Shown here: one piece after another, positions 1-35,006 of the stretch
Numbering within the stretch: position 1 is the first letter of the stretch
How the letters are laid out: every line of letters begins with the position of its first letter
IMG/VR virus record: IMGVR_UViG_2778261448_000009
Location: 1-35,006 of that record
DNA length: 35,006 nucleotides
Origin: a virus
Taxonomy: Duplodnaviria > Heunggongvirae > Uroviricota > Caudoviricetes
Reading direction: 5' to 3' (one strand)
Notes under the pieces: model-generated
The model's input: the letters and a program-made list of their open reading frames with translations, nothing else
The model's database searches: none
What the model was told of the DNA's origin: nothing
Translations under genes and position numbers: made by a program

Positions 1-942
1 TTATTGGCAGTAAGAAAAGTTAGTACCATACATTTCATCATGAAGCATTGCAGCATTGCGTTTCTGTTCTTCTTCCTCGTCTTCTACATCACTAGAGAAA
101 TAGGATTTTCCCTTGAAGGAACGAAGCAATTGCAGTGCAGCCATCGGATCACGCATCACATCGATTTTCACTTCTACTTCATCATTTGCGGCCTCATCAG
201 CCGCGTTTTCAACTACTGCTACCGGAGCAACTTCTTTAGCTTTCAGTTCTTCAATCTCAGATTTCTGTGCTTCAATAATCTGGTCTTTTTCTTCCAGTGC
301 AGCTTTCAGTTCTGCGATCTGTGCTTCCAGTGCAGCAAAGCGATCTTCAACAACAGGAGAAACAGCATTAACCTGTGCTTCCAGTTCCAGAAATGCTTCG
401 CAAGATTCAATACGTTCTTTCTCTTCACCTTCATAAGCAACCAGTTCTACAACTTCTTTTTCGGTAGCGTGGCTGTTAAAGAATACAGCAAAGTAAGGAT
501 TGCCGGATTTAGTGAAGTTCAGTTTAGCTTTTCCGGTAACTTCTTTACGACGACCGAAGGTGATCTGGCAATCAGCGGTATCCTGAAAATCCATGTTAGG
601 AGCGGAAACGATAGCAGTATCACCAGCAATAACCAGGTGGAACAGTTCAGAAGAGTTCTTAACGGTGAAAGTAACGATGTGGTCTACTGCAACGTCTTTA
701 GCAGGTTTAACGCGGTCGATTGCTTTACGAATGCCGTTAGGCAGTTTACCGTCAACACCAAAGCCAGCCGCGATCAGTGCTTCACGATGTGCTTTAAAGC
801 CAGCGAAAGCGGATTTCTGCTGTGCAAAGGAAACATGAGCAACAACTTTCGGCTGAATCTTCTTGTTTGCTTCGGTTCCAAATTTGATAACTGCTTTAGC
901 GTTGGTTACTTCGTTAGTGAAAAAGTTAGCGGAAAATAACAT
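1..942 (-). CDS. hypothetical protein, 313 aa: N-terminal globular region, central coiled-coil (AALEAQIAELKAALEEKDQIIEAQKSEIEELKAK), acidic C-terminal stretch
   Basis: Complete minus-strand ORF; revcomp shows AGGAG 8 nt before the ATG at 942-940 and a TAA stop at 3-1. The plus-strand ORF 4-939 is low-complexity antisense. Function not recognised. Confidence 0.6.
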   Translation of the reverse strand: MLFSANFFTNEVTNAKAVIKFGTEANKKIQPKVVAHVSFAQQKSAFAGFKAHREALIAAGFGVDGKLPNGIRKAIDRVKPAKDVAVDHIVTFTVKNSSELFHLVIAGDTAIVSAPNMDFQDTADCQITFGRRKEVTGKAKLNFTKSGNPYFAVFFNSHATEKEVVELVAYEGEEKERIESCEAFLELEAQVNAVSPVVEDRFAALEAQIAELKAALEEKDQIIEAQKSEIEELKAKEVAPVAVVENAADEAANDEVEVKIDVMRDPMAALQLLRSFKGKSYFSSDVEDEEEEQKRNAAMLHDEMYGTNFSYCQ

Positions 943-988
943 TATAAATACTCCTGTGGAAAGTTAGTTTTAATTGTTCATCGCAAAA

Positions 989-1025
989 GCCTCCTTGTTG
1001 CCGCAAGGGGGCTTTTTTATTTTTA
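989..1025. terminator. hairpin flanked by T-runs on both strands (possible bidirectional rho-independent terminator)
   Basis: 9-bp stem GCCTCCTTG/CAAGGGGGC with one G-U wobble, 6-nt loop, then TTTTTTATTTTT on the plus strand; the minus strand has TTTT after the stem. Confidence 0.5.
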
Positions 1026-1056
1026 AAGCCATCATATAATTCTCAGTGAAAGGTTA

Positions 1057-1239
1057 TTACCACACCTCTGCGGTAATCTTTACGCGAATATCATACTTCT
1101 TTAAGAGTTTATGAAAGGTTGATTTATCGATACCCTCATTTTTAAACCACTCTTCAATTCTCACACCCGGCGTTAACTCAAAGTAGCGTTTAGCCATTTC
1201 TAAGATGATTTCGCGAGTGAACTTAACAGGTCGTGCCAT
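1057..1239 (-). CDS. small helix-turn-helix-like DNA-binding protein, 60 aa
   Basis: Complete ORF with TAA stop; the segment GIDKSTFHKLLKKYDIRV looks like an HTH recognition helix. Function inferred from the motif only. Confidence 0.45.
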   Translation of the reverse strand: MARPVKFTREIILEMAKRYFELTPGVRIEEWFKNEGIDKSTFHKLLKKYDIRVKITAEVW

Positions 1240-1702
1240 CTCGAATCCTCCTACAATGTGGATTAATGATTTCTTAAAAAAGAGCGTTAACCGCTCACTA
1301 TTATTTATATGGGGATTGTATTTTATTTTTCAACCCCTCACATTTATCTCTTATATATGTATTTATAACAGAGATATGTTAAAATGTTATTCAGATGTTA
1401 TCAGACGTGTTAAATGTGTTAAACCGCAGCACGAATTGCTAAAGCGGAGAGCACGAATTAACCAAATTGATGTATATTCAATCAATTTAGAAAAAGGCAT
1501 AGCACTTTTTGCTAAAGCGGTGAGCATTAATTGAGCTATGAATTGTAAAGATTTGTTACAAGATTTTCTCTCAGATCCAAATCTTCACAGACATATAACA
1601 ATTTAACACGGTGATAACAATAGGAAGGAAAATCGGTAAATTTTCACTTTCAATACAAATATTATAACATATTTATCTCTAATTGTCAAGTGTAGCACCG
1701 AT

Positions 1703-1751
1703 CCTACACAGTGTCAACAAAGGATTTTCAAACCTACACTAGCCCTACACT
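1703..1751. repeat. CCTACAC repeats (3 copies) with a GTGTAG/CTACAC dyad
   Basis: CCTACAC at about 1703, 1733 and 1744; dyad AGTGTAG-caccgatc-CTACACA at about 1690-1712. Confidence 0.5.
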
Positions 1752-1758
1752 ATGAAAA

Positions 1759-1933
1759 TTGCCCCTGAATTTTGCCCCTGAACCAAAATCCCCTAGATTT
1801 CACTATCCCATTTTTGCCCCTGAAACCTACTATTTTTGCCCCTGAAAATCTAATTTTTGCCCCTGAAATTTGCCCCCGAAAAGGATTGGTGAGAAAAACT
1901 CTTTATAAAACATTAACTTAGTGAGGGGCAAAA
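1759..1933. repeat. iteron array: six direct copies of TTGCCCC(T/C)GAA plus one inverted near-copy
   Basis: Copies start at 1759, 1772, 1814, 1836, 1857 and 1870 (spacings 13, 42, 22, 21, 13 bp); a degenerate copy TCCCCTAGA at about 1790; inverted copy GAGGGGCAAAA at 1923-1933. No ORF overlaps. Confidence 0.8.
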
Positions 1934-2064
1934 CGGGGAATCGGGCGTGCATAGATATTATATAACACATTCGCTACGCTCATGTGTAAAACCAAAAACA
2001 ACAAATAACCAAAAAGATATTAGGAGGGCTTTGCCCGACTGCGCGAAGCGCCAACCAATTGCTT

Positions 2065-2304
2065 CTAGTAACAACTAATTTAAACTAGATGATACTAGAT
2101 GGTCTTAGAAGGAATTAACTAGTTTGCTCGCTCGCTTCGCTCACTCTCAAACGTCTGCGACGCCACTGCGTGGCATCGAGAATCACTTCTGAAAGGATTT
2201 TCTTGAAAGGGATTTTAAACTAGTTACTAACTGATTCTAGAAAGATAGTAATAATCACTTTGAAGATAATAGTAGTTAACTGGTTACTAGATGATTCTAG
2301 ATCA
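2065..2304. repeat. CTAG-rich repeat cluster (8 CTAG in about 240 bp) with direct repeats ACTAGATGAT and TGATTCTAGA, interleaved with GC-rich dyads
   Basis: CTAG at 2065, 2085, 2095, 2119, 2220, 2237, 2287 and 2297; ACTAGATGAT at 2084 and 2286; TGATTCTAGA at 2232 and 2292; GCGAAGCG (2045) inverted as CGCTTCGC (2133); GCCACtgcGTGGC at about 2162-2174. Confidence 0.75.
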
Positions 2305-2330
2305 CTTTAATGATCATGAAAGGTATTGGT

Positions 2331-2359
2331 ATCCCTTCGGGATTGCAACCTTCGGTTGC
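2331..2359 (+). other. two adjacent stem-loops with UUCG tetraloops (candidate RNA structural element in the leader of the 2562 gene)
   Basis: ATCCC-TTCG-GGGAT at 2331-2343 and GCAACC-TTCG-GGTTGC at 2345-2359; no U-run follows, so it is not a classical terminator. Confidence 0.45.
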
Positions 2360-2561
2360 TAAATTGCTTCCGGATTATTATTTCTCCAAAAGAAAGATTC
2401 TTATATTCTAAAGATACTTCTTCGTTTTGATGATGATTTAATCAAAATCTATGAAGGAGGCGAAGCCGACTGAATACCAATTCCTTTCAAATTAGACAAA
2501 AATTTCTCGTTATAAATAATAGTGAACTTACTTTGATTCACTTTTTTAGAGGATTTCCACT

Positions 2562-3011
2562 ATGATCAATACTAAAACTCCTTTCATTCTTCTGGGTCTG
2601 AACCATGATGATAATCTGGCTATGATGCATGTTTTCGCTAATCGTGGTTATAACATCATTCGTCATTCCGAAGACTCCAATTTCTCAACTGCTTTCTATG
2701 CTCTTAAACGTAATGGTCGCCCTACGGTGATCGTAGACTGCTTTACTGATGAAGGTCGTGAACAATACAACAACATTCCGGCAATTATTGTTCGTGATGA
2801 CCTGCCGTTTGATGTTCGTGAATATGACGTTGATTTAGGCTCTTACTATGGGATCGCCGATCTTGACCAGATTATGGCTGATTATGGTAAACAACCCGCT
2901 CAGGAAGCCCCAGAACACGATGAACAAGACGAAGATGACGACTACACACCAATCTGTTTCTCTTCTCACGGTGGCTTCTACGGTTACGATGAAGGCTTAG
3001 ATATGCTGTAA
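2562..3011 (+). CDS. hypothetical strongly acidic protein, 149 aa (candidate early anti-restriction or DNA-mimic protein, speculative)
   Basis: GAGG-type RBS before the ATG; I count about 29 D/E against 10 K/R, with a C-terminal EAPEHDEQDEDDDY cluster; first ORF downstream of the 1.3 kb noncoding region. Confidence 0.6.
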   Translation: MINTKTPFILLGLNHDDNLAMMHVFANRGYNIIRHSEDSNFSTAFYALKRNGRPTVIVDCFTDEGREQYNNIPAIIVRDDLPFDVREYDVDLGSYYGIADLDQIMADYGKQPAQEAPEHDEQDEDDDYTPICFSSHGGFYGYDEGLDML

Positions 3012-3046
3012 TTTAGGTCAACCCTTTGGCGTCTTGTCAAGGGGTA

Positions 3047-3075
3047 TTGACAAAATTTTCTGACTTTTTTATGAT
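3047..3075 (+). promoter_or_regulatory. sigma70-like promoter: TTGACA, 17-bp spacer, TATGAT
   Basis: Exact -35 hexamer at 3047-3052 and near-consensus -10 at 3070-3075; further TTGACA/TTGTCA boxes at 3034 and 3084; lies upstream of the 3132 gene. Confidence 0.5.
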
Positions 3076-3131
3076 TATCGCACTTGACAACTTTGAACCT
3101 ATTTGACCTAGATTTGTAAAGAGGATGTAAC

Positions 3132-3464
3132 ATGAAAGAATTTACCATCACTAAATCCCTGTATGACTGGACTGTTAAAATCTCCGGCAAAACCGTTTCT
3201 GTAAGCCCTAGCCATGTAGAAAATGATTGGGGCGTATCCCGTGAAACTATCTCCCGTAGTATGCATGTTCCGTTTGATCTGATGTCCTTAACTGGTATTC
3301 ATGCAATGCTGGAAGTTCGCGAACAATTCGAAGCTGGTAATCACAATGCGACTCCAGTTAACAATCACCTTCTTACTAATGAAGAACGTGAAATCATCGA
3401 AAACTGGCGTTATGAATATGCGATTCCTTATTATGAAGAAGATCAGGTAGAAATCGATTGGTAA
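3132..3464 (+). CDS. hypothetical acidic protein, 110 aa, with an HTH-like segment (GVSRETISRSM); weak candidate for a small terminase or regulator
   Basis: RBS AGAGGA before the ATG; TAA stop; no recognisable family by eye. Confidence 0.5.
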   Translation: MKEFTITKSLYDWTVKISGKTVSVSPSHVENDWGVSRETISRSMHVPFDLMSLTGIHAMLEVREQFEAGNHNATPVNNHLLTNEEREIIENWRYEYAIPYYEEDQVEIDW

Positions 3465-3565
3465 TAAATTTCTATTATAAATAAAATTGTTCCGCGCGCC
3501 GTTGGCGTGTGGACAGTTAAAAACAGGAGAATCAATCACTAAACCGTTTAAGGGGAATTTTTACT

Positions 3566-4414
3566 ATGAATACTGTTACTACTATGAATACTGCTGTTAA
3601 AACTGCTTCCGTGTCTCTGGTTGTTGATAACACCAAACCGCTGACCATGTCTACTTTGCAGATCGCGGAATTAACCGGAAAGAATCATAAAGATGTTATG
3701 CGTGATTTTCGTAATATGGTTGATTCGCTTGAAAAGGGTAGCAAACTGGTCGGAGGAGATGAGCGCAATTTTGCGCCCATCGGTTTTTATAAAGAAACGA
3801 CTTATAAAGATTCTCTGAATCGTAATAAACCGATGTATGAACTGGATGAAGATCTCTGTAATACTCTGGTTATGGGATACGATGCACCGCTTCGCTTCAA
3901 AATTGCTAAAGAATGGCGTTTGATGAAAGAAGGTAAAGCTAATGTTCCGGTTAATCCATATGAACACTTTGAAGAAACAGACTGGATCGAACTGGCGTTA
4001 AAGAAAACTCGCGAAAACAAACAACTGATTGAACTTCATGTTCGCAAATCCGTAGATAGCCATTCTATGACACGTCTGTTAGGCGCTAAAAAGGGCGCTA
4101 CGAAGGTTAAAGAAGCACTGACGGCCTTGCGTACTGCTGGCTACATTGAGCGCGTCTATGATGAAAATAACAAGCCGTGTGGGTATGTTGCTAATGACTC
4201 TTCTCTGTCTTTCTGCCGCATGAATGCTCACTACCAACTTGAGTTTACTGTTGATGTTCTTCCTGTGTTGGTTGAATTGGGCATTTTGGAAGAAGAACAG
4301 AAAGCAACTCTTAAACTACCGCAGCCAAATAACACTATTCTGATTCAAAACAAAGCTGCTAAACAGATTCGTGAATCAGGTAACGTAATTTCCCTTGTTG
4401 ATTTTGGGATCTGA
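3566..4414 (+). CDS. Rha-family phage regulatory protein, 282 aa
   Basis: N-terminal segment LTMSTLQIAELTGKNHKDVMRDFRNM matches the signature I recall for the Rha (Phage_pRha) family; RBS AAGGGG before the ATG; TGA stop. Confidence 0.65.
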   Translation: MNTVTTMNTAVKTASVSLVVDNTKPLTMSTLQIAELTGKNHKDVMRDFRNMVDSLEKGSKLVGGDERNFAPIGFYKETTYKDSLNRNKPMYELDEDLCNTLVMGYDAPLRFKIAKEWRLMKEGKANVPVNPYEHFEETDWIELALKKTRENKQLIELHVRKSVDSHSMTRLLGAKKGATKVKEALTALRTAGYIERVYDENNKPCGYVANDSSLSFCRMNAHYQLEFTVDVLPVLVELGILEEEQKATLKLPQPNNTILIQNKAAKQIRESGNVISLVDFGI

Positions 4415-4420
4415 TTAATC

Positions 4421-4451
4421 GCCCGGCGCATAATTGCGCTGGGCTTTTTTG
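4421..4451 (+). terminator. rho-independent terminator after the Rha gene
   Basis: Stem GCCCGGCGC/GCGCTGGGC with one mismatch, loop ATAATT, then TTTTTT. Confidence 0.6.
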
Positions 4452-4462
4452 TATCTGATGCA

Positions 4463-4568
4463 TCCAGATTTGGATTTCTAGAAAGAATCAACCACTTAGA
4501 TAGATACGCTGAACTTTAAGCACATCCCCTCAGTTTTGAGGGCATCTATAGATCAGTCCAAATCTGGA
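4463..4568. repeat. perfect 12-bp inverted repeats TCCAGATTTGGA / TCCAAATCTGGA enclosing an 82-bp segment with an internal hairpin
   Basis: Arms at 4463-4474 and 4557-4568; internal hairpin CCCTCA-GTTT-TGAGGG at about 4528-4543; the element lies between two convergent terminators. Confidence 0.7.
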
Positions 4569-4610
4569 CTCAACTTAGAAATGAGCGCAGTTTTGCGCCG
4601 ATTGTTTTAC

Positions 4611-4638
4611 ATACAAAAAAGCCACTCCGAAGAGTGGC
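4611..4638 (-). terminator. rho-independent terminator for the minus-strand genes, UUCG loop
   Basis: Minus strand reads GCCACTC-TTCG-GAGTGGC followed by TTTTTT. Confidence 0.65.
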
Positions 4639-4653
4639 AAAGAGAATCAAAAC

Positions 4654-4887
4654 TCAAAAACCTGTTGCTTCTACGATCTGACCATCACCGATCTGAACAT
4701 AGAATTTAATGTCTAACTTCTTCATATTCTTATAGAATTGGGCGATTGAGATCCCATGTTCACTAAGAATCTGTTCTTTCGCTTCCTTACCACGATCCGC
4801 TGTATAGTAAGCGTAGGCAATATCAGCCATCTGTTCAGCGTTAAAACGGCAAGGACGACCGCGAGTAGCTTTAGTAGTCATAGTCAT
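4654..4887 (-). CDS. small putative DNA-binding protein, 77 aa
   Basis: Complete ORF ending in TGA; N-terminal TRGRPCRF and an HTH-like ISIAQFYKNMKKLDI segment. Confidence 0.5.
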   Translation of the reverse strand: MTMTTKATRGRPCRFNAEQMADIAYAYYTADRGKEAKEQILSEHGISIAQFYKNMKKLDIKFYVQIGDGQIVEATGF

Positions 4888-4915
4888 TTCTCCAAATTAA
4901 AGTGAATGTTCACCT

Positions 4916-5521
4916 TTATTTAGAGGACTTACATTTTATCGGAAAAAGTTCTCCATCGTCAATACTCATAAAGAACTCTACCTTAATCCCGTACTTCCTC
5001 AGCCGTGAATAATATGTACCCCGACTAATATCAACCTTGCGAAGCACTTCGAAGAACCCTGTAGGATCGTTGTAATAGTGGCTATATTTCACGTTAGCGA
5101 GTTCAACGAATAGTTCCCTTGTATCACCATAGCCTTTCTTGAAAGCCTCGTTACGATAGCGTGTAATTGCGTGATTCAATCTCTTCTGTTTCAACACTTC
5201 TCGGATCGGTGTCCACTGCAAACGATAGATAGGACCGTCATCCACTCGATAATAACGCTTGATATCAAAATCAAACCAATCTCGGACTCTCCGAAACTCT
5301 GTATGTGATGTTCTATGCTTCTTAAAGAAGTTGTGAACGTCTGTATAACCATTATCGCGGTAAAACTCTATTAAAATCTCTTTCGCTTCCTCACGACTAA
5401 AGCCAGATGTTGTGTAGTCGGTTTTTAAATGCTTATGCTTAACTGGCAAACGATATTCATGATCGGTACAACAAGACAAGGCTAATTCTACTTCATCTCT
5501 TTGTTGCTGATTAATTAGCAT
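4916..5521 (-). CDS. hypothetical basic protein, 201 aa, with HTH-like segments
   Basis: Complete ORF with TAA stop; segments such as [14 protein letters not shown] resemble the HTH of the 60-aa protein at 1057-1239; function unknown. Confidence 0.5.
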
Positions 5522-5606
5522 ACAACCCCCTTTAATTAATACCCGTATTTATCAAAATATCAACAATTTAATAAATACCTTCATATTTCGTAATGAGGGT
5601 AATTAC

Positions 5607-7511
5607 ATGAAACTGATTTCAAATAAGGCAAAATTAAAAAAGATTCTCAAAAATGCAGCCAAATATATTACGCCACCGCCTAAGCTCCTTCCTTCTGAAT
5701 GGTGCGAAGCGAATCTAACGCTAGTCGATGGTCCTCGTGCTGGGGATAAAGTTAAATTACTGTCATTTCAGAAAGGCATGATTGATGCTCCTTTCCTTGA
5801 GAAGAAAAAGAAGTACGTTTTTTGTACGAGTGCACAGATCGGAAAGACGACCATCATGTCAGGGATTATGTTTAACCAGATGGCAAACGATCCGTGTAAT
5901 ATCATTATCGGGCAAAGTACCGCTAAAGAAGTGGCTATGTACTTGAATACTAAGATCCGTCCTTCTATTGAAGCATGTCCGGCATTACAGGAAGTGGTAA
6001 CAGATAAGAATGATCGTAATGCGGTAAACAACAATAACCAGATTCAGCTAAAAACAAACCATTTCCTTTACATGGTTTCTTTGACCAGTCCTTCAAGTTT
6101 GCGCGGGCGTACTGCCAAGTTAGGGATTGTAGACGAATGCGACGCAGCAACAATCACCGAAGAAGGTTGCCCGGTGGCACTAACTGCAAACCGTTTAACT
6201 ACCTTTGGTGATGAAGCTCGATTGATTGTTTCTAGTACCCCGACCAATAAGCTGGGAATTATTAACCAGCAATGGTTATCAAGCGATATGCGTATGTTTT
6301 TTGTTCCGTGTCCTCATTGCGGGGAACACCAGGTGATCGAGTGGGAAAACGTACAGTTTGAATGGCGTAACATTGATGGTAAGAACTTACCCGATCCTGA
6401 TACCGCTCGTTATATTTGCCCCCACTGTAAGAACGCATGGACAGAAGGAGAGCGGATCAGGGCGGTGGCACAAGGAGAGTGGAGAGCAACCCGTGAAAGT
6501 GAAGTAGCAGGATTCTGGATCAGCCGTCTGTATTCACCTTTCAGCACGATCCGCGCTTGTGTGGTTGATTTTAGTCATGCGTGGCAATCCTTTGATTTAC
6601 AATCATTTTATAACACCGTGTTAGGCAAGGTATACGACGATCAGGACACGGCAGTAGAAGCAAATGAACTGGAACAACTCAAAACAGATGTTTCTATCGA
6701 GAATATCCCTGATGACGTGATTTTCTTGTGTGCGGGTACTGACCAGCAATTAGATCGCGCAGAAACTACAATCATGGGCGTGGCAAAGGATAAGATTTAT
6801 ATTCTGGATCATCGCAGCTTTTACGATCATAACTGTGAACGATATGAATCCCCTGTATGGGATAGATTAATCAACTTCCATAAAACCAAATTTACTACTG
6901 TATCGGGTGATCGTGTTCCTATGCTCGCCAGCTTCCTTGATACATCGAACGGTCGATTCACTCAAGCCGGATACCGTATTTGCGGCAAGTGGAAGAACTT
7001 ACACGCTATCAAAGGTAGTTCTGCTGGTAACGCTCCGATCATTCCGGTTAAACCTACCCGCACAGGTGGTCATGAATTGCTTATGTTGGGTGTTAACGTG
7101 GGTAAAACTGCATTTCGTGAAATGTTGGCTAGGAACCTGAAAGATAATCCTCATATTAGCTTAGAAATATCAGACACCGTTCCTGATGATTATTTCGATC
7201 AGCTTTTAAGTGAATCTGTTAAGCGTACTACTACTGGCGTGAGATGGGTAAAGAACCCAGGCGTTAGGAACGAGGCGCTCGACTGCGCCGTGTATGCTAC
7301 AGCGGCTTCTCGCTACGTTCTTTCAAAAATGTCATGGGATAAACTCATTGCAATGAAAGACAGCTTAAACCGTGTTGTCGAAGAACCCGTAAAAGCTCCT
7401 AAATCGCAATCTAACGAGCAAATCGAAGAAACTAAGCCAATCACACGACCACAACGTCAAAACATCGCCAGACGTCCAAATAGAGGACGTAGCTGGATAA
7501 CATCGTTCTAA
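5607..7511 (+). CDS. terminase large subunit, lambda GpA family, 634 aa
   Basis: Motifs shared with my recollection of lambda gpA: CPHCGEHQV (lambda ACPHCGEEQ), [14 protein letters not shown] (lambda YSPFTT), [10 protein letters not shown] (lambda GIDSQLDRYE), [15 protein letters not shown] (lambda RRNEALDCFVYALAA). RBS GAGGG before the ATG. Confidence 0.85.
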
Positions 7512-7517
7512 TCATTC

Positions 7518-7535
7518 GCCGTCCTTCGGGGCGGC
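7518..7535 (+). other. intercistronic stem-loop with UUCG tetraloop
   Basis: GCCGTCC-TTCG-GGGCGGC directly after the terminase stop; no U-run follows. Confidence 0.45.
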
Positions 7536-7583
7536 TTACTCCTAAATATTGTTAATCCAATAACAATTAAATAAGGGGTAATT

Positions 7584-8078
7584 ATGAGTTTAGAACTAAT
7601 TCCCTTAGTAATTCGTAAAGGCGAAAAAATCACGCTGGCGAATGAAGAGGGTGTAACAATTCAGGTAGGAAATAGTAAAGGTATCATTTATCAGGTTGAT
7701 GATTCTCCGGCTAATCACGAGATTAAAACCTTAGATTTTGCCGAGGGTAAATATACCATCGTAACCACGTTGGAAGATGAACTGGTATCAATGCAGGAAT
7801 TAACTGTTTTGCCAGTATTCGCCAAACAATCCAAAAAAGAATATCTGCGGGAAACTATCGCCTTAATCGAGCAAGTTATTTTCGCCCGTTTATCTGGGGA
7901 CGAAGCCGCATTATCTCAAATGACCGTGAAAGGGAATACTTTCGCTTATGAATCATTAGGTGTTCTCCAGCAATTGAAGACTGATTATGAACGTCAGTTA
8001 TCTAAATTAATTCAAGCCGAACGACGTAAACAGGGAATTAGCCCGATTAAAAATATCAAATTACGTCTTACGCGATAA
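7584..8078 (+). CDS. hypothetical protein, 164 aa, at the position lambda gpW occupies between terminase and portal
   Basis: RBS AAGGGGTAATT before the ATG; assignment by position only. Confidence 0.45.
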   Translation: MSLELIPLVIRKGEKITLANEEGVTIQVGNSKGIIYQVDDSPANHEIKTLDFAEGKYTIVTTLEDELVSMQELTVLPVFAKQSKKEYLRETIALIEQVIFARLSGDEAALSQMTVKGNTFAYESLGVLQQLKTDYERQLSKLIQAERRKQGISPIKNIKLRLTR

Positions 8079-8088
8079 GGGGTAAATC

Positions 8089-9600
8089 ATGTTTAATCTT
8101 TTTCGACGCAAAAAGGCGGTAGAAACTCCAGTTAAAACTAATCACCGCCAGCAACAACAAAAAATCTTTATCGACAAACAAGTAGAAAAATTCCAGAAAG
8201 ATTTGTCTAAGCGTTCTTTGGGCTTAGTCGGTGATCGTATTGATGGATCACTTCAACAAGACACCATTACAGGAACCTTCAATAAGGCTCTCAAATCAAA
8301 CGGTAAGCGCCTTTATGATCAGGGTCGTACTCTGGCCTTAAACACTTCCGTAGGCAGTCGCTACACGCAATACATCACCGATATGGTGGTAGGTACTGGC
8401 CTAGATCCGAAGCCATCAATCGTTAAATCAAATGGCAAACTTGATAGCGCACTGAATAAGCAGATCGAGAATGCTTTCTGGAAGTGGGCGCAGAACGCTA
8501 AACGCTTCTCTCGCAATGGTCGCTTTAACTTCCGTGAACTGCTGGTAATGGCTGAACGTGAGCGCGTTATGGGTGGTGAGTGCTTCATCGTTTTAACCAA
8601 AGAAAACAATGAGTTAAATGTTTCCATCCTGTCTGCTGATAAGTGCGACTGGTCGCTAAACCGTGAAGTAAGCAAAGAACGTGCTATCTATCAGGGGATC
8701 GAGTATGACGTAGAAACAATGAAGCCAGTAGCATACTGGTTTCGTAAAATCAACCTACTGACTCAGACTTACACAGGTGATAACTATCGCGTAGATGCAT
8801 CGCAAGTATGCCATTATTATCAACCACTTACAGCCGAATCCCTGCGTGGTGTGACTGACTTCCTGCCAGTGATCAAGGATATCGCACATCAAGACGCATT
8901 CCGCGAAACTGCAATTATCCAGAAACGTATTGCGGCTAGTTCTATGGGCTTTATCGAACGTCCGAAAGATTCTGGTGACGATTTTGATACTGGTGAAGAG
9001 GATGAACAATATCAAGCGCCGGAAGTAGTACAGGATTTTGCACCTGGTACTATTCAGGAATTACCGGAAGGGGCAACGATCAAGAGCATCCAGGCGACGC
9101 AAAGCGGTGATGACTTCAATTCCTTTAACGATGCGATGTTTACTAGCGTATCAATGGGCTTAGGCGTGTTTAAACAGGGCTTAACTGGCGATACTAGCCA
9201 AATAAATTACAGCGCTGCACGCTACGGCGAATTACTTCAAAGAACGCGCGTTAAAGCACTGCAAAACAAATTGATTGAAACAGTGGTGTCGCCCATTTTC
9301 GAAGCATATCTACGCCATTATTCCGCGCGTGGTATTGTTCCGATTCGTATTACTGCAATTCCACATATTATCGATAATACAACTATTATTCGTCCGCGTT
9401 TTGAATCCGTCGATCCATTTAAAGACGTAAGCGCCGAGATTGCTTTAATTGATAAAGGACTTAAATCACGTACTGCCGTTATTCTTGAACGTGGTGATGA
9501 TCCTGAAAAAGTATTCTCAGAGATTCAAGCCGAAAAGAGCGCACTAAATATTATCGTTAATGGCGAGGGTGAAGAAAAAAATTCCCCAGCCGATCCCTAA
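8089..9600 (+). CDS. portal protein, 503 aa
   Basis: Position immediately after terminase and before the protease-capsid gene; size typical of lambda-family portals; acidic C-terminal tail. Confidence 0.7.
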   Translation: MFNLFRRKKAVETPVKTNHRQQQQKIFIDKQVEKFQKDLSKRSLGLVGDRIDGSLQQDTITGTFNKALKSNGKRLYDQGRTLALNTSVGSRYTQYITDMVVGTGLDPKPSIVKSNGKLDSALNKQIENAFWKWAQNAKRFSRNGRFNFRELLVMAERERVMGGECFIVLTKENNELNVSILSADKCDWSLNREVSKERAIYQGIEYDVETMKPVAYWFRKINLLTQTYTGDNYRVDASQVCHYYQPLTAESLRGVTDFLPVIKDIAHQDAFRETAIIQKRIAASSMGFIERPKDSGDDFDTGEEDEQYQAPEVVQDFAPGTIQELPEGATIKSIQATQSGDDFNSFNDAMFTSVSMGLGVFKQGLTGDTSQINYSAARYGELLQRTRVKALQNKLIETVVSPIFEAYLRHYSARGIVPIRITAIPHIIDNTTIIRPRFESVDPFKDVSAEIALIDKGLKSRTAVILERGDDPEKVFSEIQAEKSALNIIVNGEGEEKNSPADP

Positions 9601-9608
9601 TAACCAAC

Positions 9609-9625
9609 GGGGGCGCAATGCCCCC
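9609..9625 (+). other. intercistronic stem-loop between portal and capsid genes
   Basis: GGGGGC-GCAAT-GCCCCC; no U-run follows. Confidence 0.4.
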
Positions 9626-9645
9626 AATTAATTAAAGGTGATTAA

Positions 9646-11658
9646 ATGCTTAAATTTCGCCGCGATCTTAACGGTTACGGTGGAGTTATTAACGAAGGGC
9701 ATAACGATCAATACGAGTTTGAAATTGCTTTCTCAAGTACACAGCCTTATCAGCGCCAATTTTGGGATGAGCAAAATCAAGAAATGGTGGTATTAGATGA
9801 AATTCTGGTACATACACCGGAAGCGGTTGATCTGTCTCGTCTGAATAATAACGCTCCGTTGCTGTTCAATCATAATTTCGATAATCATATTGGTGTCGTT
9901 TGTAACGCTCGAATCGATGCGGATAACGTAGGTCGTGCTCTGGTTAGATTCTCTAAGCATGGCACTTTGGCTAATGATATTCGCAATAAAGTCATTGAAG
10001 GTACGATGGAAAAAATTTCTGTCGGTTATGACATTAAAGAATATCACATCGACTACACCAAAGGACAACTGATTGTTACTAAGTGGGCACCCTATGAACT
10101 CTCATTTGTCACCGTTCCCGCAGACGATACGGTCGGTTTAAATCGCTCTCTAAATACTATCACAGTTAATTTGGAGGCTAAACGCGATATGACTAAAGAA
10201 CAAATTGAAGAAATCAAAGAAGAACAAGAATCCGCTCAGGTTGAAGAAACTCCGGTAGAAGAAAATAAAGAACCGGAAGTTGAAGAAACTCAAGAGCGCC
10301 AAGTTGAAGAGAATAAAGAAGATGAAAATCTCGAAGACGGAAAAGACGCTAAACATCCTGAAAGTGTTGATGATGATAGTTCAACTGTTCGGGAAACAGA
10401 AGAAGTAAAAGAAGAACGTGAAGCTGCTCCGGTTGAAGAAGAAAAAATCGAGGAAGTGGCTGAACGTTCCGAAGAAGACGAATTAGAAATTCGCGAAATT
10501 GCACGCGAGTTAAATATTAACGAAGACGATGAAGAATTTAAACGCGCATTGGCAAATAAAGAAATTACGCCGGAAGCATTCCGCACTAAGGCACTAAATA
10601 AAATCGCTACTGCTCAACGTAACAACGAACAACAAATTAAGGACTCTAAAATGGAAAAAACTTTTGACCTGAACAACGTAATTCGCTCTCTGGTAGATGG
10701 TGCTGCTCTGGGCGCTCATGAAGCTGAATATTCCGCTATGGCTGCTGGTGCTGCAATGCAGCGTGGTCGTGCTGCTCGCGGTGGCTCTGTATTCGTTCCG
10801 GCTGCTGCTATGCGTGCTGCTTCTGCTGGTAACACCAAAGCCGACCTGACCGCTATCACTGACGAAAAACTGATGACTGAATCCTACATCGAAATGCTGA
10901 TGCCGGAATCTGTTCTGGGTCGTCTGGGTGTGACTGTTTACAGTGGCTTGAACTCCCCGACCGCTATTCCAAAAATGACTAAATCCAGCGTTGACGCTTT
11001 CGGCTTCGTTGATGAAAACGGTGCTGCACCGGAAAGCAAAGCTGAATTTGCGAACGTGAAACTGTCTCCGAAAACTTTTGCTGGTGGCAACCCGATCAGC
11101 CGTCAGTCGCTGAAAACCGTTCCGGGCATCGCTACCCTGATCACTGATCACATTAACAAAGCTGTTCGCATCAAACTGGAACAACTGATTCTGTCTGATA
11201 AAGCTAACGACCGTGGTCCGGCTGGTCTGGTTAAGCAACTGGTAGACGCTAGCCGCGTTACCAAGAAAGCTGCTTTCTCTTACAAAGACTTCCTGAAAGA
11301 AATTGCAGCACTGACCGACGCTGGCGTTCCTGCTCAGGCGATCAAGTTTGCGATGAGCGGTGCAACTGCTTCTGAACTGGAATCTACCCTGAAAGATAAC
11401 GGCGTTTCCGGTTATATCATCGAAAACGGCAAACTGGCTGGTTACGAAGTAGTTACTTCTGGCGTTATCCCGGCAGACCACATCGTTCTGGGTGACTTCT
11501 CCGGTATTACTATCGGTGAGTGGGGAGGTCTGGAACTCGACATGGATCTAACTACATATAGGGATCGTGGTGCGGTAGTGCCTCGTATCTTTGTAGATTT
11601 GGACTACGTTGTAGCACAGCCGGAAGCTCTGAAAGTTCTTCACATCTCCGCTGAATGA
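9646..11658 (+). CDS. prohead protease (HK97 gp4-like) - acidic scaffold - major capsid protein, single 670-aa ORF
   Basis: N-terminal LLFNHNFDNHIG, ISVGY and YELSFVTVPA resemble HK97 protease motifs ALFNHD, SFAF and FDVSPVTYPA as I recall them. Residues about 185-300 are E-rich and repetitive. The C-terminal 330 aa have capsid-like composition. TGA stop. Confidence 0.7.
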   Translation: MLKFRRDLNGYGGVINEGHNDQYEFEIAFSSTQPYQRQFWDEQNQEMVVLDEILVHTPEAVDLSRLNNNAPLLFNHNFDNHIGVVCNARIDADNVGRALVRFSKHGTLANDIRNKVIEGTMEKISVGYDIKEYHIDYTKGQLIVTKWAPYELSFVTVPADDTVGLNRSLNTITVNLEAKRDMTKEQIEEIKEEQESAQVEETPVEENKEPEVEETQERQVEENKEDENLEDGKDAKHPESVDDDSSTVRETEEVKEEREAAPVEEEKIEEVAERSEEDELEIREIARELNINEDDEEFKRALANKEITPEAFRTKALNKIATAQRNNEQQIKDSKMEKTFDLNNVIRSLVDGAALGAHEAEYSAMAAGAAMQRGRAARGGSVFVPAAAMRAASAGNTKADLTAITDEKLMTESYIEMLMPESVLGRLGVTVYSGLNSPTAIPKMTKSSVDAFGFVDENGAAPESKAEFANVKLSPKTFAGGNPISRQSLKTVPGIATLITDHINKAVRIKLEQLILSDKANDRGPAGLVKQLVDASRVTKKAAFSYKDFLKEIAALTDAGVPAQAIKFAMSGATASELESTLKDNGVSGYIIENGKLAGYEVVTSGVIPADHIVLGDFSGITIGEWGGLELDMDLTTYRDRGAVVPRIFVDLDYVVAQPEALKVLHISAE

Positions 11659-11745
11659 AATAACGAAGAATTGCCGGAAGAAATTCCGGTAGTTACGGCG
11701 AAAGCCACAGCTAAAAAGGTGGGACGTCCACCGAAAGCAAAATAA
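11659..11745 (+). other. in-frame 28-codon extension after the capsid TGA stop (candidate readthrough product NNEELPEEIPVVTAKATAKKVGRPPKAK)
   Basis: No in-frame stop until TAA at 11743-11745; conserved with the extension after the tail-tube gene, including synonymous codon differences. Confidence 0.5.
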
Positions 11746-11750
11746 TAATT

Positions 11751-11777
11751 AGCCCTGCCTAACGGTGGGGCTTTTTT
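11751..11777 (+). terminator. rho-independent terminator
   Basis: AGCCCTGCC-TAAC-GGTGGGGCT then TTTTTT; near-identical to the terminator at 17621. Confidence 0.75.
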
Positions 11778-11807
11778 GTATGTAAATACTCCATAAAGGG
11801 GGTAACT

Positions 11808-12098
11808 ATGTTCAAATTATCAGAATCACAATTATCAAGAATGTTTAAGAGTGCTCCTGTATTTGTGGTGGAAGGTGGTAAATCAATTCGTGCTTATCAT
11901 GAAATTACTACTACCGACGAATCAGGTGTAATGACAGAAACCGAATTTCTATTCTGTCGTGAGGGAGACTTAAAGCAAGGTGATATTGTCACAGTAGAAA
12001 ACCAGCGTTTCAAAGTTCAATACGTTAAGCGCAATGGTGACAATACTTGTGATTGCTTTATCACTTTAGCAGGGGGTACACATGCTCGCTACCGTTAA
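11808..12098 (+). CDS. hypothetical head-tail joining protein, 96 aa (lambda FII position)
   Basis: RBS AAGGGGGTAACT before the ATG; assignment by synteny only. Confidence 0.4.
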   Translation: MFKLSESQLSRMFKSAPVFVVEGGKSIRAYHEITTTDESGVMTETEFLFCREGDLKQGDIVTVENQRFKVQYVKRNGDNTCDCFITLAGGTHARYR

Positions 12099-12504
12099 TA
12101 ATATGCCGAGACTGAAAATCAAACGCGCCTTGCAAGATATTATCGAACAAGATTTAGGTCTGGCTTTAAACGTAGAACAAACTCAGCAAGGCTTTAGTGA
12201 TGACGTGGTTTGTTGGATTACTGGCATGAATGAAACTTATACGCGTGTTCGTGGTGGTAATGCAATGCAAGCTGAATGCGTTATCGAAATGCAATTATAT
12301 TCTCAGATTCATGAAACCAAAATTCATGAGGGTATTTGCCAGATAATCCAGATTCAGCCGGATAACCCACGTTTTAAAGATTTGGGCTTCTCAATTTCAG
12401 ATATCACTCCAGTAGCTTCTAATACCGATTATGACGATGATTCTAGTGATGGGGGTATCGTTGGGACACTTAGCCTTAAATTTTCTTATCTAGCGCGTTT
12501 TTAA
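12082..12504 (+). CDS. hypothetical head-tail or tail-completion protein, 140 aa (lambda Z/U position)
   Basis: Overlaps the upstream gene by 17 nt; AGGGGG before the ATG; assignment by synteny only. Confidence 0.4.
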   Translation: MLATVNNMPRLKIKRALQDIIEQDLGLALNVEQTQQGFSDDVVCWITGMNETYTRVRGGNAMQAECVIEMQLYSQIHETKIHEGICQIIQIQPDNPRFKDLGFSISDITPVASNTDYDDDSSDGGIVGTLSLKFSYLARF

Positions 12505-12513
12505 GGGGTAATA

Positions 12514-13347
12514 ATGAATATTACACAAGATAACTTAGACATTTTCACGGGGTCACATGTTGTCGTTTCCGTGTCTGATATGGTTGATAACCAGCCGGAC
12601 TTCTTCGATCCCAGCTTTAGCCCGATTGATAACGTGGCATCATTCCCGACGATCACCGAATCCACCGAGATAGAAACTCTTGAGGAATATGATCATGATG
12701 CTACTGGTAAACTTGCCGGATACCGCAAATTAGAACCGACTACGCTTGTTTTAAACCGTGTTCTTGACGATGAACATCAAGCAATGTTGATGAAAGCGGT
12801 AGAGGATAAAACACCTTTACGCTTCCGTATGTTCTATGTTGTGAACTCTGGCTATAGTGCTGCTAACACTGGTTACTATGTCATCTATGACGCTTATGTC
12901 ACATCACACAAAACCCGTGGTAGTGATAACAAAGCTGTAACACTGGAATTTAAACTTGAACCAGATGGCGGGATTTTGGATCGCGGTATTGCAACCGAGG
13001 GTCGTCTGCTCCGTCAGGGCGATATGGGCGTTGGTGCAGGAATTAGCCCGTTCACTGGTCCTACCGATAGCGAAGTATTAGCGGGTAACAGATTTGTAAC
13101 TTACAAGGGAACTGCTAGCGGTAATCCATACTCAGCTGACACATCATTAATTCACCTTCAAGCTAATGAGCATGGCGCATGGCAATTAACCTGTAATACT
13201 TCTGGCGCACCGCGTTTACGTGTCCGAAATATTCAGGAAAACGGTCGTTCTGAATGGATCAAGGTATATTCCACCAATGAGAAACCGACACCTAGCGAAA
13301 TTGGCGCAGTGGCTAAGACTGACCGGATCGATTTCGGCGAATACTAA
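12514..13347 (+). CDS. major-tail-protein (gpV-like) paralog with an extra C-terminal domain, 277 aa
   Basis: N-terminal DIFTG motif shared with the 157-aa gene at 17022; DDEHQAMLMKAVEDKTPLRFRMF resembles lambda gpV [23 protein letters not shown] as I recall it; C-terminal EKPTPSEIGAVAK recurs in the fibre. Confidence 0.5.
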   Translation: MNITQDNLDIFTGSHVVVSVSDMVDNQPDFFDPSFSPIDNVASFPTITESTEIETLEEYDHDATGKLAGYRKLEPTTLVLNRVLDDEHQAMLMKAVEDKTPLRFRMFYVVNSGYSAANTGYYVIYDAYVTSHKTRGSDNKAVTLEFKLEPDGGILDRGIATEGRLLRQGDMGVGAGISPFTGPTDSEVLAGNRFVTYKGTASGNPYSADTSLIHLQANEHGAWQLTCNTSGAPRLRVRNIQENGRSEWIKVYSTNEKPTPSEIGAVAKTDRIDFGEY

Positions 13348-13379
13348 GGATTCTCCTACCTAAATAAAACATGAACGTT

Positions 13380-13410
13380 GGGAGGTTAACGCCTCCCTTA
13401 TTCCTGTTTT
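13380..13410 (+). terminator. terminator-like hairpin
   Basis: GGGAGG-TTAACG-CCTCCC followed by a U-rich tract. Confidence 0.5.
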
Positions 13411-13428
13411 ATAGTGAGGTGATTCTAG

Positions 13429-16400
13429 ATGCAATCAATCCAATTTAAACGCACACAGACGGCTGGTAAAAAGCCGACGCCGGAACAATTATCACAGGGT
13501 GAAATCGCCTTACAGTTGGCGGATCATGTGATTTACACCAAAGACAAAAATAATAACGTAGTCCAAATTAGTGTTTCTCCAGAAAAACACGCTGAACTGA
13601 ATACGAAAGTAGACACCAACAAGGTCAATACAGATAAAGTCATTTCAGCAAATAAAACCGAAGCCGCTAATAATCTGGCTAGTGCTAAAGCTGAACTGAA
13701 TCAGACTATCACTTCTACCCGTGATACTCTCAATGCTTCAATCACTGCTGGCGATACCGCAGCCAACAAACGAATTGATGCTTTGACTACCACAGTAGGT
13801 AACAATAAAACCGAAGCGGCTAACGCTCTGGCGGCTGCTAAGACTGAACTGAATCAGACTATTACTTCAACCCGCGATACTATCAACGCGACAATTAACA
13901 AGAACAAGACAGATATTAATGCGCGAGTTGATCAGACGAATACCAACGTTACCAACTTAACGAATACTGTCGCAGCAAATAAATCAGCAATAGAAAAGAC
14001 GGTAGCGGATAATAAGAAAGATGCGGACACGAAGATCACCAATCTTACTAGTACGGTCTCTGCGAATAAGACGGCCATTGAAAGAACTGTTGCAAATAAC
14101 AAGGCCAGTGCCGATGCCGCAATTGCCGCAGCTAATCAGCGAATTGATTCGATTGAAGGTAGTGCCGATGCTGCTTACATCAAGAAGAATACCAACACTT
14201 ACCATCACGGCTATCTGTTAACCAAAACAGCTAACTATTTGGAAGACCAGACAGCGAGAGATCTTAACTACTTTGGTGCTTTCCGTACCAATGGTCAAGA
14301 TGGACTCATGGATCTAACTCTTAACGTTCCTCACTCTGCCGGCAAAGCGCACGGTCGCGGATTTACTTTCCGTTATGCGTCTGGTGGATCTCGTGTTGAA
14401 ACCTATGGTTTTGATAGAGAAGGACAGAAGAACTTTAGCTATAAGATGTATCACGAAGGTGATAAGCCGACTCCTGGCGAGATTGGTGCATACACCAAAG
14501 CCGAAGTTGATAAGATGTTTGTTAAAAACGTCGTTATGTCTGTTCCCAATTCTAGCGAAAACGTATCTGCATATTTCAAATTGGCAACCGCAACAATTCC
14601 ACAAAACGGGCGTAGTGTGTTTTTCCGTATTCATGGTGGTAATGGTTACAACGTTACGGCATATGACCAAGTTGATGTAGTAGAAATTCTTCTCCGTAGT
14701 GGTAACGATAGACCTAAAGGTCTTAACGTAATTGCATACCGTAGAAATACAAACAAAGATTTTGAGGTATTTGCTGTCAATACTTCCGGTGATAACTATG
14801 ATATCTACGTGAAATATCAGCGTTATACCGATAACGTTATTGTCGAATATGGGAAATCTGTTTATGTAAGTTTGACGGTTTATGATACGCCGGAAGCCAC
14901 GTTAATTAAACCTTCCGTTGGTGTTATCGGTGGTCGCAACGTAACTCTTTTTAACACAGAAAATAAACGTGGTGTGTTGAGTTTTGACGATAACACACAA
15001 AATAGTTATGATATTGTTCACTTGAGTAATGATAGGGGTACTGGTCGGAAATATATTCGTAAATTCCGTAGCAACTATAACGAAATGATCTGGCATGAGA
15101 CGGTTCAAGGTTCTACTTATCGACTCGCCACGGGTAGTACAGATTCTCAGGAGATTCTATCCGTTGAATCTAGTAGCTCTATTGCTGGGACTCATAAAGG
15201 TAATATTCTTTCTGGTCGAATGATGTTGGGTGGCGGTAGTAATGTTATTACCTTGCGGCGTCCTGCTGGTCAATCCAACCATATTGCGTTTCAAGATAAT
15301 CGGACTGGAGATATTACCCGTCAAGGGTGGATCGGTTATGGTAATGCTGATACTAACGTTTTTGAATGGTATAGTGATGTAGGTGGTACTTCTATTCGTC
15401 ACCACATAGACGGACAGATCGAATTTCAGACAGGTAACACAAAACGAGTTTATACTAACGCTCAATTCATCTCAATGAATAGCGACGCCTACCGCATGAT
15501 CTACGGTAATTATGGTGCATTCTGGCGTAATGACGGCAATAAAGTTTATCTTCTTTCTACTGCCGAAAATGATAAATTGGGCGGATGGAATGGAAACAGA
15601 CCGTTCATTTACGATTTGACTAACGGTAAAGTTACTTTAGGCGGTGATGGTAACGAAGGTGCATTAGTTCTTGAAAGAGATAGCCGTGCTGCCCGTTTTA
15701 GCAACAATGTATTCTTAGAAAAAGGACTGCTTACTTTCTCTGCTGGTGGAAATCAGTCGATGGATTCTTTTACGATTAACCATTGGGGGAATAGTAATGC
15801 CAATCGATATAACGTTTTGCAATTCCAGGACACTAGCGGAACTCACTTTACTACAGAACGTAACGGTACTGGTGGCTTACTTGCTCATTTCCGAGGGGAT
15901 TTAACTACCGAAGGAAAATTAACGTGGGGCAAAAATACAGCTACTTCTAGCTTTAATATCCGTGCGTGGGGTGCTGATGCTCGTAAACAAGTATTCGAAT
16001 GTGCGGACGAAAGCGGTTGGCACTGGTACACACAACGACCGGGCGGTCCGGGTACTGAATTAATCGAGTTTGCCATCAACGGTACTGTTAAACCTAAAGC
16101 AATTCACACTGGCGGTAATATCACGCTTAACGGTGCTGATATTGAGTTTCGTCGCAGTGGCAATAAGCATTTGTGGTTTAGAGATCCAAATGGCTTAGAA
16201 TTGGGTCTGTTGTACTGCGATGATGCTGGCGTTATGCGTATGCGCGGTGAGAAACAAACCGAAGTCTGGAAATTCGGCGGTAAGATGATTCACCTTGAAA
16301 CGGGCACTGTATCCGGTGGCGGTAATGGTCTTATTCGTGGTAGCGTTGCTGGTGGTAGTTGGGCTAGCTGGCGTGATCGTGCTTCTGGTATTCAGGTCGA

Positions 16401-16965
16401 TTGTCAACAATCAACCGATTCCGCTCATAACGTATGGAAAGCAACCCATCAAGGTAAATATCATATCGCAGCAATGGGTGTACATGTTCCTAGCGGTACT
16501 ATCGGTAACGCTACAGTTAAACTTCATGTTCATGACGCTGGTTTTGACTTTAACGCTGCTGGTGACTTTACCGCAGGTCGTAACGGTTCGTTTAACGATG
16601 TTTACATTCGCTCTGACTCCCGTTTGAAGATTAACAAGGAAGAATTACAGGACGGTGCATTAGAGAAAGTAAACTCCCTGAAAGTATACTCTTACGATAA
16701 AGTTAAATCTCTTTCCGATGACACAGTGATTAAACGCGAAGTAGGTATTATTGCTCAGGATCTGGAAAAAGTATTACCGGAAGCAGTAGGTATTCAATCC
16801 ACCGAAGATCCAGAACATCCAGAAGCAATCAAGACTATTTCTAACTCTGCTGTCAATGCTTTAATCATCAAAGCAATGCAGGAAATGACCGCTAAGTTTG
16901 ATGCTATGGCTAAAGAACTTGCCGAAACTAAAGCTGAATTAGCCGAACTGAAAGCAACTAAATAA
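13429..16965 (+). CDS. side tail fibre, 1178 aa, with C-terminal intramolecular chaperone (peptidase S74-like) domain
   Basis: N-terminus MQSIQFKRTQTAGKKPTPEQLSQGEIALQLADHVIY; tandem about 50-aa repeats (NKTEAAN-LA-AK-ELNQTITSTRDT) at nt about 13650-13900; C-terminal SDSRLKINKEELQDG...VGIIAQDLEKVLPEAV followed by a coiled coil, as in self-cleaving fibre chaperone domains. Confidence 0.75.
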   Translation: MQSIQFKRTQTAGKKPTPEQLSQGEIALQLADHVIYTKDKNNNVVQISVSPEKHAELNTKVDTNKVNTDKVISANKTEAANNLASAKAELNQTITSTRDTLNASITAGDTAANKRIDALTTTVGNNKTEAANALAAAKTELNQTITSTRDTINATINKNKTDINARVDQTNTNVTNLTNTVAANKSAIEKTVADNKKDADTKITNLTSTVSANKTAIERTVANNKASADAAIAAANQRIDSIEGSADAAYIKKNTNTYHHGYLLTKTANYLEDQTARDLNYFGAFRTNGQDGLMDLTLNVPHSAGKAHGRGFTFRYASGGSRVETYGFDREGQKNFSYKMYHEGDKPTPGEIGAYTKAEVDKMFVKNVVMSVPNSSENVSAYFKLATATIPQNGRSVFFRIHGGNGYNVTAYDQVDVVEILLRSGNDRPKGLNVIAYRRNTNKDFEVFAVNTSGDNYDIYVKYQRYTDNVIVEYGKSVYVSLTVYDTPEATLIKPSVGVIGGRNVTLFNTENKRGVLSFDDNTQNSYDIVHLSNDRGTGRKYIRKFRSNYNEMIWHETVQGSTYRLATGSTDSQEILSVESSSSIAGTHKGNILSGRMMLGGGSNVITLRRPAGQSNHIAFQDNRTGDITRQGWIGYGNADTNVFEWYSDVGGTSIRHHIDGQIEFQTGNTKRVYTNAQFISMNSDAYRMIYGNYGAFWRNDGNKVYLLSTAENDKLGGWNGNRPFIYDLTNGKVTLGGDGNEGALVLERDSRAARFSNNVFLEKGLLTFSAGGNQSMDSFTINHWGNSNANRYNVLQFQDTSGTHFTTERNGTGGLLAHFRGDLTTEGKLTWGKNTATSSFNIRAWGADARKQVFECADESGWHWYTQRPGGPGTELIEFAINGTVKPKAIHTGGNITLNGADIEFRRSGNKHLWFRDPNGLELGLLYCDDAGVMRMRGEKQTEVWKFGGKMIHLETGTVSGGGNGLIRGSVAGGSWASWRDRASGIQVDCQQSTDSAHNVWKATHQGKYHIAAMGVHVPSGTIGNATVKLHVHDAGFDFNAAGDFTAGRNGSFNDVYIRSDSRLKINKEELQDGALEKVNSLKVYSYDKVKSLSDDTVIKREVGIIAQDLEKVLPEAVGIQSTEDPEHPEAIKTISNSAVNALIIKAMQEMTAKFDAMAKELAETKAELAELKATK

Positions 16966-16972
16966 TAAAAGT

Positions 16973-16991
16973 CGGGGGACTAGTTCCCCCG
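16973..16991 (+). terminator. hairpin after the fibre gene, weak terminator
   Basis: CGGGGGA-CTAGT-TCCCCCG; the downstream U-run is poor. Confidence 0.4.
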
Positions 16992-17021
16992 TTATAACAA
17001 ATTTAATTAAGGGGTAATTAT

Positions 17022-17495
17022 ATGTCTCAACAATTCAAAGATATTTTTACTGGTGGTTTGGTAAGTCTGTTCTATCACGCTGATACCACTAACACCGATC
17101 TTGCTGATGAAGCATACGAAGAAATTAAAGAGTGTGCTGGTTTTCCTGAAACTGGTATCGAGCGCGGTACTGTAGAAGTTAAATCCTTCTCTTCTCAGTA
17201 TAACCGTAAACTGGTAGGGAAGCTGAACGTTCCTGATCTGACTCTGACCGTTAACTACATCCCAGGCGATGCGGTACATGAAAAACTGATCAAAGCTGCC
17301 GAAGACGGTACTCGTATTCAGATTAAAGTAGAATATTACGTTGACGCAGCAAAACAGACTGGTATTCGCACCGCTTTCAACGGCTTCATTTCTAAAGTTG
17401 CTATGAACGGTGGCGATGAAGAAGTTGTAACCAAAGAGTTTACCTTTGCTGTTGATGGTGCTCCGCTGAAACAGCAAATCTTCACTGCCGGATGA
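17022..17495 (+). CDS. major tail tube protein, gpV N-domain-like, 157 aa
   Basis: DLTLTVNYIPGD, EDGTRIQIKVEY, FNGFISKVA and TKEFTFAV parallel lambda gpV [32 protein letters not shown] and TRTVKVTNV as I recall them; RBS AAGGGGTAATT; strong terminator downstream; TGA stop. Confidence 0.65.
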   Translation: MSQQFKDIFTGGLVSLFYHADTTNTDLADEAYEEIKECAGFPETGIERGTVEVKSFSSQYNRKLVGKLNVPDLTLTVNYIPGDAVHEKLIKAAEDGTRIQIKVEYYVDAAKQTGIRTAFNGFISKVAMNGGDEEVVTKEFTFAVDGAPLKQQIFTAG

Positions 17496-17615
17496 ACTAA
17501 CGAAGAACTTCCCGAACCGGAACCACAGCCGGAACATGAAGCGGTGGTGATTCCAGAAGTAGAAGAAGTTACGGCGAAAGCCACAGCTAAACGAAGCCGC
17601 AAGGCTAAAGATTAA
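17496..17615 (+). other. in-frame 39-codon extension after the tail-tube TGA stop (candidate readthrough product TNEELPEPEPQPEHEAVVIPEVEEVTAKATAKRSRKAKD)
   Basis: Open to TAA at 17613-17615; shares NEELPE and VTAKATAK with the capsid extension; identical 24-nt core GTTACGGCGAAAGCCACAGCTAAA. Confidence 0.5.
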
Positions 17616-17620
17616 TTATA

Positions 17621-17648
17621 AGCCCTGCCTTAATGGTGGGGCTTTTTT
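17621..17648 (+). terminator. rho-independent terminator
   Basis: AGCCCTGCC-TTAAT-GGTGGGGCT then TTTTTT. Confidence 0.75.
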
Positions 17649-17663
17649 ATTGGAGTAATCAAA

Positions 17664-18170
17664 ATGGCGAATGTCGTTAATAAGCCTGGCTGGGTCGGGT
17701 CATCTGCTGTTTCTGTAACTGGTCAACGATGGATGAGCGCAGCAATGAACGCATTAAAGGTTAGTCGCCCAGCTAACATGAGTGCGATGTGTGGTCGTGG
17801 TATGGATACGGTTGTAGCTACTGCTGCGTGGACTACTTCATTGGGTAATAACTGGGGTGTAACTGCTTCAAACTATCCAGTAACTGACATGCGCGGTAAA
17901 GGATCTATGGAGAACCCCGAAAACGTGGGCGTAGGGCGTCTGATTGGCGTTATCGTTGGTCAATTCAATGGTGGTACTCCTACTATGGCTGTATATCTCC
18001 AGAACGGTAGAGCGGGGAATATAACCGTTAATTTGGGTGGTGCTGCTGTCACTGTTCCTTATAACAGTATGCAAAGTGGTTTTCATTACTATTGGTTAAG
18101 CAATCCTCCGGCTGCTTTCCTAACAAATATTAAGAAGGCTGGCACTAAGCAGACTTTGAAAATCTCTTAA
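17664..18170 (+). CDS. hypothetical structural protein, 168 aa
   Basis: RBS GGAG before the ATG; sits between the tube and chaperone genes; Gly/Thr/Val-rich, beta-rich composition; no family recognised. Confidence 0.4.
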   Translation: MANVVNKPGWVGSSAVSVTGQRWMSAAMNALKVSRPANMSAMCGRGMDTVVATAAWTTSLGNNWGVTASNYPVTDMRGKGSMENPENVGVGRLIGVIVGQFNGGTPTMAVYLQNGRAGNITVNLGGAAVTVPYNSMQSGFHYYWLSNPPAAFLTNIKKAGTKQTLKIS

Positions 18171-18215
18171 ATTCTAAATAAATACAGCGTAATCACTATT
18201 AATGAGGAAACAATA

Positions 18216-18524
18216 ATGAATCTGAATGAAATGCTGAAAGCTCTTTCTCCGAAACGTGAATCTTTAACCCTCGGCGGATTTACGTTCTATGCTCGCCCTA
18301 TGTCGGTGCAAGAATTTAATGAACATGTTTTCAATACTGATAAAAAAGACCGTGATGAACGCTCTATTCTTCGTTGTATTGAAGATGAAGACGGTAAGCC
18401 AGTATTTGAATCTATTGAACAAGTTAAGGCACTGTATACTAGCGTCCGCAGTGAATTAATCGGCTTAGTTGCTCAAGCATCATTGATGAAAGATGCGGCG
18501 GTAATTGAAAACGAGGTAAAGTAA
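18216..18524 (+). CDS. tail assembly chaperone, gpG-like, 102 aa
   Basis: Immediately upstream of the tape measure gene; RBS GAGGAA; followed by a -1 frame ORF with no RBS of its own. Confidence 0.6.
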   Translation: MNLNEMLKALSPKRESLTLGGFTFYARPMSVQEFNEHVFNTDKKDRDERSILRCIEDEDGKPVFESIEQVKALYTSVRSELIGLVAQASLMKDAAVIENEVK

Positions 18525-18907
18525 ACCCGCTCTTGAATTTTTATTTTCGGCAAATGATGCGTCGGGGCTTGAGTAAAGATGAGATGGATAATATGCCAAT
18601 TACGCTATTTTGGGCGTTGCATATATTCGATACATATCTTGAACCACAAAGCCCCCTATATCAAGATGCGCGACATGCACAGTCGATGTATTACATGCAC
18701 GTTACATCTCCTAACATGACTCGTGAATGGTTGAATAAAATCAATGTTAACCAATTCCGAATGATTAAGGACGACAAGCAATTTAAAACGCAAGAAGAAA
18801 TAAAAGAAATTGCTCGTAAGAAAGAGGAAGAACGTAACTCTGCTTTGGTTGATAGTTATTTCGACGCTTCATTATTACAAAAGCTCAAGAGCGGTCAATT
18901 GGGGTAA
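18518..18907 (+). CDS. gpT-like -1 frame extension of the tail assembly chaperone (GT fusion by programmed -1 frameshift)
   Basis: The -1 frame is open from 18509 to TAA at 18905; proposed slip at A-AAG (18518-18521) with the zero-frame TAA in the A site; the only start the ORF finder found is TTG at 18533 with no Shine-Dalgarno. Confidence 0.5.
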   Translation, partial: KVNPLLNFYFRQMMRRGLSKDEMDNMPITLFWALHIFDTYLEPQSPLYQDARHAQSMYYMHVTSPNMTREWLNKINVNQFRMIKDDKQFKTQEEIKEIARKKEEERNSALVDSYFDASLLQKLKSGQLG

Positions 18908-18910
18908 TTT

Positions 18911-21265
18911 ATGACAAAACATATAGTAACAATAGAAGGGGATAATAAAGGTCTAAGGAGAAGTACCAATCAGGCGATAGAGATGCTTGATAACCTTTCA
19001 GAAAGGGCAATGAATCTTGATTTGTCTGGTGGTTTATCTAGTTTAAGTGGAACCCTTCGCGGAACTGGTGGATCGCTTGCTTTGGCTGCTGGTGGTTTTG
19101 TTGGTTTGGCTGCTGGCGCTATTTCTGCTGCAAATGCCATCGGTGATTATGTAAAGGAATACAGCGAAGTTTCAAAAGCAACTGGTTTAACCGTCGAAAC
19201 ACTCCAGAAATTAGAGAAGCAATTCTCCGGTACTGGCTTAACCGTTGAGAAATTTGGTGATATTAACAAAGACACCTTAGATAAGCTGGCTGATGCATGG
19301 CGTAACGGTGGCGGTATTGAAGACGACCTAGAAAGTGTAGGTTTGAAGATTAAAGATTATGCCGAGTTTATGAACGATCCACAAGGCGGGATGAAAGCGG
19401 CGATCAAGGTCTTCTATGATATGCGCAAGGCTGGTGCGTCTATCGCTGATGTTAAGTTTATGATGGAATCGTTAGCCAGTGATTCAAGTCATATGGCTGA
19501 TGAATTGCAGAAATACGGATCTTATCAGGAAGCTGTAAACGCCATTAATCAGCAAACTGTTAAAATCACCAATGACACAGCCGAAGAATATAATAAATTC
19601 TCTAAAAATATGGATACCCTTACCGATAACTTAAAGGGTATGGCTGCAAATGCACTAAATCCAGTTGTTGAAGGGATGAATAATCTTTACAACTGGTTTG
19701 ATAAAGATTGGGAAAAGACCGCTTTATTCAACGCATTAAAGACTTTTAATGAAAGGTTTGAAAAAGCTCGCCAGAATATGGCTATGGCTAACGGTGGTTT
19801 TATTAACAAGCATGGTTATAGTTCTACTGGTCTAGCGGGTGGACAAGCCAGCTTCAACAATAAACCAAATTATCCTGATCGTTGGGTGGATAGTGAAGGC
19901 GTTACCCGTGATAAAAACGGTGATCCGGTAATTACTATCACTGGAAATAAATCGGATACCGGATTTACCCCAACGGGTCAAGGTGGAGGCGTCACCGGAC
20001 CATCGAAAAAAGAACAAGAAGAAGCCAAGAAGAAAGCGGAAGAGGCAGCTAAAAAGGCTAAGGAAGCCGCAGAAAAAGCACAGAAAGCACGCGAGGATGC
20101 AATCAAGCGACTGAATGCTCTTGATGTTAAATTGCAAGGACAGACAGCCGCGTCTATTGCTTCTCAAAACAAGCAGTTAGAAGCCAGCTTGAAAGATTTA
20201 GACACTGCTTTAGATATGGGCTTAATCTCTCAGCAAGACGCAGCCGCTAAACGTCAGCAACTGTTAGATCAGAACGCAGAAAACATCTATAAAATGATGT
20301 TGGGTGCTGATCCGATTGATGCTCTGAATGCCTTAACAGTTTTGCAACAAATCAGGGACAACGAGCTAGAAAGCCATAAACGGTTACTTGATGGTAAAGC
20401 TATCTCCTACGAAGAATATATGCGTCGTGTGAATGATACCGAGCAAAACTATTCTCAGATTGATAGTCAGTTACAGGGAATGGATGGTTTTAAAACCAAT
20501 CAATTGACTAATAGCTTAGACTATCAGGATTCAAATAACCCGTTTGCTAAATTTAATGCAATCGATCAAGAGAAATCGGAAGCTGAACAAGATTATAAGA
20601 CCGAAAAACTCAATATTGATGGTATTAATGATCCAGCTAAACGGATGGCTGCATTAGAAAAACTCAATGAAAACCATCAAAAACGGATGGCTGCAATTGA
20701 AAAGAAATATGCTGATGCTCGCCAGTCAATAGCCGATGATATGTATGGCGGTTTTGCTGCTGCAATGACTCTCTTCGGGCAGGAAAACACTAAAGCTATG
20801 CAGATGGCTTTCAATGCTCATAAAGCATTCTCCATTGGACAAGCGACGGTGAACATGTGGACGGCTGCTACCGATGCATGGAACGATCCGACCAACGTAA
20901 CCACAGGACAAAAGATCGCTGCTGCTGCATTGGCTGTTTCTCAGAACATGGGGAACATCGCAAACATCAAGTCTACTAACGTTAGCGGTATGGCTCATGA
21001 TGGTATCGATAATATCCCTCGTGAGGGTACATGGTTGCTTGATAAGGGTGAACGAGTAGTTGATCAGCGTACTAACGGTGATTTGAAAGACTTCCTTGCT
21101 GCTCAAAAATCAGGCGGTGGCAACTCTCAGCCGATTGAAGTTAACGCACCTTTGAACATTAACGGCAACGTTAATAGCTCAGACAAGATGGTCATGGATG
21201 CTATCAAACGTCACGCTAAGTTAGTTGCTCAGGCGGTAGAAGACGCACAACGCCGTAAGATGTAA
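18911..21265 (+). CDS. tail tape measure protein, 784 aa
   Basis: Position after G/GT; long helical Ala/Lys/Glu-rich repeats (KKEQEEAKKKAEEAAKKAKEAAEKAQKARE); Gly-rich N-terminal segment. Confidence 0.8.
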   Translation: MTKHIVTIEGDNKGLRRSTNQAIEMLDNLSERAMNLDLSGGLSSLSGTLRGTGGSLALAAGGFVGLAAGAISAANAIGDYVKEYSEVSKATGLTVETLQKLEKQFSGTGLTVEKFGDINKDTLDKLADAWRNGGGIEDDLESVGLKIKDYAEFMNDPQGGMKAAIKVFYDMRKAGASIADVKFMMESLASDSSHMADELQKYGSYQEAVNAINQQTVKITNDTAEEYNKFSKNMDTLTDNLKGMAANALNPVVEGMNNLYNWFDKDWEKTALFNALKTFNERFEKARQNMAMANGGFINKHGYSSTGLAGGQASFNNKPNYPDRWVDSEGVTRDKNGDPVITITGNKSDTGFTPTGQGGGVTGPSKKEQEEAKKKAEEAAKKAKEAAEKAQKAREDAIKRLNALDVKLQGQTAASIASQNKQLEASLKDLDTALDMGLISQQDAAAKRQQLLDQNAENIYKMMLGADPIDALNALTVLQQIRDNELESHKRLLDGKAISYEEYMRRVNDTEQNYSQIDSQLQGMDGFKTNQLTNSLDYQDSNNPFAKFNAIDQEKSEAEQDYKTEKLNIDGINDPAKRMAALEKLNENHQKRMAAIEKKYADARQSIADDMYGGFAAAMTLFGQENTKAMQMAFNAHKAFSIGQATVNMWTAATDAWNDPTNVTTGQKIAAAALAVSQNMGNIANIKSTNVSGMAHDGIDNIPREGTWLLDKGERVVDQRTNGDLKDFLAAQKSGGGNSQPIEVNAPLNINGNVNSSDKMVMDAIKRHAKLVAQAVEDAQRRKM

Positions 21266-21270
21266 TTAAA

Positions 21271-21315
21271 AGCCCCCATAGTCATAAATAATCATAAAAC
21301 TATGGGGGCTTTTCT
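21271..21315 (+). terminator. long hairpin after the tape measure gene whose 3' arm contains the Shine-Dalgarno of the next gene
   Basis: 11-bp perfect stem AGCCCCCATAG/CTATGGGGGCT with an 18-nt loop, then TTTTCT, then ATG at 21316; GGGGG at 21304-21308 lies in the stem. Confidence 0.5.
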
Positions 21316-21876
21316 ATGTTCAAATCCAAGAATATTAAAATCACAGATTTTACTCTTAAATCAAAACAACCTTTCTTCAAGGCGCAATCTATCTCCGGTA
21401 AGTTCCAGCGTCGCTTTACTGGCATCCATTTTTACGAAGCAGAATTTACCGCGAATTACATGGCTCAGGATATTAACGAAGTAAAAGAATTTGTAGCACG
21501 TCACCTTTTTGGTCGTCCTTTTAGTGTGCCACTGTCTTACTTTTCAAAATATACAGGTGATGTACGCCAGATGGTTACGGCTGCTGCTGGTACTGCTCGC
21601 GGTGGGCGCAAGGTAAGACTCTCCAACTTCACCGGAACACTGAAAGCGGGAACTATCATCCAGTTTGAGAACCACAAGAAAATCTACACGATCACCGAAG
21701 ACGTGAAATCAGGTGGTGAAATGAAACTCTTCCCTAACTTGCGCCAAAACGTCCTAGCGGGTGAGGTGATCAAGTATCAGAACGTAGAGGGCGAATTTCT
21801 TCTCAAAACAGAAAACATCGATTGGAAGATCGCCCAGATTGGCAAGATGAAATTCGAATTAGTGGAGAATGTATAA
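21316..21876 (+). CDS. minor tail protein (lambda gpM position), 186 aa
   Basis: Synteny after the tape measure gene; TAA stop overlaps the next ATG (TAATG). Confidence 0.5.
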   Translation: MFKSKNIKITDFTLKSKQPFFKAQSISGKFQRRFTGIHFYEAEFTANYMAQDINEVKEFVARHLFGRPFSVPLSYFSKYTGDVRQMVTAAAGTARGGRKVRLSNFTGTLKAGTIIQFENHKKIYTITEDVKSGGEMKLFPNLRQNVLAGEVIKYQNVEGEFLLKTENIDWKIAQIGKMKFELVENV

Positions 21877-22529
21877 TGGCAACTATTCAAGAATCATTCA
21901 GCAAACTATGCACCAATCTGGACTTCATCGAGGTCTACAACGACCAGACAGGGCAGAATGTATCTAGATTGACGCTACCGCAACTTTTCTCCACTGGATC
22001 GATGTTTCACATTATCGAAGCAGTCACCGCGTCAGGGGACGTTCTACGGCTTACAGATGGGTATTTCGATTTGGACTATAACGGTTTTACGTATCTCGCA
22101 ACGGGTGATTTTCTTCAAATCTCATCGAATACCGAAGAGAAGGAGATCAACAACAACGGGATCAACGTAACTGTTTCTAACGTTCGCGAGGAATACATTA
22201 CCTTGATTCGTAACAAGCAATTCGATAAATCTGATGTGAAAATCGAGATGGTTTTCCTGAACCCTAACACGGGCAAGGTTGAAACCACTTACCCTGTTTT
22301 CCGTGGGGTAGTCGATTCCATCGGGATTAACATCGAACATGAAGATGATGAGTGTAAAAACGAATCTGAATTTCAGCTTAATAGTATCTGGGAAGTTCTA
22401 GATAAAAACGCTCGTAGTCATGCTTCTGATGGTATCCACCGATCCTATGTTGGAAACGAGAACGATCTATTCTTCTCCCGTGCCGGGAAGTGGAACTCAG
22501 AATCAAAATGGTTTAGCTCTAAGAAATAA
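21876..22529 (+). CDS. minor tail protein (lambda gpL position), about 217 aa
   Basis: I place the start at the ATG at 21876 (MATIQESF), in frame with but downstream of the track start at 21822, because it overlaps the upstream stop as TAATG. Confidence 0.5.
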   Translation: MATIQESFSKLCTNLDFIEVYNDQTGQNVSRLTLPQLFSTGSMFHIIEAVTASGDVLRLTDGYFDLDYNGFTYLATGDFLQISSNTEEKEINNNGINVTVSNVREEYITLIRNKQFDKSDVKIEMVFLNPNTGKVETTYPVFRGVVDSIGINIEHEDDECKNESEFQLNSIWEVLDKNARSHASDGIHRSYVGNENDLFFSRAGKWNSESKWFSSKK

Positions 22530-22575
22530 TCCCTTCTCCCTAAGCCTAGTAAATAACTGCATGGAGGTATTCAAC

Positions 22576-22995
22576 ATGCTAAAAACTAGGCTTATCACCG
22601 ATTACATCAATTCTTTAATAGGTCAGGAGTTCGTTCAAGGTGAGAATGATTGCAATCTAATTGCATGTAAGATCATCGATATTCTCGCTGGTACTGACCT
22701 ATATAATTCTCTTTATAAAAAATATTCAACTAAAGAAGAAGGCTTGAAAATCTGCAAAGAATTAAGCGGGTATTCAAATATCCTTCAACCAATTAAGAAA
22801 CATTTCAAATTAGTCACTGATGATTTACAGGACGGCGACTTACTGGTCACAGCCCACAAATTAGGAAACCGTAATTATTATTCCGTAGTTCCTCATTATT
22901 CCGGTTATGGCCTCGTTGAAGAAGATGGTATCTGGATGACCATTCCTGTTTCAGACATTGACTATGAACAAGTTTATAGATTCGGGGGTGAATAA
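22576..22995 (+). CDS. tail tip assembly protein, NlpC/P60-like (lambda gpK C-terminal-domain-like), about 139 aa
   Basis: GENDCNLIAC and DLQDGDLLV parallel lambda gpK GVTDCYTL and AQPGDVLLC as I recall them; GGAGG 8 nt before the ATG at 22576, which is in frame with the longer track ORF 22420-22995. Confidence 0.5.
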   Translation: MLKTRLITDYINSLIGQEFVQGENDCNLIACKIIDILAGTDLYNSLYKKYSTKEEGLKICKELSGYSNILQPIKKHFKLVTDDLQDGDLLVTAHKLGNRNYYSVVPHYSGYGLVEEDGIWMTIPVSDIDYEQVYRFGGE

Positions 22996-25900
22996 TGGGA
23001 TTTGAAGTATTGGTAGGCGCGGTTATTGCTGGTGCTTCGGCGGGGATGGCGGCAGCCGCAACATTTTCGGTTATGACCGCAGTCGCTATCGGTATGGCTG
23101 CTGGTGCAATGACCTTGATCGCTTCCACTGTAGGCGCACCAAAAACACCGAAAGTACAAAGCCCGGATAATGCGGTGACACTAGGAACATCAAACGATCC
23201 TAAGACAGTATTACCCGTTCTTTTTGGTACTACCCGCACGGGTGCAATCTGCGTTTATAAGGCAATTTCCAAGCAAGAAAACAATAAGTTAGTGCAAATC
23301 TTCGCAATTGCCGAGGGTGAAATCGACCATTACAAAGCACTGTTTATCGATAACAAAAATGTTCTTGTTGGTAAGAACATGACGATCCGTGATGGTGTAC
23401 TGGACAAAGGCAACATTAAAGAAGAATATCGGAAAGTCTTAGAAGTTGAGTTCCGCACTGGTAAGAATCCTAACACCGCTTTGTCACTGGCAAAACGTCA
23501 TTTAGGATCAGACTGGAACGACAACTACAAAGGCAATGGTATTGCAACCATGTGTATTGTTTTACGCCGTGATGATAAATCTCTTGCTGCTGGTGTTGAT
23601 ATTCTCCAGCCAAATAGCCAGGTAGCGGTAGACGTTTGCGGCCTTAAAATTCGTAACCTTGAAACCAATGCTATTGAGGCTAGCACTAACGGCGTGGATC
23701 AGATTTTCCACTACCTAACAAATGAAAAATATGGCTTATCCGTACCAATTGAAAACATCAACGTTGATTCATTCCTGAAAGTACGTAAACAAGTACGCCA
23801 GATGGACCTACATTCAAACGGGGCATGTGATCCGAACGCCAGCTTTAAAGAGAACTTGACTAGCCTTATGCAGACTTTCGGCGGGGTGATGTTCGAATCC
23901 TTTGGACGTATTACCCTGAAACTGGATGCTCCTGATATTGTTAAGCATACCTTCAATGAAGACAATATTATGATGGGGAAAGTATCACTGAAAACAGGTG
24001 GCACTAACGGTTATTTCAATACCATTAACGCGATGTATCAGGAACCATCAATCGACTATTCCGAGCAAATGCTACGTTATCCGGCTGATGCTGAAAACGA
24101 TGCTACTATTCGTCAAGATGGTCGAATTATCGCTAAAGATATTGAATATCGTTTTGTTAAGTCTAAAGACCAGATTGATAAACTTGCGAGCATTGAACGA
24201 AATAAATCTCGTATCACTCAGGTTATCAGCTTTATGACTACTGACGCATTCACTGCCGAAGTTTGGGACGTTATCAGCGTAACCTATGATGAATTGAAGC
24301 TGAATAATTCCTTATGGCGTATTACTGCAATTGATCGCTCGATTGATTCTGGTATTGCTGGGATGATGACTATCACCGCCACAGAATATAATTCTCAGGT
24401 TTATACTGACCTGAACTATGCGGCAACTCCAGACAATAGACCAAGTGGTTTACCGGATTCAATGACAGTACAGAAGCCTACTAATTTCAGGATTAAGGCA
24501 ACTGGTGAGACGATTTACGGTAAAAACGTTACTTTGACATGGGATGCACCGGAAGATTTTAACCGTTATGGTTTCCAGATTGATTACCGTGTAAGTGGAT
24601 CGCCTAACTGGATTAAGCTGGGACAGACTTCACAGCAAATTTTCAGTGTCAATGCACTGGCTAAAGATCGCTCTTATGATTACCGAGTTTGTGCTTTCGG
24701 TATCATCGCTCGATCCGATTGGGTAGAACTGATTAACCAGAATCCTACTGTTACCTATGAATTGCCGACTCCGGTTATTCGAATCAAAAATCAGGGTAGC
24801 ACGCCAGGAACTTTCGAAGGTAATGATCTGATTATCGAATGGGAAAATCAGCAACAATTAGATGTTGAGATCAACGGTGAAACTAACAAGTTTAGTGACC
24901 TGTTTGAAGCATACATTATCAAGGTGACTAACAAGGCTGGTAAGTCTATTCAGTACCGTACCCGCGATCCTGAATCATGGACTTATACGCTTGATATGAA
25001 CCAGTTTAACGGCCTTTCGCGTCAACTGACGGTAGAAGTATCGGCTAAGGGCTATAACAACTCAGAGAGCGCCCCAGCGCGTTTAGTGGCTATCAACCCA
25101 CAACATAAGCCAATGAAAGGTTTTAGTGCGCGTGGTGGCTTTAATAGTGTGTTTGTTAGCTGGGCAGATGACGTAGAACATGATTATGCAGGGTCAATCA
25201 TCCAGTATGCAACCGATAACACTTTCTCCGATGCAAGGGCAGTAAGCACGAATAGTGTTAGCCATACTTCCTTTGATATTGCTGACGGTGATTATTATAT
25301 CCGTGGTGCTCACTACGATATTTTCGGTATGGATGATGCTGTTTGGTCTGAACCGTATTTCATGCAAATGAAATCTACCATTAGCTGGGACGATCAGGAC
25401 AAAGAAGCACTGGAAGACCTGATTGGTTTACAAGACCGCTTAGATGAAACTATCGCGGATGCTATTGCTCAAGCTGGCGCTAATGCCGATGCTAAAATTG
25501 ATGCAATGCATAAGCAAATCACTACCGAAACAGGGCAGACGGTCCAAGCCTCAGCCAATACCTTAAAGAGTCTGATTGCTACCAGCGAGCAAGCTAGCTC
25601 CACTAAGATTGATCAGGTTAAAGCTGAACTGAAAGGCGATATTAAGTCCGAAGTCAGCGCATCTGCTACTACCCTGAAACAAGCAATTGCTACCAGTGAG
25701 GCAGCAAGCGCAAGCAAGATTGATCAAGTTCGGGTAGAAATGGATGGCAAGATTGCTGGTGTGAATCAGGAAGCAGATGTAAAAATCGATGCTTTGAAGG
25801 GAACCATTAACAGCAAATATAATCTGGCGGTTAATGCAGATGGTCGCGTGGCTGGTATTCACATGAGCGCAACCAACGATCCGGCACAACCGACGAGAAT

Positions 25901-26771
25901 CATCTTTAATGCTGATAAAATCGCGGTAGCTCCACAGAACGGATCGGAAGTATGCCCGTTTGGTATCGAAGGTAACAAGGTTTATCTCGATAATGCGATG
26001 ATTCGTAATGCTGCAATTGGTACAGCCCAGATTAATGATGCGGCGATTACCACGGCTAAAATCGGCAATGCTGCAATTAACAGCGCGAAGATTCAGGACG
26101 GGGCAATCACTAACGCGAAGATCGTAAACGGTGCAATTGATAACGCTAAAATCGGTAACTATATCCAGTCTTCCAACTGGAACGGATCGACCGGATGGCA
26201 TATCAACAAGAACGGGTCCGCTACGTTCATGAATGCAACCGTTAAAGGTAATATCACGGCTGATTCTGGTACTCTGAACAACGTCACGATTAACTCTAGC
26301 TGTGTTATTAAGGGTATGCTCGAAGCTACTCAGGTTAAGGGTGATTTCGTTAAGGTGATTGGACGTAAGTTCCCGCATCGTGATGTTAACGTTGATAATG
26401 GTTATGCTGGTTATCCACAGGGAACGGTCACTGTTCGCGTTGAAGATGATCACAAGTTCGATCGTCAAATCGTTATTCCGGCAATTAGTTTTGGTGGATT
26501 GCGAGCGCGTGAAGGGTCGAACAATAATACGTTTTACGACACCTGTCGCCTGATTGTTCGTAAGAATGGGTCAGAGTTGTATAATAGGGCGTATGGCGGT
26601 AATACTGGTCTTTACTCAGGTGTTATTGATATGCCAGCGGGTAAAGGTGCTGTGACCTTGACCTTTGAAGTGCAATCAAGCGCAATCAACAACTGGACGC
26701 CTAGCACATGGATCAGTGATTTAACGGTAATGGTAACTAAAAAAGCCACTACTGGTATTACTGTTTCTTAA
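22995..26771 (+). CDS. central tail fibre / host specificity protein (lambda gpJ-like) with a gpI-C-terminal-like N-terminal segment, 1258 aa
   Basis: N-terminal Gly/Ala-rich hydrophobic segment plus TVLPVLFGTTRTGAICVY resembles the lambda gpI C-terminus (GNVLPVLYGEMRVGSRVV). C-terminal VTVRVEDDHKFDRQIVIPA, IDMPAGKGAVTLTFEV and LTVMVTKKATTGITVS parallel lambda J VTVTDDHPFDRQIVVLP, VDMPAGRGNVILTFTL and VQVMVIKKQALGISVV. Internal ATSEQASSTKIDQV and NAAI/KIGN repeats. Confidence 0.8.
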   Translation: MGFEVLVGAVIAGASAGMAAAATFSVMTAVAIGMAAGAMTLIASTVGAPKTPKVQSPDNAVTLGTSNDPKTVLPVLFGTTRTGAICVYKAISKQENNKLVQIFAIAEGEIDHYKALFIDNKNVLVGKNMTIRDGVLDKGNIKEEYRKVLEVEFRTGKNPNTALSLAKRHLGSDWNDNYKGNGIATMCIVLRRDDKSLAAGVDILQPNSQVAVDVCGLKIRNLETNAIEASTNGVDQIFHYLTNEKYGLSVPIENINVDSFLKVRKQVRQMDLHSNGACDPNASFKENLTSLMQTFGGVMFESFGRITLKLDAPDIVKHTFNEDNIMMGKVSLKTGGTNGYFNTINAMYQEPSIDYSEQMLRYPADAENDATIRQDGRIIAKDIEYRFVKSKDQIDKLASIERNKSRITQVISFMTTDAFTAEVWDVISVTYDELKLNNSLWRITAIDRSIDSGIAGMMTITATEYNSQVYTDLNYAATPDNRPSGLPDSMTVQKPTNFRIKATGETIYGKNVTLTWDAPEDFNRYGFQIDYRVSGSPNWIKLGQTSQQIFSVNALAKDRSYDYRVCAFGIIARSDWVELINQNPTVTYELPTPVIRIKNQGSTPGTFEGNDLIIEWENQQQLDVEINGETNKFSDLFEAYIIKVTNKAGKSIQYRTRDPESWTYTLDMNQFNGLSRQLTVEVSAKGYNNSESAPARLVAINPQHKPMKGFSARGGFNSVFVSWADDVEHDYAGSIIQYATDNTFSDARAVSTNSVSHTSFDIADGDYYIRGAHYDIFGMDDAVWSEPYFMQMKSTISWDDQDKEALEDLIGLQDRLDETIADAIAQAGANADAKIDAMHKQITTETGQTVQASANTLKSLIATSEQASSTKIDQVKAELKGDIKSEVSASATTLKQAIATSEAASASKIDQVRVEMDGKIAGVNQEADVKIDALKGTINSKYNLAVNADGRVAGIHMSATNDPAQPTRIIFNADKIAVAPQNGSEVCPFGIEGNKVYLDNAMIRNAAIGTAQINDAAITTAKIGNAAINSAKIQDGAITNAKIVNGAIDNAKIGNYIQSSNWNGSTGWHINKNGSATFMNATVKGNITADSGTLNNVTINSSCVIKGMLEATQVKGDFVKVIGRKFPHRDVNVDNGYAGYPQGTVTVRVEDDHKFDRQIVIPAISFGGLRAREGSNNNTFYDTCRLIVRKNGSELYNRAYGGNTGLYSGVIDMPAGKGAVTLTFEVQSSAINNWTPSTWISDLTVMVTKKATTGITVS

Positions 26772-26789
26772 AATTTAATTTTAATAATA

Positions 26790-26830
26790 AATCCCGCTTA
26801 ATTCTTTTGAGTTAGGCGGGATTATTTTTA
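26790..26830 (+). terminator. rho-independent terminator after the J-like gene
   Basis: AATCCCGC...GCGGGATT stem with an extended loop, then a U-rich tract. Confidence 0.6.
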
Positions 26831-26876
26831 TCTAAATAATTTTGCCATTAAACTATATAAAAATATCGGGGGCGTA

Positions 26877-27155
26877 ATGACTGAAATTATATATGGCGGT
26901 ATCGGTGTTATCGCCTTAATTTGTGGTGGGCTTTGGAGACTTCACCGAAATCAATTAGCCACAGAAAATAGATTGTCGAAATTAGAGTCCAATGATGCAT
27001 TGTTTAATCAGAAGTTTGAGACGATGCAAAGTAACCATGACCAGATCGCCGAGAGAGTTTATCGCATGGAACAAACCCTTCACGGTATAGAAAAGAAAGT
27101 GGTTGCGATGGACGCTAAATTTGACCAAGTTATCGATTTACTCAGACAAAAATAA
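26877..27155 (+). CDS. membrane-anchored coiled-coil protein, 92 aa (possible lysis-associated protein)
   Basis: N-terminal hydrophobic helix IIYGGIGVIALICGGLW followed by heptad-like sequence; RBS GGGGG. Confidence 0.45.
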   Translation: MTEIIYGGIGVIALICGGLWRLHRNQLATENRLSKLESNDALFNQKFETMQSNHDQIAERVYRMEQTLHGIEKKVVAMDAKFDQVIDLLRQK

Positions 27156-27174
27156 TAATAAAAGGGGTGAATAT

Positions 27175-27345
27175 ATGAAGAATAAACTTAAGAAATATTT
27201 TGGTTATCTCTTGATTGTCGCCCTCACTTATAACGTAGCAATTAGACCTCTGCTGACGTCCTTTGGGCTTGAACTCCCGGCTATGACCGTGGATGAACAA
27301 TTGCTAAGGACACTGGCGGGGGTCTTTTCGTTATTAGGGGGCTAA
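27175..27345 (+). CDS. small membrane protein, about 56 aa (holin candidate, weak)
   Basis: I place the start at the ATG at 27175 after AAAGGGGTGAAT; two hydrophobic segments (YFGYLLIVALTYNVAI and LAGVFSLLGG). Confidence 0.35.
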   Translation: MKNKLKKYFGYLLIVALTYNVAIRPLLTSFGLELPAMTVDEQLLRTLAGVFSLLGG

Positions 27346-27346
27346 C

Positions 27347-28030
27347 ATGGCAACCAGTACCAATAAACGAAACGCTCTAAGGACTAAGAAAGCGTTACGG
27401 CAATGGTCTGAAAAGGCAACCGATACATTCGAAAGGGCGATAGGGGAAGGGGCGATCTTTGCTGCTCGTGCACTACAGAAGAAGATTAACAAGAATGTTG
27501 ATAGACCTACTCGCTGGACTCAGCAAGCTGTAGGTAATACCAACTACAAGAACCGATCAGGGACGAGACACCAAATCTTCATCAAGGGCGCAAGGGATAA
27601 GGACAAGAAGATCGGCAGTCAGGATGACTATCTGAAACACTATTTCGATGGTGGCAAAATCAATAAGCTAGTGCCAATTGCCAACGGTAAGGTCTTAGAC
27701 GCCCACGGGAACATTAAGGCCATCAAAGGCGGTAAGATGATGCGTAACATCGAAAACGGCAACTTCATCAAGGTAGAGAACAAGGAAGGGACTTTTATCA
27801 TGAAGAAGTACAAGCCTAAGAAATCCCGAACCAAACGCGCTAGGAATGGATCGGCGGTGGCAAAACGTCGCTTAGAGAAACGCATCCAGAAACAGAGTAA
27901 GCGAATTGTTGCCGTTAAGTCGGATAAAATTTCTACTCGTTATTCGACGCTAGGATCGTGGGAAAGCAACGAGGAAATGATGCTTGAAAACATCAATAAG
28001 CACATTAAATCGCGCATGAGATACGTTTAA
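27347..28030 (+). CDS. hypothetical very basic protein, 227 aa
   Basis: Lys/Arg-rich throughout; ATG 1 nt after the upstream stop; function not recognised. Confidence 0.5.
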   Translation: MATSTNKRNALRTKKALRQWSEKATDTFERAIGEGAIFAARALQKKINKNVDRPTRWTQQAVGNTNYKNRSGTRHQIFIKGARDKDKKIGSQDDYLKHYFDGGKINKLVPIANGKVLDAHGNIKAIKGGKMMRNIENGNFIKVENKEGTFIMKKYKPKKSRTKRARNGSAVAKRRLEKRIQKQSKRIVAVKSDKISTRYSTLGSWESNEEMMLENINKHIKSRMRYV

Positions 28031-28068
28031 TCCATAAATACCCTCATAGAATCTTATGGGGGTATAAC

Positions 28069-28416
28069 ATGGCTAAAAATATTTTCACTGAATTTCCTAC
28101 TTATCCGGTCGATCAGCTTTCCGGTATTTTTATTAATGGCATTAGCCCAGAATCCATGACACATGATTTTGAGGCGAAGAGAGTTAAACATAAACAATAT
28201 AAAGAATGTATCCGCGATCATGAAAAAGGGACCGTGTTTTGTGTCGCTACATTGGCTAAACGTCCTAAGTATCGTTTTCGTGTAGGACAAGAAGTTGATG
28301 TGGTTAATCCTTATAGCTTTAACTGTCTGGGTGATGCACGCGCGGTGTGTGTAGGCACTGCTCCTTATTATATCAAGGGTATGCGCTTTATTGGTTATAT
28401 CTTCGAAATGATCTAA
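28069..28416 (+). CDS. hypothetical protein, 115 aa
   Basis: RBS GGGGG before the ATG; no family recognised. Confidence 0.5.
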   Translation: MAKNIFTEFPTYPVDQLSGIFINGISPESMTHDFEAKRVKHKQYKECIRDHEKGTVFCVATLAKRPKYRFRVGQEVDVVNPYSFNCLGDARAVCVGTAPYYIKGMRFIGYIFEMI

Positions 28417-28425
28417 GGGGGTAAT

Positions 28426-28779
28426 ATGTTAAGCAAACATTTTTCTCGCAAGGAATTTAAATGTAAATGCGGAAAATGTGATTATGATACAATCGACGCT
28501 GAATTACTGGTAATTCTTGAGGATGTACGAGAGCACTTCGGTAAACCAGTGATTATTAACAGTGGCAACCGTTGCCCGACTCATAACAAGAATGTAGGCG
28601 GTGCAACCAACAGCTATCACGTTCGAGGCCGTGCGGCTGACATTGTGATCAAGGGTGTCTCCCCTGATATTGTCCATGCTTATCTTGATGGGAAATACCC
28701 TACTCAATACGGCTTAGGCAAATATAAAACCTTTACGCATATCGATTCCAGATCGAAAAAATCACGATGGAATGGATAA
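28426..28779 (+). CDS. endolysin candidate, peptidase M15-like zinc peptidase, 117 aa
   Basis: SRKEFKCKCGKC...NSGNRCPTHN..VGGATNSYHVRGRAADI...FTHIDSR gives an H...D...H metal-ligand pattern as in M15-type phage peptidoglycan peptidases; terminator follows. Confidence 0.65.
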   Translation: MLSKHFSRKEFKCKCGKCDYDTIDAELLVILEDVREHFGKPVIINSGNRCPTHNKNVGGATNSYHVRGRAADIVIKGVSPDIVHAYLDGKYPTQYGLGKYKTFTHIDSRSKKSRWNG

Positions 28780-28784
28780 AATTA

Positions 28785-28810
28785 AAGCGCCTCTAGTGGG
28801 CGCTTTTTTG
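28785..28810. terminator. hairpin terminator between convergent endolysin and helicase genes
   Basis: AGCGCC-TCTAGTG-GGCGCT then TTTTTT on the plus strand. Confidence 0.6.
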
Positions 28811-30301
28811 TTATATAGCAATTGTTTTAGTTGCATAGCTGAACTTGTCGGTTAGATAATAGCGGATTCTCTCAAGTGCATGTTTTACCGCATAATTTTT
28901 ATGCTTGACTTTTCCGTTACGACCGAATATACACAGATGATCTATAAGATCCCAGACCGTTGCAATATCCTTAGAACCATGTTTACGCAATGCACGACCG
29001 ATACTCTGACGAACGATAGTTGATTCCTTCACGGGATGACCGAAAATAACATGGTGCAAATTCTTAATTGAAACACCAGTAGAGAAAACACCATAGGAAG
29101 CAACACAAATGATCCCTGTTTCCCCTTCCGCTAATTTCTTAAATTCATCACGTTCTTCTGTCTTAACTCCACCGTCAATATAATAAACCTTGTCGTGTAC
29201 CTTCTGTAACGCGTCATACATAAGTTTTCCGTGCTTAGTATTGCGGAACATCAGGAATACGTTTTCGCCCTTCTTAGCGAGTTTTAGCGCCAAATTACAA
29301 GCAAACTTATTACGTCGTGGGTTAGACGTAATATACTTGATCTCTTCCGCATATTCTCTACCCTTAACCGCGCTACATTCCTCATCGGTATAACGAAGGA
29401 AAAGACAGTTGATTTTCAGTTTCGTCACTTGACCTTCTTCCATCAGGCGGTCAATACTCACGATCTTAGAAATATCACCGAAAAGACCGACATACTGTAA
29501 AAGATGGCATTTTGATTCTTTAGGGGAACCAGTCATGCCGATTTTAAACTGGCAATGATTCATTCCGTTGATGATATTGGTAATATTTTTGGCACTAGCC
29601 TTATGTGATTCATCAACTATCAACATTCCATATTGTCGGAACCATTCAGGAGGCATCTTGCAAGCTGATTGCCATGTTGAAACAGTGATTAGCCTATCTC
29701 CCGGATGTTTCCCGCTACCACTCATCATTGTATGAATTGCTTCATAAGGGAATAACCGATAATCGATGAAATCATCCCTCATTTGAACCACTAGCGATGT
29801 AGTAGGGACAATGATTAACACTTTTCCGGTGTAGTTCTCTAAGTACCAACGAGACAGCATACAAGCAATCAATGACTTACCCGCACTGGTAGGAAGAACC
29901 AGCATTCTACGGCGATTATGAATACCCTGAAAGACTGCCTCCCTTTGATACCAGTAAGGATTGATTTTATTGGAACCGGAATACACTTCTAGGGAATCAA
30001 TCCATTCATTAATCGCGTCTTTGGTTACATCTTCCTTCTCAAGCAATCGCGGGTCAATCCAGACTGAATAGCCCATATTTTTAACGAAGACACCCAACGT
30101 TTTTAATAGTCCAATTGGTAGGGTATTTTCATGCGTAAACAGTCTTATTCGTCCATCCCAGCCGGAATACTTGTAGCGGGGGCTAAACCTAGCCCCTTCA
30201 ACCTCAAACGAGAAATAATCCCTTAATTCCATTCCGATAGAAGGAGAGCAATCAACCTTAACGAAACTGTAATCTTGAAAATGAATTTTAATATCTTGCA
30301 T
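28811..30301 (-). CDS. uvsW: UvsW-like SF2 DNA helicase (T4 UvsW homolog), about 496 aa
   Basis: Near-collinear with T4 UvsW as I recall it: MQDIKIHFQDYSFVKVDC..., PYWYQREAVFQGIHNRRRMLVLPTSAGKS (Walker A), LIIVPTTSL, MLIVDESH (motif II), YIDGGV, ICVASYGVFSTGVSIKNLHHV, GRALRKHGSKDIATVWDLID. I place the start at the ATG at 30301-30299, overlapping the upstream stop as TAATG. Confidence 0.85.
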   Translation of the reverse strand: MQDIKIHFQDYSFVKVDCSPSIGMELRDYFSFEVEGARFSPRYKYSGWDGRIRLFTHENTLPIGLLKTLGVFVKNMGYSVWIDPRLLEKEDVTKDAINEWIDSLEVYSGSNKINPYWYQREAVFQGIHNRRRMLVLPTSAGKSLIACMLSRWYLENYTGKVLIIVPTTSLVVQMRDDFIDYRLFPYEAIHTMMSGSGKHPGDRLITVSTWQSACKMPPEWFRQYGMLIVDESHKASAKNITNIINGMNHCQFKIGMTGSPKESKCHLLQYVGLFGDISKIVSIDRLMEEGQVTKLKINCLFLRYTDEECSAVKGREYAEEIKYITSNPRRNKFACNLALKLAKKGENVFLMFRNTKHGKLMYDALQKVHDKVYYIDGGVKTEERDEFKKLAEGETGIICVASYGVFSTGVSIKNLHHVIFGHPVKESTIVRQSIGRALRKHGSKDIATVWDLIDHLCIFGRNGKVKHKNYAVKHALERIRYYLTDKFSYATKTIAI

Positions 30302-30870
30302 TAGTTCCACTCCACACTTGCAATATTCTTTATATTGTTTAGTGATTTATTGCAGTAGTGGAATGTTTCAGTTTTGCCGTATTCAATCCCGCCTATACCC
30401 ACATCCAGTAATCTCTTTATTGCTCTTTCAGTGGCTAAAGCATGTTTCATTGATGGCATTTCACCAGCAAAGACAATATCAAAGTTATGACCGGGATTGC
30501 GTACACCCAGATTAATGCGTCGCTTGATGATTGACTTTGTAACACCAAATTTACCAATATCCCCTGATTTCATTACATAGAGATAAGGCACACCCGCTTT
30601 ATATTGAAAGTAATCACTTTTGAGACATGCACAGCGTTTACCTTCATTAAGCAGGTTGGTAGCTGATTTGTCGGCTCTATTGCCGCATCGGGTACATGTA
30701 AGAGCAATTCTTGAATGAAGCCCTTTAAACTCACCCAGAAAGCCATGAAAGACTAACGGTAAGTCCTTCTCTTTGATGTGAGTCAGAATGCGTTGTTCTA
30801 ATGCCGATGGAGTTACAGCACGGGAGGATTTAGGAGTAAAAACAATATCTTTAGCCATTACTGGAATCAT
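30301..30870 (-). CDS. T5orf172-domain (GIY-YIG-like) protein with N-terminal zinc-ribbon-like CxxC pairs, 189 aa
   Basis: PYLYVMKSGDIGKFGVTKSIIKRRINLG fits the T5orf172 signature as I recall it; CTRCGN...CAC cysteine pairs; GAGG before the ATG; translationally coupled to the helicase gene. Confidence 0.55.
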   Translation of the reverse strand: MIPVMAKDIVFTPKSSRAVTPSALEQRILTHIKEKDLPLVFHGFLGEFKGLHSRIALTCTRCGNRADKSATNLLNEGKRCACLKSDYFQYKAGVPYLYVMKSGDIGKFGVTKSIIKRRINLGVRNPGHNFDIVFAGEMPSMKHALATERAIKRLLDVGIGGIEYGKTETFHYCNKSLNNIKNIASVEWN

Positions 30871-31023
30871 ATAGACCTCACTTTTTAACTTATAGGCATA
30901 ACCTCAATATGGTTGGTTTGGGATTTAGGGTCGCGTATTATACACATCCAGATAGAGAATGCAATAGTAAGACAATTTTCTCTAATAAATAGTAGTGATC
31001 TTATTATTTTAGAGGAAACTACT

Positions 31024-32199
31024 ATGAAACTTGCTTACGCTGCCGAAATTCCTTTTGTTAAGAAAACTCGCGGTTTATCGCCGGAAGAGTACCAACAACG
31101 AATCATCGCTAAACTGGAACCTGCTTTCGTATTTGGTGGATTTATCCTACCGTGGAAGGGTAATCACACTTACTTTCGAATCTACAATTTAGATACACAA
31201 GAATATAAGGACTACAAATTACGCAAACTGGAAGATACTAACGGGGGGGAGTTATTCCAGACTGAAAAGGCTGTATGGTTGAAAATGGAATCTCGTTGTA
31301 ATGAGAAGGGAAAGAAATTCCTCGGATGGCAAGGAGAATGGAAAGGGCGAAATAGAACGAAAGCCCGTGTTTTGTGCCCTGAACACAATCAAATCATGAC
31401 GCCATCTCTATTACATGCTCTCAAAGATGATTTCGATTTTGATTGCAAAATCTGTATGGCTGAAAAATCCCAACGGGTAAGAAGTGGCAAGACTTTTGAT
31501 GAAGTTATTAAGGACAAAGAGACAATCATCAATGCACGTTGCGAGAGTACGCCTTACACCTTCAAAGGATTCATCATAAACACCCCACACCTAAAGGATG
31601 TTAAATTTAAAACCTATTGCAAGACACATAACCACGAATGGGAATCTCATTTAAGATGTGCTGATTCTTTCACTTGTCCGCTTTGCATTAAAGACCAACT
31701 GGTGCAACTGTCTAACCGGACTTATCAGGGTAAGGCTAGTTTCTACATTCAATTATTAGATGACAAATTTATTAAATTTGGAATCACTACCCGGAAACCA
31801 GAAGAACGAATGAGAGAGCAAACCAGAAAGAGCAACTTCACTCACCGCTTAATCTTTACTCATGAGTTTGAGGATGGTTGGAAAGCCGTTGATTTAGAGC
31901 ATGAAGTAAAACAACGCTTCAAGACTCATGCAGCACCCTACAAAGATTTCAAGGATGGATGGTCGGAAACTCTGACTATTGATGAGTTACCACACTTACA
32001 GCAACTGGTTTATGACTACCTAACCAATCAACCGGACGAGGCTAATATGTGGGTATCCCCGAAAGATGTATTTGATGACGATACATTCAAGCTACATACT
32101 CACTTCTACGGCATCAATAAACCGGAATTTTTCTGTATTGATGACGACAGTCCTGATTTAATGGATGAATACTTTAATACTCTCTTAGATGCTGCCTAA
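31024..32199 (+). CDS. zinc-finger-rich protein with C-terminal T5orf172-like domain, about 391 aa
   Basis: I place the start at the ATG at 31024 after GAGGAA. Several CxxC/CxxH pairs (CPEHNQ, CKIC, CKTHNHEW, CPLC); C-terminal FYIQLLDDKFIKFGITTRKPEERMRE resembles T5orf172/GIY-YIG. Confidence 0.5.
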   Translation: MKLAYAAEIPFVKKTRGLSPEEYQQRIIAKLEPAFVFGGFILPWKGNHTYFRIYNLDTQEYKDYKLRKLEDTNGGELFQTEKAVWLKMESRCNEKGKKFLGWQGEWKGRNRTKARVLCPEHNQIMTPSLLHALKDDFDFDCKICMAEKSQRVRSGKTFDEVIKDKETIINARCESTPYTFKGFIINTPHLKDVKFKTYCKTHNHEWESHLRCADSFTCPLCIKDQLVQLSNRTYQGKASFYIQLLDDKFIKFGITTRKPEERMREQTRKSNFTHRLIFTHEFEDGWKAVDLEHEVKQRFKTHAAPYKDFKDGWSETLTIDELPHLQQLVYDYLTNQPDEANMWVSPKDVFDDDTFKLHTHFYGINKPEFFCIDDDSPDLMDEYFNTLLDAA

Positions 32200-32211
32200 C
32201 GCAATTAAATT

Positions 32212-32245
32212 AAAAAGGGGTACATCTGTACCCCTTAACTGTTTT
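32212..32245. terminator. bidirectional terminator between convergent genes
   Basis: GGGGTAC-ATCT-GTACCCC flanked by an A-run upstream and a T-rich tract downstream. Confidence 0.6.
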
Positions 32246-32272
32246 AGCTCGTTATACGTCGATTTAGGCCGC

Positions 32273-33952
32273 TTAAATTCCAAATTCCTGTAATGGACCT
32301 GGTATTTCCTCTTCTGGTTTCCAGTTCTTATCTGTCAGCATGTCTAAACATGGATGCAGAACAAGCCCGTTGCTCTCCAGAATCTGCCTATCATTGATAG
32401 TCTTCAAATCGACAAATATTTGTCCTTTCCTCGTTCCTCTTGAATTTTCTATTACAACTCTCTGGGTCTTTCCATCGATGTATTCCAGTACAAACAAGTT
32501 TTTGTTTCTGTCAATCCTGCTACACCCGATCCGCTTTAGAGCTTGCTTAATCTTAAACCGGACCTTTAGTCGTTCCTCGTTGTAAACATCTTCTAAATCA
32601 AATTCTGCGAGCTTCTCCCAGCCTTGAGAGTCAACAGAATACATTTCCTCTTCTGCCATCTTGATCTGATTGTAGAGTGTTTCACGCTCGCTATTGAGGG
32701 TAGTAATCTGATCGGCTAGCTCCTTCGTTGCTCCTGTCATAGCAGAAAGGGCAATCAGGTTATCAATCTTGCGTGATATTTCATCAACCTGTACTTTCAA
32801 CGCCGGAACCGGATTAGCCTTGTCCTCAGCAATCCAGATTTTATCAGCCAGCAATTGCAATACAGCTTTCTCTAATTGATCACCTCGAAAACTCCAGTTT
32901 GGATGCTCGCAATCAAGTCTACGTGAACGGGTCGCATCACATGTATAACGATACTGGTCAGAACGTTTGTTCGTTCCCTTCACTTTAACCATAGCGCAAC
33001 CGCAATGATCACATTTCAATAGGCCAATACCACTAAGCAGGGGGATCGGTTTAACTTCTTCCTTGTCTCCAAAGTTCCATGCTCTAGCACCAATATTTTT
33101 CTTAAGGTGATAGAACGTAGGGTCATCAATAACACGAGGGTAATAATCCTTTAACTCATAGTTAACGCCATCTACAGATATTTCCTTGATACCAATCAAA
33201 GCGCGGGTATGAAACAACCTTTCAACCATTGCCCGTGACCATTTTGAATGCTTCTTGTTGCTTACTGCTGGTGGTGGTGCATATGTCTCGTTAAGGTGAT
33301 CCAGTATTTCGGCGGTTGAACGTCCATTCTTCCGTAATTCCACAATCTCCTGAACAACAGGGAAGTATGTAGGATGAGGCAACACATAACCGGAAGTGGT
33401 ATCAGTCCACCACATATTCTTTCCAACTTCCTCGATTGCCACTGCCGGATTCTGGGGATTTTCTTGATGGGCTTTAATCTTAATCAGTGCGCTTGAGTTA
33501 GTACGATTGCGCTTAGTCTGACTTTCCTCATTACCACGGATGAATAAAAGGATGGAGAACATCAGGTCCATCGGATTAGCGGTAACAGTATCCAGCGAGT
33601 AGATCTTGTTATCCATGCCAGTAACAATGGTTATTCCCCTACGGATGATTGAAAGGAATAACTCCTGCGCACTGACAATATCGGCACGGGATAAGCGGTC
33701 CAAGTTTTCAATGAATAGCCAGCTACCAACAGGAACGGATCTACCAATTGCATCAAGGAAACGAGATAGCGCCCCTGTTTTAGAGTTAGCACCCTTAAAC
33801 GCAGATACACCCAGATCCTGATAATCATTTACCAGTTCAAGGTCATACTTTGCCGCAATCTCTCTCGCCATCCTGATTTGTCGTTCATAACTCGAACCAT
33901 CACTCTGACGCATAGACGAGAAGCGAATATACGAATATAGTTTAGTTTTCAT
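32273..33952 (-). CDS. large serine recombinase (candidate integrase), about 559 aa
   Basis: N-terminal resolvase-type catalytic region YSYIRFSSMRQSDGSSYERQ with candidate nucleophile Ser and RLSR; Cys cluster CDHCGCAMVKVKG...YRYTCD (zinc ribbon); coiled-coil region; length typical of large serine recombinases. I place the start at the ATG at 33952; the track begins at an upstream TTG. Confidence 0.8.
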   Translation of the reverse strand: MKTKLYSYIRFSSMRQSDGSSYERQIRMAREIAAKYDLELVNDYQDLGVSAFKGANSKTGALSRFLDAIGRSVPVGSWLFIENLDRLSRADIVSAQELFLSIIRRGITIVTGMDNKIYSLDTVTANPMDLMFSILLFIRGNEESQTKRNRTNSSALIKIKAHQENPQNPAVAIEEVGKNMWWTDTTSGYVLPHPTYFPVVQEIVELRKNGRSTAEILDHLNETYAPPPAVSNKKHSKWSRAMVERLFHTRALIGIKEISVDGVNYELKDYYPRVIDDPTFYHLKKNIGARAWNFGDKEEVKPIPLLSGIGLLKCDHCGCAMVKVKGTNKRSDQYRYTCDATRSRRLDCEHPNWSFRGDQLEKAVLQLLADKIWIAEDKANPVPALKVQVDEISRKIDNLIALSAMTGATKELADQITTLNSERETLYNQIKMAEEEMYSVDSQGWEKLAEFDLEDVYNEERLKVRFKIKQALKRIGCSRIDRNKNLFVLEYIDGKTQRVVIENSRGTRKGQIFVDLKTINDRQILESNGLVLHPCLDMLTDKNWKPEEEIPGPLQEFGI

Positions 33953-33967
33953 ACCATTTCCAAACAA

Positions 33968-34003
33968 AAACGCCCCTACCGTGTATTATAACGATAGGGG
34001 CTA
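33968..34003 (-). terminator. imperfect dyad CCCCTACCG-N10-CGATAGGGG between the recombinase start and the upstream gene; terminator or recombination-site candidate
   Basis: 9-bp arms with one mismatch around the AT core TGTATTATAA; on the minus strand it is followed by CGTTTTTG. Confidence 0.4.
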
Positions 34004-34015
34004 GGTGATTAAAGA

Positions 34016-34429
34016 TTAAAGAATTTCACGGCAGCTAATCAGGGTATAAGATGTATCACCTTTTTTAACATCAAATATAGGAGAACCATCAATAGAATGC
34101 AGATATTTGATGTAGGATTTACCATCTTCGGAACCATAATATTCTTCTTTCTCGTTCTTATCTTCTTTCAGTTTCGGGCTTTTGATTGTCTTATCATATA
34201 CCGGGTCGTTGAAAGCAAATTGACTATTATCATCATTCACTCGAACTTTCACACCGATAAAACCACGGTATTTGCCAGACGGTGCATGATAATAACGGTC
34301 GCCATCACTCAGGTAGCGTGTATCATCTCCTTTATGTTCGAAGTAGGAATTACACACATAATAGGTATTAGCATTTGCAGCACCAACCAAACCCAGAGCA
34401 AGAACAACACCCGCGATAATCTTTTTCAT
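34016..34429 (-). CDS. secreted protein with cleavable signal peptide, 137 aa (moron-like cargo)
   Basis: MKKIIAGVVLALGLVGAANA followed by a polar mature region with two Cys (near the start and the end); no lipobox; RBS GAGGAAA. Confidence 0.65.
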   Translation of the reverse strand: MKKIIAGVVLALGLVGAANANTYYVCNSYFEHKGDDTRYLSDGDRYYHAPSGKYRGFIGVKVRVNDDNSQFAFNDPVYDKTIKSPKLKEDKNEKEEYYGSEDGKSYIKYLHSIDGSPIFDVKKGDTSYTLISCREIL

Positions 34430-34695
34430 AGTAGAATTTCCTCTTGTTATTTGAATTACGATATATTTATATCATTAAAAATTGATGCTAATTACCAGAC
34501 CAAACACAACCGCACCAATCAAATCAATCCAGTTAATACACAATCCGCTATATTCTTTCTTGAATGTCTTAGATGAAATGCCATCATGAAATTGTTTCAT
34601 TGCTCAACCCATACTAACTACAAGATAAGAAAGACTAATCATGGTTGTGAGACTTCCTCCCACGAATGAGATAAAAGCTAACATGTTTGATTCTC

Positions 34696-34725
34696 CATTT
34701 AAAAAGCGGTGGGAATTGCACCCAC
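34696..34725 (-). terminator. rho-independent terminator for the 34737-35006 gene (coordinates within 1 nt)
   Basis: Minus strand reads GGTGGG-loop-CCCACC followed by GCTTTTT. Confidence 0.55.
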
Positions 34726-34736
34726 CAAATTAGAAA

Positions 34737-35006
34737 TTACTTCTTGCTAATAAACTCTTTGTAGATAAAATCTAAGACTTCCTTTAACTTCTTATCGGTG
34801 CCAATCATTGCCGGAAGTTCTTCTTTAATATCGCGAGGAAGATACACATTACCTTTCCAGAACAAGCAACCACATTGAGCAATCGAATAGCTGAACATCC
34901 ATTCACAATCTTGTTCTATCTCCCAGAATCTAACCTGCTCATCTTCGAGTTGAAGTTCGATTCCACGGCGGCGAGCATAGTTATGGATTGCTTTGGTAAT
35001 GTTCAT
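34737..35006 (-). CDS. hypothetical protein, 89 aa if the ATG at the window edge is the true start; may be N-terminally truncated by the window
   Basis: ORF runs to the last base of the window; its minus-strand terminator lies just downstream. Confidence 0.45.
   Translation of the reverse strand: MNITKAIHNYARRRGIELQLEDEQVRFWEIEQDCEWMFSYSIAQCGCLFWKGNVYLPRDIKEELPAMIGTDKKLKEVLDFIYKEFISKK

Follow-up and report, generated by a model that had tools for sequence, protein, structure and literature searches.

Between positions 1240 and 2561 of the window analysed here, a 35,006-nucleotide stretch from an E. coli prophage, so far uncharacterised and about 37.6 kb long, that is inserted in ycdX, there is a conserved gap free of open reading frames, with operons diverging from its two sides (Table 1). 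The single ORF of 60 aa or more, at 1205-1534 (plus strand, 109 aa), sits at the left edge, so the initial annotation was right to describe this 1.3 kb as ORF-free, and the RefSeq annotation of most relatives also places nothing in the gap. Small coding ORFs were considered and rejected, since none of those scanned down to 20 aa in the region has a convincing ribosome-binding site and the indels among relatives are not multiples of three (for example, the hairpin at 2461-2472 is 12 nt in some and 14 nt in others). A tRNA scan of the region found none, and megablast against a phage collection returned no match except the tail-fibre gene. In all 39 related loci examined the gap is about 1.1-1.5 kb long and its retention there indicates that it is not a chance feature, although these E. 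coli prophages are related to one another and hence do not amount to 39 independent events. The gap is best explained as a composite control region from which two early operons of a temperate E. coli siphophage diverge. This prophage family is present in about 1% of complete E. coli genomes, where its early and replication functions carry no annotation.

Table 1. Features of the gap and of the two genes to its left (window coordinates).
Feature	Position	Strand	Remarks
Gene of the 313-aa protein, candidate iteron-binding initiator	1-942	-	
Gene of the 60-aa helix-turn-helix (HTH) protein	1057-1239	-	first of leftward operon; weak HTH_Tnp_1 match
Hairpin GAGCG-TTAAC-CGCTC, then minus-strand T run	1282-1296	-	terminator-like site, both strands
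Left copy of exact 15-nt inverted repeat TATAAATAATAGTGA	1295-1309	-	toward HTH gene; 100% complementary
AT-rich block	1300-1420		GC 0.295-0.315
32-nt element, AGCAC-N5-TGCTAAAG-N4-AGCA-N2-AATT	1428-1459, 1501-1532	+	two copies, 81% identical
Leftward sigma-70 promoter TTGACA, 17 nt, TG-TATAAT	1661-1689	-	12/12 consensus match
CCTACAC repeats	1703, 1733, 1744 (within 1691-1750)	+	inverted GTGTAG at 1691
Class A iterons, (T)TTTGCCCCTGAA	1758-1880	+	six direct copies
Degenerate inverted iteron	1921-1932	-	right of array
A/C-rich, strand-asymmetric tract ending in AAAGATATTA	1988-2022	+	AT skew +0.236
GC mini-hairpin GGGCTTTGCCC	2026-2036		GGGC-TTT-GCCC
GC mini-hairpin GCGCGAAGCGC	2041-2051		GCGC-GAA-GCGC
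First CTAG cluster	2060-2125		short palindromes, e.g. AACTAGTT
GC island GCTCGCTCGCTTCGCTCACTC, then hairpin	2126-2178		
GC dyad hairpin CGACGCCAC-TGC-GTGGCATCG	2158-2178		
Near-invariant block with TGAAAGGATTT, TGAAAGGGATT, then ACTAGTTACTAACTGATTCTAGA	2186-2243	+	nearly identical in classes A, B and C
CTAG repeat, second copy, AACTGGTTACTAGATGATTCTAGA	2276-2303	+	absent from some relatives
Hairpin ATCCCTTCGGGAT	2331-2343		ATCCC-TTC-GGGAT
Hairpin GCAACCTTCGGTTGC	2345-2359		GCAACC-TTC-GGTTGC
RB49-like segment	2396-2447	+	palindrome TTTTGAT-N9-ATCAAAA (2425-2447)
ATGAAGGAGG, mini-hairpin GGCGAAGCC, GACTGAATAC, inverted TGAAAGG motif	2449-2489	+	mini-hairpin 2458-2466; TGAAAGG motif 2479-2489
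Rightward promoter TAGACA-16-AATAAT	2493-2520	+	overlaps TATAAATAATAGTGA (2511-2525)
Promoter cassette	2493-2561	+	promoter, hairpin AGTGAA/TTCACT and T run, ribosome-binding site; ATG at 2562

The left module is read leftward: from the consensus promoter, a leader of some 400 nt leads to the HTH and 313-aa genes; a promoter this close to consensus is typical of a repressed early lytic promoter. Directly upstream of the ribosome-binding site of the HTH gene, the hairpin at 1282-1296 is a candidate terminator or attenuator. At the left copy of the 15-nt inverted repeat, TATTTATA is invariant among 11 aligned relatives. By a nearest-neighbour scan of predicted stability, the least stable 40-mer of the whole window is at 1351-1390 and the fourth least stable is at 1637-1676, overlapping the leftward promoter; both therefore lie to the left of the iteron array. 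Two alleles of this module exist that are essentially unalignable, but in the second allele GAGC-TTTTC-GCTC takes the place of the hairpin, one copy of the core motif of the 32-nt element is kept, and a promoter (TTGACA-17-TATACT) is found 343 nt upstream of its HTH gene. The 32-nt element, whose sub-repeats are 22 bp apart, includes what the initial annotation had listed as a 24-bp direct repeat; that repeat is present and belongs to this longer one. The CCTACAC repeats, which the initial annotation had also listed and which are present, are class B iteron cores borne by this left-module allele.

With a consensus promoter at one side of the left module and a terminator-like hairpin at the other, it could be proposed that structured non-coding RNAs, one or several, are encoded in the region; an example would be a leader or sRNA of some 370 nt that begins at the leftward promoter and extends to the hairpin at 1282-1296. 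Folding does beat shuffled controls, with z = -6.2 on the minus strand (1240-1660) and z = -4.95 on the plus strand (1990-2561), and hairpins are kept through sequence replacement. However, the opposite strands fold nearly as well (z = -4.6 and -4.7), so that the signal is one of dyad symmetry in the DNA and not of strand-specific RNA structure, and it is on this ground that the proposal was set aside as very unlikely. The essentially unalignable left-module alleles also speak against it, as does Rfam, where no family matches even at E values up to 5 and the best hit of a permissive scan reaches 26.6 bits against a gathering score of 49 bits, with all E values at or above 0.05.

In the centre of the gap is the six-copy iteron array, which had been recognised from the outset. 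Its copies are spaced by 13, 42, 22, 21 and 13 bp, the 13-bp doublets being out of helical phase, and the region holds seven of the nine class A iteron matches in the whole window. Among the relatives, the array falls into four sequence classes that all occupy the same position: class A (TTTTGCCCCTGAA), the class of this window, class B (AACCTACACTA), class C (AATCCCCAAGATTCCA) and class D (TCCCCG). Copy number is 5-12 in classes A to C and about 20 for the short repeats of class D, and the iterons keep a single orientation and a spacing of mostly 21-22 or 42-43 bp; inverted copies, as read from the alignments, also follow the class B and class D arrays. None of the predicted promoters overlaps an iteron.

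The iteron class has been found to match the N-terminal class of the 313-aa protein in 39/39 loci (A 21/21, B 15/15, C 1/1 and D 2/2), where the protein is at least 92% identical within classes A and B and 24-30% identical between classes. The DNA between the array and the 313-aa gene has been reshuffled, with the HTH allele and the left-module allele recombining independently of class: class A iterons occur with H1L1 and H2L2, and class B iterons with H1L1, H1L2 and H2L2. Linkage between the HTH allele and the left-module allele was also sought and was not found, H1 occurring with both L1 and L2. Because the class match persists despite this reshuffling, the array is almost certainly the binding site of the 313-aa protein encoded 0.8 kb to its left, a prediction made from the sequences, and this constant pairing makes an origin together with early-gene control more likely than a packaging site. 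The same covariation would also be expected from a regulator with class-specific sites, as in immunity or exclusion control.

In the 313-aa protein, the N-domain is beta-rich, a coiled coil spans about residues 182-237 and the C-tail is acidic; the protein is modular in that the N-domain is class-specific while one C-tail is common to classes A and B, a layout that we take to parallel that of lambda O. A search of 1.8 billion representative proteins gave about three distant relatives. The protein belongs to no Pfam, PHROG or NCBIfam family, has no match among PDB sequences beyond its coiled coil and none by tblastn in plasmids and phages, and shows no detectable similarity to Rep, lambda O or any other DNA-binding family. 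Since the AF2 model is of low confidence (mean pLDDT 53.6) and fold searches with it returned generic beta-barrels and no recognised DNA-binding fold, it is the covariation that argues for DNA binding by this protein. The HTH protein has two alleles of about 55% identity, which are independent of iteron class, and no relatives of it were found in species-representative genomes. A search of the scanned part of the prophage for an initiator, primase or helicase loader yielded only a UvsW-type helicase.

We favour the reading that the core of the gap is an iteron-type replication origin served by a new kind of initiator, to which we give a probability of roughly 45%; an origin had been the alternative choice of the initial annotation. 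The array and the easily melted AT-rich DNA that adjoins it would form the origin and the 313-aa protein would be its initiator, with the variable N-domain reading the iterons, the coiled coil allowing the protein to multimerise, and the C-tail perhaps recruiting a partner such as a host or phage helicase. After induction, the leftward promoter would express the operon of the HTH protein and the putative initiator, and its transcription may help to open the origin. In keeping with this, the six copies of the array agree with what is expected of such an origin (three or more direct repeats, each about 12-22 bp long, regularly spaced and pointing the same way), and DNA of low predicted stability lies next to it, while homology of the candidate initiator to the known Rep or lambda O families is lacking. 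If this reading is true, it identifies an origin together with a new, sequence-orphan family of initiators, for which nature already provides four or more interchangeable specificity classes, ready-made for swaps. It would also document regulatory DNA common to temperate lambda-type and virulent T4-type phages, a form of sharing that bears on how modules move among phage lineages that differ widely.

Iteron-type origins for comparison are those of phage lambda, with its O protein, and of the plasmids R6K (gamma), P1 and F. Like these, the array consists of direct repeats running in the same direction and mostly two helical turns apart, it is matched in specificity by a nearby gene product (here deduced from covariation), and it adjoins easily melted AT-rich DNA and then GC-rich palindromes. 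The proteins of such origins are also modular, with an N-domain for specificity and a C-end that binds a partner, as is suggested for the 313-aa protein. Unlike lambda O and the winged-helix Rep proteins, however, the 313-aa protein is unrelated in sequence and its N-domain is predicted to be beta-rich; the iterons here are outside the gene, with a leader of about 400 nt and the small HTH gene in between; and DnaA boxes are not in excess in the region.

Another example of evenly spaced iterons has been described in T4, where oriE carries repeats of 12 nt, and where origins are found at points of transcriptional divergence (PMC3016281). The array resembles oriE as a cluster of short, evenly spaced direct repeats, with the qualification that the role of the T4 iterons themselves is unproven (PMC3016281). 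In oriF and oriG of T4, a promoter is followed by a downstream unwinding element, and UvsW unwinds the R-loops that form at these origins (PMC3016281); the prophage likewise has a UvsW-type helicase and a strong promoter that reads into its least stable DNA. Unlike T4, it is temperate and of siphovirus type, and has a terminase of the lambda type.

The array and the 313-aa protein could instead form a transcriptional or immunity-type system and not an origin, with the protein acting as a class-specific repressor, exclusion factor or titration partner and the gap as a genetic switch between diverging promoters; we judge this unlikely, though still a serious contender. Promoters do diverge across the gap, four specificity classes in near-identical prophages resemble heteroimmunity groups, and no CI-like repressor was found among the scanned prophage genes, where a 201-aa protein (4916-5521, minus strand) considered as a possible repressor gained no support. 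In addition, class-independent TGAAAGGNATT motifs flank the rightward promoter in the manner of operators, five of the ten matches in the window being within 2190-2586. Against such a switch, the iterons are clear of every predicted promoter, are over 600 bp away from the rightward one, and are separated from the leftward one by a distance that differs by allele (an estimated 70 bp or so in one and roughly 190 bp in the other). Their copy number, 6 to about 20, would be unusual for operators, and an operon promoter with a 12/12 consensus match is typical of a repressed lytic promoter and not of a maintenance promoter. Co-resident prophages, which could separate immunity from an origin, provide one informative genome only: UTME-9 carries class A and class B prophages together, as heteroimmunity would allow, and BS74R-D shows the class A gene at two places, which might count against immunity.

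The first choice of the initial annotation had been a packaging recognition site, because no small-terminase gene had been seen directly upstream of the large one. Such a gene does exist just outside the window: TerS (L001:18785-19339, 184 aa) matches PHROG 57, 'terminase small subunit', with an E value of 2.8e-15; its start lies about 1.2 kb to the left of window position 1 and about 2.5 kb to the left of the region, with two genes converging on it in between. A cos site must exist somewhere, as the large terminase (TerL) is of the lambda GpA type, and in DCP80, a distant relative, non-coding DNA of 1.28 kb that looks similar immediately precedes two small genes and TerL; the beginning of the DCP80 record was rejected as a physical genome end because it is four bases inside the apparent start of a minus-strand gene. 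As in lambda cos, where cosQ, cosN and cosB lie next to Nu1, GC dyads and repeats stand in non-coding DNA upstream of structural genes. Unlike lambda cos, the region is not directly beside the TerS gene, which is preceded by a conserved block of its own, about 250 bp long and with a GC dyad, and the region is separated from TerL by three genes with their own promoters and two opposite-strand genes.

Two further observations argue against the iterons being terminase-binding sites and the GC dyads being nick sites. First, TerS sequences from iteron classes A and B and from one class D locus share 86-100% identity (100% between the class A locus L001 and the class B locus L034, and 54% in the other class D locus), so the repeats do not follow TerS in specificity and cannot be its recognition repeats. 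Second, the dyads, which are present where they had been noted, vary in loop and stem and are replaced by another hairpin in class D; this fits selection for a hairpin and not for a fixed nick sequence, and the dyad upstream of TerS is better conserved. The best explanation is thus that the region is not the packaging site, a role that we consider highly improbable, and, if the origin reading is right, the search for that site shifts to the defined 250-bp block upstream of TerS, which in L001 also has phased A-tracts. A partition-like site, also suggested earlier, is unsupported because ParA and ParB families are absent from the scanned prophage genes.

The right-hand 0.55 kb (2023-2561) is best explained as a separate module that is independent of iteron class. 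It is preceded by AAAGATATTA, which is conserved ahead of the hairpins in classes A, C and D. In the twin GC mini-hairpins, the stems are kept while the loops vary (TTT, GTA or TTTA in the first, and GAA, GTA or TTTA in the second), and class D has GCGCCC-TGC-GGGGCGC in their place. TCGCTTCGCTCAC is conserved in classes A, B and C, and phage DCP80 has two copies of a similar cattcGCTTCGCtcatgag. The CTAG-rich cluster seen earlier is borne out, with 8 of the 64 copies in the window located in 2065-2300, a local excess of about 18-fold for a motif that is under-represented window-wide. The hairpins at 2331-2359 had been described as twin UUCG hairpins; they are indeed present, but their best pairing gives stems of 5-6 bp with 3-nt TTC loops and not C(UUCG)G tetraloops. 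Their minus strand reads CCGAAGG twice, and in three relatives (L011, L014 and L025) unrelated hairpins (GACGCTC-loop-GAGCGTC) sit at this position. The mini-hairpin element at 2458-2466 occurs in five variants that all keep the pairing, including one two-sided change of the stem, and 5 of the 18 SCGAAGS mini-hairpin motifs of the window are within 2043-2466. Mini-hairpins of this kind have been described as common where phage replication initiates, and also in ssiA (PMC13037366). The expected early-gene promoter corresponds to a promoter-like site at the right end, and TTATAAATA is invariant among 11 relatives. Most likely, this module carries operator, terminator and promoter cassettes, and it possibly also holds priming hairpins.

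The right module could instead be a stack of empty promoter-plus-stem-loop cassettes (PeSLs) like those of RB49 and phi1, that is, a recombination landing pad left after ORF loss, and such a stack is compatible with an origin in the centre of the gap. In the description of PeSLs by Arbiol et al. 2010 (PMC2839356), strong sigma-70 promoters are accompanied by stem-loops that bring about modular shuffling. At least five hairpin units spaced 100-170 nt apart in AT-rich DNA would suit this, as would cassette-sized blocks that are present or absent among relatives. Both borders of the gap, at 1282-1309 (minus strand) and 2493-2553 (plus strand), have the layout of such a cassette, with similar layouts at 3020-3075 and 3476-3510; the borders and three other intergenic spots share TATAAATA, a hairpin, in some cases a T run, and a ribosome-binding site. 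As in the PeSLs of RB49 and phi1 (PMC2839356), a strong sigma-70-type promoter and a GC stem-loop stand together immediately upstream of small orphan genes that have their own ribosome-binding sites, and cassettes are repeated, come and go. There is also similarity to repeated intergenic DNA of RB49-type phages, with window positions 2373-2455 matching three to four unannotated intergenic places per Krischvirus genome at 76-81% identity by blastn; the RB49 match itself lies between ORF164c and ORF165c and would be at most a candidate PeSL. Only one promoter-like site was found within 2023-2561, and the near-invariance of the 58-nt block at 2186-2243 from class to class points to present function as opposed to relics. 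The host here is a temperate prophage and not a T4-type phage, and its cassettes, unlike PeSLs, share the TATAAATA box. On balance, we consider empty cassettes a distinctly improbable account of the module.

The invariant TATAAATA box, which we take to be the T4 late-promoter consensus, is found at both borders of the gap within the exact 15-nt inverted repeat TATAAATAATAGTGA, whose only two occurrences in the window are at 1295-1309 and 2511-2525. It could be imagined that the late transcription machinery of a superinfecting RB49-like phage would switch on the operon of the HTH protein and candidate initiator together with the rightward early genes, firing the origin for defence or piracy, and we regard this as a most unlikely extension of the origin reading. 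If it were true, the 313-aa family would be a new class of iteron-binding initiator. Besides the similarity of part of the region to intergenic DNA of RB49-type phages, fibre genes of gp37/gp38 type are present in the prophage in addition to its T4-type, UvsW-type helicase, and five of the six TATAAATA copies in the window are within its first 3.5 kb.

The initial annotation described positions 1240-2561, a gap between two diverging operons, as free of ORFs and rich in structure, and this observation is confirmed. No ORF of at least 60 aa lies inside the gap except one at its left edge, and in most relatives RefSeq carries no annotation within it. All of the listed features were found: a 32-nt direct repeat, CCTACAC repeats, six iterons with one inverted copy, GC-rich dyads, a CTAG cluster (8 of the 64 window copies within 236 bp) and twin hairpins, which exist but lack the proposed UUCG tetraloop form, their best pairing being 5-6 bp stems with 3-nt TTC loops. 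At 13 loci from E. coli genomes and 25 from IMG/VR the gap keeps a length of about 1.1-1.5 kb, even at loci whose sequence is beyond the reach of blastn.

In a window-wide scan the iteron array was found at the gap only (7 of 9 motif matches). Among the relatives there are four unrelated repeat arrays (classes A-D), one per locus and at equal distance from the helix-turn-helix (HTH) gene, and about 0.8 kb from the gene of a 313-aa protein that likewise falls into four classes, with identities of at least 92% inside A and B and 24-30% between classes. The class of the array equals that of the protein at all loci (21/21 A, 15/15 B, 1/1 C and 2/2 D), while the intervening DNA has been swapped independently: there are two alleles of the HTH gene (H1, H2) and two of the left non-coding module (L1, L2), and class A is seen with H1L1 and H2L2, class B with H1L1, H1L2 and H2L2. 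This coupling, persisting through recombination, is good genetic evidence that the 313-aa protein recognises the array, to which it is predicted to bind; the HTH and 149-aa proteins do not track array class. The same covariation would be expected if the protein were a class-specific regulator rather than an origin initiator, and the array does not overlap any predicted promoter with either left-module allele.

Features of the gap, its borders and the related loci
Feature	Position	Strand	Description
313-aa protein gene	1-942	minus	second gene of leftward operon
60-aa helix-turn-helix gene	1057-1239	minus	left border of gap
Consensus promoter	1689-1661	minus	12/12; reads from beside array
Near-invariant block	2186-2243		58 nt
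149-aa gene	2562-3011	plus	right border of gap
TerS (small terminase) gene	L001 (14EC007 locus):18785-19339		184 aa; PHROG 57 'terminase small subunit', E 2.8e-15; faint Pfam Nu1 match
Class A array			TTTTGCCCCTGAA, 6-12 copies
Class B array			AACCTACACTA, 4-9 copies
Class C array			AATCCCCAAGATTCCA, 5 copies
Class D array			TCCCCG, about 20 copies, tightly packed

The firm new result is what sequence comparison indicates to be a four-class repeat-protein specificity system with an orphan protein family. The 313-aa protein has about three distant relatives among 1.8 billion representative proteins, none in the plasmid and phage collections, and no match in family searches. It is modular: the N-domain is specific to the class, a coiled coil spans about residues 182-237, and the C-tail, EDxEEEQ...AAMLHDxxYxTNxSY, is common to classes A and B and differs in C and D. 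The proteins of classes B, C and D terminate in ...AA. In classes C and D the iteron-linked gene is followed by a second gene of like build, with a beta-rich N-domain and coiled coil (L023:5314-6315 and L011:6-866), and these second genes have a common C-end, CKLTKPE...RPTLRLVA. Class A and class B prophages occur in one genome in E. coli UTME-9 (NZ_CP157110.1, 2806354 and 3413984), and E. coli BS74R-D carries the class A gene at two places.

A replication origin, offered as an alternative in the initial annotation, is the best-supported reading of the gap, which we regard with moderate confidence as a candidate origin; the points in its favour are suggestive, not decisive. The array has the usual form of iteron origins, with direct repeats in the same orientation, variable in number and in most cases spaced by two or four helical turns. 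Of all 40-mers in the 35 kb, the least stable (1351-1390) and the fourth least stable (1637-1676) lie just left of it, and the consensus promoter reads across this unstable DNA into the HTH and 313-aa genes; the second, unrelated left-module allele carries TTGACA-17-TATACT at a comparable distance. Prophage promoters of such strength are normally repressed early lytic promoters, so that an early replication operon fits better than a lysogeny-maintenance gene. To the right of the array follow an A/C-rich tract and GC mini-hairpins, with 5 of the 18 SCGAAGS motifs of the window within 2043-2466; mini-hairpins of this kind are described as common where phage replication initiates and in RSF1010 ssiA (PMC13037366). 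Like T4 origins, the gap lies at a transcriptional divergence; T4 oriE, too, has 12-nt repeats with even spacing, and R-loops at T4 origins are a substrate of UvsW (PMC3016281). The scanned genes yielded no other initiator, primase or helicase loader, and no excess of DnaA boxes was found.

The initial annotation had favoured a packaging (cos) site, noting no small terminase gene directly upstream of the large one. A small terminase gene does exist outside the window, 1.2 kb to its left and 365 bp away from the ycdX junction, and the 250 bp upstream of it are kept in all relatives, while flanks further left vary. This block, which contains the dyad GCGCGGTCGCTACGCGAC and is preceded in 14EC007 by phased A-tracts, is the best cos candidate; gene and block fall within L001:18420-19339, at about 1.2-1.6 kb to the left of window position 1. 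One class A and one class B locus have a 100% identical TerS, and identity is 86-100% when classes A and B and one of the class D loci are compared (54% at the other class D locus), which means that the iterons do not serve as TerS recognition repeats. The GC dyads, proposed as nick sites, retain pairing while loops and stems vary, with a different hairpin in class D, which points to selection for a hairpin and not for a fixed nick sequence. With TerS and its own conserved block outside the window, and TerS not tracking the iterons, a packaging site in the gap is unlikely. One point still speaks for a link to packaging: a distant relative, Escherichia phage DCP80 (large terminase TerL 45% identical), has a similar-looking non-coding region of 1.28 kb just upstream of TerL. 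The TerS-like gene of DCP80 lies 25 kb away. The DCP80 record (PQ671644.1, 141 kb; L015 and L042, 1-45000) combines a structural module of lambda type with early genes of T4 type (motA, ndd, endonuclease VII and rIIA, the last listed twice); it represents either a genuine hybrid phage or an assembly chimera.

Iteron class has little bearing on the sequence between about 2023 and 2561. This right-hand module contains CTAG palindromes, several small hairpins and TGAAAGGNATT motifs in both orientations on either side of the rightward promoter. Both strands fold far better than shuffled controls and roughly equally, which indicates dyad symmetry of the DNA and not strand-specific RNA structure; no Rfam family matched. 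Positions 2373-2455, including the palindrome TTTTGAT-N9-ATCAAAA, share 76-81% identity with three or four unannotated intergenic places per phage in all RB49-type phages. Two copies, with similar GC islands, lie in the RB49 gap ORF164c/ORF165c. This non-coding stretch of about 410 bp (L016:340-770), with two copies of TTCTAAAGATnTTTCTTCGTTTTGATCATAATTTAATCAAA, GC islands and CTAG, resembles the right-hand module. At both borders of the window's gap stands the exact 15-mer TATAAATAATAGTGA, facing outward, with a hairpin, a T run and a ribosome-binding site after it, a layout resembling the promoter-plus-stem-loop (PeSL) cassettes reported for RB49 and phi1 (PMC2839356). A further PeSL-like cassette lies at 3020-3075, where a stem-loop, CCCTT...AAGGG, directly precedes an 11/12 sigma-70 promoter, TTGACA-17-TATGAT, upstream of a 110-aa gene.

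The core of the 15-mer, TATAAATA, is invariant in 11 aligned relatives, and is the consensus of T4 late promoters. It occurs at window positions 943, 1302, 1360, 2511, 3476 and 34464 (five of the six within the first 3.5 kb) and at about 19348 of L001; four copies precede small accessory genes by 35-85 nt, and a hairpin often comes next. The prophage yielded no gp55-like factor.

The prophage measures about 37.6 kb, of which the window covers about 35 kb, and is inserted in E. coli gene ycdX, whose two halves flank it in 14EC007. Positions 1-5600 have a match in 61 of 5,426 complete E. coli genomes, chromosomal in every case. It encodes a lambda GpA-type large terminase, a lambda-family portal, a protease-capsid fusion, tail genes, an M15 endolysin, a large serine recombinase and a UvsW-type helicase (28811-30310, minus strand) with the T4 UvsW N-terminal domain (Pfam UvsW_N, E 2e-34), the last in a temperate prophage without other replication enzymes seen. 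Sequenced phages gave no megablast-level match to the window except for the distal tail-fibre gene (14212-16888), about 80% identical in DNA to gp37 of RB49-type (Krischvirus) T4-like phages; followed by a gp38-type adhesin gene (17664-18170), it looks like part of a host-range module common to a temperate siphophage and virulent myophages. ARAGORN called a tRNA-Gln at 12269-12359 (minus strand) inside a 140-aa ORF (12082-12504), which may be a false positive. In E. coli ETEC1717 (L005:2841-3946) a 150-aa gene is directly followed by a truncated terminase gene, a deletion having taken out the start of TerL together with the Rha region, which indicates that this prophage is decaying.

Follow-up and report, generated by a model that had tools for sequence, protein, structure and literature searches.

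The window analysed here, a stretch of 35,006 nucleotides, covers most of a 37-kb uncharacterised Escherichia coli prophage with a serine recombinase. The open reading frame listing and family scans describe a siphovirus-like genome, in which the terminase and recombinase genes (Table 1) are accompanied by a lambda-type portal, a fused protease-capsid gene, tail genes that include an RB49-like distal fibre, and lysis genes. Approximately 60 of 5,426 complete E. coli genomes hold a related chromosomal prophage; in strain 14EC007 it is a 37-kb insert that splits ycdX, and in other strains it splits hicB. Literature searches on these insertion sites gave nothing about the prophage. By DNA similarity, its relatives are E. 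coli chromosomes only: no related record was found among 50,697 phages, beyond an RB49-type tail fibre and an 80-nt intergenic element, or among 72,556 plasmids, and a scan of the GTDB species-representative genomes returned no relatives.

A gene-free control region separates two groups of genes that point away from each other. The leftward unit consists of the gene for a 60-aa helix-turn-helix (HTH) protein, called HTH-60, followed by the gene for a 313-aa protein, called X; the rightward early genes encode protein R, a 110-aa protein and a Rha/antirepressor-type protein. By pairwise BLAST mapping of 20 relatives, the control region may be divided into three parts: positions 1240-1621 travel with the HTH-60 variant, positions from about 1621 to 2183 are specific to the type of repeat, and positions 2183-2561 are common to all types.

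Table 1. Positions of the features of the prophage discussed in the text
Feature	Position	Strand	Basis or remark
X gene, 313 aa, putative cognate iteron-binding protein	1..942	-	0.8 kb from array
HTH-60 gene, 60-aa HTH protein	1057-1239	-	between X and array; family scan, translation of neighbours
Gene-free control region, 1.3 kb, holding the array	1240..2561		ORF list, BLAST map
Consensus sigma-70 promoter, TTGACA / 17-nt spacer with TG / TATAAT	1661..1689	-	12 of 12 matches
Type B core CCTACAC, three copies (1703, 1733, 1744)	1703..1751	+	directly left of array
Direct-repeat (iteron) array, six TTGCCCCYGAA units	1759..1880	+	sequence reading, pattern search, repeat finder
Array units	1759-1769, 1772-1782, 1814-1824, 1836-1846, 1857-1867, 1870-1880	+	
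Type C motif, single copy, AAAATCCCCTAGATTTCAC	1785..1803	+	within array
Conserved A+T-rich box, AAAAACTCTTTATAAAACATTAACTT	1894..1919	+	shared by type A, type C and Salmonella type A loci
Inverted unit, GAGGGGCAAAA	1923-1933, extended to 1939	-	43 bp right of last direct copy
R gene, 149 aa, first rightward early gene	2562-3011		ORF list
Large terminase, gpA type	5607-7511		family scan
Large serine recombinase	32273-33967	-	family scan

Sequence reading and pattern searching place TTGCCCCTGAA at 1759, 1772, 1814, 1836 and 1857, and a sixth direct copy, TTGCCCCCGAA, at 1870, all on the plus strand. The start-to-start spacings are 13, 42, 22, 21 and 13 bp, and the repeat finder agrees on this register; the array is thus a lattice of 21-22 bp with a 13-bp doublet at either end. 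The inverted copy is a whole inverted unit, positions 1924-1939 being 88% complementary to positions 1806-1821 according to the repeat finder. An earlier note on this DNA had listed six direct copies with an inverted seventh at 1923 and spacings of 21-22 bp and 13 bp, and all of these coordinates and spacings were confirmed. The note had also proposed searching for the motif across the rest of the genome and in relatives. In the 35-kb window, TTGCCCCYGAA with at most one mismatch has exactly six matches, all inside 122 bp, with no further copy elsewhere; dinucleotide-preserving shuffles gave 0.98 +/- 0.94 matches, and 0 of 100 shuffles reached six. In addition, the units of 11-15 nt, compared to repeats of at least 23 nt in CRISPR, and the gaps of 2-31 nt bear out the view that this is not a CRISPR array. 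These sequence features support a protein-binding iteron array, and neither chance nor CRISPR as its origin.

The comparison of 102 copies from relatives extends the conserved unit to approximately 15 nt, AtttTTGCCCCTGAAa. Core positions reach up to 2.0 bits and spacers 0.1-0.3 bits, and the commonest spacings are again 13 and 21-22 bp. The array of the window is a shortened version that has lost approximately 64 bp compared to the common 8-copy form. The GGGGC core of the inverted unit is kept in seven of nine E. coli loci; in Salmonella, it is kept in locus L026 and altered in locus L023.

Several promoter-like and terminator-like elements surround the repeats. On the right, the conserved A+T-rich box contains a -10-like TATAAA (1904-1909) without a -35 hexamer. 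The box may be a promoter or an unwinding element; in the former case, the last repeat would occupy approximately -46 to -36. On the left, the consensus promoter points toward the HTH-60 and X genes, and 70 bp separate its -35 hexamer from the first repeat to its right. In other types, equivalent leftward promoters adjoin the arrays, at a distance of 11 bp in type B loci (types are defined below). The leftward unit has a long untranslated leader, and two terminator-like hairpins, at 1296-1282 and 985-1016, precede X in it. The promoter-like sites nearest the first rightward gene (2493-2520 and 3047-3075) are at least 600 bp from the array. There is no LexA box in the control region of the window; relatives with the alternative left spacer have two or three LexA-box-like sites in the leftward unit, and the Salmonella locus L023 has a 17-of-20 LexA-box-like match. 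A single 8-of-9 match to the DnaA box occurs in the region (1257-1265), the count over the whole window equals chance, and no DnaA-box cluster was found in the window. In helix-stability profiles across types, the least stable 40-mers adjoin the array in some relatives only.

In 49 of 49 distinct loci from Escherichia, Salmonella, Providencia and Proteus, the same spot holds a direct-repeat array with a similar lattice, and the repeats fall into seven classes, each matched perfectly to one type of the N-terminal domain (N-domain) of X, with no exceptions. Type A (27 loci) combines the repeat TTGCCCCYGAA with the X N-terminus MLFSANFFTNEV..., and type B (16 loci, including Providencia) combines CCTACRCT with MKNSKRITFN.... 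Similarly, type C (one locus) has the repeat TCCCCAAGATTCCA and the N-terminus MKNVKIWFYDN..., type D (one Proteus locus) has ATCCCTAG and MNNTKFTINV..., and type E (two loci) has TCCCCGYG and MKQNNFSITVYS.... The type A motif is present in 6-12 copies in 27 of 27 relatives with a type A X, including eight E. coli loci that have it in 7-12 copies; most relatives have seven or eight copies, and one has twelve. The copy number is 5-12 in types A and B and approximately 20 in type E. In five other E. coli loci, the type A motif is absent and its place is taken by AAACCTACACTA (type B) or AAATCCCCAAGATTCCA (type C), on similar lattices of 13, 21-23 and 44 bp. When the neighbouring genes of the E. 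coli loci were translated, only X was found to change with the repeat, MLFSANFF... going with A, MKNSKRITFN... with B and MKNVKIWFYDN... with C. BLASTP between the N-terminal halves of X of types A, B and C detected no similarity.

The loci from Salmonella, Providencia and Proteus were found by searching with the most distant relative of X and fetching the encoding contigs, and their repeats were identified by k-mer counts in the control regions; the gene order is the same in all. Two Salmonella loci (L023 and L026) encode an X N-domain 64-69% identical to type A by tblastn and have the repeat TTGCCCCTGAA. Two others encode diverged A-like X proteins, approximately 34% (L024) and 46% (L027) identical by tblastn, and their repeats, TTGTCCGTGAA and TTGCCCCTC, respectively, are motifs related to the type A repeat; these two loci make up the remaining two of the seven classes. 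The Providencia locus L022, with a B-like N-domain, has ACCTACACT, and the Proteus locus L025, with a new N-domain type, has ATCCCTAG. The A motif is identical in E. coli and Salmonella, while its flanks are only 73-78% identical.

Some of the motifs of other types also occur in the window. The type B cores left of the array are present only in those type A loci that have left-spacer module 1, and because of this restriction, they are probably relics of array exchange. The single type C motif within the array is probably either left over from recombination or bound by a different factor.

Another 33 loci were supplied by IMG/VR, 27 of them usable. Among these, an A-type X always goes with six to eight A repeats, and a B-type X always goes with five to eight B repeats. 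Two of the loci encode the new N-domain MKQNNFSITVYS and have none of the known motifs; at the same spot, approximately 20 copies of TCCCCGYG were then found, laid out in two blocks with 11-13 bp spacing around an A+T-rich core. Type E is therefore a prediction that was met, as the protein type was recognised first and the new repeat was found afterwards. In locus L061, a type A N-domain is joined to the other kind of C-terminal tail; since the A repeats are kept despite the swapped tail, it is the N-domain that decides the repeat type.

The pairing is made more informative by what lies between its two members. The HTH-60 gene and the left spacer (1240-1621), which separate X from the array, form an independent module with two main variants, which occur with A arrays in at least 17 and in 8 loci and with B arrays in 8 and 8 loci. 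Because both variants occur with A and with B, recombination must have taken place repeatedly between X and the array with the pairing left unbroken. HTH-60 itself exists in three variants and R in two, and each variant is found with both A and B repeats; for instance, one and the same HTH-60 protein, WP_000113735.1, goes with A arrays in L003 and L004 and with B arrays in L010 and L014. R, the 77-aa HTH protein (HTH-77), the Nu1-like small terminase (TerS) and the N-terminus of the large terminase (TerL) all reassort relative to the repeat type. The earlier note had named three small HTH proteins as candidate binders, and none of them tracks the repeat type: the product of 1057-1239 is identical in loci with two repeat types and its variants are shuffled, those of 4654-4887 are likewise shuffled, and the gene at 3132-3464 is absent from many relatives that retain the array. 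The protein that does track the repeat is the minus-strand product of 1-942, which that note had not considered. Because the pairing of X N-domain and repeat is perfect while the neighbouring genes reassort, the array may be regarded as the cognate iteron array for X, and judging from this co-variation, the repeats are very probably specific binding sites of the X N-domain.

The same comparison bears on packaging. The earlier note had also suggested small-terminase R sites, and the repeats could in principle be cosB- or pac-type sites recognised by the small terminase or by an accessory factor of the terminase. The large terminase is a member of the gpA (cos) family without an adjacent small-subunit gene, and the layout of X, with N-terminal DNA binding, a coiled coil and a C-terminal tail, resembles that of small terminases, which also show this order. 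However, a Nu1-like small terminase of 184 aa is encoded at the left end of the prophage, outside the window (L001, 18785-19339); it has an acidic tail and a Nu1-type motif (...KKWQERGMPF..., with the WQERGMP helix-turn-helix), and one of its homologues is annotated as a small terminase. Its gene is 2.4 kb from the array, with the X and HTH-60 genes between. Most type A and type B loci share this TerS at 88-99% identity, and the classes of the TerL N-terminus (100%, 85% and approximately 50% identity) are shuffled relative to both the N-domain type and the tail type of X. Since TerS is nearly constant across A and B loci and the TerL N-terminus is shuffled, the repeats do not behave as terminase R sites, and a role in packaging is extremely improbable.

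Protein X consists of a basic N-domain (residues ~1-165, pI 9.6), a coiled coil (~180-236) and an acidic tail ending LHDEMYGTNFSYCQ. Types A, B and C have N-domains with no sequence relationship to each other, all of them basic (pI 9.6-9.8), and the remainder of the protein is acidic in all three (pI 4.1-5.0). The alignment of homologues reveals a modular protein, composed of a variable N-domain, the coiled coil and one of two C-terminal tails, either acidic and ending LHDxMYxTxFS or of the form WNKY...F..F.IRKAA, and the kind of tail recombines independently of the N-domain. No Pfam, PHROG or NCBIfam family matches X, nor does any solved or viral structure, only its coiled coil being matched in a sequence search of the PDB, and family scans detected neither an HTH nor a LexA-like cleavage domain. 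The single-sequence AF2 model of X had a pLDDT of 45.6; with ten homologues, the N-domain reached a pLDDT of 72.5 and a pTM of 0.72, and in this model it apparently combines a small helical/beta subdomain with an up-and-down beta-barrel behind it. When 1.84 billion representatives were searched exhaustively with an N-domain profile, only approximately three true close relatives and spurious repeat proteins were returned, and wider homologue searches returned only 'hypothetical' proteins from Enterobacterales. No homologue was found on the 72,556 plasmids or in the 50,697 phage records. The X of strain 14EC029, a candidate natural chimera, is in fact disrupted by IS3.

Based on the results presented above, the array together with X may be a phage replication origin and its initiator, a function to which we assign a probability of about one half. 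The proposal in the earlier note of initiator iterons thus stands as regards the iteron array, its conservation and the best guess at function, but not as regards the proteins named as partners. In the proposed mechanism, X would bind each 11-15-bp unit via its basic N-domain, and dimerisation or oligomerisation by the central coiled coil would lead to cooperative occupancy of sites two helical turns apart, with the acidic C-terminal tail offered to a partner. Like lambda O or a plasmid Rep, X would in this way build a nucleoprotein complex on the iterons, and this complex would melt the A+T-rich DNA beside it and bring in the host replisome. We infer that X binds the repeats directly, oligomerises on the lattice, acts at an origin and recruits host factors.

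The anatomy of the region is of the origin type: direct repeats on a 21-22-bp lattice, informative cores with uninformative spacers, a variable copy number, and an A+T-rich box and an inverted unit beside an array that is situated between divergent promoter elements. The domain logic of X, with recognition at the N-terminus and an exchangeable C-terminal tail, is that of lambda O and of the RepA of the satellite PLE. The gene content of the relatives is also in agreement. The minimal members of the prophage family encode no other recognisable replication protein, and the type B prophage of strain H2, which is without the UvsW-like helicase and CapR genes present in the window, encodes nothing recognisable as an initiator, helicase, primase or polymerase; the initiator of the H2 prophage must therefore be among its unassigned early genes. 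The position of X behind two hairpins and a leftward promoter, with LexA-box-like sites in relatives, fits a gene for lytic growth. On the other side, X does not belong to a known initiator family or fold, its homologues are missing from the plasmid and phage records, the region is without a DnaA-box cluster, and the weakest DNA is not consistently beside the array. A DnaA-box cluster is typical of plasmid origins and is not universal. A stronger version of the proposal, in which X is a new sequence-specific DNA-binding class, with a basic helix-plus-beta-barrel N-domain that has no structural relatives, a coiled coil and an exchangeable tail for a partner, is put forward only tentatively. In this version, X would be the sole replication factor encoded by a widespread, unstudied family of enterobacterial prophages, and its acidic aromatic tail would recruit the host machinery to a direct-repeat origin.

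The main alternative is that the array is an operator, with X acting as an immunity repressor or early activator that controls the divergent promoters on either side; in that case, the seven classes would represent specificities of immunity or regulation and not of origins. No CI-like repressor is recognisable in the prophage, so that X could fill this role; transcription of X runs away from the rightward early genes, and its gene lies next to the Rha/antirepressor-type gene. The last repeat abuts the -35 position of the conserved -10-like box, the inverted unit is just downstream, and consensus leftward promoters adjoin the arrays. In lambdoid phages, immunity regions are classically marked by exchangeable modules of a protein together with its site. 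Direct-repeat operators exist, for example in the Bacillus phage phi105, and the layout of type E resembles the autoregulatory parC site of plasmid R1. On the other hand, six to twenty direct repeats over 120-290 bp are unusual for an operator, X is without an HTH and a LexA-like cleavage domain, its place behind two terminator-like hairpins is odd for a maintenance repressor, and the promoter-like sites nearest the first rightward gene are far from the array. In addition, strain BS74R-D (one of 35 genomes having type A) contains two prophages of the family with identical X, which is uncommon for homoimmune phages; this is a single case, and gene conversion is possible. We consider a role as operator possible but rather unlikely. 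The replication origin and the operator are not mutually exclusive, because iteron-binding initiators commonly autoregulate.

All readings other than these two are, taken together, improbable. One of them places the action of X on RNA, where it would bind the repeats in a transcript and control, for example, termination or translation of the leftward unit. The terminator-like hairpins and the long untranslated leader of this unit, as well as G-rich minus-strand motifs like some protein-binding RNA repeats, point in this direction; against it, no credible promoter that would transcribe the array was found in the window, Rfam gave no match above threshold in the control region, and two-helical-turn spacing and an inverted unit are features of duplex DNA sites. 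We regard RNA binding as very improbable. The same is true of two further ideas, that X builds a centromere-like or anchoring complex, or that the array is a functionless tandem duplication hitch-hiking with X. The first is suggested by type E, whose approximately 20 repeats at 11-13 bp spacing in two blocks recall R1 parC. However, every genome has the element integrated by a serine recombinase, with matches confined to chromosomes and absent from plasmids. Among the non-structural genes scanned, none was recognised as encoding a partition ATPase or a ParA-, ParM- or TubZ-like domain. The second is suggested by the ease with which copy number changes by unequal crossing-over, but hitch-hiking cannot explain why cores stay at 2 bits as spacers drift, why E. 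coli and Salmonella share identical motifs between diverged flanks, or why the pairing is perfect although the module in between recombines.

The interpretation of X and its array as an initiator-origin pair, or at least as a protein-site pair, has several implications. It gives a testable role to a 1.3-kb 'empty' region of these prophages and to a protein family that thousands of Escherichia and Salmonella assemblies list only as 'hypothetical'. If X is an initiator, a single structurally novel origin-binding protein would represent a new route to recruit the E. coli replisome; if it is a repressor, it would be a non-HTH immunity protein acting on long direct-repeat arrays. The seven matched protein-site classes with swappable N- and C-terminal modules would be a ready set of orthogonal DNA-binding pairs and a clean system for studying the co-evolution of protein-DNA specificity.

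As a concept, an iteron array with a co-varying cognate binding protein is known already; what is undescribed is the X family with its apparent fold, the prophage family, and the way in which a module that recombines independently keeps gene and site apart. Two of the systems that invite comparison lie outside replication. In parC/ParR of plasmid R1, many short direct repeats at one- or two-turn spacing flank an A+T-rich core that bears a promoter and are coated cooperatively by a dedicated protein. The present system is similar in its many closely spaced short direct repeats, which in type E surround an A+T-rich core, and in the proposed cooperative coating by X, but here there is no partition NTPase and no plasmid state, and ParR is a small ribbon-helix-helix protein, whereas X has 313 aa and a basic domain predicted to be beta-rich. 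In the R sites of lambda cosB and their protein gpNu1, site and protein N-terminus differ jointly in specificity between lambda and phage 21. The common feature is a cos-type phage with repeated sites for a protein; the difference is that here the Nu1-like protein does not vary with the repeats and its gene is not adjacent to them.

Lambda O is an initiator of approximately 300 aa, whose N-terminal part recognises a repeat array and whose C-terminal part contacts a partner; among lambdoid phages, the O N-domain and the iterons change together, and an A+T-rich stretch is located beside the repeats. X and its array are alike in protein size, in the co-change of N-domain and iterons, in the A+T-rich stretch and in the C-terminal part for a putative partner. 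However, lambda has its iterons within the O gene, each of them an inverted repeat, whereas here direct repeats occupy gene-free DNA 0.8 kb away from the X gene. X resembles lambda O neither in sequence nor in fold, and no P-like helicase loader is encoded here. The iteron plasmids P1, F, R6K, pSC101 and RK2 use Rep proteins with iterons of 17-22 bp. They are similar in the direct-repeat lattice of approximately 22 bp, the variable copy number, the cognate gene next to the array and the inverted partial copy near a promoter. In contrast, X is not of the winged-helix Rep_3 or RepA type, the present locus has no DnaA-box cluster, and X has no homologues among the 72,556 plasmids.

The satellite PLE of Vibrio cholerae is integrated by a large serine recombinase and has RepA and origin iterons in a non-coding region (Barth et al., PMC7145576, PMC8263062). 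Its RepA has an N-terminal DNA-binding domain, a C-terminal domain with a partner that is unknown, and no helicase or primase activity of its own, and PLE relatives naturally exchange whole replication modules (PMC7145576, PMC8263062). For PLE, binding and origin function have been shown experimentally, whereas for X we infer both from sequence; moreover, the fold of X is different and unmatched, and its repeats are short and direct. The two systems nevertheless agree in the serine-recombinase element, in iterons placed in non-coding DNA, in the domain order of the putative initiator and in the exchange of modules.

The 313-aa protein X, the inferred binder of the repeat array, is encoded in a leftward unit behind HTH-60, and a sigma-70 promoter of perfect consensus points into this unit. 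The terminator-like hairpin lies approximately 360 nt downstream of the promoter, and a second strong hairpin follows between the two genes (see the table). Together, the promoter and the two hairpins suggest that the unit has a long leader or a non-coding RNA, or that it is under antitermination control. Inside the leader, the repeat AGCAC(GAA/TTT)TTGCTAAAGCGG(A/T)GAGCA is present in two copies 73 bp apart; almost every relative, Salmonella loci among them, has the 17-mer at 1428-1444 with 100% identity, even where the surrounding spacer is different.

Features of the control region and of related loci. Positions are those of the window unless a locus of a related prophage (L-number) is given.
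Feature	Position	Strand	Remarks
Small-terminase gene, Nu1-like (...KKWQERGMPF...)	L001 18785-19339		at the left end of the prophage, beyond the window
Sigma-70 promoter	1661-1689	-	TTGACA, 17-nt spacer with TG, TATAAT
Terminator-like hairpin with T-run	1282-1296	-	directly before the HTH-60 start codon
Second strong hairpin	985-1016		between the HTH-60 and X genes
Leader repeat, two copies	1428-1459, 1501-1532		contains TTGCTAAAGCGG
LexA-box-like sites	~101-221 of the control region		L007-L009, L012-L014, L026
LexA-box-like site TACTGTAAATCCATACAGTA	L023 270-289		17/20 match to consensus
Terminator TTTTTGCCCCTGAATTTCAGGGGCTTTTTT	L001 24458-24490		also L015, L016; just after the Rha gene
Double-hairpin block, G+C-rich (AGGAGGGC..GCCCGACTGCGCGAAGCGC)	2022-2053		together with 1970-1983 and 2125-2146
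CTAG-rich repeat family (AACTAGTTACTAACTGATTCTAGA and relatives)	2060-2320		upstream of the first rightward gene
~80-nt element	2373-2455		76-81% identity to intergenic sequences of RB49-like T4-type phages (Krischvirus)
Motif carrier, 60 aa (HTH-60)	1057-1239		
Motif carrier, 77 aa (HTH-77)	4654-4887		
Motif carrier, 201 aa	4916-5521		motif at C-terminus
Accessory module	28811-32199		UvsW-like helicase (499 aa), two CapR-domain proteins

The left spacer, the module between HTH-60 and the array, exists in alternative forms, and in some relatives the alternative module contains two or three sites resembling a LexA box (CTGT-N8-(A/C)CAG), in Salmonella as well (L023 and L026). No such site is found in the window's own left-spacer module. 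Judged from these motifs, there is a hint that the region is under SOS control in part of the prophage family.

The array itself, whose repeat motif is of type A, one of the seven classes in the related prophages, is accompanied by single 'foreign' units: three type B cores lie to its left (1703-1751) and one type C unit lies inside it (1785-1803). A type C unit is also present in some type B arrays. The arrays seem to trade units or segments through recombination on their common lattice. In addition, one hairpin arm of the terminator behind the gene of the antirepressor-type protein Rha is an exact type A unit. This terminator is shared by prophages of types A, B and C, and a different one occupies that place in the window; the match may have arisen by chance or may point to where the type A repeat came from.

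The small- and large-terminase genes are 6 kb apart, with the entire early control region in between, so that the packaging genes are split in an unusual way. Three window proteins have in common a helix-turn-helix-like motif, I-x-x-S/T-F/Y-x-K-L/M-K-K-Y/L-x-I-K, and look like paralogues. E. coli BS74R-D harbors two prophages of the family, one in hicB and one in ycdX (L028 and L029), with identical X and HTH-60 and differing R (the 149-aa product of the first rightward gene), Rha, HTH-77 and 201-aa proteins. Strain H2, whose prophage is of type B, lacks the accessory module, in which one CapR-domain protein also has a MUG113/T5orf172-like domain; in the type C prophage, other genes take the place of this module.

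To the right of the array, the double-hairpin block is nearly identical between E. coli and Salmonella, with the differences confined to the loop; it is found again elsewhere in some relatives, and two or three copies of CGCTWCGCTCA lie near it. The CTAG-rich repeats, which include three copies of T(A/C)GAAAGGGATT, are kept across repeat types A, B and C and are therefore probably the site of a different regulator, common to these types. Matches to the ~80-nt element number one to three per RB49-like phage, all intergenic, and this element may be a mobile early-promoter/stem-loop cassette of the kind described for those phages.

Follow-up and report, generated by a model that had tools for sequence, protein, structure and literature searches.

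Small DNA hairpins of the GCGAAGC and CCGAAGG type mark sites of priming or initiation in several systems, among them the origin of phage G4, the ssiA signal of plasmid RSF1010 and the promoters of phage N4 (PMC13037366). The oriV of RSF1010 combines iterons, to which RepC binds, with two ssi hairpin signals located on complementary strands (PMC8567376). Intergenic stem-loops are also known from the T4-type phages RB49 and phi1, where PeSL cassettes, made up of a sigma-70 promoter and a stem-loop, are repeated at mosaic junctions (PMC2839356, PMC4122927). The locus described here, a gene-free region of an E. coli prophage, is compared below with these systems and with iteron replicons, the cos site of phage lambda and operators built from CTAG or TAGA boxes. 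We read it, tentatively, as an iteron-type replication origin, or as an initiator-binding or early-control region, in which a conspicuous cluster of CTAG tetramers would be one layer of a composite DNA element. In our ranking this reading is followed by an operator array, its main rival, then by a duplication without function and a cos site, with a structured RNA last.

A gene-free region between divergent operons

The DNA analysed, a single stretch of 35,006 nucleotides (the window), is nearly the whole genome of a temperate siphovirus of about 37 kb, an uncharacterised E. coli prophage that is integrated in ycdX in strain ETEC1703 and whose excised gene order is seen in metagenome contigs of 37.1 and 37.6 kb. 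It encodes a large terminase (TerL) of the lambda gpA type, a portal protein, a protease-capsid fusion, a tape measure protein, fibres resembling gp37 and gp38 of T4, an endolysin, a UvsW-type helicase and a large serine integrase. Between the minus-strand genes orf60 and orf313 and the plus-strand gene orf149 lies a gene-free control region of 1.3 kb (1240 to 2561), hereafter called the gap. PGAP annotated no gene in the homologous stretch of ETEC1703, and the only long ORF (1205 to 1534) was rejected as a gene on account of stops or frameshifts in most relatives; no Rfam match overlapped 1240 to 2561 at E ≤ 1. The gap sequence was present in 57 of 5,426 complete E. coli genomes (about 1%), always on the chromosome, and was absent from plasmid and phage collections, in which megablast of the region found no match. 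Sensitive blastn matched only a single 80-bp piece, which resembles phage RB49, and positions 2015 to 2365 had no significant match.

Profile scans with PHROGs and Pfam of the window ORFs of at least 100 aa, together with several smaller ones, detected no primase, and the UvsW-type protein was the only helicase among them; such scans also revealed no gene elsewhere in the phage that could be recognised as encoding a replication initiator or a repressor. Since a recognisable repressor, replication initiator and small terminase subunit are all missing from the gene set, the only large non-coding region is the obvious place in which to seek those functions.

The left end of the gap carries leftward promoters on the minus strand, namely a perfect sigma-70 promoter (TTGACA-17-TATAAT with TG, 1689 to 1661) and a second predicted one (1717 to 1689), which are abutted by an inverted repeat, GTGTAG-N8-CTACAC (1690 to 1709). 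These are followed by six iterons, TTTTGCCCCTGAA (1746 to 1880), and an inverted copy of the iteron (1924 to 1939), by an A-rich stretch, by the hairpins hp1 and hp2 and by the left CTAG array. Further to the right come the hairpins hp3, hp3b and hp4, two TGAAAGGNATT boxes, the right CTAG array with ATCACTT boxes, and the hairpins hp5 and hp6. The right end consists of the RB49-like 80-bp element (2373 to 2455, plus strand), the hairpin hp7 (2459 to 2467, plus strand) and a predicted rightward promoter-like site upstream of orf149 (2493 to 2520, plus strand). No promoter or terminator was predicted inside 1720 to 2490. The IHF consensus WATCAANNNNTTR is absent throughout 1240 to 2561, and no DnaA box (TTATCCACA, up to one mismatch) occurs in 1266 to 2561; a single DnaA box with one mismatch lies at the left edge of the gap (1257 to 1265). 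The segment 2437 to 2486 is a paralogue of 2005 to 2064.

RB49 has two copies of the 80-bp element, at 79% identity, in an intergenic region, and with respect to the RB49 genes the shared piece is oriented the opposite way. As in the PeSL regions of RB49 and phi1, cassettes with stem-loops and sigma-70 promoters are repeated between genes at mosaic junctions. The PeSL stem-loop, however, has the form Gn-loop-Cn, lies in a near-perfect promoter and is followed by a Shine-Dalgarno sequence and an ATG, whereas the CTAG arrays have no predicted promoter (none within 2037 to 2304) and no downstream ORF, and the stems here are of mixed GC sequence with triloops. A further word common to the gap and RB49, CTTCTAGTAA, is not conserved in other Krischviruses and was therefore taken as a chance match.

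The CTAG cluster is derived from a few repeated words

An earlier note, made from the letters of this DNA, had drawn attention to eight CTAG tetramers in about 240 bp. Eight do fall within 236 bp (2065 to 2300), at 2065, 2085, 2095, 2119, 2220, 2237, 2287 and 2297, with spacings of 20, 10, 24, 17 and 10 bp among them, and all eight stand in the context WCTAGW. Counted across the genome, as the note had suggested, CTAG is scarce: the 35-kb window holds 64 sites, where base composition would predict 129 and a Markov estimate 81. When 64 sites were placed at random 20,000 times, the maximum per 240 bp was never eight and was seven once; in 5,000 dinucleotide-preserving shuffles of 2037 to 2304, the number of CTAGs averaged 1.86, reached seven at most and was likewise never eight.

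The cluster is real, but it is derived from a few short, repeated, AT-rich words. About four words hold all eight tetramers, namely ACTAGATGRT (three copies), TGATTCTAGA (two copies), AACTAGTT (two copies in inverted orientation) and TTCTAGTAAC. Among them are the repeats that the note had listed, ACTAGATGAT at 2084 and 2286 and TGATTCTAGA at 2232 and 2292; a variant of the former stands at 2094. The words are multiplied by 10-bp tandem units (2074, 2084 and 2094) and by a 24-bp direct repeat (2218 to 2241 and 2278 to 2301, 88% identical). Once the repeats are collapsed to about four independent words, against 1.86 expected, the excess of CTAG is not significant (Poisson P about 0.12), and the signal is therefore the repetition of words and not CTAG as such. 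For studies of CTAG biology this is a caution, in that a few duplicated words can by themselves create a striking tetramer excess.

The left CTAG array (2063 to 2125) is an AT-rich spacer built from the 10-bp tandem units at 2074, 2084 and 2094 (repeat family D2), with a degenerate fourth unit, CTTAG, at 2104, and it includes an imperfect palindrome of 36 bp (2064 to 2099, inverted pair I4). It is enclosed by the outer arms (2037 to 2050 and 2133 to 2146) of a composite inverted repeat (2037 to 2146); the arms form inverted pair I7, are 14 nt long and 86% complementary, and carry GCGAAGCG (2043 to 2050) and CGCTTCGC (2133 to 2140), respectively. The right CTAG array (2218 to 2302), which, with 27% GC, ranks with the most AT-rich parts of the gap, consists of the 24-bp direct repeat interleaved with ATCACTT boxes (2182, 2254 and 2301). 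A GC-rich island with an inverted pair of words and a palindrome had been placed between the two halves of the cluster. The words GCGAAGCG and CGCTTCGC and the palindrome GCCACTGCGTGGC (2162 to 2174) are all present, but GCGAAGCG lies to the left and CGCTTCGC to the right of the left CTAG half, so that the two arms bracket this half and do not both lie between the halves.

The density of CTAG had also been taken as the sign of a selected protein-binding array. The repeats may plausibly form an array of protein-binding or structural DNA, a reasonable reading in view of their genuine 10-bp phasing, their location in non-coding DNA between divergent promoters and the co-variation of the module with the adjacent protein described below. 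The part of the claim that would make CTAG itself the recognition tetramer or selected unit is not supported, given that ten relatives have no CTAG in the spacer and that CAAG or CCAG replaces CTAG elsewhere.

Short CTAG or TAGA boxes repeated in helical phase are typical of operators of the TrpR and Arc/Mnt/MetJ types, and the gap also has such boxes in helical phase. The half-sites of TrpR are 8 bp apart within GTACTAGTTAACTAGTAC, whereas the CTAGs of the gap are spaced 10, 17, 20 and 24 bp apart, and a TrpR operator (CTAG pairs 8 bp apart in an ACTAGT-TAACTAGT context) was rejected on this ground. A candidate Fur box at 2244 to 2262 was also rejected; it is one of eight sites in the window that match at 14 of 19 positions, and is present in one allele only.

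One could envisage that the words, the iterons or both bind a phage regulator of the divergent early promoters, such as a repressor, a Cro-like protein or a protein of the RHH type, in which case the gap would be the operator or regulatory array of an immunity-like module and the swappable module would be the equivalent of a lambdoid immunity region. The gap does lie between the perfect leftward sigma-70 promoter and rightward promoter-like sites, its TAGA-containing units are phased at 10 bp like tandem operators, the adjacent protein is exchanged along with the module, and no classical repressor was found elsewhere in the phage. However, 200 to 450 bp separate the CTAG arrays from the closest predicted promoters to the left and right, and none is predicted inside them. 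No RHH protein was identified in the phage, and neither an RHH nor an HTH regulator could be linked to the arrays; moreover, the left array is absent from one form of the module, the right array is allelic, and hairpins with GNA triloops are not typical of known operators. We therefore regard regulation through such an array as unlikely, although it is the strongest of the alternatives.

A cluster of mini-hairpins with strand-specific loops

The hairpins of the gap are as unusual as its CTAGs. Two of them, hp1 and hp2, lie within 2026 to 2051 on the plus strand: hp1 (GGGC-TTT-GCCC) has the loop TTT in this window and GTA in most relatives, and hp2 (GCGC-GAA-GCGC) has a GNA triloop on the plus strand. 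Within 2133 to 2174, three hairpins have the GNA loop on the minus strand, namely hp3, which reads GCGAAGC on that strand, hp3b (CGTC-TGC-GACG) and hp4 (GCCAC-TGC-GTGGC). Within 2331 to 2359, the minus strand of both hp5 (ATCCC-TTC-GGGAT) and hp6 (GCAACC-TTC-GGTTGC) reads CCGAAGG. The GNA loop is thus on the plus strand in hp2, hp7 and, in most relatives, hp1, and on the minus strand in hp0, hp3, hp3b, hp4, hp5 and hp6, and its strand switches across the left CTAG spacer. Five of the 14 GC-rich perfect triloop hairpins of the 35-kb window fall in 2026 to 2343, and these include all four hairpins of the window that have a c-GNA-g or c-TNC-g loop with a C:G closing pair.

Where the loops are polymorphic among relatives, they stay GNA. 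In both lineages defined below, A and B, hp2 has either GAA or GTA in its loop, and the loop of hp6 is GAA or GCA on the minus strand, being TGC in the plus-strand reading in L021 and L007; hp5 and hp6 are conserved in both modules A and B. Between lineages, stems are kept or have changed on both sides, as in hp1 (CGGC/GCCG in module B) and in hp2 (GCC/GGC in the distant relative DCP80), a sample too small for a covariation analysis of hp1 and hp2, in which MAFFT put the DCP80 hairpin out of register.

When 2015 to 2365 was folded and compared with shuffled sequences, the z values were about −4.1 and −4.3 for the two strands, which were equally stable. A structured non-coding RNA, for example an antisense or immunity RNA, could account for a fold much more stable than that of shuffles (z about −4): the hairpins and a long-range pairing of GCGAAGCG with CGCTTCGC would then form in a transcript. 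The stem changes on both sides between lineages would fit such an RNA, and so would the extended stem of hp4, which has a G:T pair on the minus strand only. Nevertheless, the fact that both strands fold equally well argues that an inverted repeat acting at the level of DNA is a better fit than an RNA made from one strand. In addition, the region has no Rfam match, no promoter is predicted to read into 2020 to 2360 from either strand, and the loops are DNA-stable GNA triloops and not UUCG or GNRA tetraloops. No T-run follows any hairpin of the gap, unlike the ordinary terminators of the same phage. A functional RNA is for these reasons very improbable, and we place it below every other reading.

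Hairpins of this kind are also found in the early promoters of phage N4, where a virion RNA polymerase reads them as DNA and which likewise have stems of 4 to 6 bp and a 3-nt GNA loop closed by C:G, and are clustered, non-coding and on a defined strand (PMC13037366). Set against an N4 definition of a 5- to 7-bp stem with a purine-centred 3-nt loop, the stems of the gap are 4 to 6 bp long, and their loops are GAA, GTA or GCA, the centre of which is not always a purine. N4 differs in having a virion RNA polymerase, for which the window holds no gene, there being neither an ORF of about 3,500 aa nor an RNA polymerase match; nor would such a gene fit into a genome of 37 kb.

The module is exchanged together with the adjacent protein

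The comparison covered 20 IMG/VR loci, further IMG/VR matches, several assembly contigs and one annotated genome. The left part of the gap has two main versions. Module A has TTGCCCCTGAA iterons, the left CTAG array and an hp4 that reads GCCAC-TGC-GTGGC. Module B has 9 to 14 CCTACAC boxes instead of the module-A iterons and a spacer of 53 bp, about 45% GC, that is devoid of CTAG; its hairpins stand at the same places (hp1, CGGC-GTA-GCCG; hp4, ACGCC-TAC-GGCGT), and the arms GCGAAGCG and CGCTTCGC are kept. In a third version, that of L015 and L125, TCCCCGT boxes take the place of the iterons and only one hairpin, a different one, is present; L015 is without the entire unit of hp1 to hp4 and spacer.

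The earlier note had tied its reading to the presence of the cluster in close relatives that share the flanking genes, and in this respect it stands only in part: in ten relatives with the same flanking genes, one of them with a 99% identical terminase, a CTAG-free spacer lies between hairpins of the same kind. The left CTAG array is restricted to module-A relatives, and its exact word is found only in this prophage family; since the array is absent from module B and from L015, it is dispensable for the family. The right array occurs with both A and B, in several alleles with one to four CTAGs (three in most relatives). In L015 it has one CTAG, and the homologous word there reads ATGATTCAAGATCACTTT, with CAAG in place of CTAG; L004 has CCAG in place of CTAG at one site of the right array, and its left array is short by exactly one 10-bp unit.

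The protein encoded next to the module is either orf313 (1 to 942, minus strand; A-type) or orf331 (B-type). In the former, the N-terminal domain is variable, and the rest includes a coiled coil, an acidic stretch and a C-terminal tail; the N-terminal domains of the two proteins are unrelated, and the coiled coil and C-terminal tail are common to both. The type of module matches the type of adjacent protein without exception in 18 A and 10 B contigs, and a mosaic, L014, obeys this rule even though the segment that separates its protein gene from its module is A-like. Such co-variation can reflect the linkage of adjacent DNA alone. In orf313, no DNA-binding fold, winged-helix Rep fold or homology to RepC was detected. 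Pfam and PHROGs searches with orf60, orf77, orf149, orf110 and orf201 yielded nothing beyond weak HTH hints, one of which is a weak HTH match in orf60, and the homologues of orf313 and orf149 are near-identical or family-restricted only, all being annotated as hypothetical.

The variation among relatives bears on the possibility that the repeats have no sequence-specific function. They would then have arisen as AT-rich words slipped and were duplicated in a recombination-prone region of relict regulatory cassettes, in a manner comparable to the shuffling that PeSLs mediate in T4-type phages, and would have been kept because they are tolerated there. The loss of the CTAG excess upon collapsing the repeats is in agreement with this explanation, as are the change of copy number by exactly one 10-bp unit in L004, the multiple alleles of the right array with CTAG changed to CAAG or CCAG, the paralogy of 2005 to 2064 with 2437 to 2486, and the 80-bp piece common to RB49-type phages together with the mosaic junctions that flank the region. 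In contrast, the module-A block from 2020 to 2180, unlike its flanks, hardly varies across 12 sequences, apart from the unit missing in L004. Module B and the distant DCP80 also show the ordered, nested arrangement with hairpins, which argues against this explanation. In E. coli, very-short-patch repair is thought to erode CTAG towards CCAG, as Bhagwat and McClelland reportedly proposed in 1992, and CTAG persists here despite this presumed erosion. Weighing these points, we think it rather unlikely that the arrays are without sequence-specific function.

The distant relative DCP80, whose TerL is 45% identical to that of the window, has the hairpins GGGC-GTA-GCCC and GCC-GAA-GGC, followed about 58 nt later by GCCTTCGGC, along with scattered CTAG words; its equivalent of the arms of the composite repeat is GCCGAAGGC...GCCTTCGGC. 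The DCP80 record is a chimera, so the point where it begins is no evidence of a genome terminus. It has no relatives in IMG/VR, and a TerL scan of genome contigs found only relatives at 31% identity or less.

In DCP80, the homologous non-coding region is followed directly by two small ORFs and TerL, a position that would suit a packaging site. The GC-rich island would in that case be the site at which a terminase of the lambda gpA type cleaves cohesive ends, and the CTAG words would be cosB-like sites for the small subunit. In lambda cos, with cosN and the R sites of cosB, a GC-rich dyad likewise lies between short repeats, and the terminase of the phage is of the same gpA type; the dyad and flanking repeats of the gap resemble cosN and cosB in outline, no small-subunit gene adjoins TerL, and one contig of 36.9 kb ends at about 2523 in window coordinates. 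Unlike lambda cos, however, the gap element is not adjacent to the terminase genes but 3 kb upstream of TerL, with intervening genes that are variable and divergently oriented, namely Rha and two on the minus strand. Nor is it inherited together with TerL, since L002 combines a 99% identical TerL with module B, and L022 has a gap that is 98% identical and a TerL that is only 57% identical, with a mosaic junction at about 5654. The gap has no IHF consensus, whereas such sites lie at 4486 to 4498 and 5558 to 5570, nearer to TerL, in what are better candidates for cos (4415 to 4653 and 5522 to 5606). Finally, the other full-length contigs end at scattered places or at the att side, and seven assemblies of 35 to 38 kb share no recurring end in the gap. 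We consider it quite improbable that the region is a cos site.

The gap as a candidate replication origin

The layout that supports the preferred reading, an iteron-type origin or early-control region, is that of a gene-free gap between divergent operons, with six to nine direct iterons that adjoin the promoter of a co-varying gene, and with the left half of the arrangement (iterons, hairpins and spacer) exchanged as a unit with the 313- or 331-aa protein. According to this reading, orf313 or the adjacent small HTH protein would bind the iterons, and the AT-rich, TpA-rich CTAG repeats may be the part that is easily melted or bent; what matters about CTAG would then be a flexible TA step in an AT-rich 10-bp unit that was copied several times. 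The hairpins could extrude on opposite strands on either side and provide strand-specific signals, such as priming sites, a scheme resembling that of ssiA and ssiB of the IncQ plasmids. The picture loses its symmetry at the right array, which has hairpins with a minus-strand GNA loop on either side. Neither a primase nor a replicative helicase was found among the phage ORFs scanned, and the gap has no DnaA boxes or IHF consensus; because of these absences, the lack of a Rep fold in orf313 and the dispensability of the left array, we hold the origin reading with little confidence even though we prefer it.

Iteron replicons, the lambda origin and oriC resemble the locus in that a specificity gene lies beside its own promoter with an inverted repeat, and in having iterons and then short AT-rich tandem repeats, the latter comparable to the 13-mers of oriC, each of which starts with the palindromic tetramer GATC. 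The gap differs from iteron replicons and oriC in the absence of DnaA boxes, in a protein without a winged-helix Rep fold and in its 10-bp units, which contain CTAG; the pairing of DnaA boxes with an IHF site that characterises DnaA-dependent iteron origins was not found in the gap.

The main interest of the region, in our opinion, lies in the pairing of protein and module and in the mini-hairpins and not in the count of CTAGs. The orphan 313- or 331-aa protein and the module of iterons, hairpins and spacer make up a specificity pair that is directly testable, and in a phage with double-stranded DNA, so dense a cluster of GNA mini-hairpins, polarised by strand, would be one of few natural examples of such structures.

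The IncQ oriV, as in RSF1010 and R1162, shares with the gap its iterons and its GC-rich and AT-rich stretches, and the tandem direct iterons of such origins have a counterpart in the six copies of TTTTGCCCCTGAA at 1746 to 1880 with their inverted copy. Its two ssi hairpin signals on complementary strands may be paralleled by the hairpin groups of the gap, whose GNA loops are on opposite strands before and after the left CTAG spacer. The differences are that the phage has no homologue of RepA, RepB' or RepC and no sequence similarity to these origins, and that, in place of the primase (RepB') and helicase (RepA) that IncQ elements encode, it has only the UvsW-type helicase. The element also lies in an integrated phage, and its spacer of CTAG words is absent from the sister module B. 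Whereas oriV has one 40-nt ssi on each strand, the gap has two or three short hairpins on each side, which are not inverted copies of one another. A more specific version, in which the gap is an IncQ-like strand-displacement origin that uses host enzymes, strikes us as doubtful; there, orf313 or orf331 would be an orphan initiator binding its module-specific iterons, the CTAG 10-mer spacer would melt, and the c-GNA-g mini-hairpins on opposite strands would be entry points for the host primase or PriA in divergent leading-strand synthesis. If this were true, both the family of initiators and the use of mini-hairpin DNA in such a phage, with its double-stranded genome, would be new. The CCGAAGG mini-hairpin of IncQ ssiA (PMC13037366) has its counterpart in hp5 and hp6, both of which read CCGAAGG on the minus strand.

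Iterons co-vary with the adjoining protein

Six copies of the iteron TTTTGCCCCTGAA are found at window positions 1746-1880, with an additional inverted copy at 1924-1939. In relatives, the TTTTGCCCCTGAA iterons are replaced either by CCTACAC boxes, in module B of the control region, or by TCCCCGT boxes, in the third version of the region carried by L015 and L125. The adjoining 313- or 331-aa protein is of the type that matches the iteron type, and this co-variation is perfect.

Leftward promoter and its leader

A sigma-70 promoter with perfect consensus and an extended -10 is located on the minus strand at 1661-1717, in a prophage setting. It is separated from orf60 by an untranslated leader of ~420 nt (1240-1650, minus strand), of which the segment 1310-1621 differs between modules. 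Immunity in P4 and P1 is leader- or RNA-based, and the long, module-variable leader 3' of the leftward promoter may be regarded as reminiscent of those systems. The plus-strand ORF at 1205-1534 (109 codons) was rejected as a gene: in most relatives it is broken by stop codons or frameshifts, and PGAP does not call it. Further promoter-like sequence is present upstream of orf110, where a short intergenic region (3012-3131) has three TTGACA hexamers and a sigma-70 promoter scoring 11/12 (3047-3075).

Hairpin cluster and right flank of the control region

Mini-hairpins with a c-GNA-g triloop are clustered at 2026-2359. The window has 14 perfect triloop hairpins that are rich in GC, and 5 of them lie in this segment. 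The strand carrying the GNA loop differs between the hairpin groups of this cluster, and the central loop base is polymorphic across relatives. Window 2005-2064 and 2437-2486 are paralogous units that share the pattern TAT..AGGAGG-hairpin-CCGACTG...ACCAATT(G/C)CTT; the sequence of the hairpin hp1, GGGCTTTGCCC, is found at the hp7 position in several relatives.

The right flank contains an 80-bp AT-rich element with TTTTGAT-N10-ATCAAAA (2373-2455). Two copies 79% identical to it occur in an intergenic region of the Krischvirus RB49 (L023, RB49 97434-97848), situated between a DprA-like gene and ORF165, and relative to the RB49 genes the window element has the opposite orientation. A 37-nt inverted repeat (2317-2353 / 2453-2489; 76% complementary), the outer 16 nt of which (TGAAAGGWATTGGTAT) pair nearly perfectly, encloses hp5, hp6, the RB49-like element and hp7, and would resemble the termini of a small inserted cassette.

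Terminase region, candidate cos sites and related records

Comparison of the large terminase gene, TerL (5607-7511), with that of ETEC1703 (L022 23996-25900) uncovered a mosaic: the TerL proteins are 57% identical and the control regions 98% identical, with the junction ~48 nt inside the TerL gene. No recognisable terminase small subunit was found adjoining TerL. The minus-strand 60-aa (1057-1239) and 77-aa (4654-4887) proteins and the C-terminus of the 201-aa protein (4916-5521, minus) have a common resolvase/transposase-like HTH motif (G-I-s...FYk.mKK).

Two other stretches are candidate cos sites: the conserved intergenic region 4415-4653, with several hairpins, and region 5522-5606. The former contains two inverted 12-bp partners (TCCAGATTTGGA in 4461-4474 and TCCAAATCTGGA in 4557-4570), an IHF consensus at 4486-4498 and the 11-mer TTCTAGAAAGA, also present at position 2235; the latter has a second IHF consensus (5558-5570) just upstream of TerL. 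One full-length contig (L133 1-40; Logan SRR23081347, 36,906 bp) stops at ~window 2523, upstream of orf149 and 39 bp from its start. This end may be due to a break in the assembly or may hint at a terminus; the remaining full-length contigs end elsewhere.

The public 'Escherichia phage DCP80' record (L001/L104, PQ671644.1) looks like a chimera. Its first ~25 kb carries the structural module of a siphovirus, in synteny with the window, and the sequence beyond is T4-like (motA, two rIIA copies, gp44, gp41).

Follow-up and report, generated by a model that had tools for sequence, protein, structure and literature searches.

Do the stable hairpins scattered between the genes of one prophage share a single role? 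The DNA analyzed here (the window, 35,006 nt) is a low-GC E. coli prophage inserted in ycdX, with lambda-like head genes. The original prediction assigned one RNA stability or processing role to twin hairpins ahead of the first early gene, a hairpin behind the terminase gene (TerL) and a hairpin between the portal and capsid genes. We conclude that they are three different kinds of element: a terminator hairpin without its tail, conserved hairpins in front of the capsid and major tail genes, and DNA-type mini-palindromes. Sequences, folds, conservation, covariation, motif statistics and layout are directly established here; from these we infer all functional steps, and we give the whole explanation (7518, 9609/16973, the twin cluster and the 4621 terminator) a probability of about one half.

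Results

Stable hairpins are concentrated between genes

A sequence check of the window recovered every predicted hairpin in its place (Table 1). Segments of 30 nt folding at −10 kcal/mol or below made up 7.1% of the intergenic and 0.54% of the coding sequence, a 13-fold intergenic enrichment, and the CTTCGG motifs that carry a stem were all intergenic (4/4 in the window), so chance is excluded for the hairpin set as a whole. Inspection of the 3′ flanks revealed no T-run behind the three plus-strand elements (7518-7535, 9609-9625 and 2331-2359), as had been proposed. Most sense-strand hairpins of the operon, 7518 included, contain G.U pairs and are consequently weaker or absent on the opposite strand, with 9609 and 16973 as exceptions.

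No Rfam 15 family matched at its gathering score, and a sub-threshold RsaJ hit (20.7 vs. 100 bits) is attributed to chance. In a search for lambda-type nut sites (boxA consensus adjoining a 5-bp hairpin with a GNRA-like pentaloop), boxA-like matches were at chance level, none lay near the hairpins, and the loops had 3 nt. An RNase III processing site, which takes at least about 20 bp of near-continuous double-stranded RNA, was ruled out: the stems have 6–7 bp, and only 13380 stands on a longer, interrupted stem of ∼17 bp.

Table 1. Hairpins, repeats and associated motifs of the prophage
Feature	Position	Strand	Remarks
Six direct iterons TTTTGCCCCTGAA	1746-1880		Inverted copy at 1924-1939
A-rich stretch	about 1985-2025		
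GGGC-TTT-GCCC and GCGC-GAA-GCGC	2026-2051		GNA loop on plus strand; just right of A-rich stretch
Second dyad	arms 2037-2050 and 2133-2146		
Abutting mini-hairpins CGTC-TGC-GACG and GCCAC-TGC-GTGGC	2152-2174		C-GCA-G on minus strand
Large imperfect inverted repeat	2317-2489		Arms 2317-2353 and 2453-2489, 76% complementary; holds the twins
First twin, perfect palindrome ATCCC-TTC-GGGAT	2331-2343		C-GAA-G on minus strand
Second twin, perfect palindrome GCAACC-TTC-GGTTGC	2345-2359		C-GAA-G on minus strand
Mini-hairpin GGC-GAA-GCC	2459-2467		Right arm of large dyad
Promoter-like motif TATAAATAATAGTGA	2511-2525	+	Before gene 2562
U-less 11-bp hairpin, 3 G.U pairs	3021-3045	+	After gene 2562-3011
U-less hairpin	3491-3513	+	Upstream of Rha gene; directly 3′ of motif TAAATAAAATTG (3478-3489)
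Canonical terminator	4421-4444	+	After Rha-family gene; convergent with 4621-4638
UUCG-loop intrinsic terminator, U6 tail	4621-4638	−	After 77-aa minus-strand gene
C(UUCG)G hairpin	7518-7535	+	6 nt past TerL stop; no U-tract, tail UUACUCCU
Possible anti-SD UUACUCCU	7536-7543	+	Predicted to pair with SD AAGGGGUAA (7573-7581) of gene 7584
G5C/GC5 hairpin, GCAAU pentaloop	9609-9625	+	8 nt past portal stop, 20 nt before capsid ATG
Canonical terminator AGCCCUGCC-UAAC-GGUGGGGCU with U5	11751-11772	+	After capsid gene
GGGAGGU-UAAC-GCCUCCC hairpin	13380-13397	+	Weak U-rich tail
CGGGGGA-CUAGU-UCCCCCG hairpin	16973-16991	+	30 nt before major tail gene (17022)
Canonical terminator	17620-17644	+	After major tail gene; stem identical to 11751-11772
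Terminator, stem and T-run	26790-26823		

A stem followed by a T-run, as in intrinsic terminators, was present at 4421-4444, 4621-4638 (minus), 11751-11772, 17620-17644 and 26790-26823. The minus-strand element 4621-4638 (GCCACUC-UUCG-GAGUGGC and then U6; 7-bp stem; ΔG −13.0 kcal/mol, z = −5.0) is an ordinary intrinsic terminator with a canonical UUCG loop, as originally proposed. The 11751-11772 stem covaries with its Salmonella form, AGCCACUCC/GGGGUGGCU. Unlike these terminators, 7518, 9609 and 16973 combine a G+C-rich stem (6–7 bp) with too few T residues for a U-tract (defined as 5 or more T among the first 8 nt past the stem): 4 T follow 7518 (TTACTCCT), 4 follow 9609 (AATTAATT) and 3 follow 16973, whereas the 7518 homologues in lineages L027–L033 have 6–7.

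Further U-less intergenic hairpins, absent from the original prediction, lie at 3021-3045, 3491-3513, 11669-11694, 13380-13397, 16973-16991, 28038-28065 and 32215-32236. The hairpin at 3021-3045 abuts the −35 element of a TTGACA-17-TATGAT promoter (3047-3075) and shows a compensatory change from CCC/GGG to CAC/GTG in L011. At the 3491 site the hairpin of the relatives is unrelated (TTCCGG..CCGGAA) and its loop varies, and at the position of 13380 they carry canonical terminators.

The hairpin behind the terminase gene resembles a terminator without its tail

Hairpin 7518-7535 (GCCGUCC-UUCG-GGGCGGC; 7 bp including one G.U; ΔG −14.1 kcal/mol, z = −3.8) has the canonical C(UUCG)G tetraloop that had been described, in which C-G closes the four-nucleotide UUCG loop and the other pairs keep the same register. 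The stem was invariant in 20 E. coli-clade loci with variable flanks. Stem and loop were identical in the Salmonella and Providencia relatives, where a T-tract comes next (TTTCTTTT, TTTTCTTTT, TTTTTAT or TTTTCTAT), and the same cassette of stem and T-tract is reused at two other intergenic sites in relatives. The T-tract was absent in 21/21 E. coli-clade loci.

The T-tract on an identical stem in Salmonella and Providencia suggests that 7518 derives from an intrinsic terminator whose tail was lost in the E. coli clade, and the element is better described as a terminator hairpin without its U-tract than as a free-standing stability element. This phage group would ancestrally have had a conserved intrinsic terminator with a UUCG loop behind its terminase gene. 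Loss of the U-tract would have left the hairpin no longer efficient at termination, and it is most likely retained in late mRNA as a barrier to 3′-to-5′ exonucleases, or as a pause or folding element.

Conserved hairpins precede the capsid and major tail genes

The GC hairpin predicted between the portal and capsid genes was found as GGGGGC-GCAAU-GCCCCC (9609-9625; ΔG −13.9 kcal/mol, z = −2.1). The label GNRA-type, which denotes a 4-nt G-N-R-A loop, is inaccurate since this loop has 5 nt; it also varies across lineages (GCAAT, TAAAC, TAATAC), as do the flanks. A true GAAA loop occurred solely in the Salmonella counterparts of the 16973 hairpin. The 9609 stem was 100% conserved in all lineages of three genera, at about 63% portal protein identity, and a T-tract 3′ of it was found in no lineage. 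The hairpin at 16973 is conserved by position, on stems that differ (CGGGGGA/TCCCCCG, AACGGGT/GCCCGTT, ACCGGA/TCCGGT and GCGGGGC/GCTCCGC, the last with G.U). Gene 17022 matches major tail protein families. The capsid and major tail genes each have a U-less hairpin in front and the same terminator stem (11751 / 17620) at the end.

Both 7518-7535 and 9609-9625 are sense-strand elements of a long operon and are conserved in the E. coli, Salmonella and Providencia relatives. Covariation support is nil because the two stems never vary; a sequence-specific constraint, or the copying of a repeated cassette in the case of 7518, could explain why they are conserved. For 9609-9625 an mRNA-end or stability role would be plausible. 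This hairpin and its counterpart 16973 occupy the short untranslated stretch before the two most abundant virion genes, encoding a protease-capsid fusion and the major tail protein. If the AU-rich spacer upstream of such a hairpin were cut, or decay came from upstream, the hairpin would then be the protected end, and the capsid and tail cistrons would persist as stable units with a 5′ hairpin and a 3′ terminator hairpin.

The twin palindromes lie in a cluster of C-GNA-G mini-hairpins

The twins had been taken for UUCG tetraloops. In the MFE and centroid structures they folded with UUC triloops on stems of 5 and 6 bp, and the C(UUCG)G register leaves only 2–3 pairs; C-G closure is impossible in L028, L029 and L032, where the G is followed by C or U. 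As RNA the pair was unexceptional (z = −1.5; 19 of 200 shuffles fold equally well). DNA folding parameters, which include no GNA bonus and do not model extrusion, gave z = −3.4 for the plus and −4.5 for the minus strand. The stems were completely replaced between lineages (6 H1 and 5 H2 stem types in 7 lineages), all of the roughly 60 pairs were Watson-Crick with no G.U, and a compensatory change from CCAC/GTGG to CCGC/GCGG was observed in the twin region. The loop of one lineage, L014, is non-GNA (AGG).

We scored as a d(C-GNA-G) mini-hairpin a Watson-Crick stem that on one strand is closed by C-G around a G-N-A triloop. Such elements were found at 2041-2051 on the plus strand and at 2152-2162, 2162-2174, 2331-2343 and 2345-2359 on the minus strand. 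Over 7 lineages, C-GNA-G accounted for 30/38 triloop palindromes in the noncoding region vs. 3/62 elsewhere, and five of the six motifs with stems of at least 4 bp in the window fell within 2041-2359. The surroundings have a layout of RSF1010/G4 type, with iterons, an A/T-rich stretch and opposite-strand hairpins (2026-2467) in two dyads. In relatives the 2026-2051 site carries twin GTA/GAA hairpins, and the 2459 site GGGC-TTTA-GCCC and similar elements with loop indels of lengths not divisible by 3. Extension by wobble pairs is better on the minus strand of the window, where 9 bp can form over 2158-2178, and on the plus strand of L027. Since the twin palindromes are self-complementary, the sequence data are just as compatible with a plus-strand reading, in which RNA would form C-UNC-G triloops. 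Among the neighbouring proteins no match to a replication initiator or primase family was obtained; a UvsW-like helicase (28811-30310) alone was found.

Placement of the twins in the leader of the first early gene is unsupported, as they lie upstream of the best promoter-like motif. All promoter-like sites for gene 2562 map to 2493-2525, and a sigma-70-type promoter was not found upstream of the twins, where an activator-dependent promoter could still lie. Motif TATAAATAATAGTGA has a perfect inverted copy at 1295-1309, before a divergent 60-aa gene, and both copies are followed downstream by a hairpin and a T-run. The twins belong to a set of at least six small perfect palindromes, each centred on 3 nt and reading C-GNA-G on one strand, in a cluster that lies within the 1.2 kb between the two divergent motif copies. 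Most likely these palindromes form hairpins in the DNA itself, by extrusion or in a single-stranded state, and serve a replication origin or a regulatory region in the manner of RSF1010 ssi signals or the phage G4 origin.

Discussion

These data suggest that (i) an RNA-level role at transcript ends, in stability or processing, fits the evidence for 7518-7535 and 9609-9625, for which that part of the original prediction may stand; and (ii) the twins more likely act at the DNA level, at an origin or in a regulatory region; the prediction is unsupported for them, as they lack G.U pairs, are not UUCG loops and belong to a DNA-type cluster.

If all the hairpins were RNA stability or processing elements, the first rightward gene would have the twins in its 5′ leader. 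Gene 2562 begins 200 nt past the twins and has them on its sense strand, the conserved block 2318-2480 runs on to that gene, operator-like CTAG-centred palindromes stand just upstream, and structure kept while stems turn over is expected of structured RNA too. We consider this unlikely, however: the best promoter candidates are downstream of the twins, the lack of G.U sets their stems apart from most operon hairpins, as RNA they are of ordinary stability, the strict C-TNC-G rule for the loop lacks a known RNA rationale while its complement is a known DNA mini-hairpin motif, and the layout is mirror-imaged in large dyads beside iterons. That the twins and their neighbours are double-stranded operators for a dimeric phage regulator, rather than hairpins, is the least probable alternative. 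That they are perfect palindromes would suit it, as would their regulatory setting among other repeats and promoter-like motifs, but H1 differs from H2 within one phage, the stems are wholly replaced in close relatives in which the flanking motif AAGGTATTGGTTA is conserved, and a symmetric dimer would not read the constant features, a closing C-G and an asymmetric G-N-A centre.

The intercistronic hairpins might instead act chiefly on translation, by holding an anti-SD near the next SD, with occlusion or coupling to the upstream cistron. The SD of gene 7584 (GGGG) is predicted to be paired in 7/7 lineages (P = 0.98–1.0), each time with one and the same YCCCU element directly behind hairpin 7518, and hairpin 28038-28065 includes the SD of gene 28069. 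Yet shuffled upstream sequence pairs the 7584 SD nearly as well (mean 0.8), SD pairing in the portal-capsid gap is no better than in shuffles, and the 9609 hairpin makes no contact with the SD, so this account is improbable. More improbable still is that the U-less hairpins lower transcription stepwise along the operon, as weak terminators or sites of pausing. In favour of this are the homology of 7518 with a canonical terminator and, at 13380, where relatives have canonical terminators, the 5 T retained in the 8 nt past the stem. E. coli RNA polymerase needs a U-tract for transcript release in intrinsic termination, but 7518 has UU alone beside its stem and 9609 is followed by AAUUAAUU; a terminator right before the most abundant structural gene would also be counter-productive.

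The preferred division into three kinds of element has parallels in known systems. Tuerk and co-workers reportedly described C(UUCG)G hairpins in 1988 (PNAS 85:1364, cited in PMC2811024), both between phage T4 cistrons and as loops of E. coli terminators. Hairpins 7518-7535 and 4621-4638 (minus) resemble them in the exact loop and the G+C-rich stem right after a cistron; the twins misfit the tetraloop register, and 7518 would be a terminator hairpin minus its U-tract, not a free-standing stability element. The ompA leader, and the phage T7 gene 10 leader with the T-phi terminator, exemplify 5′ stem-loop stabilisers bracketing a highly expressed gene, and the 5′ end of the T7 leader is made by a promoter or RNase III. 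Common to these and our prophage are a G+C-rich hairpin 20–30 nt before the start of an abundant structural gene and a strong 3′ terminator hairpin. Unlike in T7, the 5′ ends in the prophage are putative, and the 9609/16973 stems (6–7 bp) are too short for RNase III. At E. coli transcript 3′ ends, U-less stem-loops protect against PNPase and RNase II (Dar and Sorek, 2018, PMC6061677). The hairpins of the prophage are likewise stable, free of adjoining U-rich sequence and just past a coding region, where that study proposed a PNPase/RNase II block; unlike those ends of Rho-terminated units, they lie inside a long translated phage operon.

In RSF1010, the hairpins ssiA and ssiB sit one in each arm of a dyad, on opposite strands. 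The cluster is similarly noncoding, with iterons, an A/T-rich stretch and opposite-strand elements in two dyad arms. DNA mini-hairpins form with GNA triloops only (Tm 70–76°C), and natural sites of the extraordinarily stable d(GCGNAGC) type comprise the phage G4 complementary-strand origin, RSF1010 oriV ssiA (CCGAAGG) and the N4 early promoters (PMC13037366). With these sites the cluster shares the C-G closing pair, the G-N-A triloop and short G+C stems. In contrast to G4, RSF1010 and N4, the prophage yielded no recognisable cognate primase, initiator or hairpin-reading polymerase, and GTA and GCA loops are common in the cluster, whereas N4 has GGA or GAA loops.

Most of what we find is ordinary, and the mini-hairpin cluster is its one mildly novel part. 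We tentatively propose, at well below even odds, that 2026-2467 is a hairpin-DNA control region with strand-specific C-GNA-G priming (ssi-like) or hairpin-promoter signals. To our knowledge, a hairpin-DNA device has so far been documented solely for ssDNA phages, the IncQ plasmid RSF1010 and phage N4. If the proposal is true, such control would also operate in a temperate lambda-like siphophage of Enterobacterales.

The Window Is an E. coli Prophage

The window is a prophage of E. coli that encodes a serine recombinase, and its G+C content (41.7%) is low for the chromosome of this species. The host assignment follows from three observations: the genes beyond the window are those of the E. coli csg-ymd-ycdXYZ neighbourhood, the element is carried by 58 of 5426 complete E. 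coli genomes (about 1%), and in one annotated E. coli example it interrupts ycdX, with the curli genes adjoining. The phage family was also found in many Salmonella. The exact TerL protein was present on an NCBI contig. No close phage or plasmid record was found for the window, and megablast of 12 kb against phage and plasmid collections returned no matches. Species-representative genomes, scanned twice, gave none either, nor did viral contigs when scanned with the portals of the Salmonella and Providencia prophages. For comparison, we used 20 IMG/VR loci with 80-99% TerL identity plus one annotated E. coli locus (the E. coli clade), and six loci of syntenic Salmonella and Providencia prophages fetched through a portal protein search (62-66% portal identity).

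The head genes are followed by tail genes, including that for the tape measure protein. Most early proteins had no family match; searches of PHROGs, Pfam, NCBIfam and PDB sequences gave nothing usable for an initiator, primase or N-like protein among these neighbours, and no arginine-rich N-like motif was seen in translations of the first genes. Three minus-strand proteins have the motif (S/G)T(F/Y)..L(K/R)KY(D/G)I(K/R)V in common; none matched a named phage family, and Pfam returned only a sub-threshold HTH_Tnp_1, for the 60-aa protein. At 1-942, long ORFs occupy both strands across the same 940 bases. The minus-strand ORF is the gene, because 143 of 197 substitutions in relatives sit at its third codon position; the plus-strand ORF (4..939) was discarded by this codon-position test. 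Despite the minus-strand gene, it is on the plus strand that the hairpin at 985-1016 has the better terminator features, namely G.U pairs and a T-run.

Coordinates of genes, hairpins and motifs in the window and selected relatives
Feature	Position	Remarks
TerL gpA (ATPase and nuclease)	5607-7511	lambda-like head gene
Head-tail joining-like gene	7584-8078	lambda-like head gene
Lambda-family portal	8089-9600	head gene
Prohead protease-capsid fusion	9646-11658	head gene; stop UGA at 11656-11658
Major tail protein	17022-17495	tail gene, downstream of head genes
Motif-sharing proteins (minus strand)	1057-1239; 4654-4887; 4916-5521	60 aa; 77 aa; 201 aa (C-terminus)
Iterons	1746-1880; 1924-1939	six direct; one inverted
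15-nt motif TATAAATAATAGTGA	1295-1309; 2511-2525	perfect inverted pair, 1.2 kb apart
Weaker copies of TATAAATAATAGTGA	3478-3489; 4911-4922 (minus strand); 26833-26844	before other early genes
CTAG-centred repeats or palindromes	2083-2109; 2218-2241; 2278-2301	ACTAGATGAT(A/T)CTAGA
Twin hairpins	2331-2343; 2345-2359	adjoining palindromes
Twin stem pair, type 1		ATCCC + GCAACC
Twin stem pair, type 2		TGC + GACGCTC
Twin stem pair, type 3		TCCC + GCCCC
Twin stem pair, type 4		GCGC + ATTCGC
Twin stem pair, type 5		TCCAC + GGATGC
Twin stem pair, type 6		TCCGC + GGATGC
Elements like the twin hairpins	2041-2051; 2152-2174; 2459-2467	first with GNA on plus strand
Large imperfect dyads	2037-2050/2133-2146; 2317-2353/2453-2489	mini-hairpins in arms
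Terminator hairpin	4621-4638	minus strand
Hairpin after terminase gene	7518-7535
Hairpin before capsid gene	9609-9625	pentaloop GCAAU at 9615-9619
Hairpin before major tail gene	16973-16991	U-less, newly found
Other newly found U-less hairpins	3021-3045; 3491-3513; 11669-11694; 13380-13397; 28038-28065; 32215-32236
Capsid and tail terminators	11751-11772; 17620-17644	one stem, AGCCCTGCC/GGTGGGGCT
Capsid extension	11656-11749	NNEELPEEIPVVTAKATAKKVGRPPKAK
GCAAU pentaloop in relatives	L027 about 18980; L029 about 18870; L030 about 14560

Intergenic Hairpins Are Far from Chance

Every hairpin of the original prediction sits where it was placed, and none of the three plus-strand elements is followed by a T-run, as had been stated. 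The UUCG hairpin predicted just downstream of the terminase stop proved to be a classical C(UUCG)G structure, with 7 bp including one G.U pair (dG -14.1, z = -3.8), and the minus-strand element called a UUCG terminator has that loop followed by U6 (z = -5.0), as in a normal terminator. The element between portal and capsid genes is a GC hairpin, GGGGGC-GCAAU-GCCCCC, with a pentaloop in place of the GNRA-type loop ascribed to it. The twin hairpins upstream of gene 2562, described as UUCG hairpins, fold as ATCCC-UUC-GGGAU and GCAACC-UUC-GGUUGC triloops; the tetraloop register leaves only 2-3 pairs, and as RNA their stability is unremarkable (z = -1.5).

Taken together, the hairpins deviate strongly from chance expectation. 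Every CTTCGG motif with complementary flanking arms was intergenic (4 of 4), 30-nt windows folding at -10 kcal/mol or better made up 7.1% of intergenic vs. 0.54% of coding sequence, and 23 of 63 plus-strand energy peaks fell within the intergenic 10% of the sequence. U-less hairpins missed by the prediction were also present (Table). Rfam returned 0 matches at the gathering score, and its sole match at the E-value threshold was due to chance. RNase III sites were discarded because the stems are too short, and a nut-like boxA because its matches were at chance level. The 12-bp hairpin starting at 28038 begins 7 nt past the stop of gene 27347-28030, and its 3' arm holds the Shine-Dalgarno (SD) sequence GGGGG of gene 28069, which makes translational coupling or occlusion its candidate role.

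The Terminase Hairpin Has Lost the Tail of a Terminator

Within the E. coli clade the stem of the 7518 hairpin is constant, and the six preceding bases and the following bases vary (TTACTCC, CTCCCCC, ATCCC). At the same place, the Salmonella and Providencia prophages share this stem and loop, AGCCGUCC-UUCG or UUAG-GGGCGGCU, followed by TTTCTTTT, TTTTCTTTT, TTTTTAT or TTTTCTAT, that is, a canonical intrinsic terminator. Since the relatives have canonical terminators with the same stem, the U-less state in the window is derived, and the 7518 hairpin is, judged from this comparison, a terminator hairpin with a lost tail. As the cassette AGCCGTCC-TTCG-GGGCGGCT, this hairpin occupies three intergenic sites per genome in the Salmonella and Providencia relatives (L027-L033), two of them elsewhere than after the terminase gene, and in the window the capsid and major tail genes are both closed by canonical terminators with a single stem. 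Terminator hairpins are thus reused as cassettes in the window and in its relatives. The terminator stems covary with the Salmonella ones via G.U intermediates.

Hairpins Precede the Capsid and Major Tail Genes

The stem of the 9609 hairpin is identical across all lineages; its loop varies (GCAAU, UAAAC or UAAUAC), its flanks diverge, and a T-tract after it was absent in every lineage compared. The 16973 hairpin resembles it in style and is found 30 nt ahead of the major tail gene. Its position is conserved in the relatives, where different stems, one with a G.U pair, follow the common sequence AATAATAAAAGT; this is true covariation of structure in the sense strand. Both hairpins are preceded by an AU-rich single-stranded run, the usual context of RNase E cuts, and the genes downstream of them code for the virion proteins of highest abundance. 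In E. coli, protection of 3' ends by U-less stem-loops has been documented (PMC6061677). On the most economical reading, each of the two cistrons, flanked by a hairpin on its 5' side and by a terminator hairpin on its 3' side, would survive as a stable unit of mRNA. The GCAAU pentaloop recurs on hairpins before the capsid and major tail genes in relatives, with different stems, and could be a protein-binding loop.

The frame of the capsid ORF stays open beyond its UGA for 28-44 more codons, up to the terminator (30 codons in the window). All 21 loci of the E. coli clade have this open extension, as do the Providencia locus and one locus from Salmonella (L027); L029, L030 and L032, the other Salmonella lineages compared, lack it. 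Its indels are multiples of three, an acidic-then-basic peptide is conserved, and each extension-bearing case has a hairpin at 10-25 nt past the UGA (11669-11694 in the window). From these sequence features it looks like programmed read-through that would yield a minor extended capsid protein. A full-text literature search found no report of capsid read-through of this kind in a dsDNA phage.

C-GNA-G Mini-Hairpins Cluster beside Iterons

A 1.3-kb noncoding region holds iterons (TTTTGCCCCTGAA), followed by an A-rich stretch and, to their right, by dyads. In its layout the region is reminiscent of a replication origin or of an array for terminase binding; GC skew around the region gave no informative signal. 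Two divergent genes each have a copy of the 15-nt motif some 40-55 nt ahead of them, and a hairpin with a T-run directly follows each copy (GAGCGGTTAACGCTC+T6 and AGTGAA..TTCACT+T6). The motif could serve as a promoter specific to the phage, with an attenuator in promoter-proximal position. The short motifs CTAAATA and TAAATAAT showed no overall enrichment, and among the promoter-like motifs only the longer 12-15-nt one is convincing. On the minus strand, 1661-1689 is a perfect sigma-70 consensus (TTGACA-17-TATAAT with upstream TG) directed leftward, about 370 nt from the next hairpin with a T-run and about 415 nt from the next start codon. No minus-strand ORF of at least 50 aa lies between it and that codon, and this promoter may drive an untranslated RNA. 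The CTAG-centred repeats, of which relatives have the versions CTTTCTAGAAAG and CCTTCTAGAAGG just upstream of the twin hairpins, look like operator sites.

The twin hairpins had been assigned to the leader of the first early gene. This was unsupported: they lie between both copies of the 15-nt motif, with the rightward copy downstream of them, and the sequence to their left yielded no sigma-70-like promoter. The block 2318-2480 is kept in nearly all relatives, with the sequence to its left replaced. The twin hairpins were present in 7 of 7 lineages, always abutting and always with a 3-nt centre, on wholly different stems (Table), and types 5 and 6 differ by a compensatory change. (MAFFT left them out of register, and the loop centres served as reference for counting pairs.) All twin stem pairs are Watson-Crick, with zero G.U; one to three G.U pairs occur in most hairpins and terminators of the operon. 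On the plus strand, a C-G pair closes a TTC, TAC or TGC loop, so that the opposite strand reads C-GAA-G, C-GTA-G or C-GCA-G; one lineage has a non-GNA loop.

Five of the six C-GNA-G motifs with stems of at least 4 bp in the whole window lie within 2041-2359. Across seven lineages, 30 of 38 perfect triloop palindromes in the noncoding region were of the C-GNA-G class vs. 3 of 62 elsewhere in the same loci. Two large imperfect dyads have these elements in their arms, and this accounts for the switch of the GNA-carrying strand. A coding explanation for the 2457-2467 hairpin was discarded, its loop indels not being multiples of 3. Among triloops only GNA gives an extraordinarily stable DNA mini-hairpin (Tm of GCGNAGC 70-76 C), and natural examples are the phage G4 complementary-strand origin, RSF1010 oriV ssiA and the phage N4 hairpin promoters (PMC13037366). 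A DNA-level role of the twin hairpins in an origin or control region appears more likely, even if the RNA C-UNC-G reading would be formally equivalent by complementarity.

Discussion

The best-supported account is a composite one, in which the hairpins are of different kinds: (i) the 7518 hairpin is a decayed terminator that would now act as an RNA-end or folding element; (ii) the 9609 and 16973 hairpins would be 5' hairpins of the capsid and tail cistrons; (iii) the twin hairpins would be DNA mini-hairpins of an origin-like region; and (iv) the 4621 hairpin is a plain terminator.

That all elements serve RNA stability, as originally predicted, is unlikely; the twin pair is unremarkable as RNA. 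Translational occlusion by the intercistronic hairpins is a good deal less probable. In place of the tail of the 7518 hairpin, UUACUCCU (7536-7543) can pair with the SD region of gene 7584, an equivalent YCCCU element does so in all seven lineages, and this SD is always predicted to be paired, but shuffled sequence pairs it nearly as well (0.8), so that anti-SD pairing stays a possibility only; SD pairing for the capsid gene gave no signal vs. shuffles. Residual termination or pausing at the U-less hairpins, to which the terminator ancestry of the 7518 hairpin would lend itself, is slightly more doubtful still; the 9609 hairpin is without a T-tract throughout. The least probable reading takes the twin palindromes as double-stranded operators. 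Operator-like repeats lie near them, but their stems are wholly replaced between relatives.

The composite account invokes no new mechanism. UUCG hairpins have been on record since 1988, both downstream of phage cistrons and in terminators of E. coli, and protective stem-loops without U-tracts are a known kind, as is the bracketing of capsid genes by a 5' hairpin and a terminator. The C-GNA-G cluster, set in dyads next to iterons in a family of temperate siphophages, would be a new instance of a rare kind.

The value of the intercistronic hairpins is mainly practical: the sister prophages offer a clean natural comparison of the same terminator hairpin with vs. without its U-tract, and the bracketing of capsid and tail genes by a 5' hairpin and a 3' terminator is a testable design rule. 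The mini-hairpin cluster matters more. If the C-GNA-G palindromes act as DNA hairpins, they would extend rare structure-based DNA signals to an uncharacterised temperate phage family and would show where in these phages the origin or control region lies.

Follow-up and report, generated by a model that had tools for sequence, protein, structure and literature searches.

In bacteriophage lambda the genes for the small and large terminase subunits, nu1 and A, overlap, and cos precedes nu1 by ~190 bp. In bacteriophage P2 the terminase genes (M for the small and P for the large subunit) are non-adjacent and belong to different transcription units, the intervening genes being capsid genes, and the terminase is not of the GpA/Nu1 type. 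Bacterial REP/BIME elements are mosaic arrays of short palindromes in alternating orientation that lie between convergent transcription units and vary between strains. The locus analysed here, part of a 35,006-nt stretch of viral DNA (the window), can be compared with each of these systems. Its terminase resembles that of lambda in pairing a large subunit of the GpA type, complete with both domains, with a Nu1-like small subunit that has an N-terminal winged helix and then a helical region, and TerL is followed, as in lambda, by a gene in the gpW position, a lambda-type portal gene and a protease-capsid gene. Unlike nu1 and A, however, the two terminase genes lie ~6.2 kb apart. In this respect the locus resembles P2, since the subunit genes stand apart in separate transcription units, but here it is putative regulatory genes that intervene.

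The original prediction had drawn attention to the neighbours of TerL, stating that no small-terminase gene stands beside it and that two minus-strand genes take its place. This is borne out, as neither of the two, p201 and p77, matches any terminase model. The features concerned are as follows.
Nucleotides 5607-7511, plus strand: TerL, the GpA-type large terminase (Pfam GpA_ATPase and GpA_nuclease, PHROG_15).
Nucleotides 5522-5606, no strand assigned: divergent control region of 85 bp between p201 and TerL.
Nucleotides 4916-5521, minus strand: p201, a 201-aa orphan with two tandem helix-turn-helix (HTH)-like repeats, present in all relatives.
Nucleotides 4654-4887, minus strand: p77, of 77 aa, with a single copy of the p201-type domain (profile and model).
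Nucleotides 1057-1239, minus strand: p60, the third paralogue of the p77/p201 domain (profile).
Nucleotides 8984-9538 of locus L022, plus strand, outside the window: Nu1-like small terminase of 184 aa (PHROG_57, hhalign and PDB profile).

TerL matches the two Pfam families GpA_ATPase (E=2.9e-55) and GpA_nuclease (E=4.7e-47) as well as PHROG_15 (E=6e-135), and is the first gene of a rightward block of structural and lysis genes of ~23 kb. The window itself represents most of a ~37-kb E. coli prophage that was integrated in ycdX by a large serine recombinase. Of 5426 complete E. coli genomes, 54-61 (~1%) carry a chromosomal region homologous to the window, and 14EC007 is the closest to the window among them (95.7% over window positions 1-5606). 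In E. coli KSC64, which carries the locus L022, the prophage sits between two halves of ycdX, and a large serine recombinase (PHROG_95 integrase) is encoded at the right end of the prophage. Megablast of the region against phage and plasmid collections gave no match. The left edge of the window falls exactly at the stop codon of the leftmost gene; position 1 corresponds to position 10191 of L022, and to the left of it the prophage has three more genes.

One of the ORFs beyond this edge encodes a small terminase of the Nu1 type. In a PHROG search the 184-aa product of this L022 ORF gave PHROG_57 'terminase small subunit' (E=5.3e-16, 168 residues), and hhalign aligned it to lambda Nu1 with 96% probability (E=4.5e-9) over 87 columns, which span the winged-helix domain and the next helix. 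The profile of this small-terminase family also matches the PDB DNA-binding domains 6hn7_B, 1j9i and 7lw0. Against Pfam Phage_Nu1 the ORF remains below threshold (15 bits compared with a cut-off of 30), a result that probably accounts for the label 'hypothetical' in most public records; in a few of them it is already named terminase small subunit. The Nu1-like gene and ~260 bp upstream of it are matched in 64 E. coli genomes, and in both genomes checked (DEC5A and 14EC007) the gene adjoins window-homologous DNA, the match in 14EC007 beginning ~250 bp beyond window position 1. By these comparisons the Nu1-like gene is placed beyond the left edge of the window, ~0.65-1.2 kb from position 1 and ~6.2 kb ahead of TerL; that the window's own genome has the gene is read from 61-64 related genomes with up to ~96% identity. 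Of the window's own ORFs, none of those scanned matched a small-terminase family, and this apparent lack is explained by the window having been cut just short of the Nu1-like gene. A TerL without a small subunit is ordinary once the cut is known. The expectation that the small subunit is encoded elsewhere was thus correct, with the gene lying outside the window. The two proteins of the window that had been put forward as candidates fared differently: p110 (at 3132) hit none of the terminase models, and by tblastn it went unmatched in 8 of the 19 relatives that cover its position; p77 is an HTH paralogue of p60 and p201 without terminase similarity.

On sequence evidence, then, the terminase is lambda-like in both subunits, with its genes split. 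Between the Nu1-like gene and TerL lie nine genes on both strands and a noncoding region of 1.3 kb, the order being small terminase, p94, p313 and p60 (on the opposite strand), the 1.3-kb noncoding region, the early genes, p77 and p201 (on the opposite strand) and finally TerL. The same split order is found in a divergent E. coli lineage and in Proteus columbae, in which the small terminase is 52% and p201 65% identical, and in neither E. coli nor Proteus are the subunit genes adjacent in one operon as they are in lambda. In Salmonella, the small terminase and p201 are 8-9 genes apart by their locus tags. The phage collection contains a single relative, DCP80 (the non-T4 part of that record), with a TerL that is 44% identical and a Nu1-like gene (33%) that follows the lysis genes, far from TerL.

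The noncoding stretch of ~260 bp directly before the Nu1-like gene is kept in the same 64 E. coli genomes, and blocks of the region are conserved between E. coli and Proteus. Because the arrangement in lambda is similar, we consider this stretch a likely candidate for cos. Its sequence shows no similarity to lambda cos (local alignment score of 23, compared with a maximum of 24 among shuffles). A 35.5-kb Logan contig that was checked for genome ends stops inside a neighbouring gene.

The two minus-strand genes had been described as encoding HTH-like proteins, and predicted structures agree with this. The AlphaFold model of p201 (pLDDT 73) consists of two repeats of three helices and a beta-hairpin, and that of p77 (pLDDT 71) is one such three-helix and hairpin unit. 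In profile comparison p77 aligned with residues 37-98 of p201 (93% probability) and with p60 (95%). Fold searches with p201 and p77 gave weak generic helix-turn-helix matches (Myb, CENP-B, Tc3, sigma region 4 and Mu C); nothing was significant, the best viral match having E=0.059. Profiles of Pfam, PHROGs, NCBIfam and PADLOC, models of defence systems and tblastn searches of phages gave no match to either protein. Both families are restricted to Enterobacterales, with protein homologues in Salmonella. The p77 gene occurs as three allelic types, with 95-100%, 71% and 57-66% identity to the copy in the window, and the start used in public records gives a p77 of 74-75 aa. Together, p60, p77 and p201 form an orphan helix-turn-helix family without terminase similarity.

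We infer that p201 and p77 are transcription regulators beside a late promoter and not terminase subunits, because they are proteins of a DNA-binding type that are read divergently from the head of the late operon. Late activators of the Mu C/Mor type offer a parallel for such divergently read regulators, although p201 and p77 have neither sequence similarity nor significant fold similarity to them, and the tandem domains and the three paralogues are specific to this phage group. Relatives share 89-100% identity in the region between p201 and TerL (5522-5606), in which GTATTTAT lies at 5545-5552 and ATAAATAC at 5571-5578, so that each gene has one ATAAATAC promoter-like element facing it, 24 nt from the start of p201 and 29 nt from that of TerL. 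Within the window, ATAAATA is found 11-55 nt upstream of seven gene starts compared with 0.57 expected, and none of 5000 shuffles reached seven; the genes preceded by it include p201, TerL, the tail-chaperone gene (18216) and the first gene of the lysis region (28069). Further ATAAATAC sites lie at about 1300-1366, 2512, 18178 and 28034. We also considered the pair formed by GTATTTAT and ATAAATAC as an operator and rejected it, since a divergent promoter-like motif that recurs before other genes explains the pair better. A simple sigma-70 scan of 5522-5606 found no strong rightward promoter. The promoter of the rightward block must lie in or near this region, because the genes upstream of TerL face the other way.

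On the far side of p77, between the converging Rha and p77 genes, lies the spacer in which the original prediction had noted a perfect 12-bp inverted repeat that encloses a hairpin and is placed between two convergent terminators. All of these elements are indeed present.
Nucleotides 3566-4414, plus strand: Rha/anti-repressor-like gene (PF09669).
Nucleotides 3759-3782, plus strand: hairpin within the Rha ORF, GATG.AGCGCA-ATTT-TGCGC.CATC followed by GGTTTTT, the source type of the spacer units.
Nucleotides 4415-4653, no strand assigned: spacer of 239 bp between Rha and p77.
Nucleotides 4421-4444, plus strand: intrinsic terminator of Rha, resembling the in-ORF hairpin of a further Rha allele, that of the L032/L002 type.
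Nucleotides 4457-4619, no strand assigned: array of five short hairpin units, each resembling the hairpin segment of a different Rha allele.
Nucleotides 4463-4474, no strand assigned: left arm of the 12-bp inverted repeat, part of unit 1, TCCAGATTTGGA.
Nucleotides 4557-4568, no strand assigned: right arm of the 12-bp inverted repeat, part of unit 4, TCCAAATCTGGA.
Nucleotides 4621-4638, minus strand: predicted intrinsic terminator of the p201-p77 operon.

The two arms match at 12 of 12 positions, and we estimate that ~0.002 such pairs would be expected by chance in 239 bp. Between them lies the hairpin CCTCA-GTTT-TGAGG (4528-4541), and when the spacer is folded as RNA its stability far exceeds that of shuffled sequences (z = -7.3). 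Each arm, however, is itself a small hairpin with a stem of ATCCA/TGGAT or GTCCA/TGGAC and a 4-nt loop, and the 12-bp 'inverted repeat' therefore amounts to a palindromic unit that is present twice, the loop being flipped between the copies. In two relatives (L005 and L008) the two copies of the unit are direct. A perfect inverted repeat can thus be a by-product of two palindromic units.

The spacer of the window contains five such units (4462-4475, about 4500-4518, 4526-4549, 4549-4572 and 4578-4619), the first two inverted and the other three direct, and all five match nt 143-212 of Rha ORFs, each in a different allele. One hairpin of the array (4585-4598) was called terminator-like. Elsewhere in the window a hairpin of the spacer type is found only once, inside the Rha ORF at 3763-3776. 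Among relatives the spacer is present in 32 distinct versions at 54 loci and ranges from 79 to 813 bp. The nine shortest distinct versions (79-88 bp) consist of the two terminators only; longer ones are hairpin arrays with variable 5-bp stems, a conserved 4-nt loop and short linkers, and two of the longest types carry an extra ORF. The hairpin type at 4621-4638 is kept in most relatives' spacers, and the rest carry a second type of terminator. Both 12-bp arms occur together only in the window and in L019, at a distance from start to start of 94 nt in the former and 158 nt in the latter. An Rfam search with the inverted-repeat element gave no match at either gathering or E-value thresholds. On these comparisons the 106-bp element is not conserved and is part of a hypervariable filler made of copies of the Rha hairpin. 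Much of what the original prediction had named as evidence against its own reading of this junction is therefore what we see: a Nu1-type gene with a conserved noncoding region upstream of it lies elsewhere, and the inverted repeat is not itself conserved, only the flanking terminators persisting.

As a mosaic of palindromes that lies between converging transcription units and varies between strains, the array resembles REP/BIME elements, but its units are shorter, are confined to one spacer, derive from a hairpin in a coding sequence and are not accompanied by a RAYT-type transposase. The presumed source gene, Rha, belongs to PF09669 (Phage_pRha; 62.5 bits compared with a gathering cut-off of 29.9) and is highly mosaic among relatives, with 46-96% identity. 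In 13 distinct Rha alleles a hairpin lies in the same codon register, at an [N/K/S][F/S] pair in the Phage_pRha domain (at codons ~56-70), whereas its stems and the encoded amino acids differ among these alleles. The stem has up to 12 pairs and the loop 4 nt.

The pairing of this hairpin is maintained by changes on both sides of the stem. In an alignment of its 11-pair structure that was anchored on the [NKS][FS] codon pair, with the best-pairing candidate taken where there were several (a mild bias in favour of structure), 81% of cells were paired, compared with 59% after shuffling and 32-49% when partners were slid. Under the same conditions, 10 of the 11 pairs had changed on both sides (shuffled mean 6.6; slid partners 4-9), and the covariation score was 0.60 compared with 0.20 for shuffled alignments, none of 500 of which reached it, and 0.07-0.17 for slid partners. 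The structure looks like an intrinsic terminator inside a gene because a T-rich run follows the stem in most alleles, and both the Rha hairpin and the spacer units have the G+C-rich stem-loop and T run by which intrinsic terminators are recognised in sequence. It differs from the usual terminators and attenuators in being located within an ORF and in having a stem that changes with the allele while its pairing is kept. The Rha hairpin and the spacer units may thus function as terminators or attenuators. The variability of the spacer, the homology of its units to the Rha hairpin and the covariation of that hairpin are firm points of this account. The same is true of the small terminase gene and where it lies, of the conserved p77-p201 module and of the fold class of its two proteins.

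We favour an explanation in which a Nu1-type small subunit encoded ~6.2 kb upstream of TerL is preceded by a likely cos, and in which early and regulatory genes lie between the two terminase genes, so that TerL starts a new rightward operon. Being read divergently from 5522-5606, p201 and p77 would act at this divergent promoter region and control the late operon and probably also themselves. The gap between the converging Rha and p77 transcripts would be neutral or insulating filler with a minimal form of two terminators, and in the window it has gained five copies of the terminator-like Rha hairpin, two of which create the 12-bp repeat. As a whole, this explanation, of a prophage with a split terminase, regulators and a filler spacer, seems to us moderately probable. 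Alternatively, p201, with or without p77, might be a packaging protein, either a second and non-orthologous small terminase or a factor that binds cos, with a packaging site in or near 5522-5606. The observations that p201 always adjoins TerL, that it is as conserved as TerL (88-96% compared with 80-99% identity among relatives), that its size is close to that of Nu1 and its model shows DNA-binding folds, and that the 85-bp region beside it is highly conserved would all be accounted for. However, the prophage already has a genuine homologue of Nu1, terminase profiles (PDB profiles included) match neither p201 nor p77, and an HMM of the p201 family searched against 1.84 billion representatives recovered only its own family and fragments of it. 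Moreover, fold searches found no small-terminase fold for either protein, the p201 model contains neither that fold nor an oligomerisation domain, and tblastn of p201 and p77 found nothing in DCP80 over the ~1.7 kb that precede its TerL. Therefore, it is quite unlikely that p201 is a packaging protein. Still further from the evidence is the suggestion that the small terminase was displaced by a mobile or recently inserted module comprising p77, p201 and the inverted repeat, or that these are a displaced regulatory element. The two genes face the opposite way from their neighbours, the perfect repeat lies on their far side, and the spacer is a hotspot for extra ORFs (those of L007 and L015), all of which might suggest insertion. 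But TerL retrieved 20 IMG/VR loci, and apart from L016, which breaks off within TerL, all of them (19 loci) have the pair at this position and in this orientation, as do 54 loci overall; the pair is found in every relative that covers the position, including Proteus and the divergent E. coli lineage. The repeat flanks p77 and p201 on one side only, and no transposase is encoded in the window. The segment 4463-4568 was also considered as a mobile element in its own right and rejected, as its arms are differently spaced in L019 and absent from most relatives; it has no flanking direct repeat or target-site duplication and no other copy in the window. We therefore regard a recent insertion as highly improbable.

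A different possibility concerns the hairpin array, which we have so far treated as filler. Its units might be functional: as RNA or DNA, these allele-specific copies would act in trans on the Rha (anti-repressor) transcripts of their own phage or of related ones, serving as decoys or as pairing partners that alter termination, by a logic that would be comparable to that of P4 CI RNA or P1/P7 c4 RNA. At least five different Rha alleles have contributed units, in every case from one 70-nt segment, the Rha hairpin covaries and so is under selection, palindromic units can pair with targets in either orientation, and the spacer folds far better than expected by chance. Against this, the array lies between two terminators and has no predicted promoter, no Rfam family matches it, and it is dispensable, as indicated by the nine distinct minimal spacers that lack it. 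A functional array is thus unlikely. A more elaborate version would make the Rha hairpin an intragenic attenuator and the array a set of heritable trans-acting copies that tune or block the anti-repressor of resident and superinfecting phages, with p201 and p77 as specificity factors for the promoter class marked by ATAAATAC. This version is very unlikely, but if true, the Rha hairpin and the array would constitute an RNA-level mechanism of cross-immunity.

Returning to the favoured explanation, the locus belongs to a prophage family that encodes its Nu1 and gpA homologues 6 kb apart, each in a transcription unit of its own, and that has relatives in Salmonella and Proteus. Such a split terminase matters for the automated annotation of terminases and cos sites and for the setting of prophage boundaries. 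Our literature searches on this prophage, on split terminase genes and on intragenic terminators in anti-repressor genes found nothing directly relevant, and we consider three points mildly novel: the separation of the Nu1 and gpA genes, an orphan family (p60, p77 and p201) located at the late promoter, and a covarying Rha hairpin with copies downstream. The last is a clear case of compensatory evolution in a coding anti-repressor gene and offers a lead on how anti-repressors are gated. The rest of the window is siphovirus-like, with a portal, a protease-capsid fusion, a tape measure and an endolysin, and it also encodes a T4-like distal tail fibre with an adhesin, a helicase and a GIY-YIG nuclease.

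Divergent genes p60 and p149 flank a 1.3-kb stretch of the window without a called gene (1240-2561), within which lie the following repeats:

1295-1309 and 2511-2525: perfect 15-bp inverted repeat, at both ends of the stretch
1746-1880: seven iterons (TTTTGCCCCTGAA)
1924-1939: inverted copy of the TTTTGCCCCTGAA iteron
2083-2302: CTAGATGAT-type repeats

This region is a candidate for an origin of replication or for a region that controls immunity, and its iteron motif is also the unit from which the terminator of the anti-repressor-like gene Rha (TTTTTGCCCCTGAATTTCAGGGGC) is built in most relatives. None of the prophage's genes was recognised as encoding a replication initiator, a polymerase or a CI-type repressor, and the sole recognisable DNA-metabolism genes are those for a DEAD/SNF2-like helicase, a 189-aa nuclease-like protein and a 428-aa GIY-YIG nuclease at 28811-32199.

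Seven gene starts carry ATAAATA(C) 11-55 nt upstream (0.57 expected). This motif is similar to the T4 late-promoter core TATAAATA and may be a promoter element specific to the phage. The sites are:

1302-1308, 1359-1366, 2512-2518, 5545-5552, 5571-5578, 18178-18185, 28034-28041 and 34464-34470: ATAAATA(C)

An additional case at 21284 falls within a terminator loop and may be a coincidence.

The Rha gene itself contains a further structured element, found at homologous positions in the related loci L028-L061:

3759-3790: hairpin and T run, inside the Rha ORF (3566-4414)

Its stem has up to 12 pairs, followed by the T run, and its codon register is identical across 13 distinct alleles. The stems vary between these alleles with pairing maintained (covariation of 0.60, versus 0.20 when shuffled), and the hairpin may be an intragenic attenuator. 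Downstream of Rha, the spacer that separates it from the orphan HTH-like gene p77 holds an extra ORF in some relatives (the spacer lies at 4447-5046 in locus L007 and at 4265-5065 in locus L015). The extra ORF of L007 is similar to an Rha N-terminal domain, and the spacer is therefore a hotspot at which genes are gained and lost.

Two genes of T4 type are embedded in the window's otherwise lambda/HK97-like siphovirus structural module:

13429-16965: T4-type distal long tail fibre, gp37-like (PHROG_1699, E=1e-141)
17664-18170: gp38-like adhesin gene

ARAGORN additionally called a 91-nt tRNA-Gln on the minus strand at 12269-12359, within the ORF at 12082-12504. This call is probably a false positive, because no Rfam tRNA match reached the gathering score there.

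The related phage-database record PQ671644.1 (Escherichia phage DCP80; our handles L001 and L023) is 141 kb long and labelled 'Tevenvirinae'. Its first ~26 kb carry genes for a GpA terminase and a lambda-type portal as well as a Nu1-like gene, related to the window's prophage family, and the T4-like genes motA, ndd and rIIA come after them. The record has the look of a chimera, assembled from two phages.

Follow-up and report, generated by a model that had tools for sequence, protein, structure and literature searches.

A probable poly-G Shine-Dalgarno dialect in the late genes of a putative Escherichia coli prophage

Poly(G) Shine-Dalgarno (SD) sequences give strong initiation in E. coli, which was attributed to G·U wobble pairing (Kuo et al. 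2020, PMC7263185), and the lambda S gene carries a GGGGG SD (bioRxiv 10.1101/2025.05.14.654169). In both cases a G-run takes the place of GGAGG. A longer SD helix, extended on the start-proximal side, has been described in Staphylococcus aureus, and it was reported in the same work that E. coli ribosomes do not accommodate such an extension (PMC13009471). Gene pairs in which the stop codon lies close to the next start codon have been studied in E. coli with respect to termination and reinitiation (PMC10666635, PMC6728339).

The window analysed here, 35,006 nucleotides at its full length, appears to be a temperate E. coli phage (prophage), the host placement being based on matches to its terminase-portal stretch. 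Chromosomal prophage matches to this stretch were obtained in 55/5426 complete E. coli genomes, at identities of ≤96%, and the best-matching prophage is located in ycdX. The late (head, tail, lysis) module of this ~35-kb prophage is lambda-like. Upstream of 14/21 late genes, the word (T)AAGGGG(G)T(A/G)A was found 4-7 nt 5′ of the ATG.

Occurrence of the cassette in the late module

An earlier note on this DNA had listed nine positions at which a recurrent word, TAAGGGG(G)TAAT, precedes a start codon, and at all nine the word does stand directly 5′ of an ATG that opens a long ORF. Six further sites, absent from that list, were found at 12071-12081, 21304-21315, 22984-22994, 26868-26876, 27337-27346 and 28058-28068. 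The sites are given below, together with two late genes using a canonical form and two sites outside the late series.

3549-3565, + strand, TAAGGGGAATTTTTACT: before ATG 3566 (Rha-family regulator); a G-run SD of a non-late gene, of which there are three
5522-5532, − strand, AAGGGGGTTGT: before the ATG of the minus-strand gene 4916-5521
5595-5606, + strand, GAGGGTAATTAC: three-G SD variant before ATG 5607 (large terminase); conserved in 30/31 relatives
7572-7583, + strand, TAAGGGGTAATT: before ATG 7584 (head-tail joining protein); preceded by an untranslated gap of 72 nt, its TAA not a stop
8076-8088, + strand, TAAGGGGTAAATC: before ATG 8089 (portal); gene 7584-8078 ends with TAA 8076-8078
9634-9645, + strand, AAAGGTGATTAA: before ATG 9646 (protease/major capsid fusion); same register, canonical GGTGAT form; predicted ΔG −10.8
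11794-11807, + strand, TAAAGGGGGTAACT: before ATG 11808 (head-tail attachment-like); 3′ of the terminator that follows the capsid gene
12071-12081, + strand, AGGGGGTACAC: before ATG 12082, within the 3′ end of CDS 11808-12098 (17-nt gene overlap); retained in 33/33 relatives while the codons around it vary
12502-12513, + strand, TAAGGGGTAATA: before ATG 12514; gene 12082-12504 ends with TAA 12502-12504
13414-13428, + strand, GTGAGGTGATTCTAG: before ATG 13429 (long tail fibre); canonical GAGGTGAT form; predicted ΔG −14.0
17008-17021, + strand, TAAGGGGTAATTAT: before ATG 17022 (tail tube), following a gap of 56 nt; 13/26 relatives have a different allele with AAGGAAAAG
18901-18910, + strand, GGGGTAATTT: before ATG 18911 (tape measure); ORF 18533-18907 ends with TAA 18905-18907
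21304-21315, + strand, GGGGGCTTTTCT: before ATG 21316 (distal tail protein)
22984-22994, + strand, GGGGGTGAATA: before ATG 22995 (tail tip/fibre); TAATG stop/start overlap; predicted ΔG −14.5
26868-26876, + strand, GGGGGCGTA: before ATG 26877
27162-27174, + strand, AAGGGGTGAATAT: before ATG 27175 (56-aa gene)
27337-27346, + strand, GGGGGCTAAC: before ATG 27347; G-run within the end of CDS 27175-27345 (1-nt gap)
28058-28068, + strand, GGGGGTATAAC: before ATG 28069; hairpin sequestration predicted
28414-28425, + strand, TAAGGGGGTAAT: before ATG 28426 (M15 endolysin); full 12-nt near-complement of the 16S tail, predicted ΔG −12.5; gene 28069-28416 ends with TAA 28414-28416

The 56-aa gene at 27175 is also annotated by PGAP in a relative with 96% identity over the terminase-portal stretch.

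The motif scan that the earlier note had called for revealed an enrichment before starts beyond base composition. The exact 11-mer TAAGGGGTAAT is present in 3 copies, against 0.03 expected from shuffles. GGGGTAA occurs seven times on the + strand, each time (7/7) with an ATG-ORF within 12 nt downstream, and once on the − strand, with no ATG-ORF start after it. Among the 47 sense-strand G-runs of at least four G in the late module, 14 end at a distance of 4-7 nt from the next start, a placement for which only 1.2% of the late region qualifies (binomial P about 2e-16). The GGGGG variant is used by 8/21 late genes, which are a subset of the 14 with at least four G. The other seven late genes have GGAG, GAGG or GGTGAT, GGAG being found upstream of only 3/21. 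Outside the late module a G-run SD was observed for only 3/12 genes, and the early-region genes are mostly of AGAGGAT flavour (2562 and 3132, with more cases in the relative L033).

Pairing with 16S rRNA, host contrast and conservation

Duplex predictions were run against GAUCACCUCCUUA, which we take to be the 3′ tail of E. coli 16S rRNA. For the 14 G-run sites, energies from −8.5 to −14.5 kcal/mol were obtained, with the pairing registers visible. The sequence UAAGGGGGUAAU is the complement of A1531-A1542 of 16S rRNA save for a G·U wobble at U1537 and an A/C mismatch at C1533, and the endolysin site TAAGGGGGTAAT is identical to the full canonical complement UAAGGAGGUGAU at 10/12 bases. The four-G form is without the central A; in its predicted duplex U1537 is bulged while UAAGG and GGU remain paired. 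A T stands opposite A1534 in 11/14 G-run sites, followed by A (mismatch with C1533) in 9/14 or G (pair) in 3/14, and then by A in 10/14. The earlier note had missed this near-complementarity of the whole word, TAA and TAAT included, to the rRNA tail.

From these registers, the upstream TAA would pair with the 3′-terminal UUA of 16S rRNA, the G-run with CCUCC and the next U with A1534, while the remaining A/U-rich bases would form the spacer. Pairing of the spacer in E. coli is uncertain; that of the AAU part is doubtful because E. coli ribosomes reportedly do not accommodate a start-proximal extension (PMC13009471).

A comparison with host ribosome-binding sites, likewise proposed earlier, was made with 126 PGAP-annotated E. 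coli genes (about 160 kb), whose start calls are themselves informed by RBS models. The G-run flavour is rare in this sample and AGGA is common. GGGG precedes 14/21 late genes against 13/126 E. coli genes (P 9e-8), GGGGT 11/21 against 3/126 (P 9e-9) and GGT[AG]A 12/21 against 6/126, whereas AGGA precedes 1/21 late genes against 48/126. For GGGGG the corresponding figures are 8/21 and 73/4566 endogenous E. coli SDs, the latter taken from PMC7263185. The mean predicted binding to the 16S tail was −9.6 kcal/mol for the 21 late genes and −6.4 kcal/mol for the 126 host genes (P 6e-6). The late genes of lambda reach a similar predicted strength (−8.6) with GGAG in 10/24, GAGG in 13/24 and GGGG in 3/24. 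The view that the context is more uniform than a generic SD thus finds support against both the 126 host genes and the lambda late genes.

Among 33 relatives, varying sites number 0/35 in the G-run, 1/24 in the 3 nt 5′ of it, 6/46 in the spacer and 164/392 at third codon positions; the corresponding π values are 0, 0.0025, about 0.02 and 0.144. Selection on the word, suggested in the earlier note, is borne out by the lack of any change in the G-run across 33 relatives whose synonymous sites do differ. At about 40% identity, relatives have TAAGGA or GAGG SDs instead of the G-run, which makes the dialect lineage-specific, and accessory late genes swapped into relatives carry ordinary SDs.

Complementarity, spacing, specificity for strand and start, host contrast and conservation form the computed basis of our reading. 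Taken together, these results suggest that the cassette is very probably the SD ribosome-binding site of the late genes, written in a poly-G dialect of this lineage with the form (U)AAGGGG(G)U(A/G)A and standing 4-7 nt 5′ of the AUG. The earlier note was right to see a translation-initiation context. The dialect is unusually uniform and is rare among the host's own genes, and would still be an ordinary SD. Actual ribosome binding, expression level and coupling at the cassettes we infer from these features. The uniformity appears best explained by common descent in the prophage lineage together with purifying selection for strong, well-spaced ribosome binding on a long polycistronic late mRNA. 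Nevertheless, a perfect GGAGG would bind more strongly than the G-run, so strength alone fails to explain why G replaces the central A, or the A is deleted, at 14 junctions. It could be argued that the dialect is adaptive rather than inherited, with complementarity to the 16S tail kept over its full length and the central A of GGAGG systematically removed, either tuning duplex strength and register for the long polycistronic mRNA or marking a translationally distinct class (early AGAGGAT, late GGGGTAA) that a phage or host factor could distinguish; we consider this very unlikely.

Stop codons, coupling and other readings

The TAA of the word had been described as the stop codon of the upstream gene in several cases. 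At 8076, 12502 and 28414 the upstream TAA is such a stop, and at 18905 the downstream one, but the cassettes at 7572, 11794 and 17008 sit in untranslated gaps of 56-149 nt. Coupled translation, also proposed, is possible only at a subset, as 8/21 junctions have gaps or overlaps of at most 10 nt (−17, −1, −1, +1, +3, +9, +9 and +10); the same word, however, follows untranslated gaps of 45-150 nt and intrinsic terminators. Where the genes are 9-10 nt apart, the rRNA-pairing TAA would double as the stop codon of the upstream gene, and a terminating ribosome could reinitiate at the TAA-stop junctions, the 1-3-nt gaps and the overlaps.

One may go further and regard the cassette as primarily a termination-reinitiation junction, at which the ribosome is held at the TAA by the adjacent SD, restarts at the ATG and thereby sets virion-protein stoichiometry. 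The four TAA stops and the eight junctions within −17 to +10 nt speak for this, spacings of −8 to +10 nt being taken as predictive of coupling in E. coli (PMC10666635), as does the SD at 18911, which is predicted to be sequestered (P unpaired 0.01) and would depend on upstream translation. Against it, 12 of the remaining 13 junctions have gaps of 38-168 nt and one of 19 nt, the identical word follows untranslated gaps and terminators, and independent initiation is likelier for the +10 nt class (PMC10666635). Moreover, the SDs are not generally sequestered (mean P unpaired 0.34 versus 0.37 in shuffles, P 0.39). Since most cassettes are not beside a stop codon, coupling cannot be their defining property, and we regard the junction reading as rather unlikely.

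The dialect might be a class-specific code read by a phage factor, such as an activator, a repressor or a modified ribosome, for temporal control of late translation. The split between GGGG(G)T in 14/21 late genes and mostly AGAGGAT in early genes, with a G-run in only 3/12 non-late genes, would suit it, as would the many early proteins without recognisable function. No S21-, S1-, RegA- or Com-like protein was found among the scanned proteins, however, poly-G SDs function with unmodified E. coli ribosomes (PMC7263185), the accessory late genes swapped into relatives do without the dialect, and module ancestry is a simpler explanation of the two flavours. Such a code is highly improbable.

A search for sigma-70 or late promoters gave 31 promoter-like sites against 44.5 expected, none of which coincides with a cassette; cassettes are also present within upstream CDSs (12071, 27337). 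A promoter role thus finds no support. The earlier note had offered a shared RNA processing signal as well, that is, an endoribonuclease site cutting the late polycistronic RNA gene by gene. T4 RegB cuts GGAG within the SDs of early mRNAs, and the A/U-rich stretch after the G-run loosely resembles RNase E sites. The word recurs at gene junctions, and GGAG is threefold under-represented in late CDSs (16 versus 46.6 expected, z −5.6), which could suggest a GGAG-directed activity. This depletion is equal in the DCP80 module with its canonical GAGG/AAGGAG SDs, however, and is thus unlinked to the G-run dialect; the cassette carries GGGG and lacks the GGAG on which RegB acts; cleavage between SD and AUG would leave the mRNA inactive; and the word stands, with respect to the ATG, exactly where an SD stands. 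No Pfam or PHROG hit to an RNase-like or cognate endoribonuclease gene was obtained among the scanned window proteins, many of which are of unknown function, and no Rfam family match was found. With canonical SD spacing, no GGAG and no RNase-like gene recognised, the processing signal found no support and is extremely unlikely. It is scarcely conceivable that the word is a boundary or linker sequence promoting recombination between phage modules. It does lie at gene boundaries of a mosaic phage, and one homology-breakpoint cluster (8 relatives) falls at 17040, 18 nt inside gene 17022 and near the 17008 cassette, but the other clusters, against 33 relatives, are inside genes or elsewhere, away from cassettes. 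A stretch of eleven bases is too short for homologous exchange to be efficient, and the specificity for strand and spacing would be left unexplained.

Comparison with described systems

The probable SD dialect calls for no new mechanism, because poly-G SDs have already been shown to work in E. coli. It would provide a clean natural case of a phage module with an SD dialect unlike that of its host and unlike that of the same phage's other modules, and the TAAGGA of relatives at about 40% identity shows that SD flavour is free to drift as long as strength and spacing are maintained. For annotation, these starts may be scored too low by gene finders trained on host RBS statistics (AGGA/GGAG), and start codons in the prophage family can be fixed by means of the motif, for example ATG 27175, 21876 and 22576.

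With the canonical E. coli SD/anti-SD the cassette shares position (4-7 nt before the AUG), strand and pairing partner. It differs in having G (G·U wobble) or nothing in place of the central A and, in most cases, A in place of the G of GGUGAU; compared with the host's usual AGGA/GGAG, the centre of its pairing lies nearer the 5′ side of the anti-SD. The poly(G) SDs (PMC7263185) and lambda S resemble it in their G-run, which is uncommon endogenously, but in the prophage the G-run is the rule in two thirds of the 23-kb late module, and its flanks are conserved as well (TAA/AA before, T(A/G)A after).

The extended SD-aSD helices of S. aureus (PMC13009471) have in common with the cassette an A/U-rich spacer able to pair 5′ of CCUCC in 16S rRNA and a low-GC genome, and a long rigid helix of that type would fix the start-codon register. 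In contrast, the cassette base opposite C1533 is mostly a mismatch, and for the inability of E. coli ribosomes to take up the extension, steric hindrance by bS21 was suggested (PMC13009471). T4 RegB sites are likewise short purine words at the SD position, repeated before many phage genes; the cassette reads GGGG instead of GGAG and marks late genes, not early ones, and the scan revealed no regB-like gene. In E. coli gene pairs at +9 to +12 nt (PMC10666635, PMC6728339), the stop lies just 5′ of or inside the next SD, as in cassettes with 9-10-nt gaps (8089, 12514, 28426), four other junctions having overlaps or 1-3 nt. Unlike such closely spaced pairs, most of the window's cassettes have no stop codon beside them.

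The prophage and its late module

The sequence of the 35-kb window is that of a temperate phage. Among 5426 complete E. coli genomes, 55 carry chromosomal prophages that match its terminase-portal stretch at 80-99% identity; the best of these matches (96% over this stretch) sits within ycdX in strain UTME-9 (NZ_CP157110.1). A DNA-level search of phage and plasmid collections with the window gave no match. The G+C content of ~42% is well below that of the host. As start codon we took the ATG that comes first in each long ORF, a choice that agrees with PGAP's calls for the UTME-9 prophage, and genes are named here by their start coordinates. The gene content is as follows:

5607-28779 (+): lambda-like late module encoding large terminase, head-tail joining protein, portal, protease/major-capsid fusion, connectors, T4-like long tail fibre with gp38-like adhesin, tail tube, chaperone, tape measure, tip proteins and M15 endolysin
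Flanking the late module: Rha-family regulator, UvsW-like helicase, endonuclease-like genes and large serine recombinase
28811-30310 (-): UvsW-type helicase
13429-18170 (+): T4-like fibre/adhesin (long-tail-fibre distal subunit and gp38-like adhesin)
32273-33967 (-): large serine recombinase

The last three together make an unusual mix for a 35-kb lambda-like prophage. The tail chaperone ORFs form a G/GT-like pair (18216-18907), consisting of 18216-18524 and a -1-frame ORF open over 18509-18907. No canonical X XXY YYZ slippery heptamer was found at this pair, only A AAG beside the stop, and in the relative PGAP marks an internal ATG lacking a Shine-Dalgarno (SD) site. A 91-nt tRNA-Gln(ttg) called by ARAGORN at 12269-12359 (-), antisense within CDS 12082-12504, is probably a false positive; Rfam gave no tRNA there. 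In the Escherichia phage DCP80 record (PQ671644.1; 141 kb; filed as T4-like Gaprivervirus), positions 1-26000 are a 26-kb siphovirus module of lambda type, a relative of the window prophage (terminase 45%, capsid 43%), which adjoins the T4 genes motA, ndd and rIIA; the record is a true mosaic or else an assembly chimera.

The cassette before late genes and its predicted pairing with 16S rRNA

A cassette of the form (T)AAGGGG(G)T(A/G)A recurs before the late genes, and all nine copies listed in the earlier note (5590, 7570, 8075, 11794, 12499, 17003, 18898, 27163 and 28401) were found to precede an ATG directly. Six more were located at 12071, 21304, 22984, 26868, 27337 and 28058. The exact 11-mer TAAGGGGTAAT occurs in three copies, with 0.03 expected from dinucleotide shuffles. 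The sense strand has seven copies of GGGGTAA, all with the ATG of an ORF of at least 50 aa within 12 nt downstream, and the antisense strand has one copy. Moreover, 14 of the 47 runs of at least four G on the late-module sense strand end 4-7 nt before a start, although the eligible positions make up 1.2% of the module (binomial P 2e-16). The word is therefore more frequent before starts than in the rest of the sequence, and the observation stands; the shuffles and the placement of the G-runs exclude chance or base composition as its cause. In an exact-cassette scan of IMG/VR, the matches listed were mostly single and scattered, and among them only relatives of the window prophage carried two exact cassettes per locus.

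The 3' end of E. coli 16S rRNA is GAUCACCUCCUUA-3', and the full complement of this tail is UAAGGAGGUGAUC. The longest cassette, TAAGGGGGTAAT (28414-28425), is identical to it at 10 of 12 positions. It departs from the complement twice: G stands in place of the central A and would form a G.U wobble with U1537, and A stands in place of the G of GGTGAT, a mismatch with C1533. For four-G cassettes the predicted duplex has UAAGG and GGU paired and one rRNA base bulged. Predicted duplex energies of the G-run sites range from -8.5 to -14.5 kcal/mol; the 21 late genes have a mean of -9.6 and 126 annotated genes of the host one of -6.4 (P 6e-6, Mann-Whitney). The spacer is 4-7 nt at all G-run sites. 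Judged by this anatomy, the cassette is a Shine-Dalgarno site: at the level of sequence every test for an SD speaks in its favour, and it fails as a RegB site, as a promoter and as a linker.

In such a duplex, which also explains the parts on either side of the G-run, the upstream TAA would pair with the UUA terminus of the rRNA and the T after the G-run with A1534. This T is found in 11 of 14 sites, and the base after it, opposite C1533, is usually mismatched. Because of this mismatch, and as ribosomes of E. coli are reported, in contrast to those of S. aureus, not to accommodate an SD helix that extends towards the start codon (2026 study, PMC13009471), the AAT of the cassette is treated as mainly A/U-rich spacer. 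That removal of the central A is adaptive in itself, or marks a translational class, we regard as very improbable.

Coupling, accessibility and other readings

Selection for coupled translation had been suggested in the earlier note, together with the use of the TAA as stop codon of the upstream gene in several cases. The upstream TAA serves in this way at 8076, 12502 and 28414, and the downstream TAA does so at 18905 (stop of ORF 18533-18907). The junction gaps of the 21 late genes are -17 to +10 nt at 8, 19 nt at one and 38-168 nt at 12, and the cassette is also found after long untranslated gaps and after two intrinsic terminators. In E. coli, coupling breaks down by a gap of about 20 nt, and gene pairs at +9 to +12 nt just fit an SD, with independent initiation thought likelier (Huber et al., PMC10666635). 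Therefore, coupling is possible at a subset of junctions and cannot define the cassette.

Hairpins in the folds at 7584 (head-tail joining) and 11808 (attachment-like) pointed to masking of the SD by upstream anti-SD mimics. As a general device this was rejected, since no overall effect was seen when the 21 genes were compared with shuffled upstream sequence (P unpaired of the SD 0.34 vs 0.37; P 0.39). Only four SDs are clearly sequestered by prediction, being almost fully paired (P unpaired at most 0.01, with at most 5% of shuffles as low):

5570-5606: before 5607, large terminase
18870-18910: before 18911, tape measure
21275-21315: before 21316, distal tail protein
28033-28068: before gene 28069, predicted pairing ATACCCTCAT...ATGGGGGTAT

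These folds may reflect gene-specific translational attenuation or coupling. Two near-identical intrinsic terminators, AGCCCTGCC(T)TAA(C/T)GGTGGGGCTTTTTT, lie directly 3' of the genes for the two most abundant virion proteins, and resemble a cassette for expression or attenuation that has been duplicated. Just upstream of the SDs of the same genes lie short hairpins that match each other, CGGGGG-loop-CCCCC(G), with AATTAATTAA-like A/T sequence after them:

9608-9626 (+): hairpin before the major capsid gene
11751-11778 (+): terminator after the major capsid gene
16973-16991 (+): hairpin before the tail tube gene
17620-17650 (+): terminator after the tail tube gene

Each gene thus lies between a 5' hairpin and a twin terminator, which might serve mRNA stabilisation or mark the boundary of a processing product.

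The other suggestion, a shared RNA processing signal, was not borne out. An Rfam search of known RNA families gave no match, the word lacks GGAG, no RNase gene is recognisable among the window proteins, and a cut between SD and AUG would destroy the message. The late CDSs (5607-28779, sense) are depleted threefold in GGAG (16 observed vs 46.6 expected from synonymous-codon shuffling, z -5.6, in all three frames), while CTCC is not depleted there, nor is GGAG in the non-late genes (18 vs 20). Avoidance of a GGAG-directed RNase as the cause of GGGG was nevertheless dismissed, because the DCP80 module is equally depleted (O/E 0.34, with CTCC enriched 1.8-fold) yet uses GAGG and AAGGAG. The depletion, much weaker in the host gene sample (O/E 0.77) and among lambda's late genes (0.86), is therefore a trait of this phage family in its own right and does not account for the dialect. 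In a consensus scan for promoters, promoter-like sites were fewer than in shuffled sequence, with none coinciding with a cassette; the homology breakpoints from comparison with 33 relatives are not placed on the cassettes, which rejects a recombination linker; and no phage-encoded translation factor (S21, S1, RegA or RegB-like) is recognisable among the window proteins.

History of the dialect and comparison with known systems

The cassettes are retained at orthologous junctions in the 33 relatives, namely 32 IMG/VR contigs (capsid identity 89-96%) and UTME-9. Nucleotide diversity among them rises from 0 for the G-run, where none of 35 sites varies, and 0.0025 for the three bases that precede it to ~0.02 for the spacer, 0.036 for positions further upstream and 0.144 for third codon positions. 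The variants observed are A/G exchange opposite C1533 and a G-run longer or shorter by one base. At the junctions orthologous to 11808 and 21316 the run is GGGGG or GGGGGG, and the A-run and T-run beside it also vary by one base, which suggests homopolymer slippage behind this length polymorphism.

Further away the wording changes. Upstream of the portal gene, a relative at 80% has TAAGGAT where the window has TAAGGGGT; a uniform TAAGGA(A/T)A is used by four IMG/VR relatives (38-42% terminase identity), and the DCP80 module, the closest cultured relative, uses GAGG, AAGGA and AAGGAG; GTDB species representatives yielded only relatives of at most 30% identity. With other flavours in relatives at 38-45% terminase identity, a clade-wide trait is ruled out and the dialect is lineage-specific. 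Thus TAAGG is the older common part, and GGGG(G)T, by these comparisons, is an innovation of this E. coli prophage lineage, in which purifying selection now maintains it.

The claim that the context is more uniform than a generic SD is upheld by counts of words within 20 nt upstream of the start.

SD words in the 21 late genes and 126 E. coli genes (Fisher test)
GGGG: late 14/21, E. coli 13/126, P 9e-8
GGGGT: late 11/21, E. coli 3/126, P 9e-9
GGT[AG]A: late 12/21, E. coli 6/126, P 3e-8
AGGA: late 1/21, E. coli 48/126, P 0.002

Most early genes have ordinary SDs, as do the accessory late genes swapped into UTME-9. An early-region flavour, (A)GAGGAT, is distinct from the late one:

2545-2561 and 3115-3131: window
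13160-13174, 13806-13820, 17183-17197 and 17764-17778: relative L033

Lambda late genes are similar in predicted SD strength (-8.6) and different in their words (GGAG 10/24, GAGG 13/24, GGGG 3/24); therefore, the SD strength of the window is typical of a phage late operon and its flavour is not. GGGGG stands upstream of 8 of the 21 late genes; for the endogenous SDs of E. coli, Kuo et al. count it in 73 of 4566 (PMC7263185). Poly-G SDs, though uncommon among host genes, give strong initiation in E. coli, which the same authors attributed to G.U wobble pairing, and the S gene of lambda likewise has a G-run, GGGGG. The cassette is a genuine SD dialect of a single prophage lineage, under selection and unusually uniform, built on poly-G SDs that were themselves already known.

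Follow-up and report, generated by a model that had tools for sequence, protein, structure and literature searches.

A protease-capsid fusion gene of an Escherichia coli prophage and sequence evidence for ribosome starts inside it

In the window, that is, the whole 35,006-nucleotide stretch of DNA that was analysed, a single fusion gene encodes the head-assembly core of an E. coli prophage, a lambda-like siphovirus. We hold with moderate confidence that this gene specifies a self-processing protease-delta-capsid fusion, equivalent to HK97 gp4 and gp5 joined, probably with additional internal starts at Met182 and/or Met336. The fusion by itself matters little; it is common, has a standard annotation name and includes one case studied by cryo-EM in which the mature N-terminus has been mapped. 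The new lead is the sequence evidence for ribosome starts inside the gene, by which protease and capsid need not be produced one-to-one.

The ORF begins with ATG and runs without an internal stop to a product of 670 amino acids, 73.9 kDa and a net charge of about -45 (Table 1). The hairpin downstream of it has counterparts in the records of HK97, Mano and Mica, where terminators are annotated at the equivalent relative place. Profile annotation of the whole window found no second head protease, scaffold or capsid gene. The gene order of terminase, gpW-like protein, lambda-type portal, fusion and gpFII-like protein is the same in relatives. A full tail module is also present, and the possibility of a capsid-forming PICI satellite was rejected on that account. 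The origin from an Stx2 phage (Sp5/933W), considered for the low G+C, was likewise rejected, as there was no similarity and Sp5 is without a protease. A megablast search of positions 8000-13000 against the phage collection returned nothing, which leaves the prophage without a sequenced close phage relative there. The RefSeq name of the gene is only "phage major capsid (family) protein", in which the protease and scaffold parts are hidden.

Table 1. Positions of the fusion gene, its domains and its candidate expression signals in the window.
Feature	Position	Strand	Basis
Fusion gene: prohead protease, acidic tether, helical delta/scaffold-like domain and HK97-fold major capsid protein	9646..11658	+	ORF list, Pfam, PHROGs, NCBIfam
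AGGTGAT, ribosome-binding site for the annotated ATG 9646 (spacer 3 nt)	9636..9642	+	sequence
Protease domain, aa 21-165; His76 9871-9873, Ser125 10018-10020, Glu151 10096-10098	9706..10140	+	
GGAGG SD-like motif, 11 nt 5' of internal ATG 10189	10173..10177	+	-9.3 kcal/mol
Candidate internal start 1, Met182; site directly after the protease domain, family-wide	10189..10191	+	
Acidic tether, mostly disordered, aa 182-275; 11 kDa, net charge about -27; degenerate repeats	10189..10470	+	
Helical delta/scaffold-like domain, aa 276-393, confidently modelled	10471..10824	+	AlphaFold, alignments
AAGGA SD-like motif, 7 nt 5' of internal ATG 10651	10639..10643	+	
Candidate internal start 2, Met336, sub-lineage-conserved	10651..10653	+	
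Predicted maturation cleavage site Arg390/Ala391	10813..10818	+	R390 conservation, HK97 register, Nocturne116 precedent
HK97-fold major capsid protein domain, aa 391-670	10816..11655	+	Pfam PF05065, PDB, Foldseek
Terminator-like hairpin and T-run directly 3' of the fusion gene	11751..11779	+	

The domain boundaries were refined with an AlphaFold model (mean pLDDT 82), in which the protease occupies residues 21-165, residues 170-181 and 198-270 are disordered, residues 276-393 form confident helices, residues 396-410 are flexible and residues 411-670 adopt the capsid fold. A sequence-only reading of this DNA had placed protease, scaffold-like segment and capsid in one 670-residue ORF, and this three-part assignment was right, with some adjustment of its parts. 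Residues 185-300, which it called acidic and repetitive, are indeed acidic (44% Asp plus Glu, net charge -36), whereas the repetition is weak, consisting of a degenerate 24-nt unit present 2.6 times at 10258-10320 and three imperfect copies of about 47 nt, and "low-complexity acidic" is the better description. Within the helical domain lie a motif conserved in the family, E-I-x-x-I-A...A-I-x-x-G-x-S-x-x-x-F, and the helix FDLNNVIRSL. The capsid fold was confirmed by the profile search (Phage_capsid PF05065, residues 412-666, E 5e-26, 92.1 bits against a cut-off of 24.2) and by a sequence match to PDB 8gta_A (E 4e-24). The best Foldseek matches, all with a probability of 1.00, were 8gta, 9lbm, 8vd4, 9ous, 6tb9 and HK97 entries, and include capsids of R4C, D3, RcGTA and HK97. 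About 55 of the C-terminal 330 residues that had been taken as capsid-like are helical pre-capsid sequence.

This layout is well known in phages and the gene in the window is an ordinary member of a known family. Residues 23-665 align with positions 26-621 of the 626 in the PHROG 617 profile (E 1e-95), and PHROG 4523, "major head and protease protein", also matches (E 3e-41). The narrow "exception" model NF045541 (scaf_prot_MCP2, "prohead protease/major capsid protein fusion protein") gave 134 bits where its cut-off is 525 and covered only residues 22-355, which places the protein outside that specific family while the architecture is the same. The fused layout occurs in phiHAP-1, VP882, Rhodobacter and Xanthomonas phages and many actinophages, and has become a standard annotation term.

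The check for internal starts, which the sequence-only reading had itself proposed, was positive at the level of sequence, with GGAGG ahead of Met182 and AAGGA ahead of Met336, both methionines being invariant in 148 E. coli-lineage variants. The predicted product from Met182 is a protease-less protein of 489 amino acids (53.2 kDa) and that from Met336 a capsid precursor of 335 amino acids (35.3 kDa). The spacer at Met182 is longer than optimal, and the motif preceding it is polymorphic (GGAGG/GGGGG) in those E. coli copies whose DNA was read, in agreement with an E177/G177 protein polymorphism among the 148 variants. The annotated start scores -4.3 kcal/mol with a 9-nt anti-SD but -10.1 kcal/mol with a 13-nt anti-SD. 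Since it is then as strong as Met182 (-9.3 kcal/mol), these values give no ground for expecting the short form in large excess. In the sub-lineage of the window, the arrangement of AAGGA, a spacer of 6-12 nt and ATG was found in 16 of 18 loci, with the Lys always encoded by AAG; the remaining loci, DCP80 and L097, are without both the ATG and the AAGGA at the Met336 position and have kept the other internal start. The SD of Met336 is weak, its -5.8 kcal/mol being among the lowest values of real starts in the window, and this residue stands at the end of a long helix predicted for 309-339, such that half of the helical domain would be missing from a product started there. The Met182-type and Met336-type starts are conserved in different subsets.

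The internal-start pattern was first seen in 14 sequences and then held in a set enlarged with 80 genome loci, the test set comprising 163 fused, non-redundant loci. In 66 loci, where 12 would be expected, the ATG that first follows the protease motif was the in-frame ATG with the best SD (Mann-Whitney p 3e-25), in 74 of 156 loci it ranked among the best 10% of positions in the purine-rich linker to which it belongs (p 1e-32), and a linker without Met within 60 residues after the motif was found in seven of the 163 loci against 41.8 expected (p 4e-13), all p-values overstating independence because the loci are phylogenetically related, and the local linker control addressing, without being able to remove, the ease with which SD-like strings arise from Glu, Lys and Gly codons. 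The pattern held in a separate set of viral contigs and survived the use of a longer anti-SD probe. Furthermore, in several groups the conserved sequence begins exactly at the post-protease Met, an example being M-x-E-K-I-L-R-D-A-x-G-N-L-V. Another possible start, the M/L residue of "G-[ML]-[ST]-[DE]-K" that precedes the helix in the ECO1230-like group, was rejected, because Leu takes the place of Met in some members and no SD accompanies it. The literature search returned no data on internal initiation for any protease-capsid fusion, and none of the literature searched describes such fusions as nested genes.

The alternative of a strict polyprotein was weighed against these results. It holds that only the 670-residue protein is made, with protease and capsid at 1:1, and that the post-protease methionines are relics of ancestral capsid starts or structural residues. 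The strong ribosome-binding site of the annotated start (-10.1 kcal/mol), the annotation of the gene everywhere as one CDS, the treatment of Nocturne116 ORF18 as one precursor (PMC13595954) and the seven family members without Met in the first 60 linker residues are in its favour. A relic start, on the other hand, would not keep an ATG and SD across lineages of about 25% identity with unalignable linkers. Selection on the nucleotide motif is suggested by the use of AAG-GAx codons in 16 of 16 sub-lineage loci, and also by two other loci that have lost SD and ATG together. With the inner radii (190-220 A) and the T number assumed, 415 full-length subunits would place 18.4 MDa inside the procapsid, equal to 50-77% of its volume, as compared with 4.8 MDa for the HK97 delta domain. 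This load, carrying about -16,000 net charges in a T=7 shell and roughly four times that of the HK97 delta domain, speaks against a strict polyprotein, although the crowding estimate does not make 1:1 impossible. Together, we regard exclusive synthesis of the full-length protein as possible and rather unlikely.

The fixed stoichiometry of protease to capsid that had been deduced from the single ORF is probably wrong, being countered by the conserved post-protease in-frame ATG and ribosome-binding motif across the family and by the second ATG and SD before the pre-capsid helix in the window's own sub-lineage. Thus, protease-less capsid precursors are probably made from the same gene, and the internal starts probably give nested products. 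In the favoured reading of a fusion with internal starts, the mRNA would probably also be read in frame from Met182 and/or Met336, the resulting 53- and 35-kDa protease-less, co-terminal capsid precursors would co-assemble with the full-length form, and relative initiation would set the protease:capsid ratio. As a class, protease-capsid fusion genes may be nested genes, in which conserved internal ribosome-binding sites and ATGs would give protease-less precursors, a minority of full-length protein would co-assemble with them, the capsid protein would act as the encapsidation signal of the protease and initiation would set its dose; judged from sequence patterns, we put this general statement at only a little better than an even chance.

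The N-terminal domain was identified as an HK97-type prohead protease by Pfam Peptidase_S78 (PF04586, residues 40-162, E 3e-10, 40.9 bits against a cut-off of 21), in agreement with the earlier assignment. His76, Ser125 and Glu151 are three of only four invariant columns among 95 diverse homologues with a mean column identity of 27%, they are also invariant in the 148 close variants, and His76 and Ser125 align with H65 and S114 of HK97 gp4. Foldseek with the whole model gave capsid matches only and the protease domain was therefore modelled separately; its fold matched T4 gp21 and herpesvirus assemblins. Sequence comparison and structure prediction together show that the product carries a serine protease of the S78/assemblin fold that is predicted to be catalytically intact. 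That this domain is instead a degenerate, inactive protease serving as extra scaffold only, with maturation non-proteolytic or performed by a host protease, would fit the score of 36.5 bits with the stricter equivalog model TIGR01543 (HK97 proheadase), below its cut-off of 59, and the low identity to HK97 gp4 (32% over 60 residues). It is hard to reconcile with the invariance of the three catalytic residues in both the diverse and the close sets where almost nothing else is invariant among the diverse sequences, with the Pfam S78 score and with the fold match to active prohead proteases, and we consider it very improbable.

A self-processing precursor, as had been proposed, is the best reading of the invariant catalytic residues, the assemblin-type fold and the Nocturne116 junction, where cryo-EM indicates that the mature capsid protein begins after Arg242 (Arg242/Ser243) at the scaffold/capsid boundary (PMC13595954). 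Arg390 is conserved in at least 90% of the 95 sequences. In the HK97 register, position 2 of the Pfam domain corresponds to gp5 residue 113 and position 11 to residue 412 of the protein in the window. Cleavage at Arg390/Ala391 is a homology-based guess that would yield a mature capsid protein of 280 residues (391-670; 29.6 kDa). The R4C paper is silent on processing. In the proposed pathway, the lambda-type portal would be the base on which the C-terminal domains polymerise to form a procapsid of T=7 size with the N-terminal parts facing inward, the protease being encapsidated by its covalent tether with no separate targeting tail. The assembled protease would then cut at or near Arg390/Ala391 and degrade the internal parts, which would free the interior for DNA and leave the mature capsid protein of about 29.6 kDa.

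Hundreds of assemblies from E. coli, Shigella and Salmonella share the length of 665-670 residues, and more than 140 near-identical proteins (93-97%; 654-670 residues) were found in independent assemblies of E. coli, Shigella, Salmonella and E. albertii. When the protein database was searched again with a profile query, the near-identical E. coli proteins came back and nothing new was gained. Of 5426 complete E. coli genomes, 55 carry the locus, always on the chromosome. All indels among the E. coli variants are in the linker region (residues 187-331) or at the C-terminus. On a wider scale, matches at E<=1e-30 extend to 518 clusters (50% identity), and of the best 150 almost all have lengths of 560-700 residues. 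All related loci with the protease motif continue in frame, for more than 380 codons in 83 of those kept and for 314-406 codons in a few truncated by contig ends. That the single ORF is an artefact (a frameshift in sequencing, the loss of a stop codon or two adjacent genes fused as a pseudogene), for which nothing was found in favour, is already refuted by these comparative data, namely the intact ORF in more than 140 independent assemblies and 55 complete genomes, the unbroken fusion in all related loci checked from many phyla and the lengths of the matching clusters, and we give it practically no credence.

The catalytic residues and the predicted Arg390/Ala391 site are direct handles for experiments, and the presence of the prophage in ordinary E. 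coli strains makes the internal start cheap to test. If real, a family-wide internal start would mean annotating these genes as two or three products, not one, and would explain how a fused gene avoids 415 proteases per head.

The closest known systems are the PHROG 617 phages, annotated as "major capsid protein and protease", which include phiHAP-1/VP882 (Hapunavirus), ECO1230-10, Arya, Xanthomonas FoX/Murka and Rhodobacter RcCronus/RcKemmy. Their three-part order, synteny and catalytic residues are all as in the window at 24-32% identity to its protein (43% for the DCP80 record), whereas the sub-lineage of the window has a longer, much more acidic disordered tether and a second conserved internal ATG. 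Lambda C, Nu3 and E had been offered as the comparison; lambda C is a different protease, of the ClpP/S49 type, and HK97 with its protease gene (gp4) followed by a delta-domain capsid gene (gp5) fits better. HK97 shares the protease family with aligned His and Ser, the capsid fold and a scaffold built into the capsid precursor. Identity in the capsid part is about 16%; the isopeptide chainmail residues of HK97 (Lys169, Asn356 and Glu363) characterise the HK97 subgroup and not the fold as such. HK97 gp5 is cut after Lys103, a basic residue about nine residues before the Pfam capsid domain, and the site predicted in the window is alike. In HK97 the C-terminal tail of gp4 directs this protease to the procapsid; in the window, in contrast to the two separate genes of HK97, a covalent tether replaces the stop codon and this targeting tail.

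Fused layouts are also found further afield. ORF18 of the c2-like Lactococcus phage Nocturne116 (J Virol 2026) consists, like the gene in the window, of protease, central putative scaffolding and HK97-fold capsid parts, and its Arg242/Ser243 mirrors the predicted Arg390/Ala391; its pre-capsid part has 242 residues as compared with about 390, its head is prolate with a separate vertex protein, the likeness being one of layout, and its authors make no mention of an internal start (PMC13595954). For phage Giantsbane, of a different host, protease, scaffold and capsid in one ORF are explicitly stated. The "prohead protease fusion" of a CBASS preprint was set aside, as it is a scaffold-protease protein with no capsid fusion. 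In Paracoccus, 34% of siphovirus prophages have a fusion whose protease (ClpP/S14) and capsid (Mu gpT) are unlike those of the window, and since these are different families the fusion arose more than once.

For the internal starts, the comparison is with lambda C/Nu3, HSV-1 UL26/UL26.5 and HFTV1 gp17/gp17.5, where a post-protease in-frame start gives an abundant protease-less, co-terminal assembly protein, as shown for HFTV1 by start-site ribosome profiling (bioRxiv 10.64898/2026.09.13.751334). In these nested systems the shared C-terminal part is scaffold and the capsid gene is separate, whereas in the window the shared part would include the capsid protein; if this is true, the principle of lambda C/Nu3 and UL26/UL26.5 extends to genes whose shared C-terminal part is the capsid protein itself.

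The gene at 9646..11658 (+) starts with ATG and encodes 670 amino acids with no internal stops. Pfam placed Peptidase_S78 (Caudovirus prohead serine protease) at residues 40-162 and Phage_capsid at 412-666, both exceeding the curated cut-offs, and PHROG 617 covered the whole protein (residues 23-665 aligned to positions 26-621 of the 626-position profile, E 1e-95); PHROG 4523, "major head and protease protein", was a further match. The narrow NCBIfam model NF045541, "prohead protease/major capsid protein fusion protein", matched the N-terminal half at a score far under its cut-off. In an AlphaFold2 model computed from 95 diverse homologues (mean pLDDT 82), the C-terminal domain matched HK97-fold capsid proteins (roseophage R4C 8gta, phiXacJX1, SaPI1/80alpha, D3, RcGTA and HK97) with Foldseek probability 1.00 each, and 8gta was matched by sequence search alone (E 4e-24). 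Pfam, PHROG 617, the model and Foldseek together support the three-part domain assignment of the sequence-only reading. The segment at residues 185-300, described there as highly acidic and repetitive, is acidic (44% Asp+Glu, net charge -36), and its low-complexity sequence holds degenerate repeats only.

Features of the prophage and of the fusion protein (nt, window positions; aa, residues of the fusion protein)
Feature	Position	Strand	Remark
Rha/Ant-like regulator			5' of large terminase in gene order
Large terminase	5607-7511 nt
gpW-like protein	7584-8078 nt
Lambda-type portal	8089-9600 nt		directly before fusion gene
GC-rich hairpin	9609-9625 nt		GGGGGC-GCAAT-GCCCCC; T-run absent on + strand
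RBS of capsid gene	9636-9642 nt		AGGTGAT
Candidate start Met182	ATG 10189, GGAGG 10173-10177 nt	+	SD scan; exactly at protease/linker boundary
Candidate start Met336	ATG 10651, AAGGA 10639-10643 nt	+	SD scan
Terminator-like hairpin	11751-11779 nt	+	strong; 9-bp stem, 6 GC pairs, T-run
gpFII-like protein	11808-12098 nt		next gene after fusion gene
Major-tail-protein-like ORFs	12514-13347 and 17022-17495 nt		paralogous, both PHROG 158
T4 gp37-like long-tail-fibre gene	13429-16965 nt		1178 aa
gp38-like adhesin	17664-18170 nt
Large serine recombinase	32273-33967 nt	-	564 aa
Tail genes, tape-measure protein, tail tip, endolysin, helicase, serine integrase			beyond gpFII-like gene
Beta-rich domain	21-165 aa		AlphaFold2 model
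Disorder	170-181 and 198-270 aa		AlphaFold2 model
Confident helices	276-288, 296-303, 309-339, 342-351, 357-372, 386-393 aa		AlphaFold2 model
Flexible stretch	396-410 aa		AlphaFold2 model
Capsid-fold domain	411-670 aa		AlphaFold2 model

No second protease, scaffold or capsid gene was found in the window. The 45 nt from the portal stop to the capsid-gene RBS contain the GC-rich hairpin, and the terminator-like hairpin separates the capsid and gpFII-like genes. Because terminators are annotated at the equivalent position in the HK97, Mano and Mica records, the latter suggests a shared way of raising capsid mRNA over downstream genes. The fibre gene sits between the two PHROG 158 ORFs, an odd placement within the tail-tube region; actinophages of cluster AU, too, are reported to have both a capsid-protease fusion and a duplicated major tail protein.

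The single intact ORF was confirmed by more than 140 proteins of 654-670 aa (93-97% identical, both Pfam domains) encoded in independent assemblies of E. coli, Shigella, Salmonella and E. albertii. Of 5426 complete E. coli genomes, 55 carry the locus, on the chromosome every time; a frameshift or a missed stop is thus ruled out. In strain 14EC007 (NZ_CP024131.1), the prophage disrupts ycdX and has a large serine recombinase gene at one of its ends, RefSeq names the fusion gene just "phage major capsid family protein", and an IS1A copy lies just downstream of the tail-tip gene. Among 148 close variants, M1, H76, S125, E151, M182 and M336 were invariant, and indels were confined to the linker (aa 187-331) and the last residue, except for two one-residue capsid-domain insertions in one variant each. 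The sole common polymorphism beside Met182 was Glu177/Gly177 (window 10174-10176); in copies whose DNA was read, the codon is GAG or GGG, and the resulting GGAGG and GGGGG alike retain a G-rich anti-SD match.

The fused layout was also found by tblastn in phiHAP-1, VP882, RcCronus/RcRhea, RcKemmy, Xanthomonas FoX/Murka, ECO1230-10, Arya, Mano, Persinger, Mica, S-CBS1/3 and roseophages. Scanning one genome per species gave 222 relatives, and the 80 fetched spanned all proteobacterial classes, Campylobacterota, Verrucomicrobiota, Planctomycetota, Fibrobacter and Spirochaetota; in every protease-motif locus checked, the frame runs on into the capsid domain. When 1.84 billion cluster representatives were searched exhaustively with HMMER, 518 clusters reached E<=1e-30, and with few exceptions the top 150 were 560-700 aa long. 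ClpP-gpT fusions occur in a third of Paracoccus siphovirus prophages, and ORF18 of Lactococcus phage Nocturne116 is described as joining protease, putative scaffold and capsid protein (PMC13595954). The layout being widespread and in the literature, the window fusion is one more ordinary member of a large family that already has a name, and its interest in itself is low. The fusion ORFs of cyanophage S-CBS3 (836 aa) and roseophage CRP-811 (816 aa) carry a ~200-aa N-terminal extension ahead of the protease domain. The 141-kb record "Escherichia phage DCP80" (PQ671644.1, locus 1858-11786), classified as Tevenvirinae, starts with a module of lambda-like terminase, portal and protease-capsid fusion 43% identical to the window's, and appears to be a chimera in which a T4-like phage was assembled together with a prophage-derived contig.

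Only His76, Ser125, Glu151 and Gly616 were invariant across the alignment of 95 sequences, whose columns averaged 27% identity. The first two are the counterparts of His65 and Ser114 of HK97 gp4, its catalytic residues, and the pattern argues that selection maintains the window protease as an active enzyme. The mature HK97 gp5 begins at Ser104, following Lys103, and the Pfam capsid profile begins at its residue 113 (position 2); since residue 412 of the window protein is profile position 11, the equivalent N-terminus would lie near residue 393. From this register and from Arg390, which 90% or more of the 95 sequences share, cleavage is predicted between Arg390 and Ala391, which would give a mature capsid protein of 280 aa and 29.6 kDa, close to the 282 aa of HK97. 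In the cryo-EM map of Nocturne116, the mature capsid N-terminus is residue 243, read as cleavage between Arg242 and Ser243 (PMC13595954), the same type of site. The invariant catalytic residues, Arg390 and this precedent favour the proposed self-processing precursor; the comparison with lambda C, Nu3 and E is better replaced by HK97 gp4+gp5.

Scanning the in-frame ATGs of the fusion gene for upstream SD motifs gave two candidate internal starts, Met182 and Met336. In the first alignment, a Met shortly beyond the protease domain was present in 14/14 diverged homologues within unalignable sequence, most with an SD-like motif. The pattern was then tested on data fetched after this discovery set, with P[YF]E[ILV]S..V.PA as anchor. 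The first ATG lay 5-60 aa past the motif in 81 of 83 fused loci and had the best SD among in-frame ATGs in 36 (5.9 expected), and Met-free linkers numbered 3 against ~22 expected. As linkers are purine-rich, each site was also compared with all other codon positions in its own linker and, in 49% of loci, ranked within the top 10% (p 3e-19; this and the following p-values are optimistic, the loci being mutually related). The pattern persisted in IMG/VR viral contigs alone. Pooling 163 non-redundant loci gave the best SD at the first ATG in 66 (12 expected; Mann-Whitney p 3e-25), a local control of 74/156 (p 1e-32) and 7 zero-Met linkers where 41.8 would be expected (p 4e-13). A 13-nt anti-SD reduced the effect, which nevertheless stayed strong (p 1e-14; local control p 7e-19). 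The conserved stretch of protein starts, in several groups, exactly at the boundary Met (e.g. M-x-E-K-I-L-R-D-A-x-G-N-L-V-R-A), and in two loci (L033 and L070) the first Met is without SD and a second, few residues later, carries one. SD-less cases are mostly Verrucomicrobiota, which retain the Met and the conserved following peptide, as in two MAGs with MN[KR]EQ[IM][IL]A.L.A.GI. This phylum makes little use of SD motifs, and the cases fit SD-independent initiation.

In Leclercia, Phytobacter and several viral contigs, the nearest relatives outside E. coli (30-36% identical), the boundary Met is missing and the Met336 equivalent stands directly before the conserved helix [FY][DS]L..[IV]R[SA]. 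At the DNA level, 16 of the 18 loci of this sub-lineage have AAGGA, 6-12 nt and ATG there, and in all 16 the lysine of the conserved K-[DE] dipeptide is encoded by AAG. The other two, DCP80 and L097, read AAA-GAT with a CTC/CTG Leu, losing both SD and ATG, and keep the boundary start with its SD; therefore, with both sites examined, 18/18 hold at least one internal SD+ATG, and the window retains both.

The search for an internal start was thus positive by sequence, and the fixed protease:capsid stoichiometry expected of one polyprotein is probably wrong. The Met182 spacer is long (11 nt); Met336 has a weak SD (-5.8 kcal/mol vs -6.1 to -14.5 for real starts in the window) and sits where a predicted long helix ends. 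With the 13-nt anti-SD, the annotated start (-10.1) equals Met182 (-9.3) in strength, so that product ratios are not inferable. By rough estimate, all 415 subunits of a T=7 shell at full length would place 18.4 MDa inside, compared with 4.8 MDa of delta domains in HK97. If the inner radius is taken as 190-220 A, this load would fill 50-77% of the cavity, which is no more than suggestive. On balance, we lean slightly towards the conserved internal starts being real, a modestly novel lead that is cheap to test; our literature search returned no report of internal initiation for any such fusion of protease and capsid protein. Among protease/scaffold genes, lambda C/Nu3 and HSV-1 UL26/UL26.5 are established examples of the principle. 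In HFTV1 gp17/gp17.5, an internal start was seen by start-site ribosome profiling (bioRxiv 10.64898/2026.09.13.751334).
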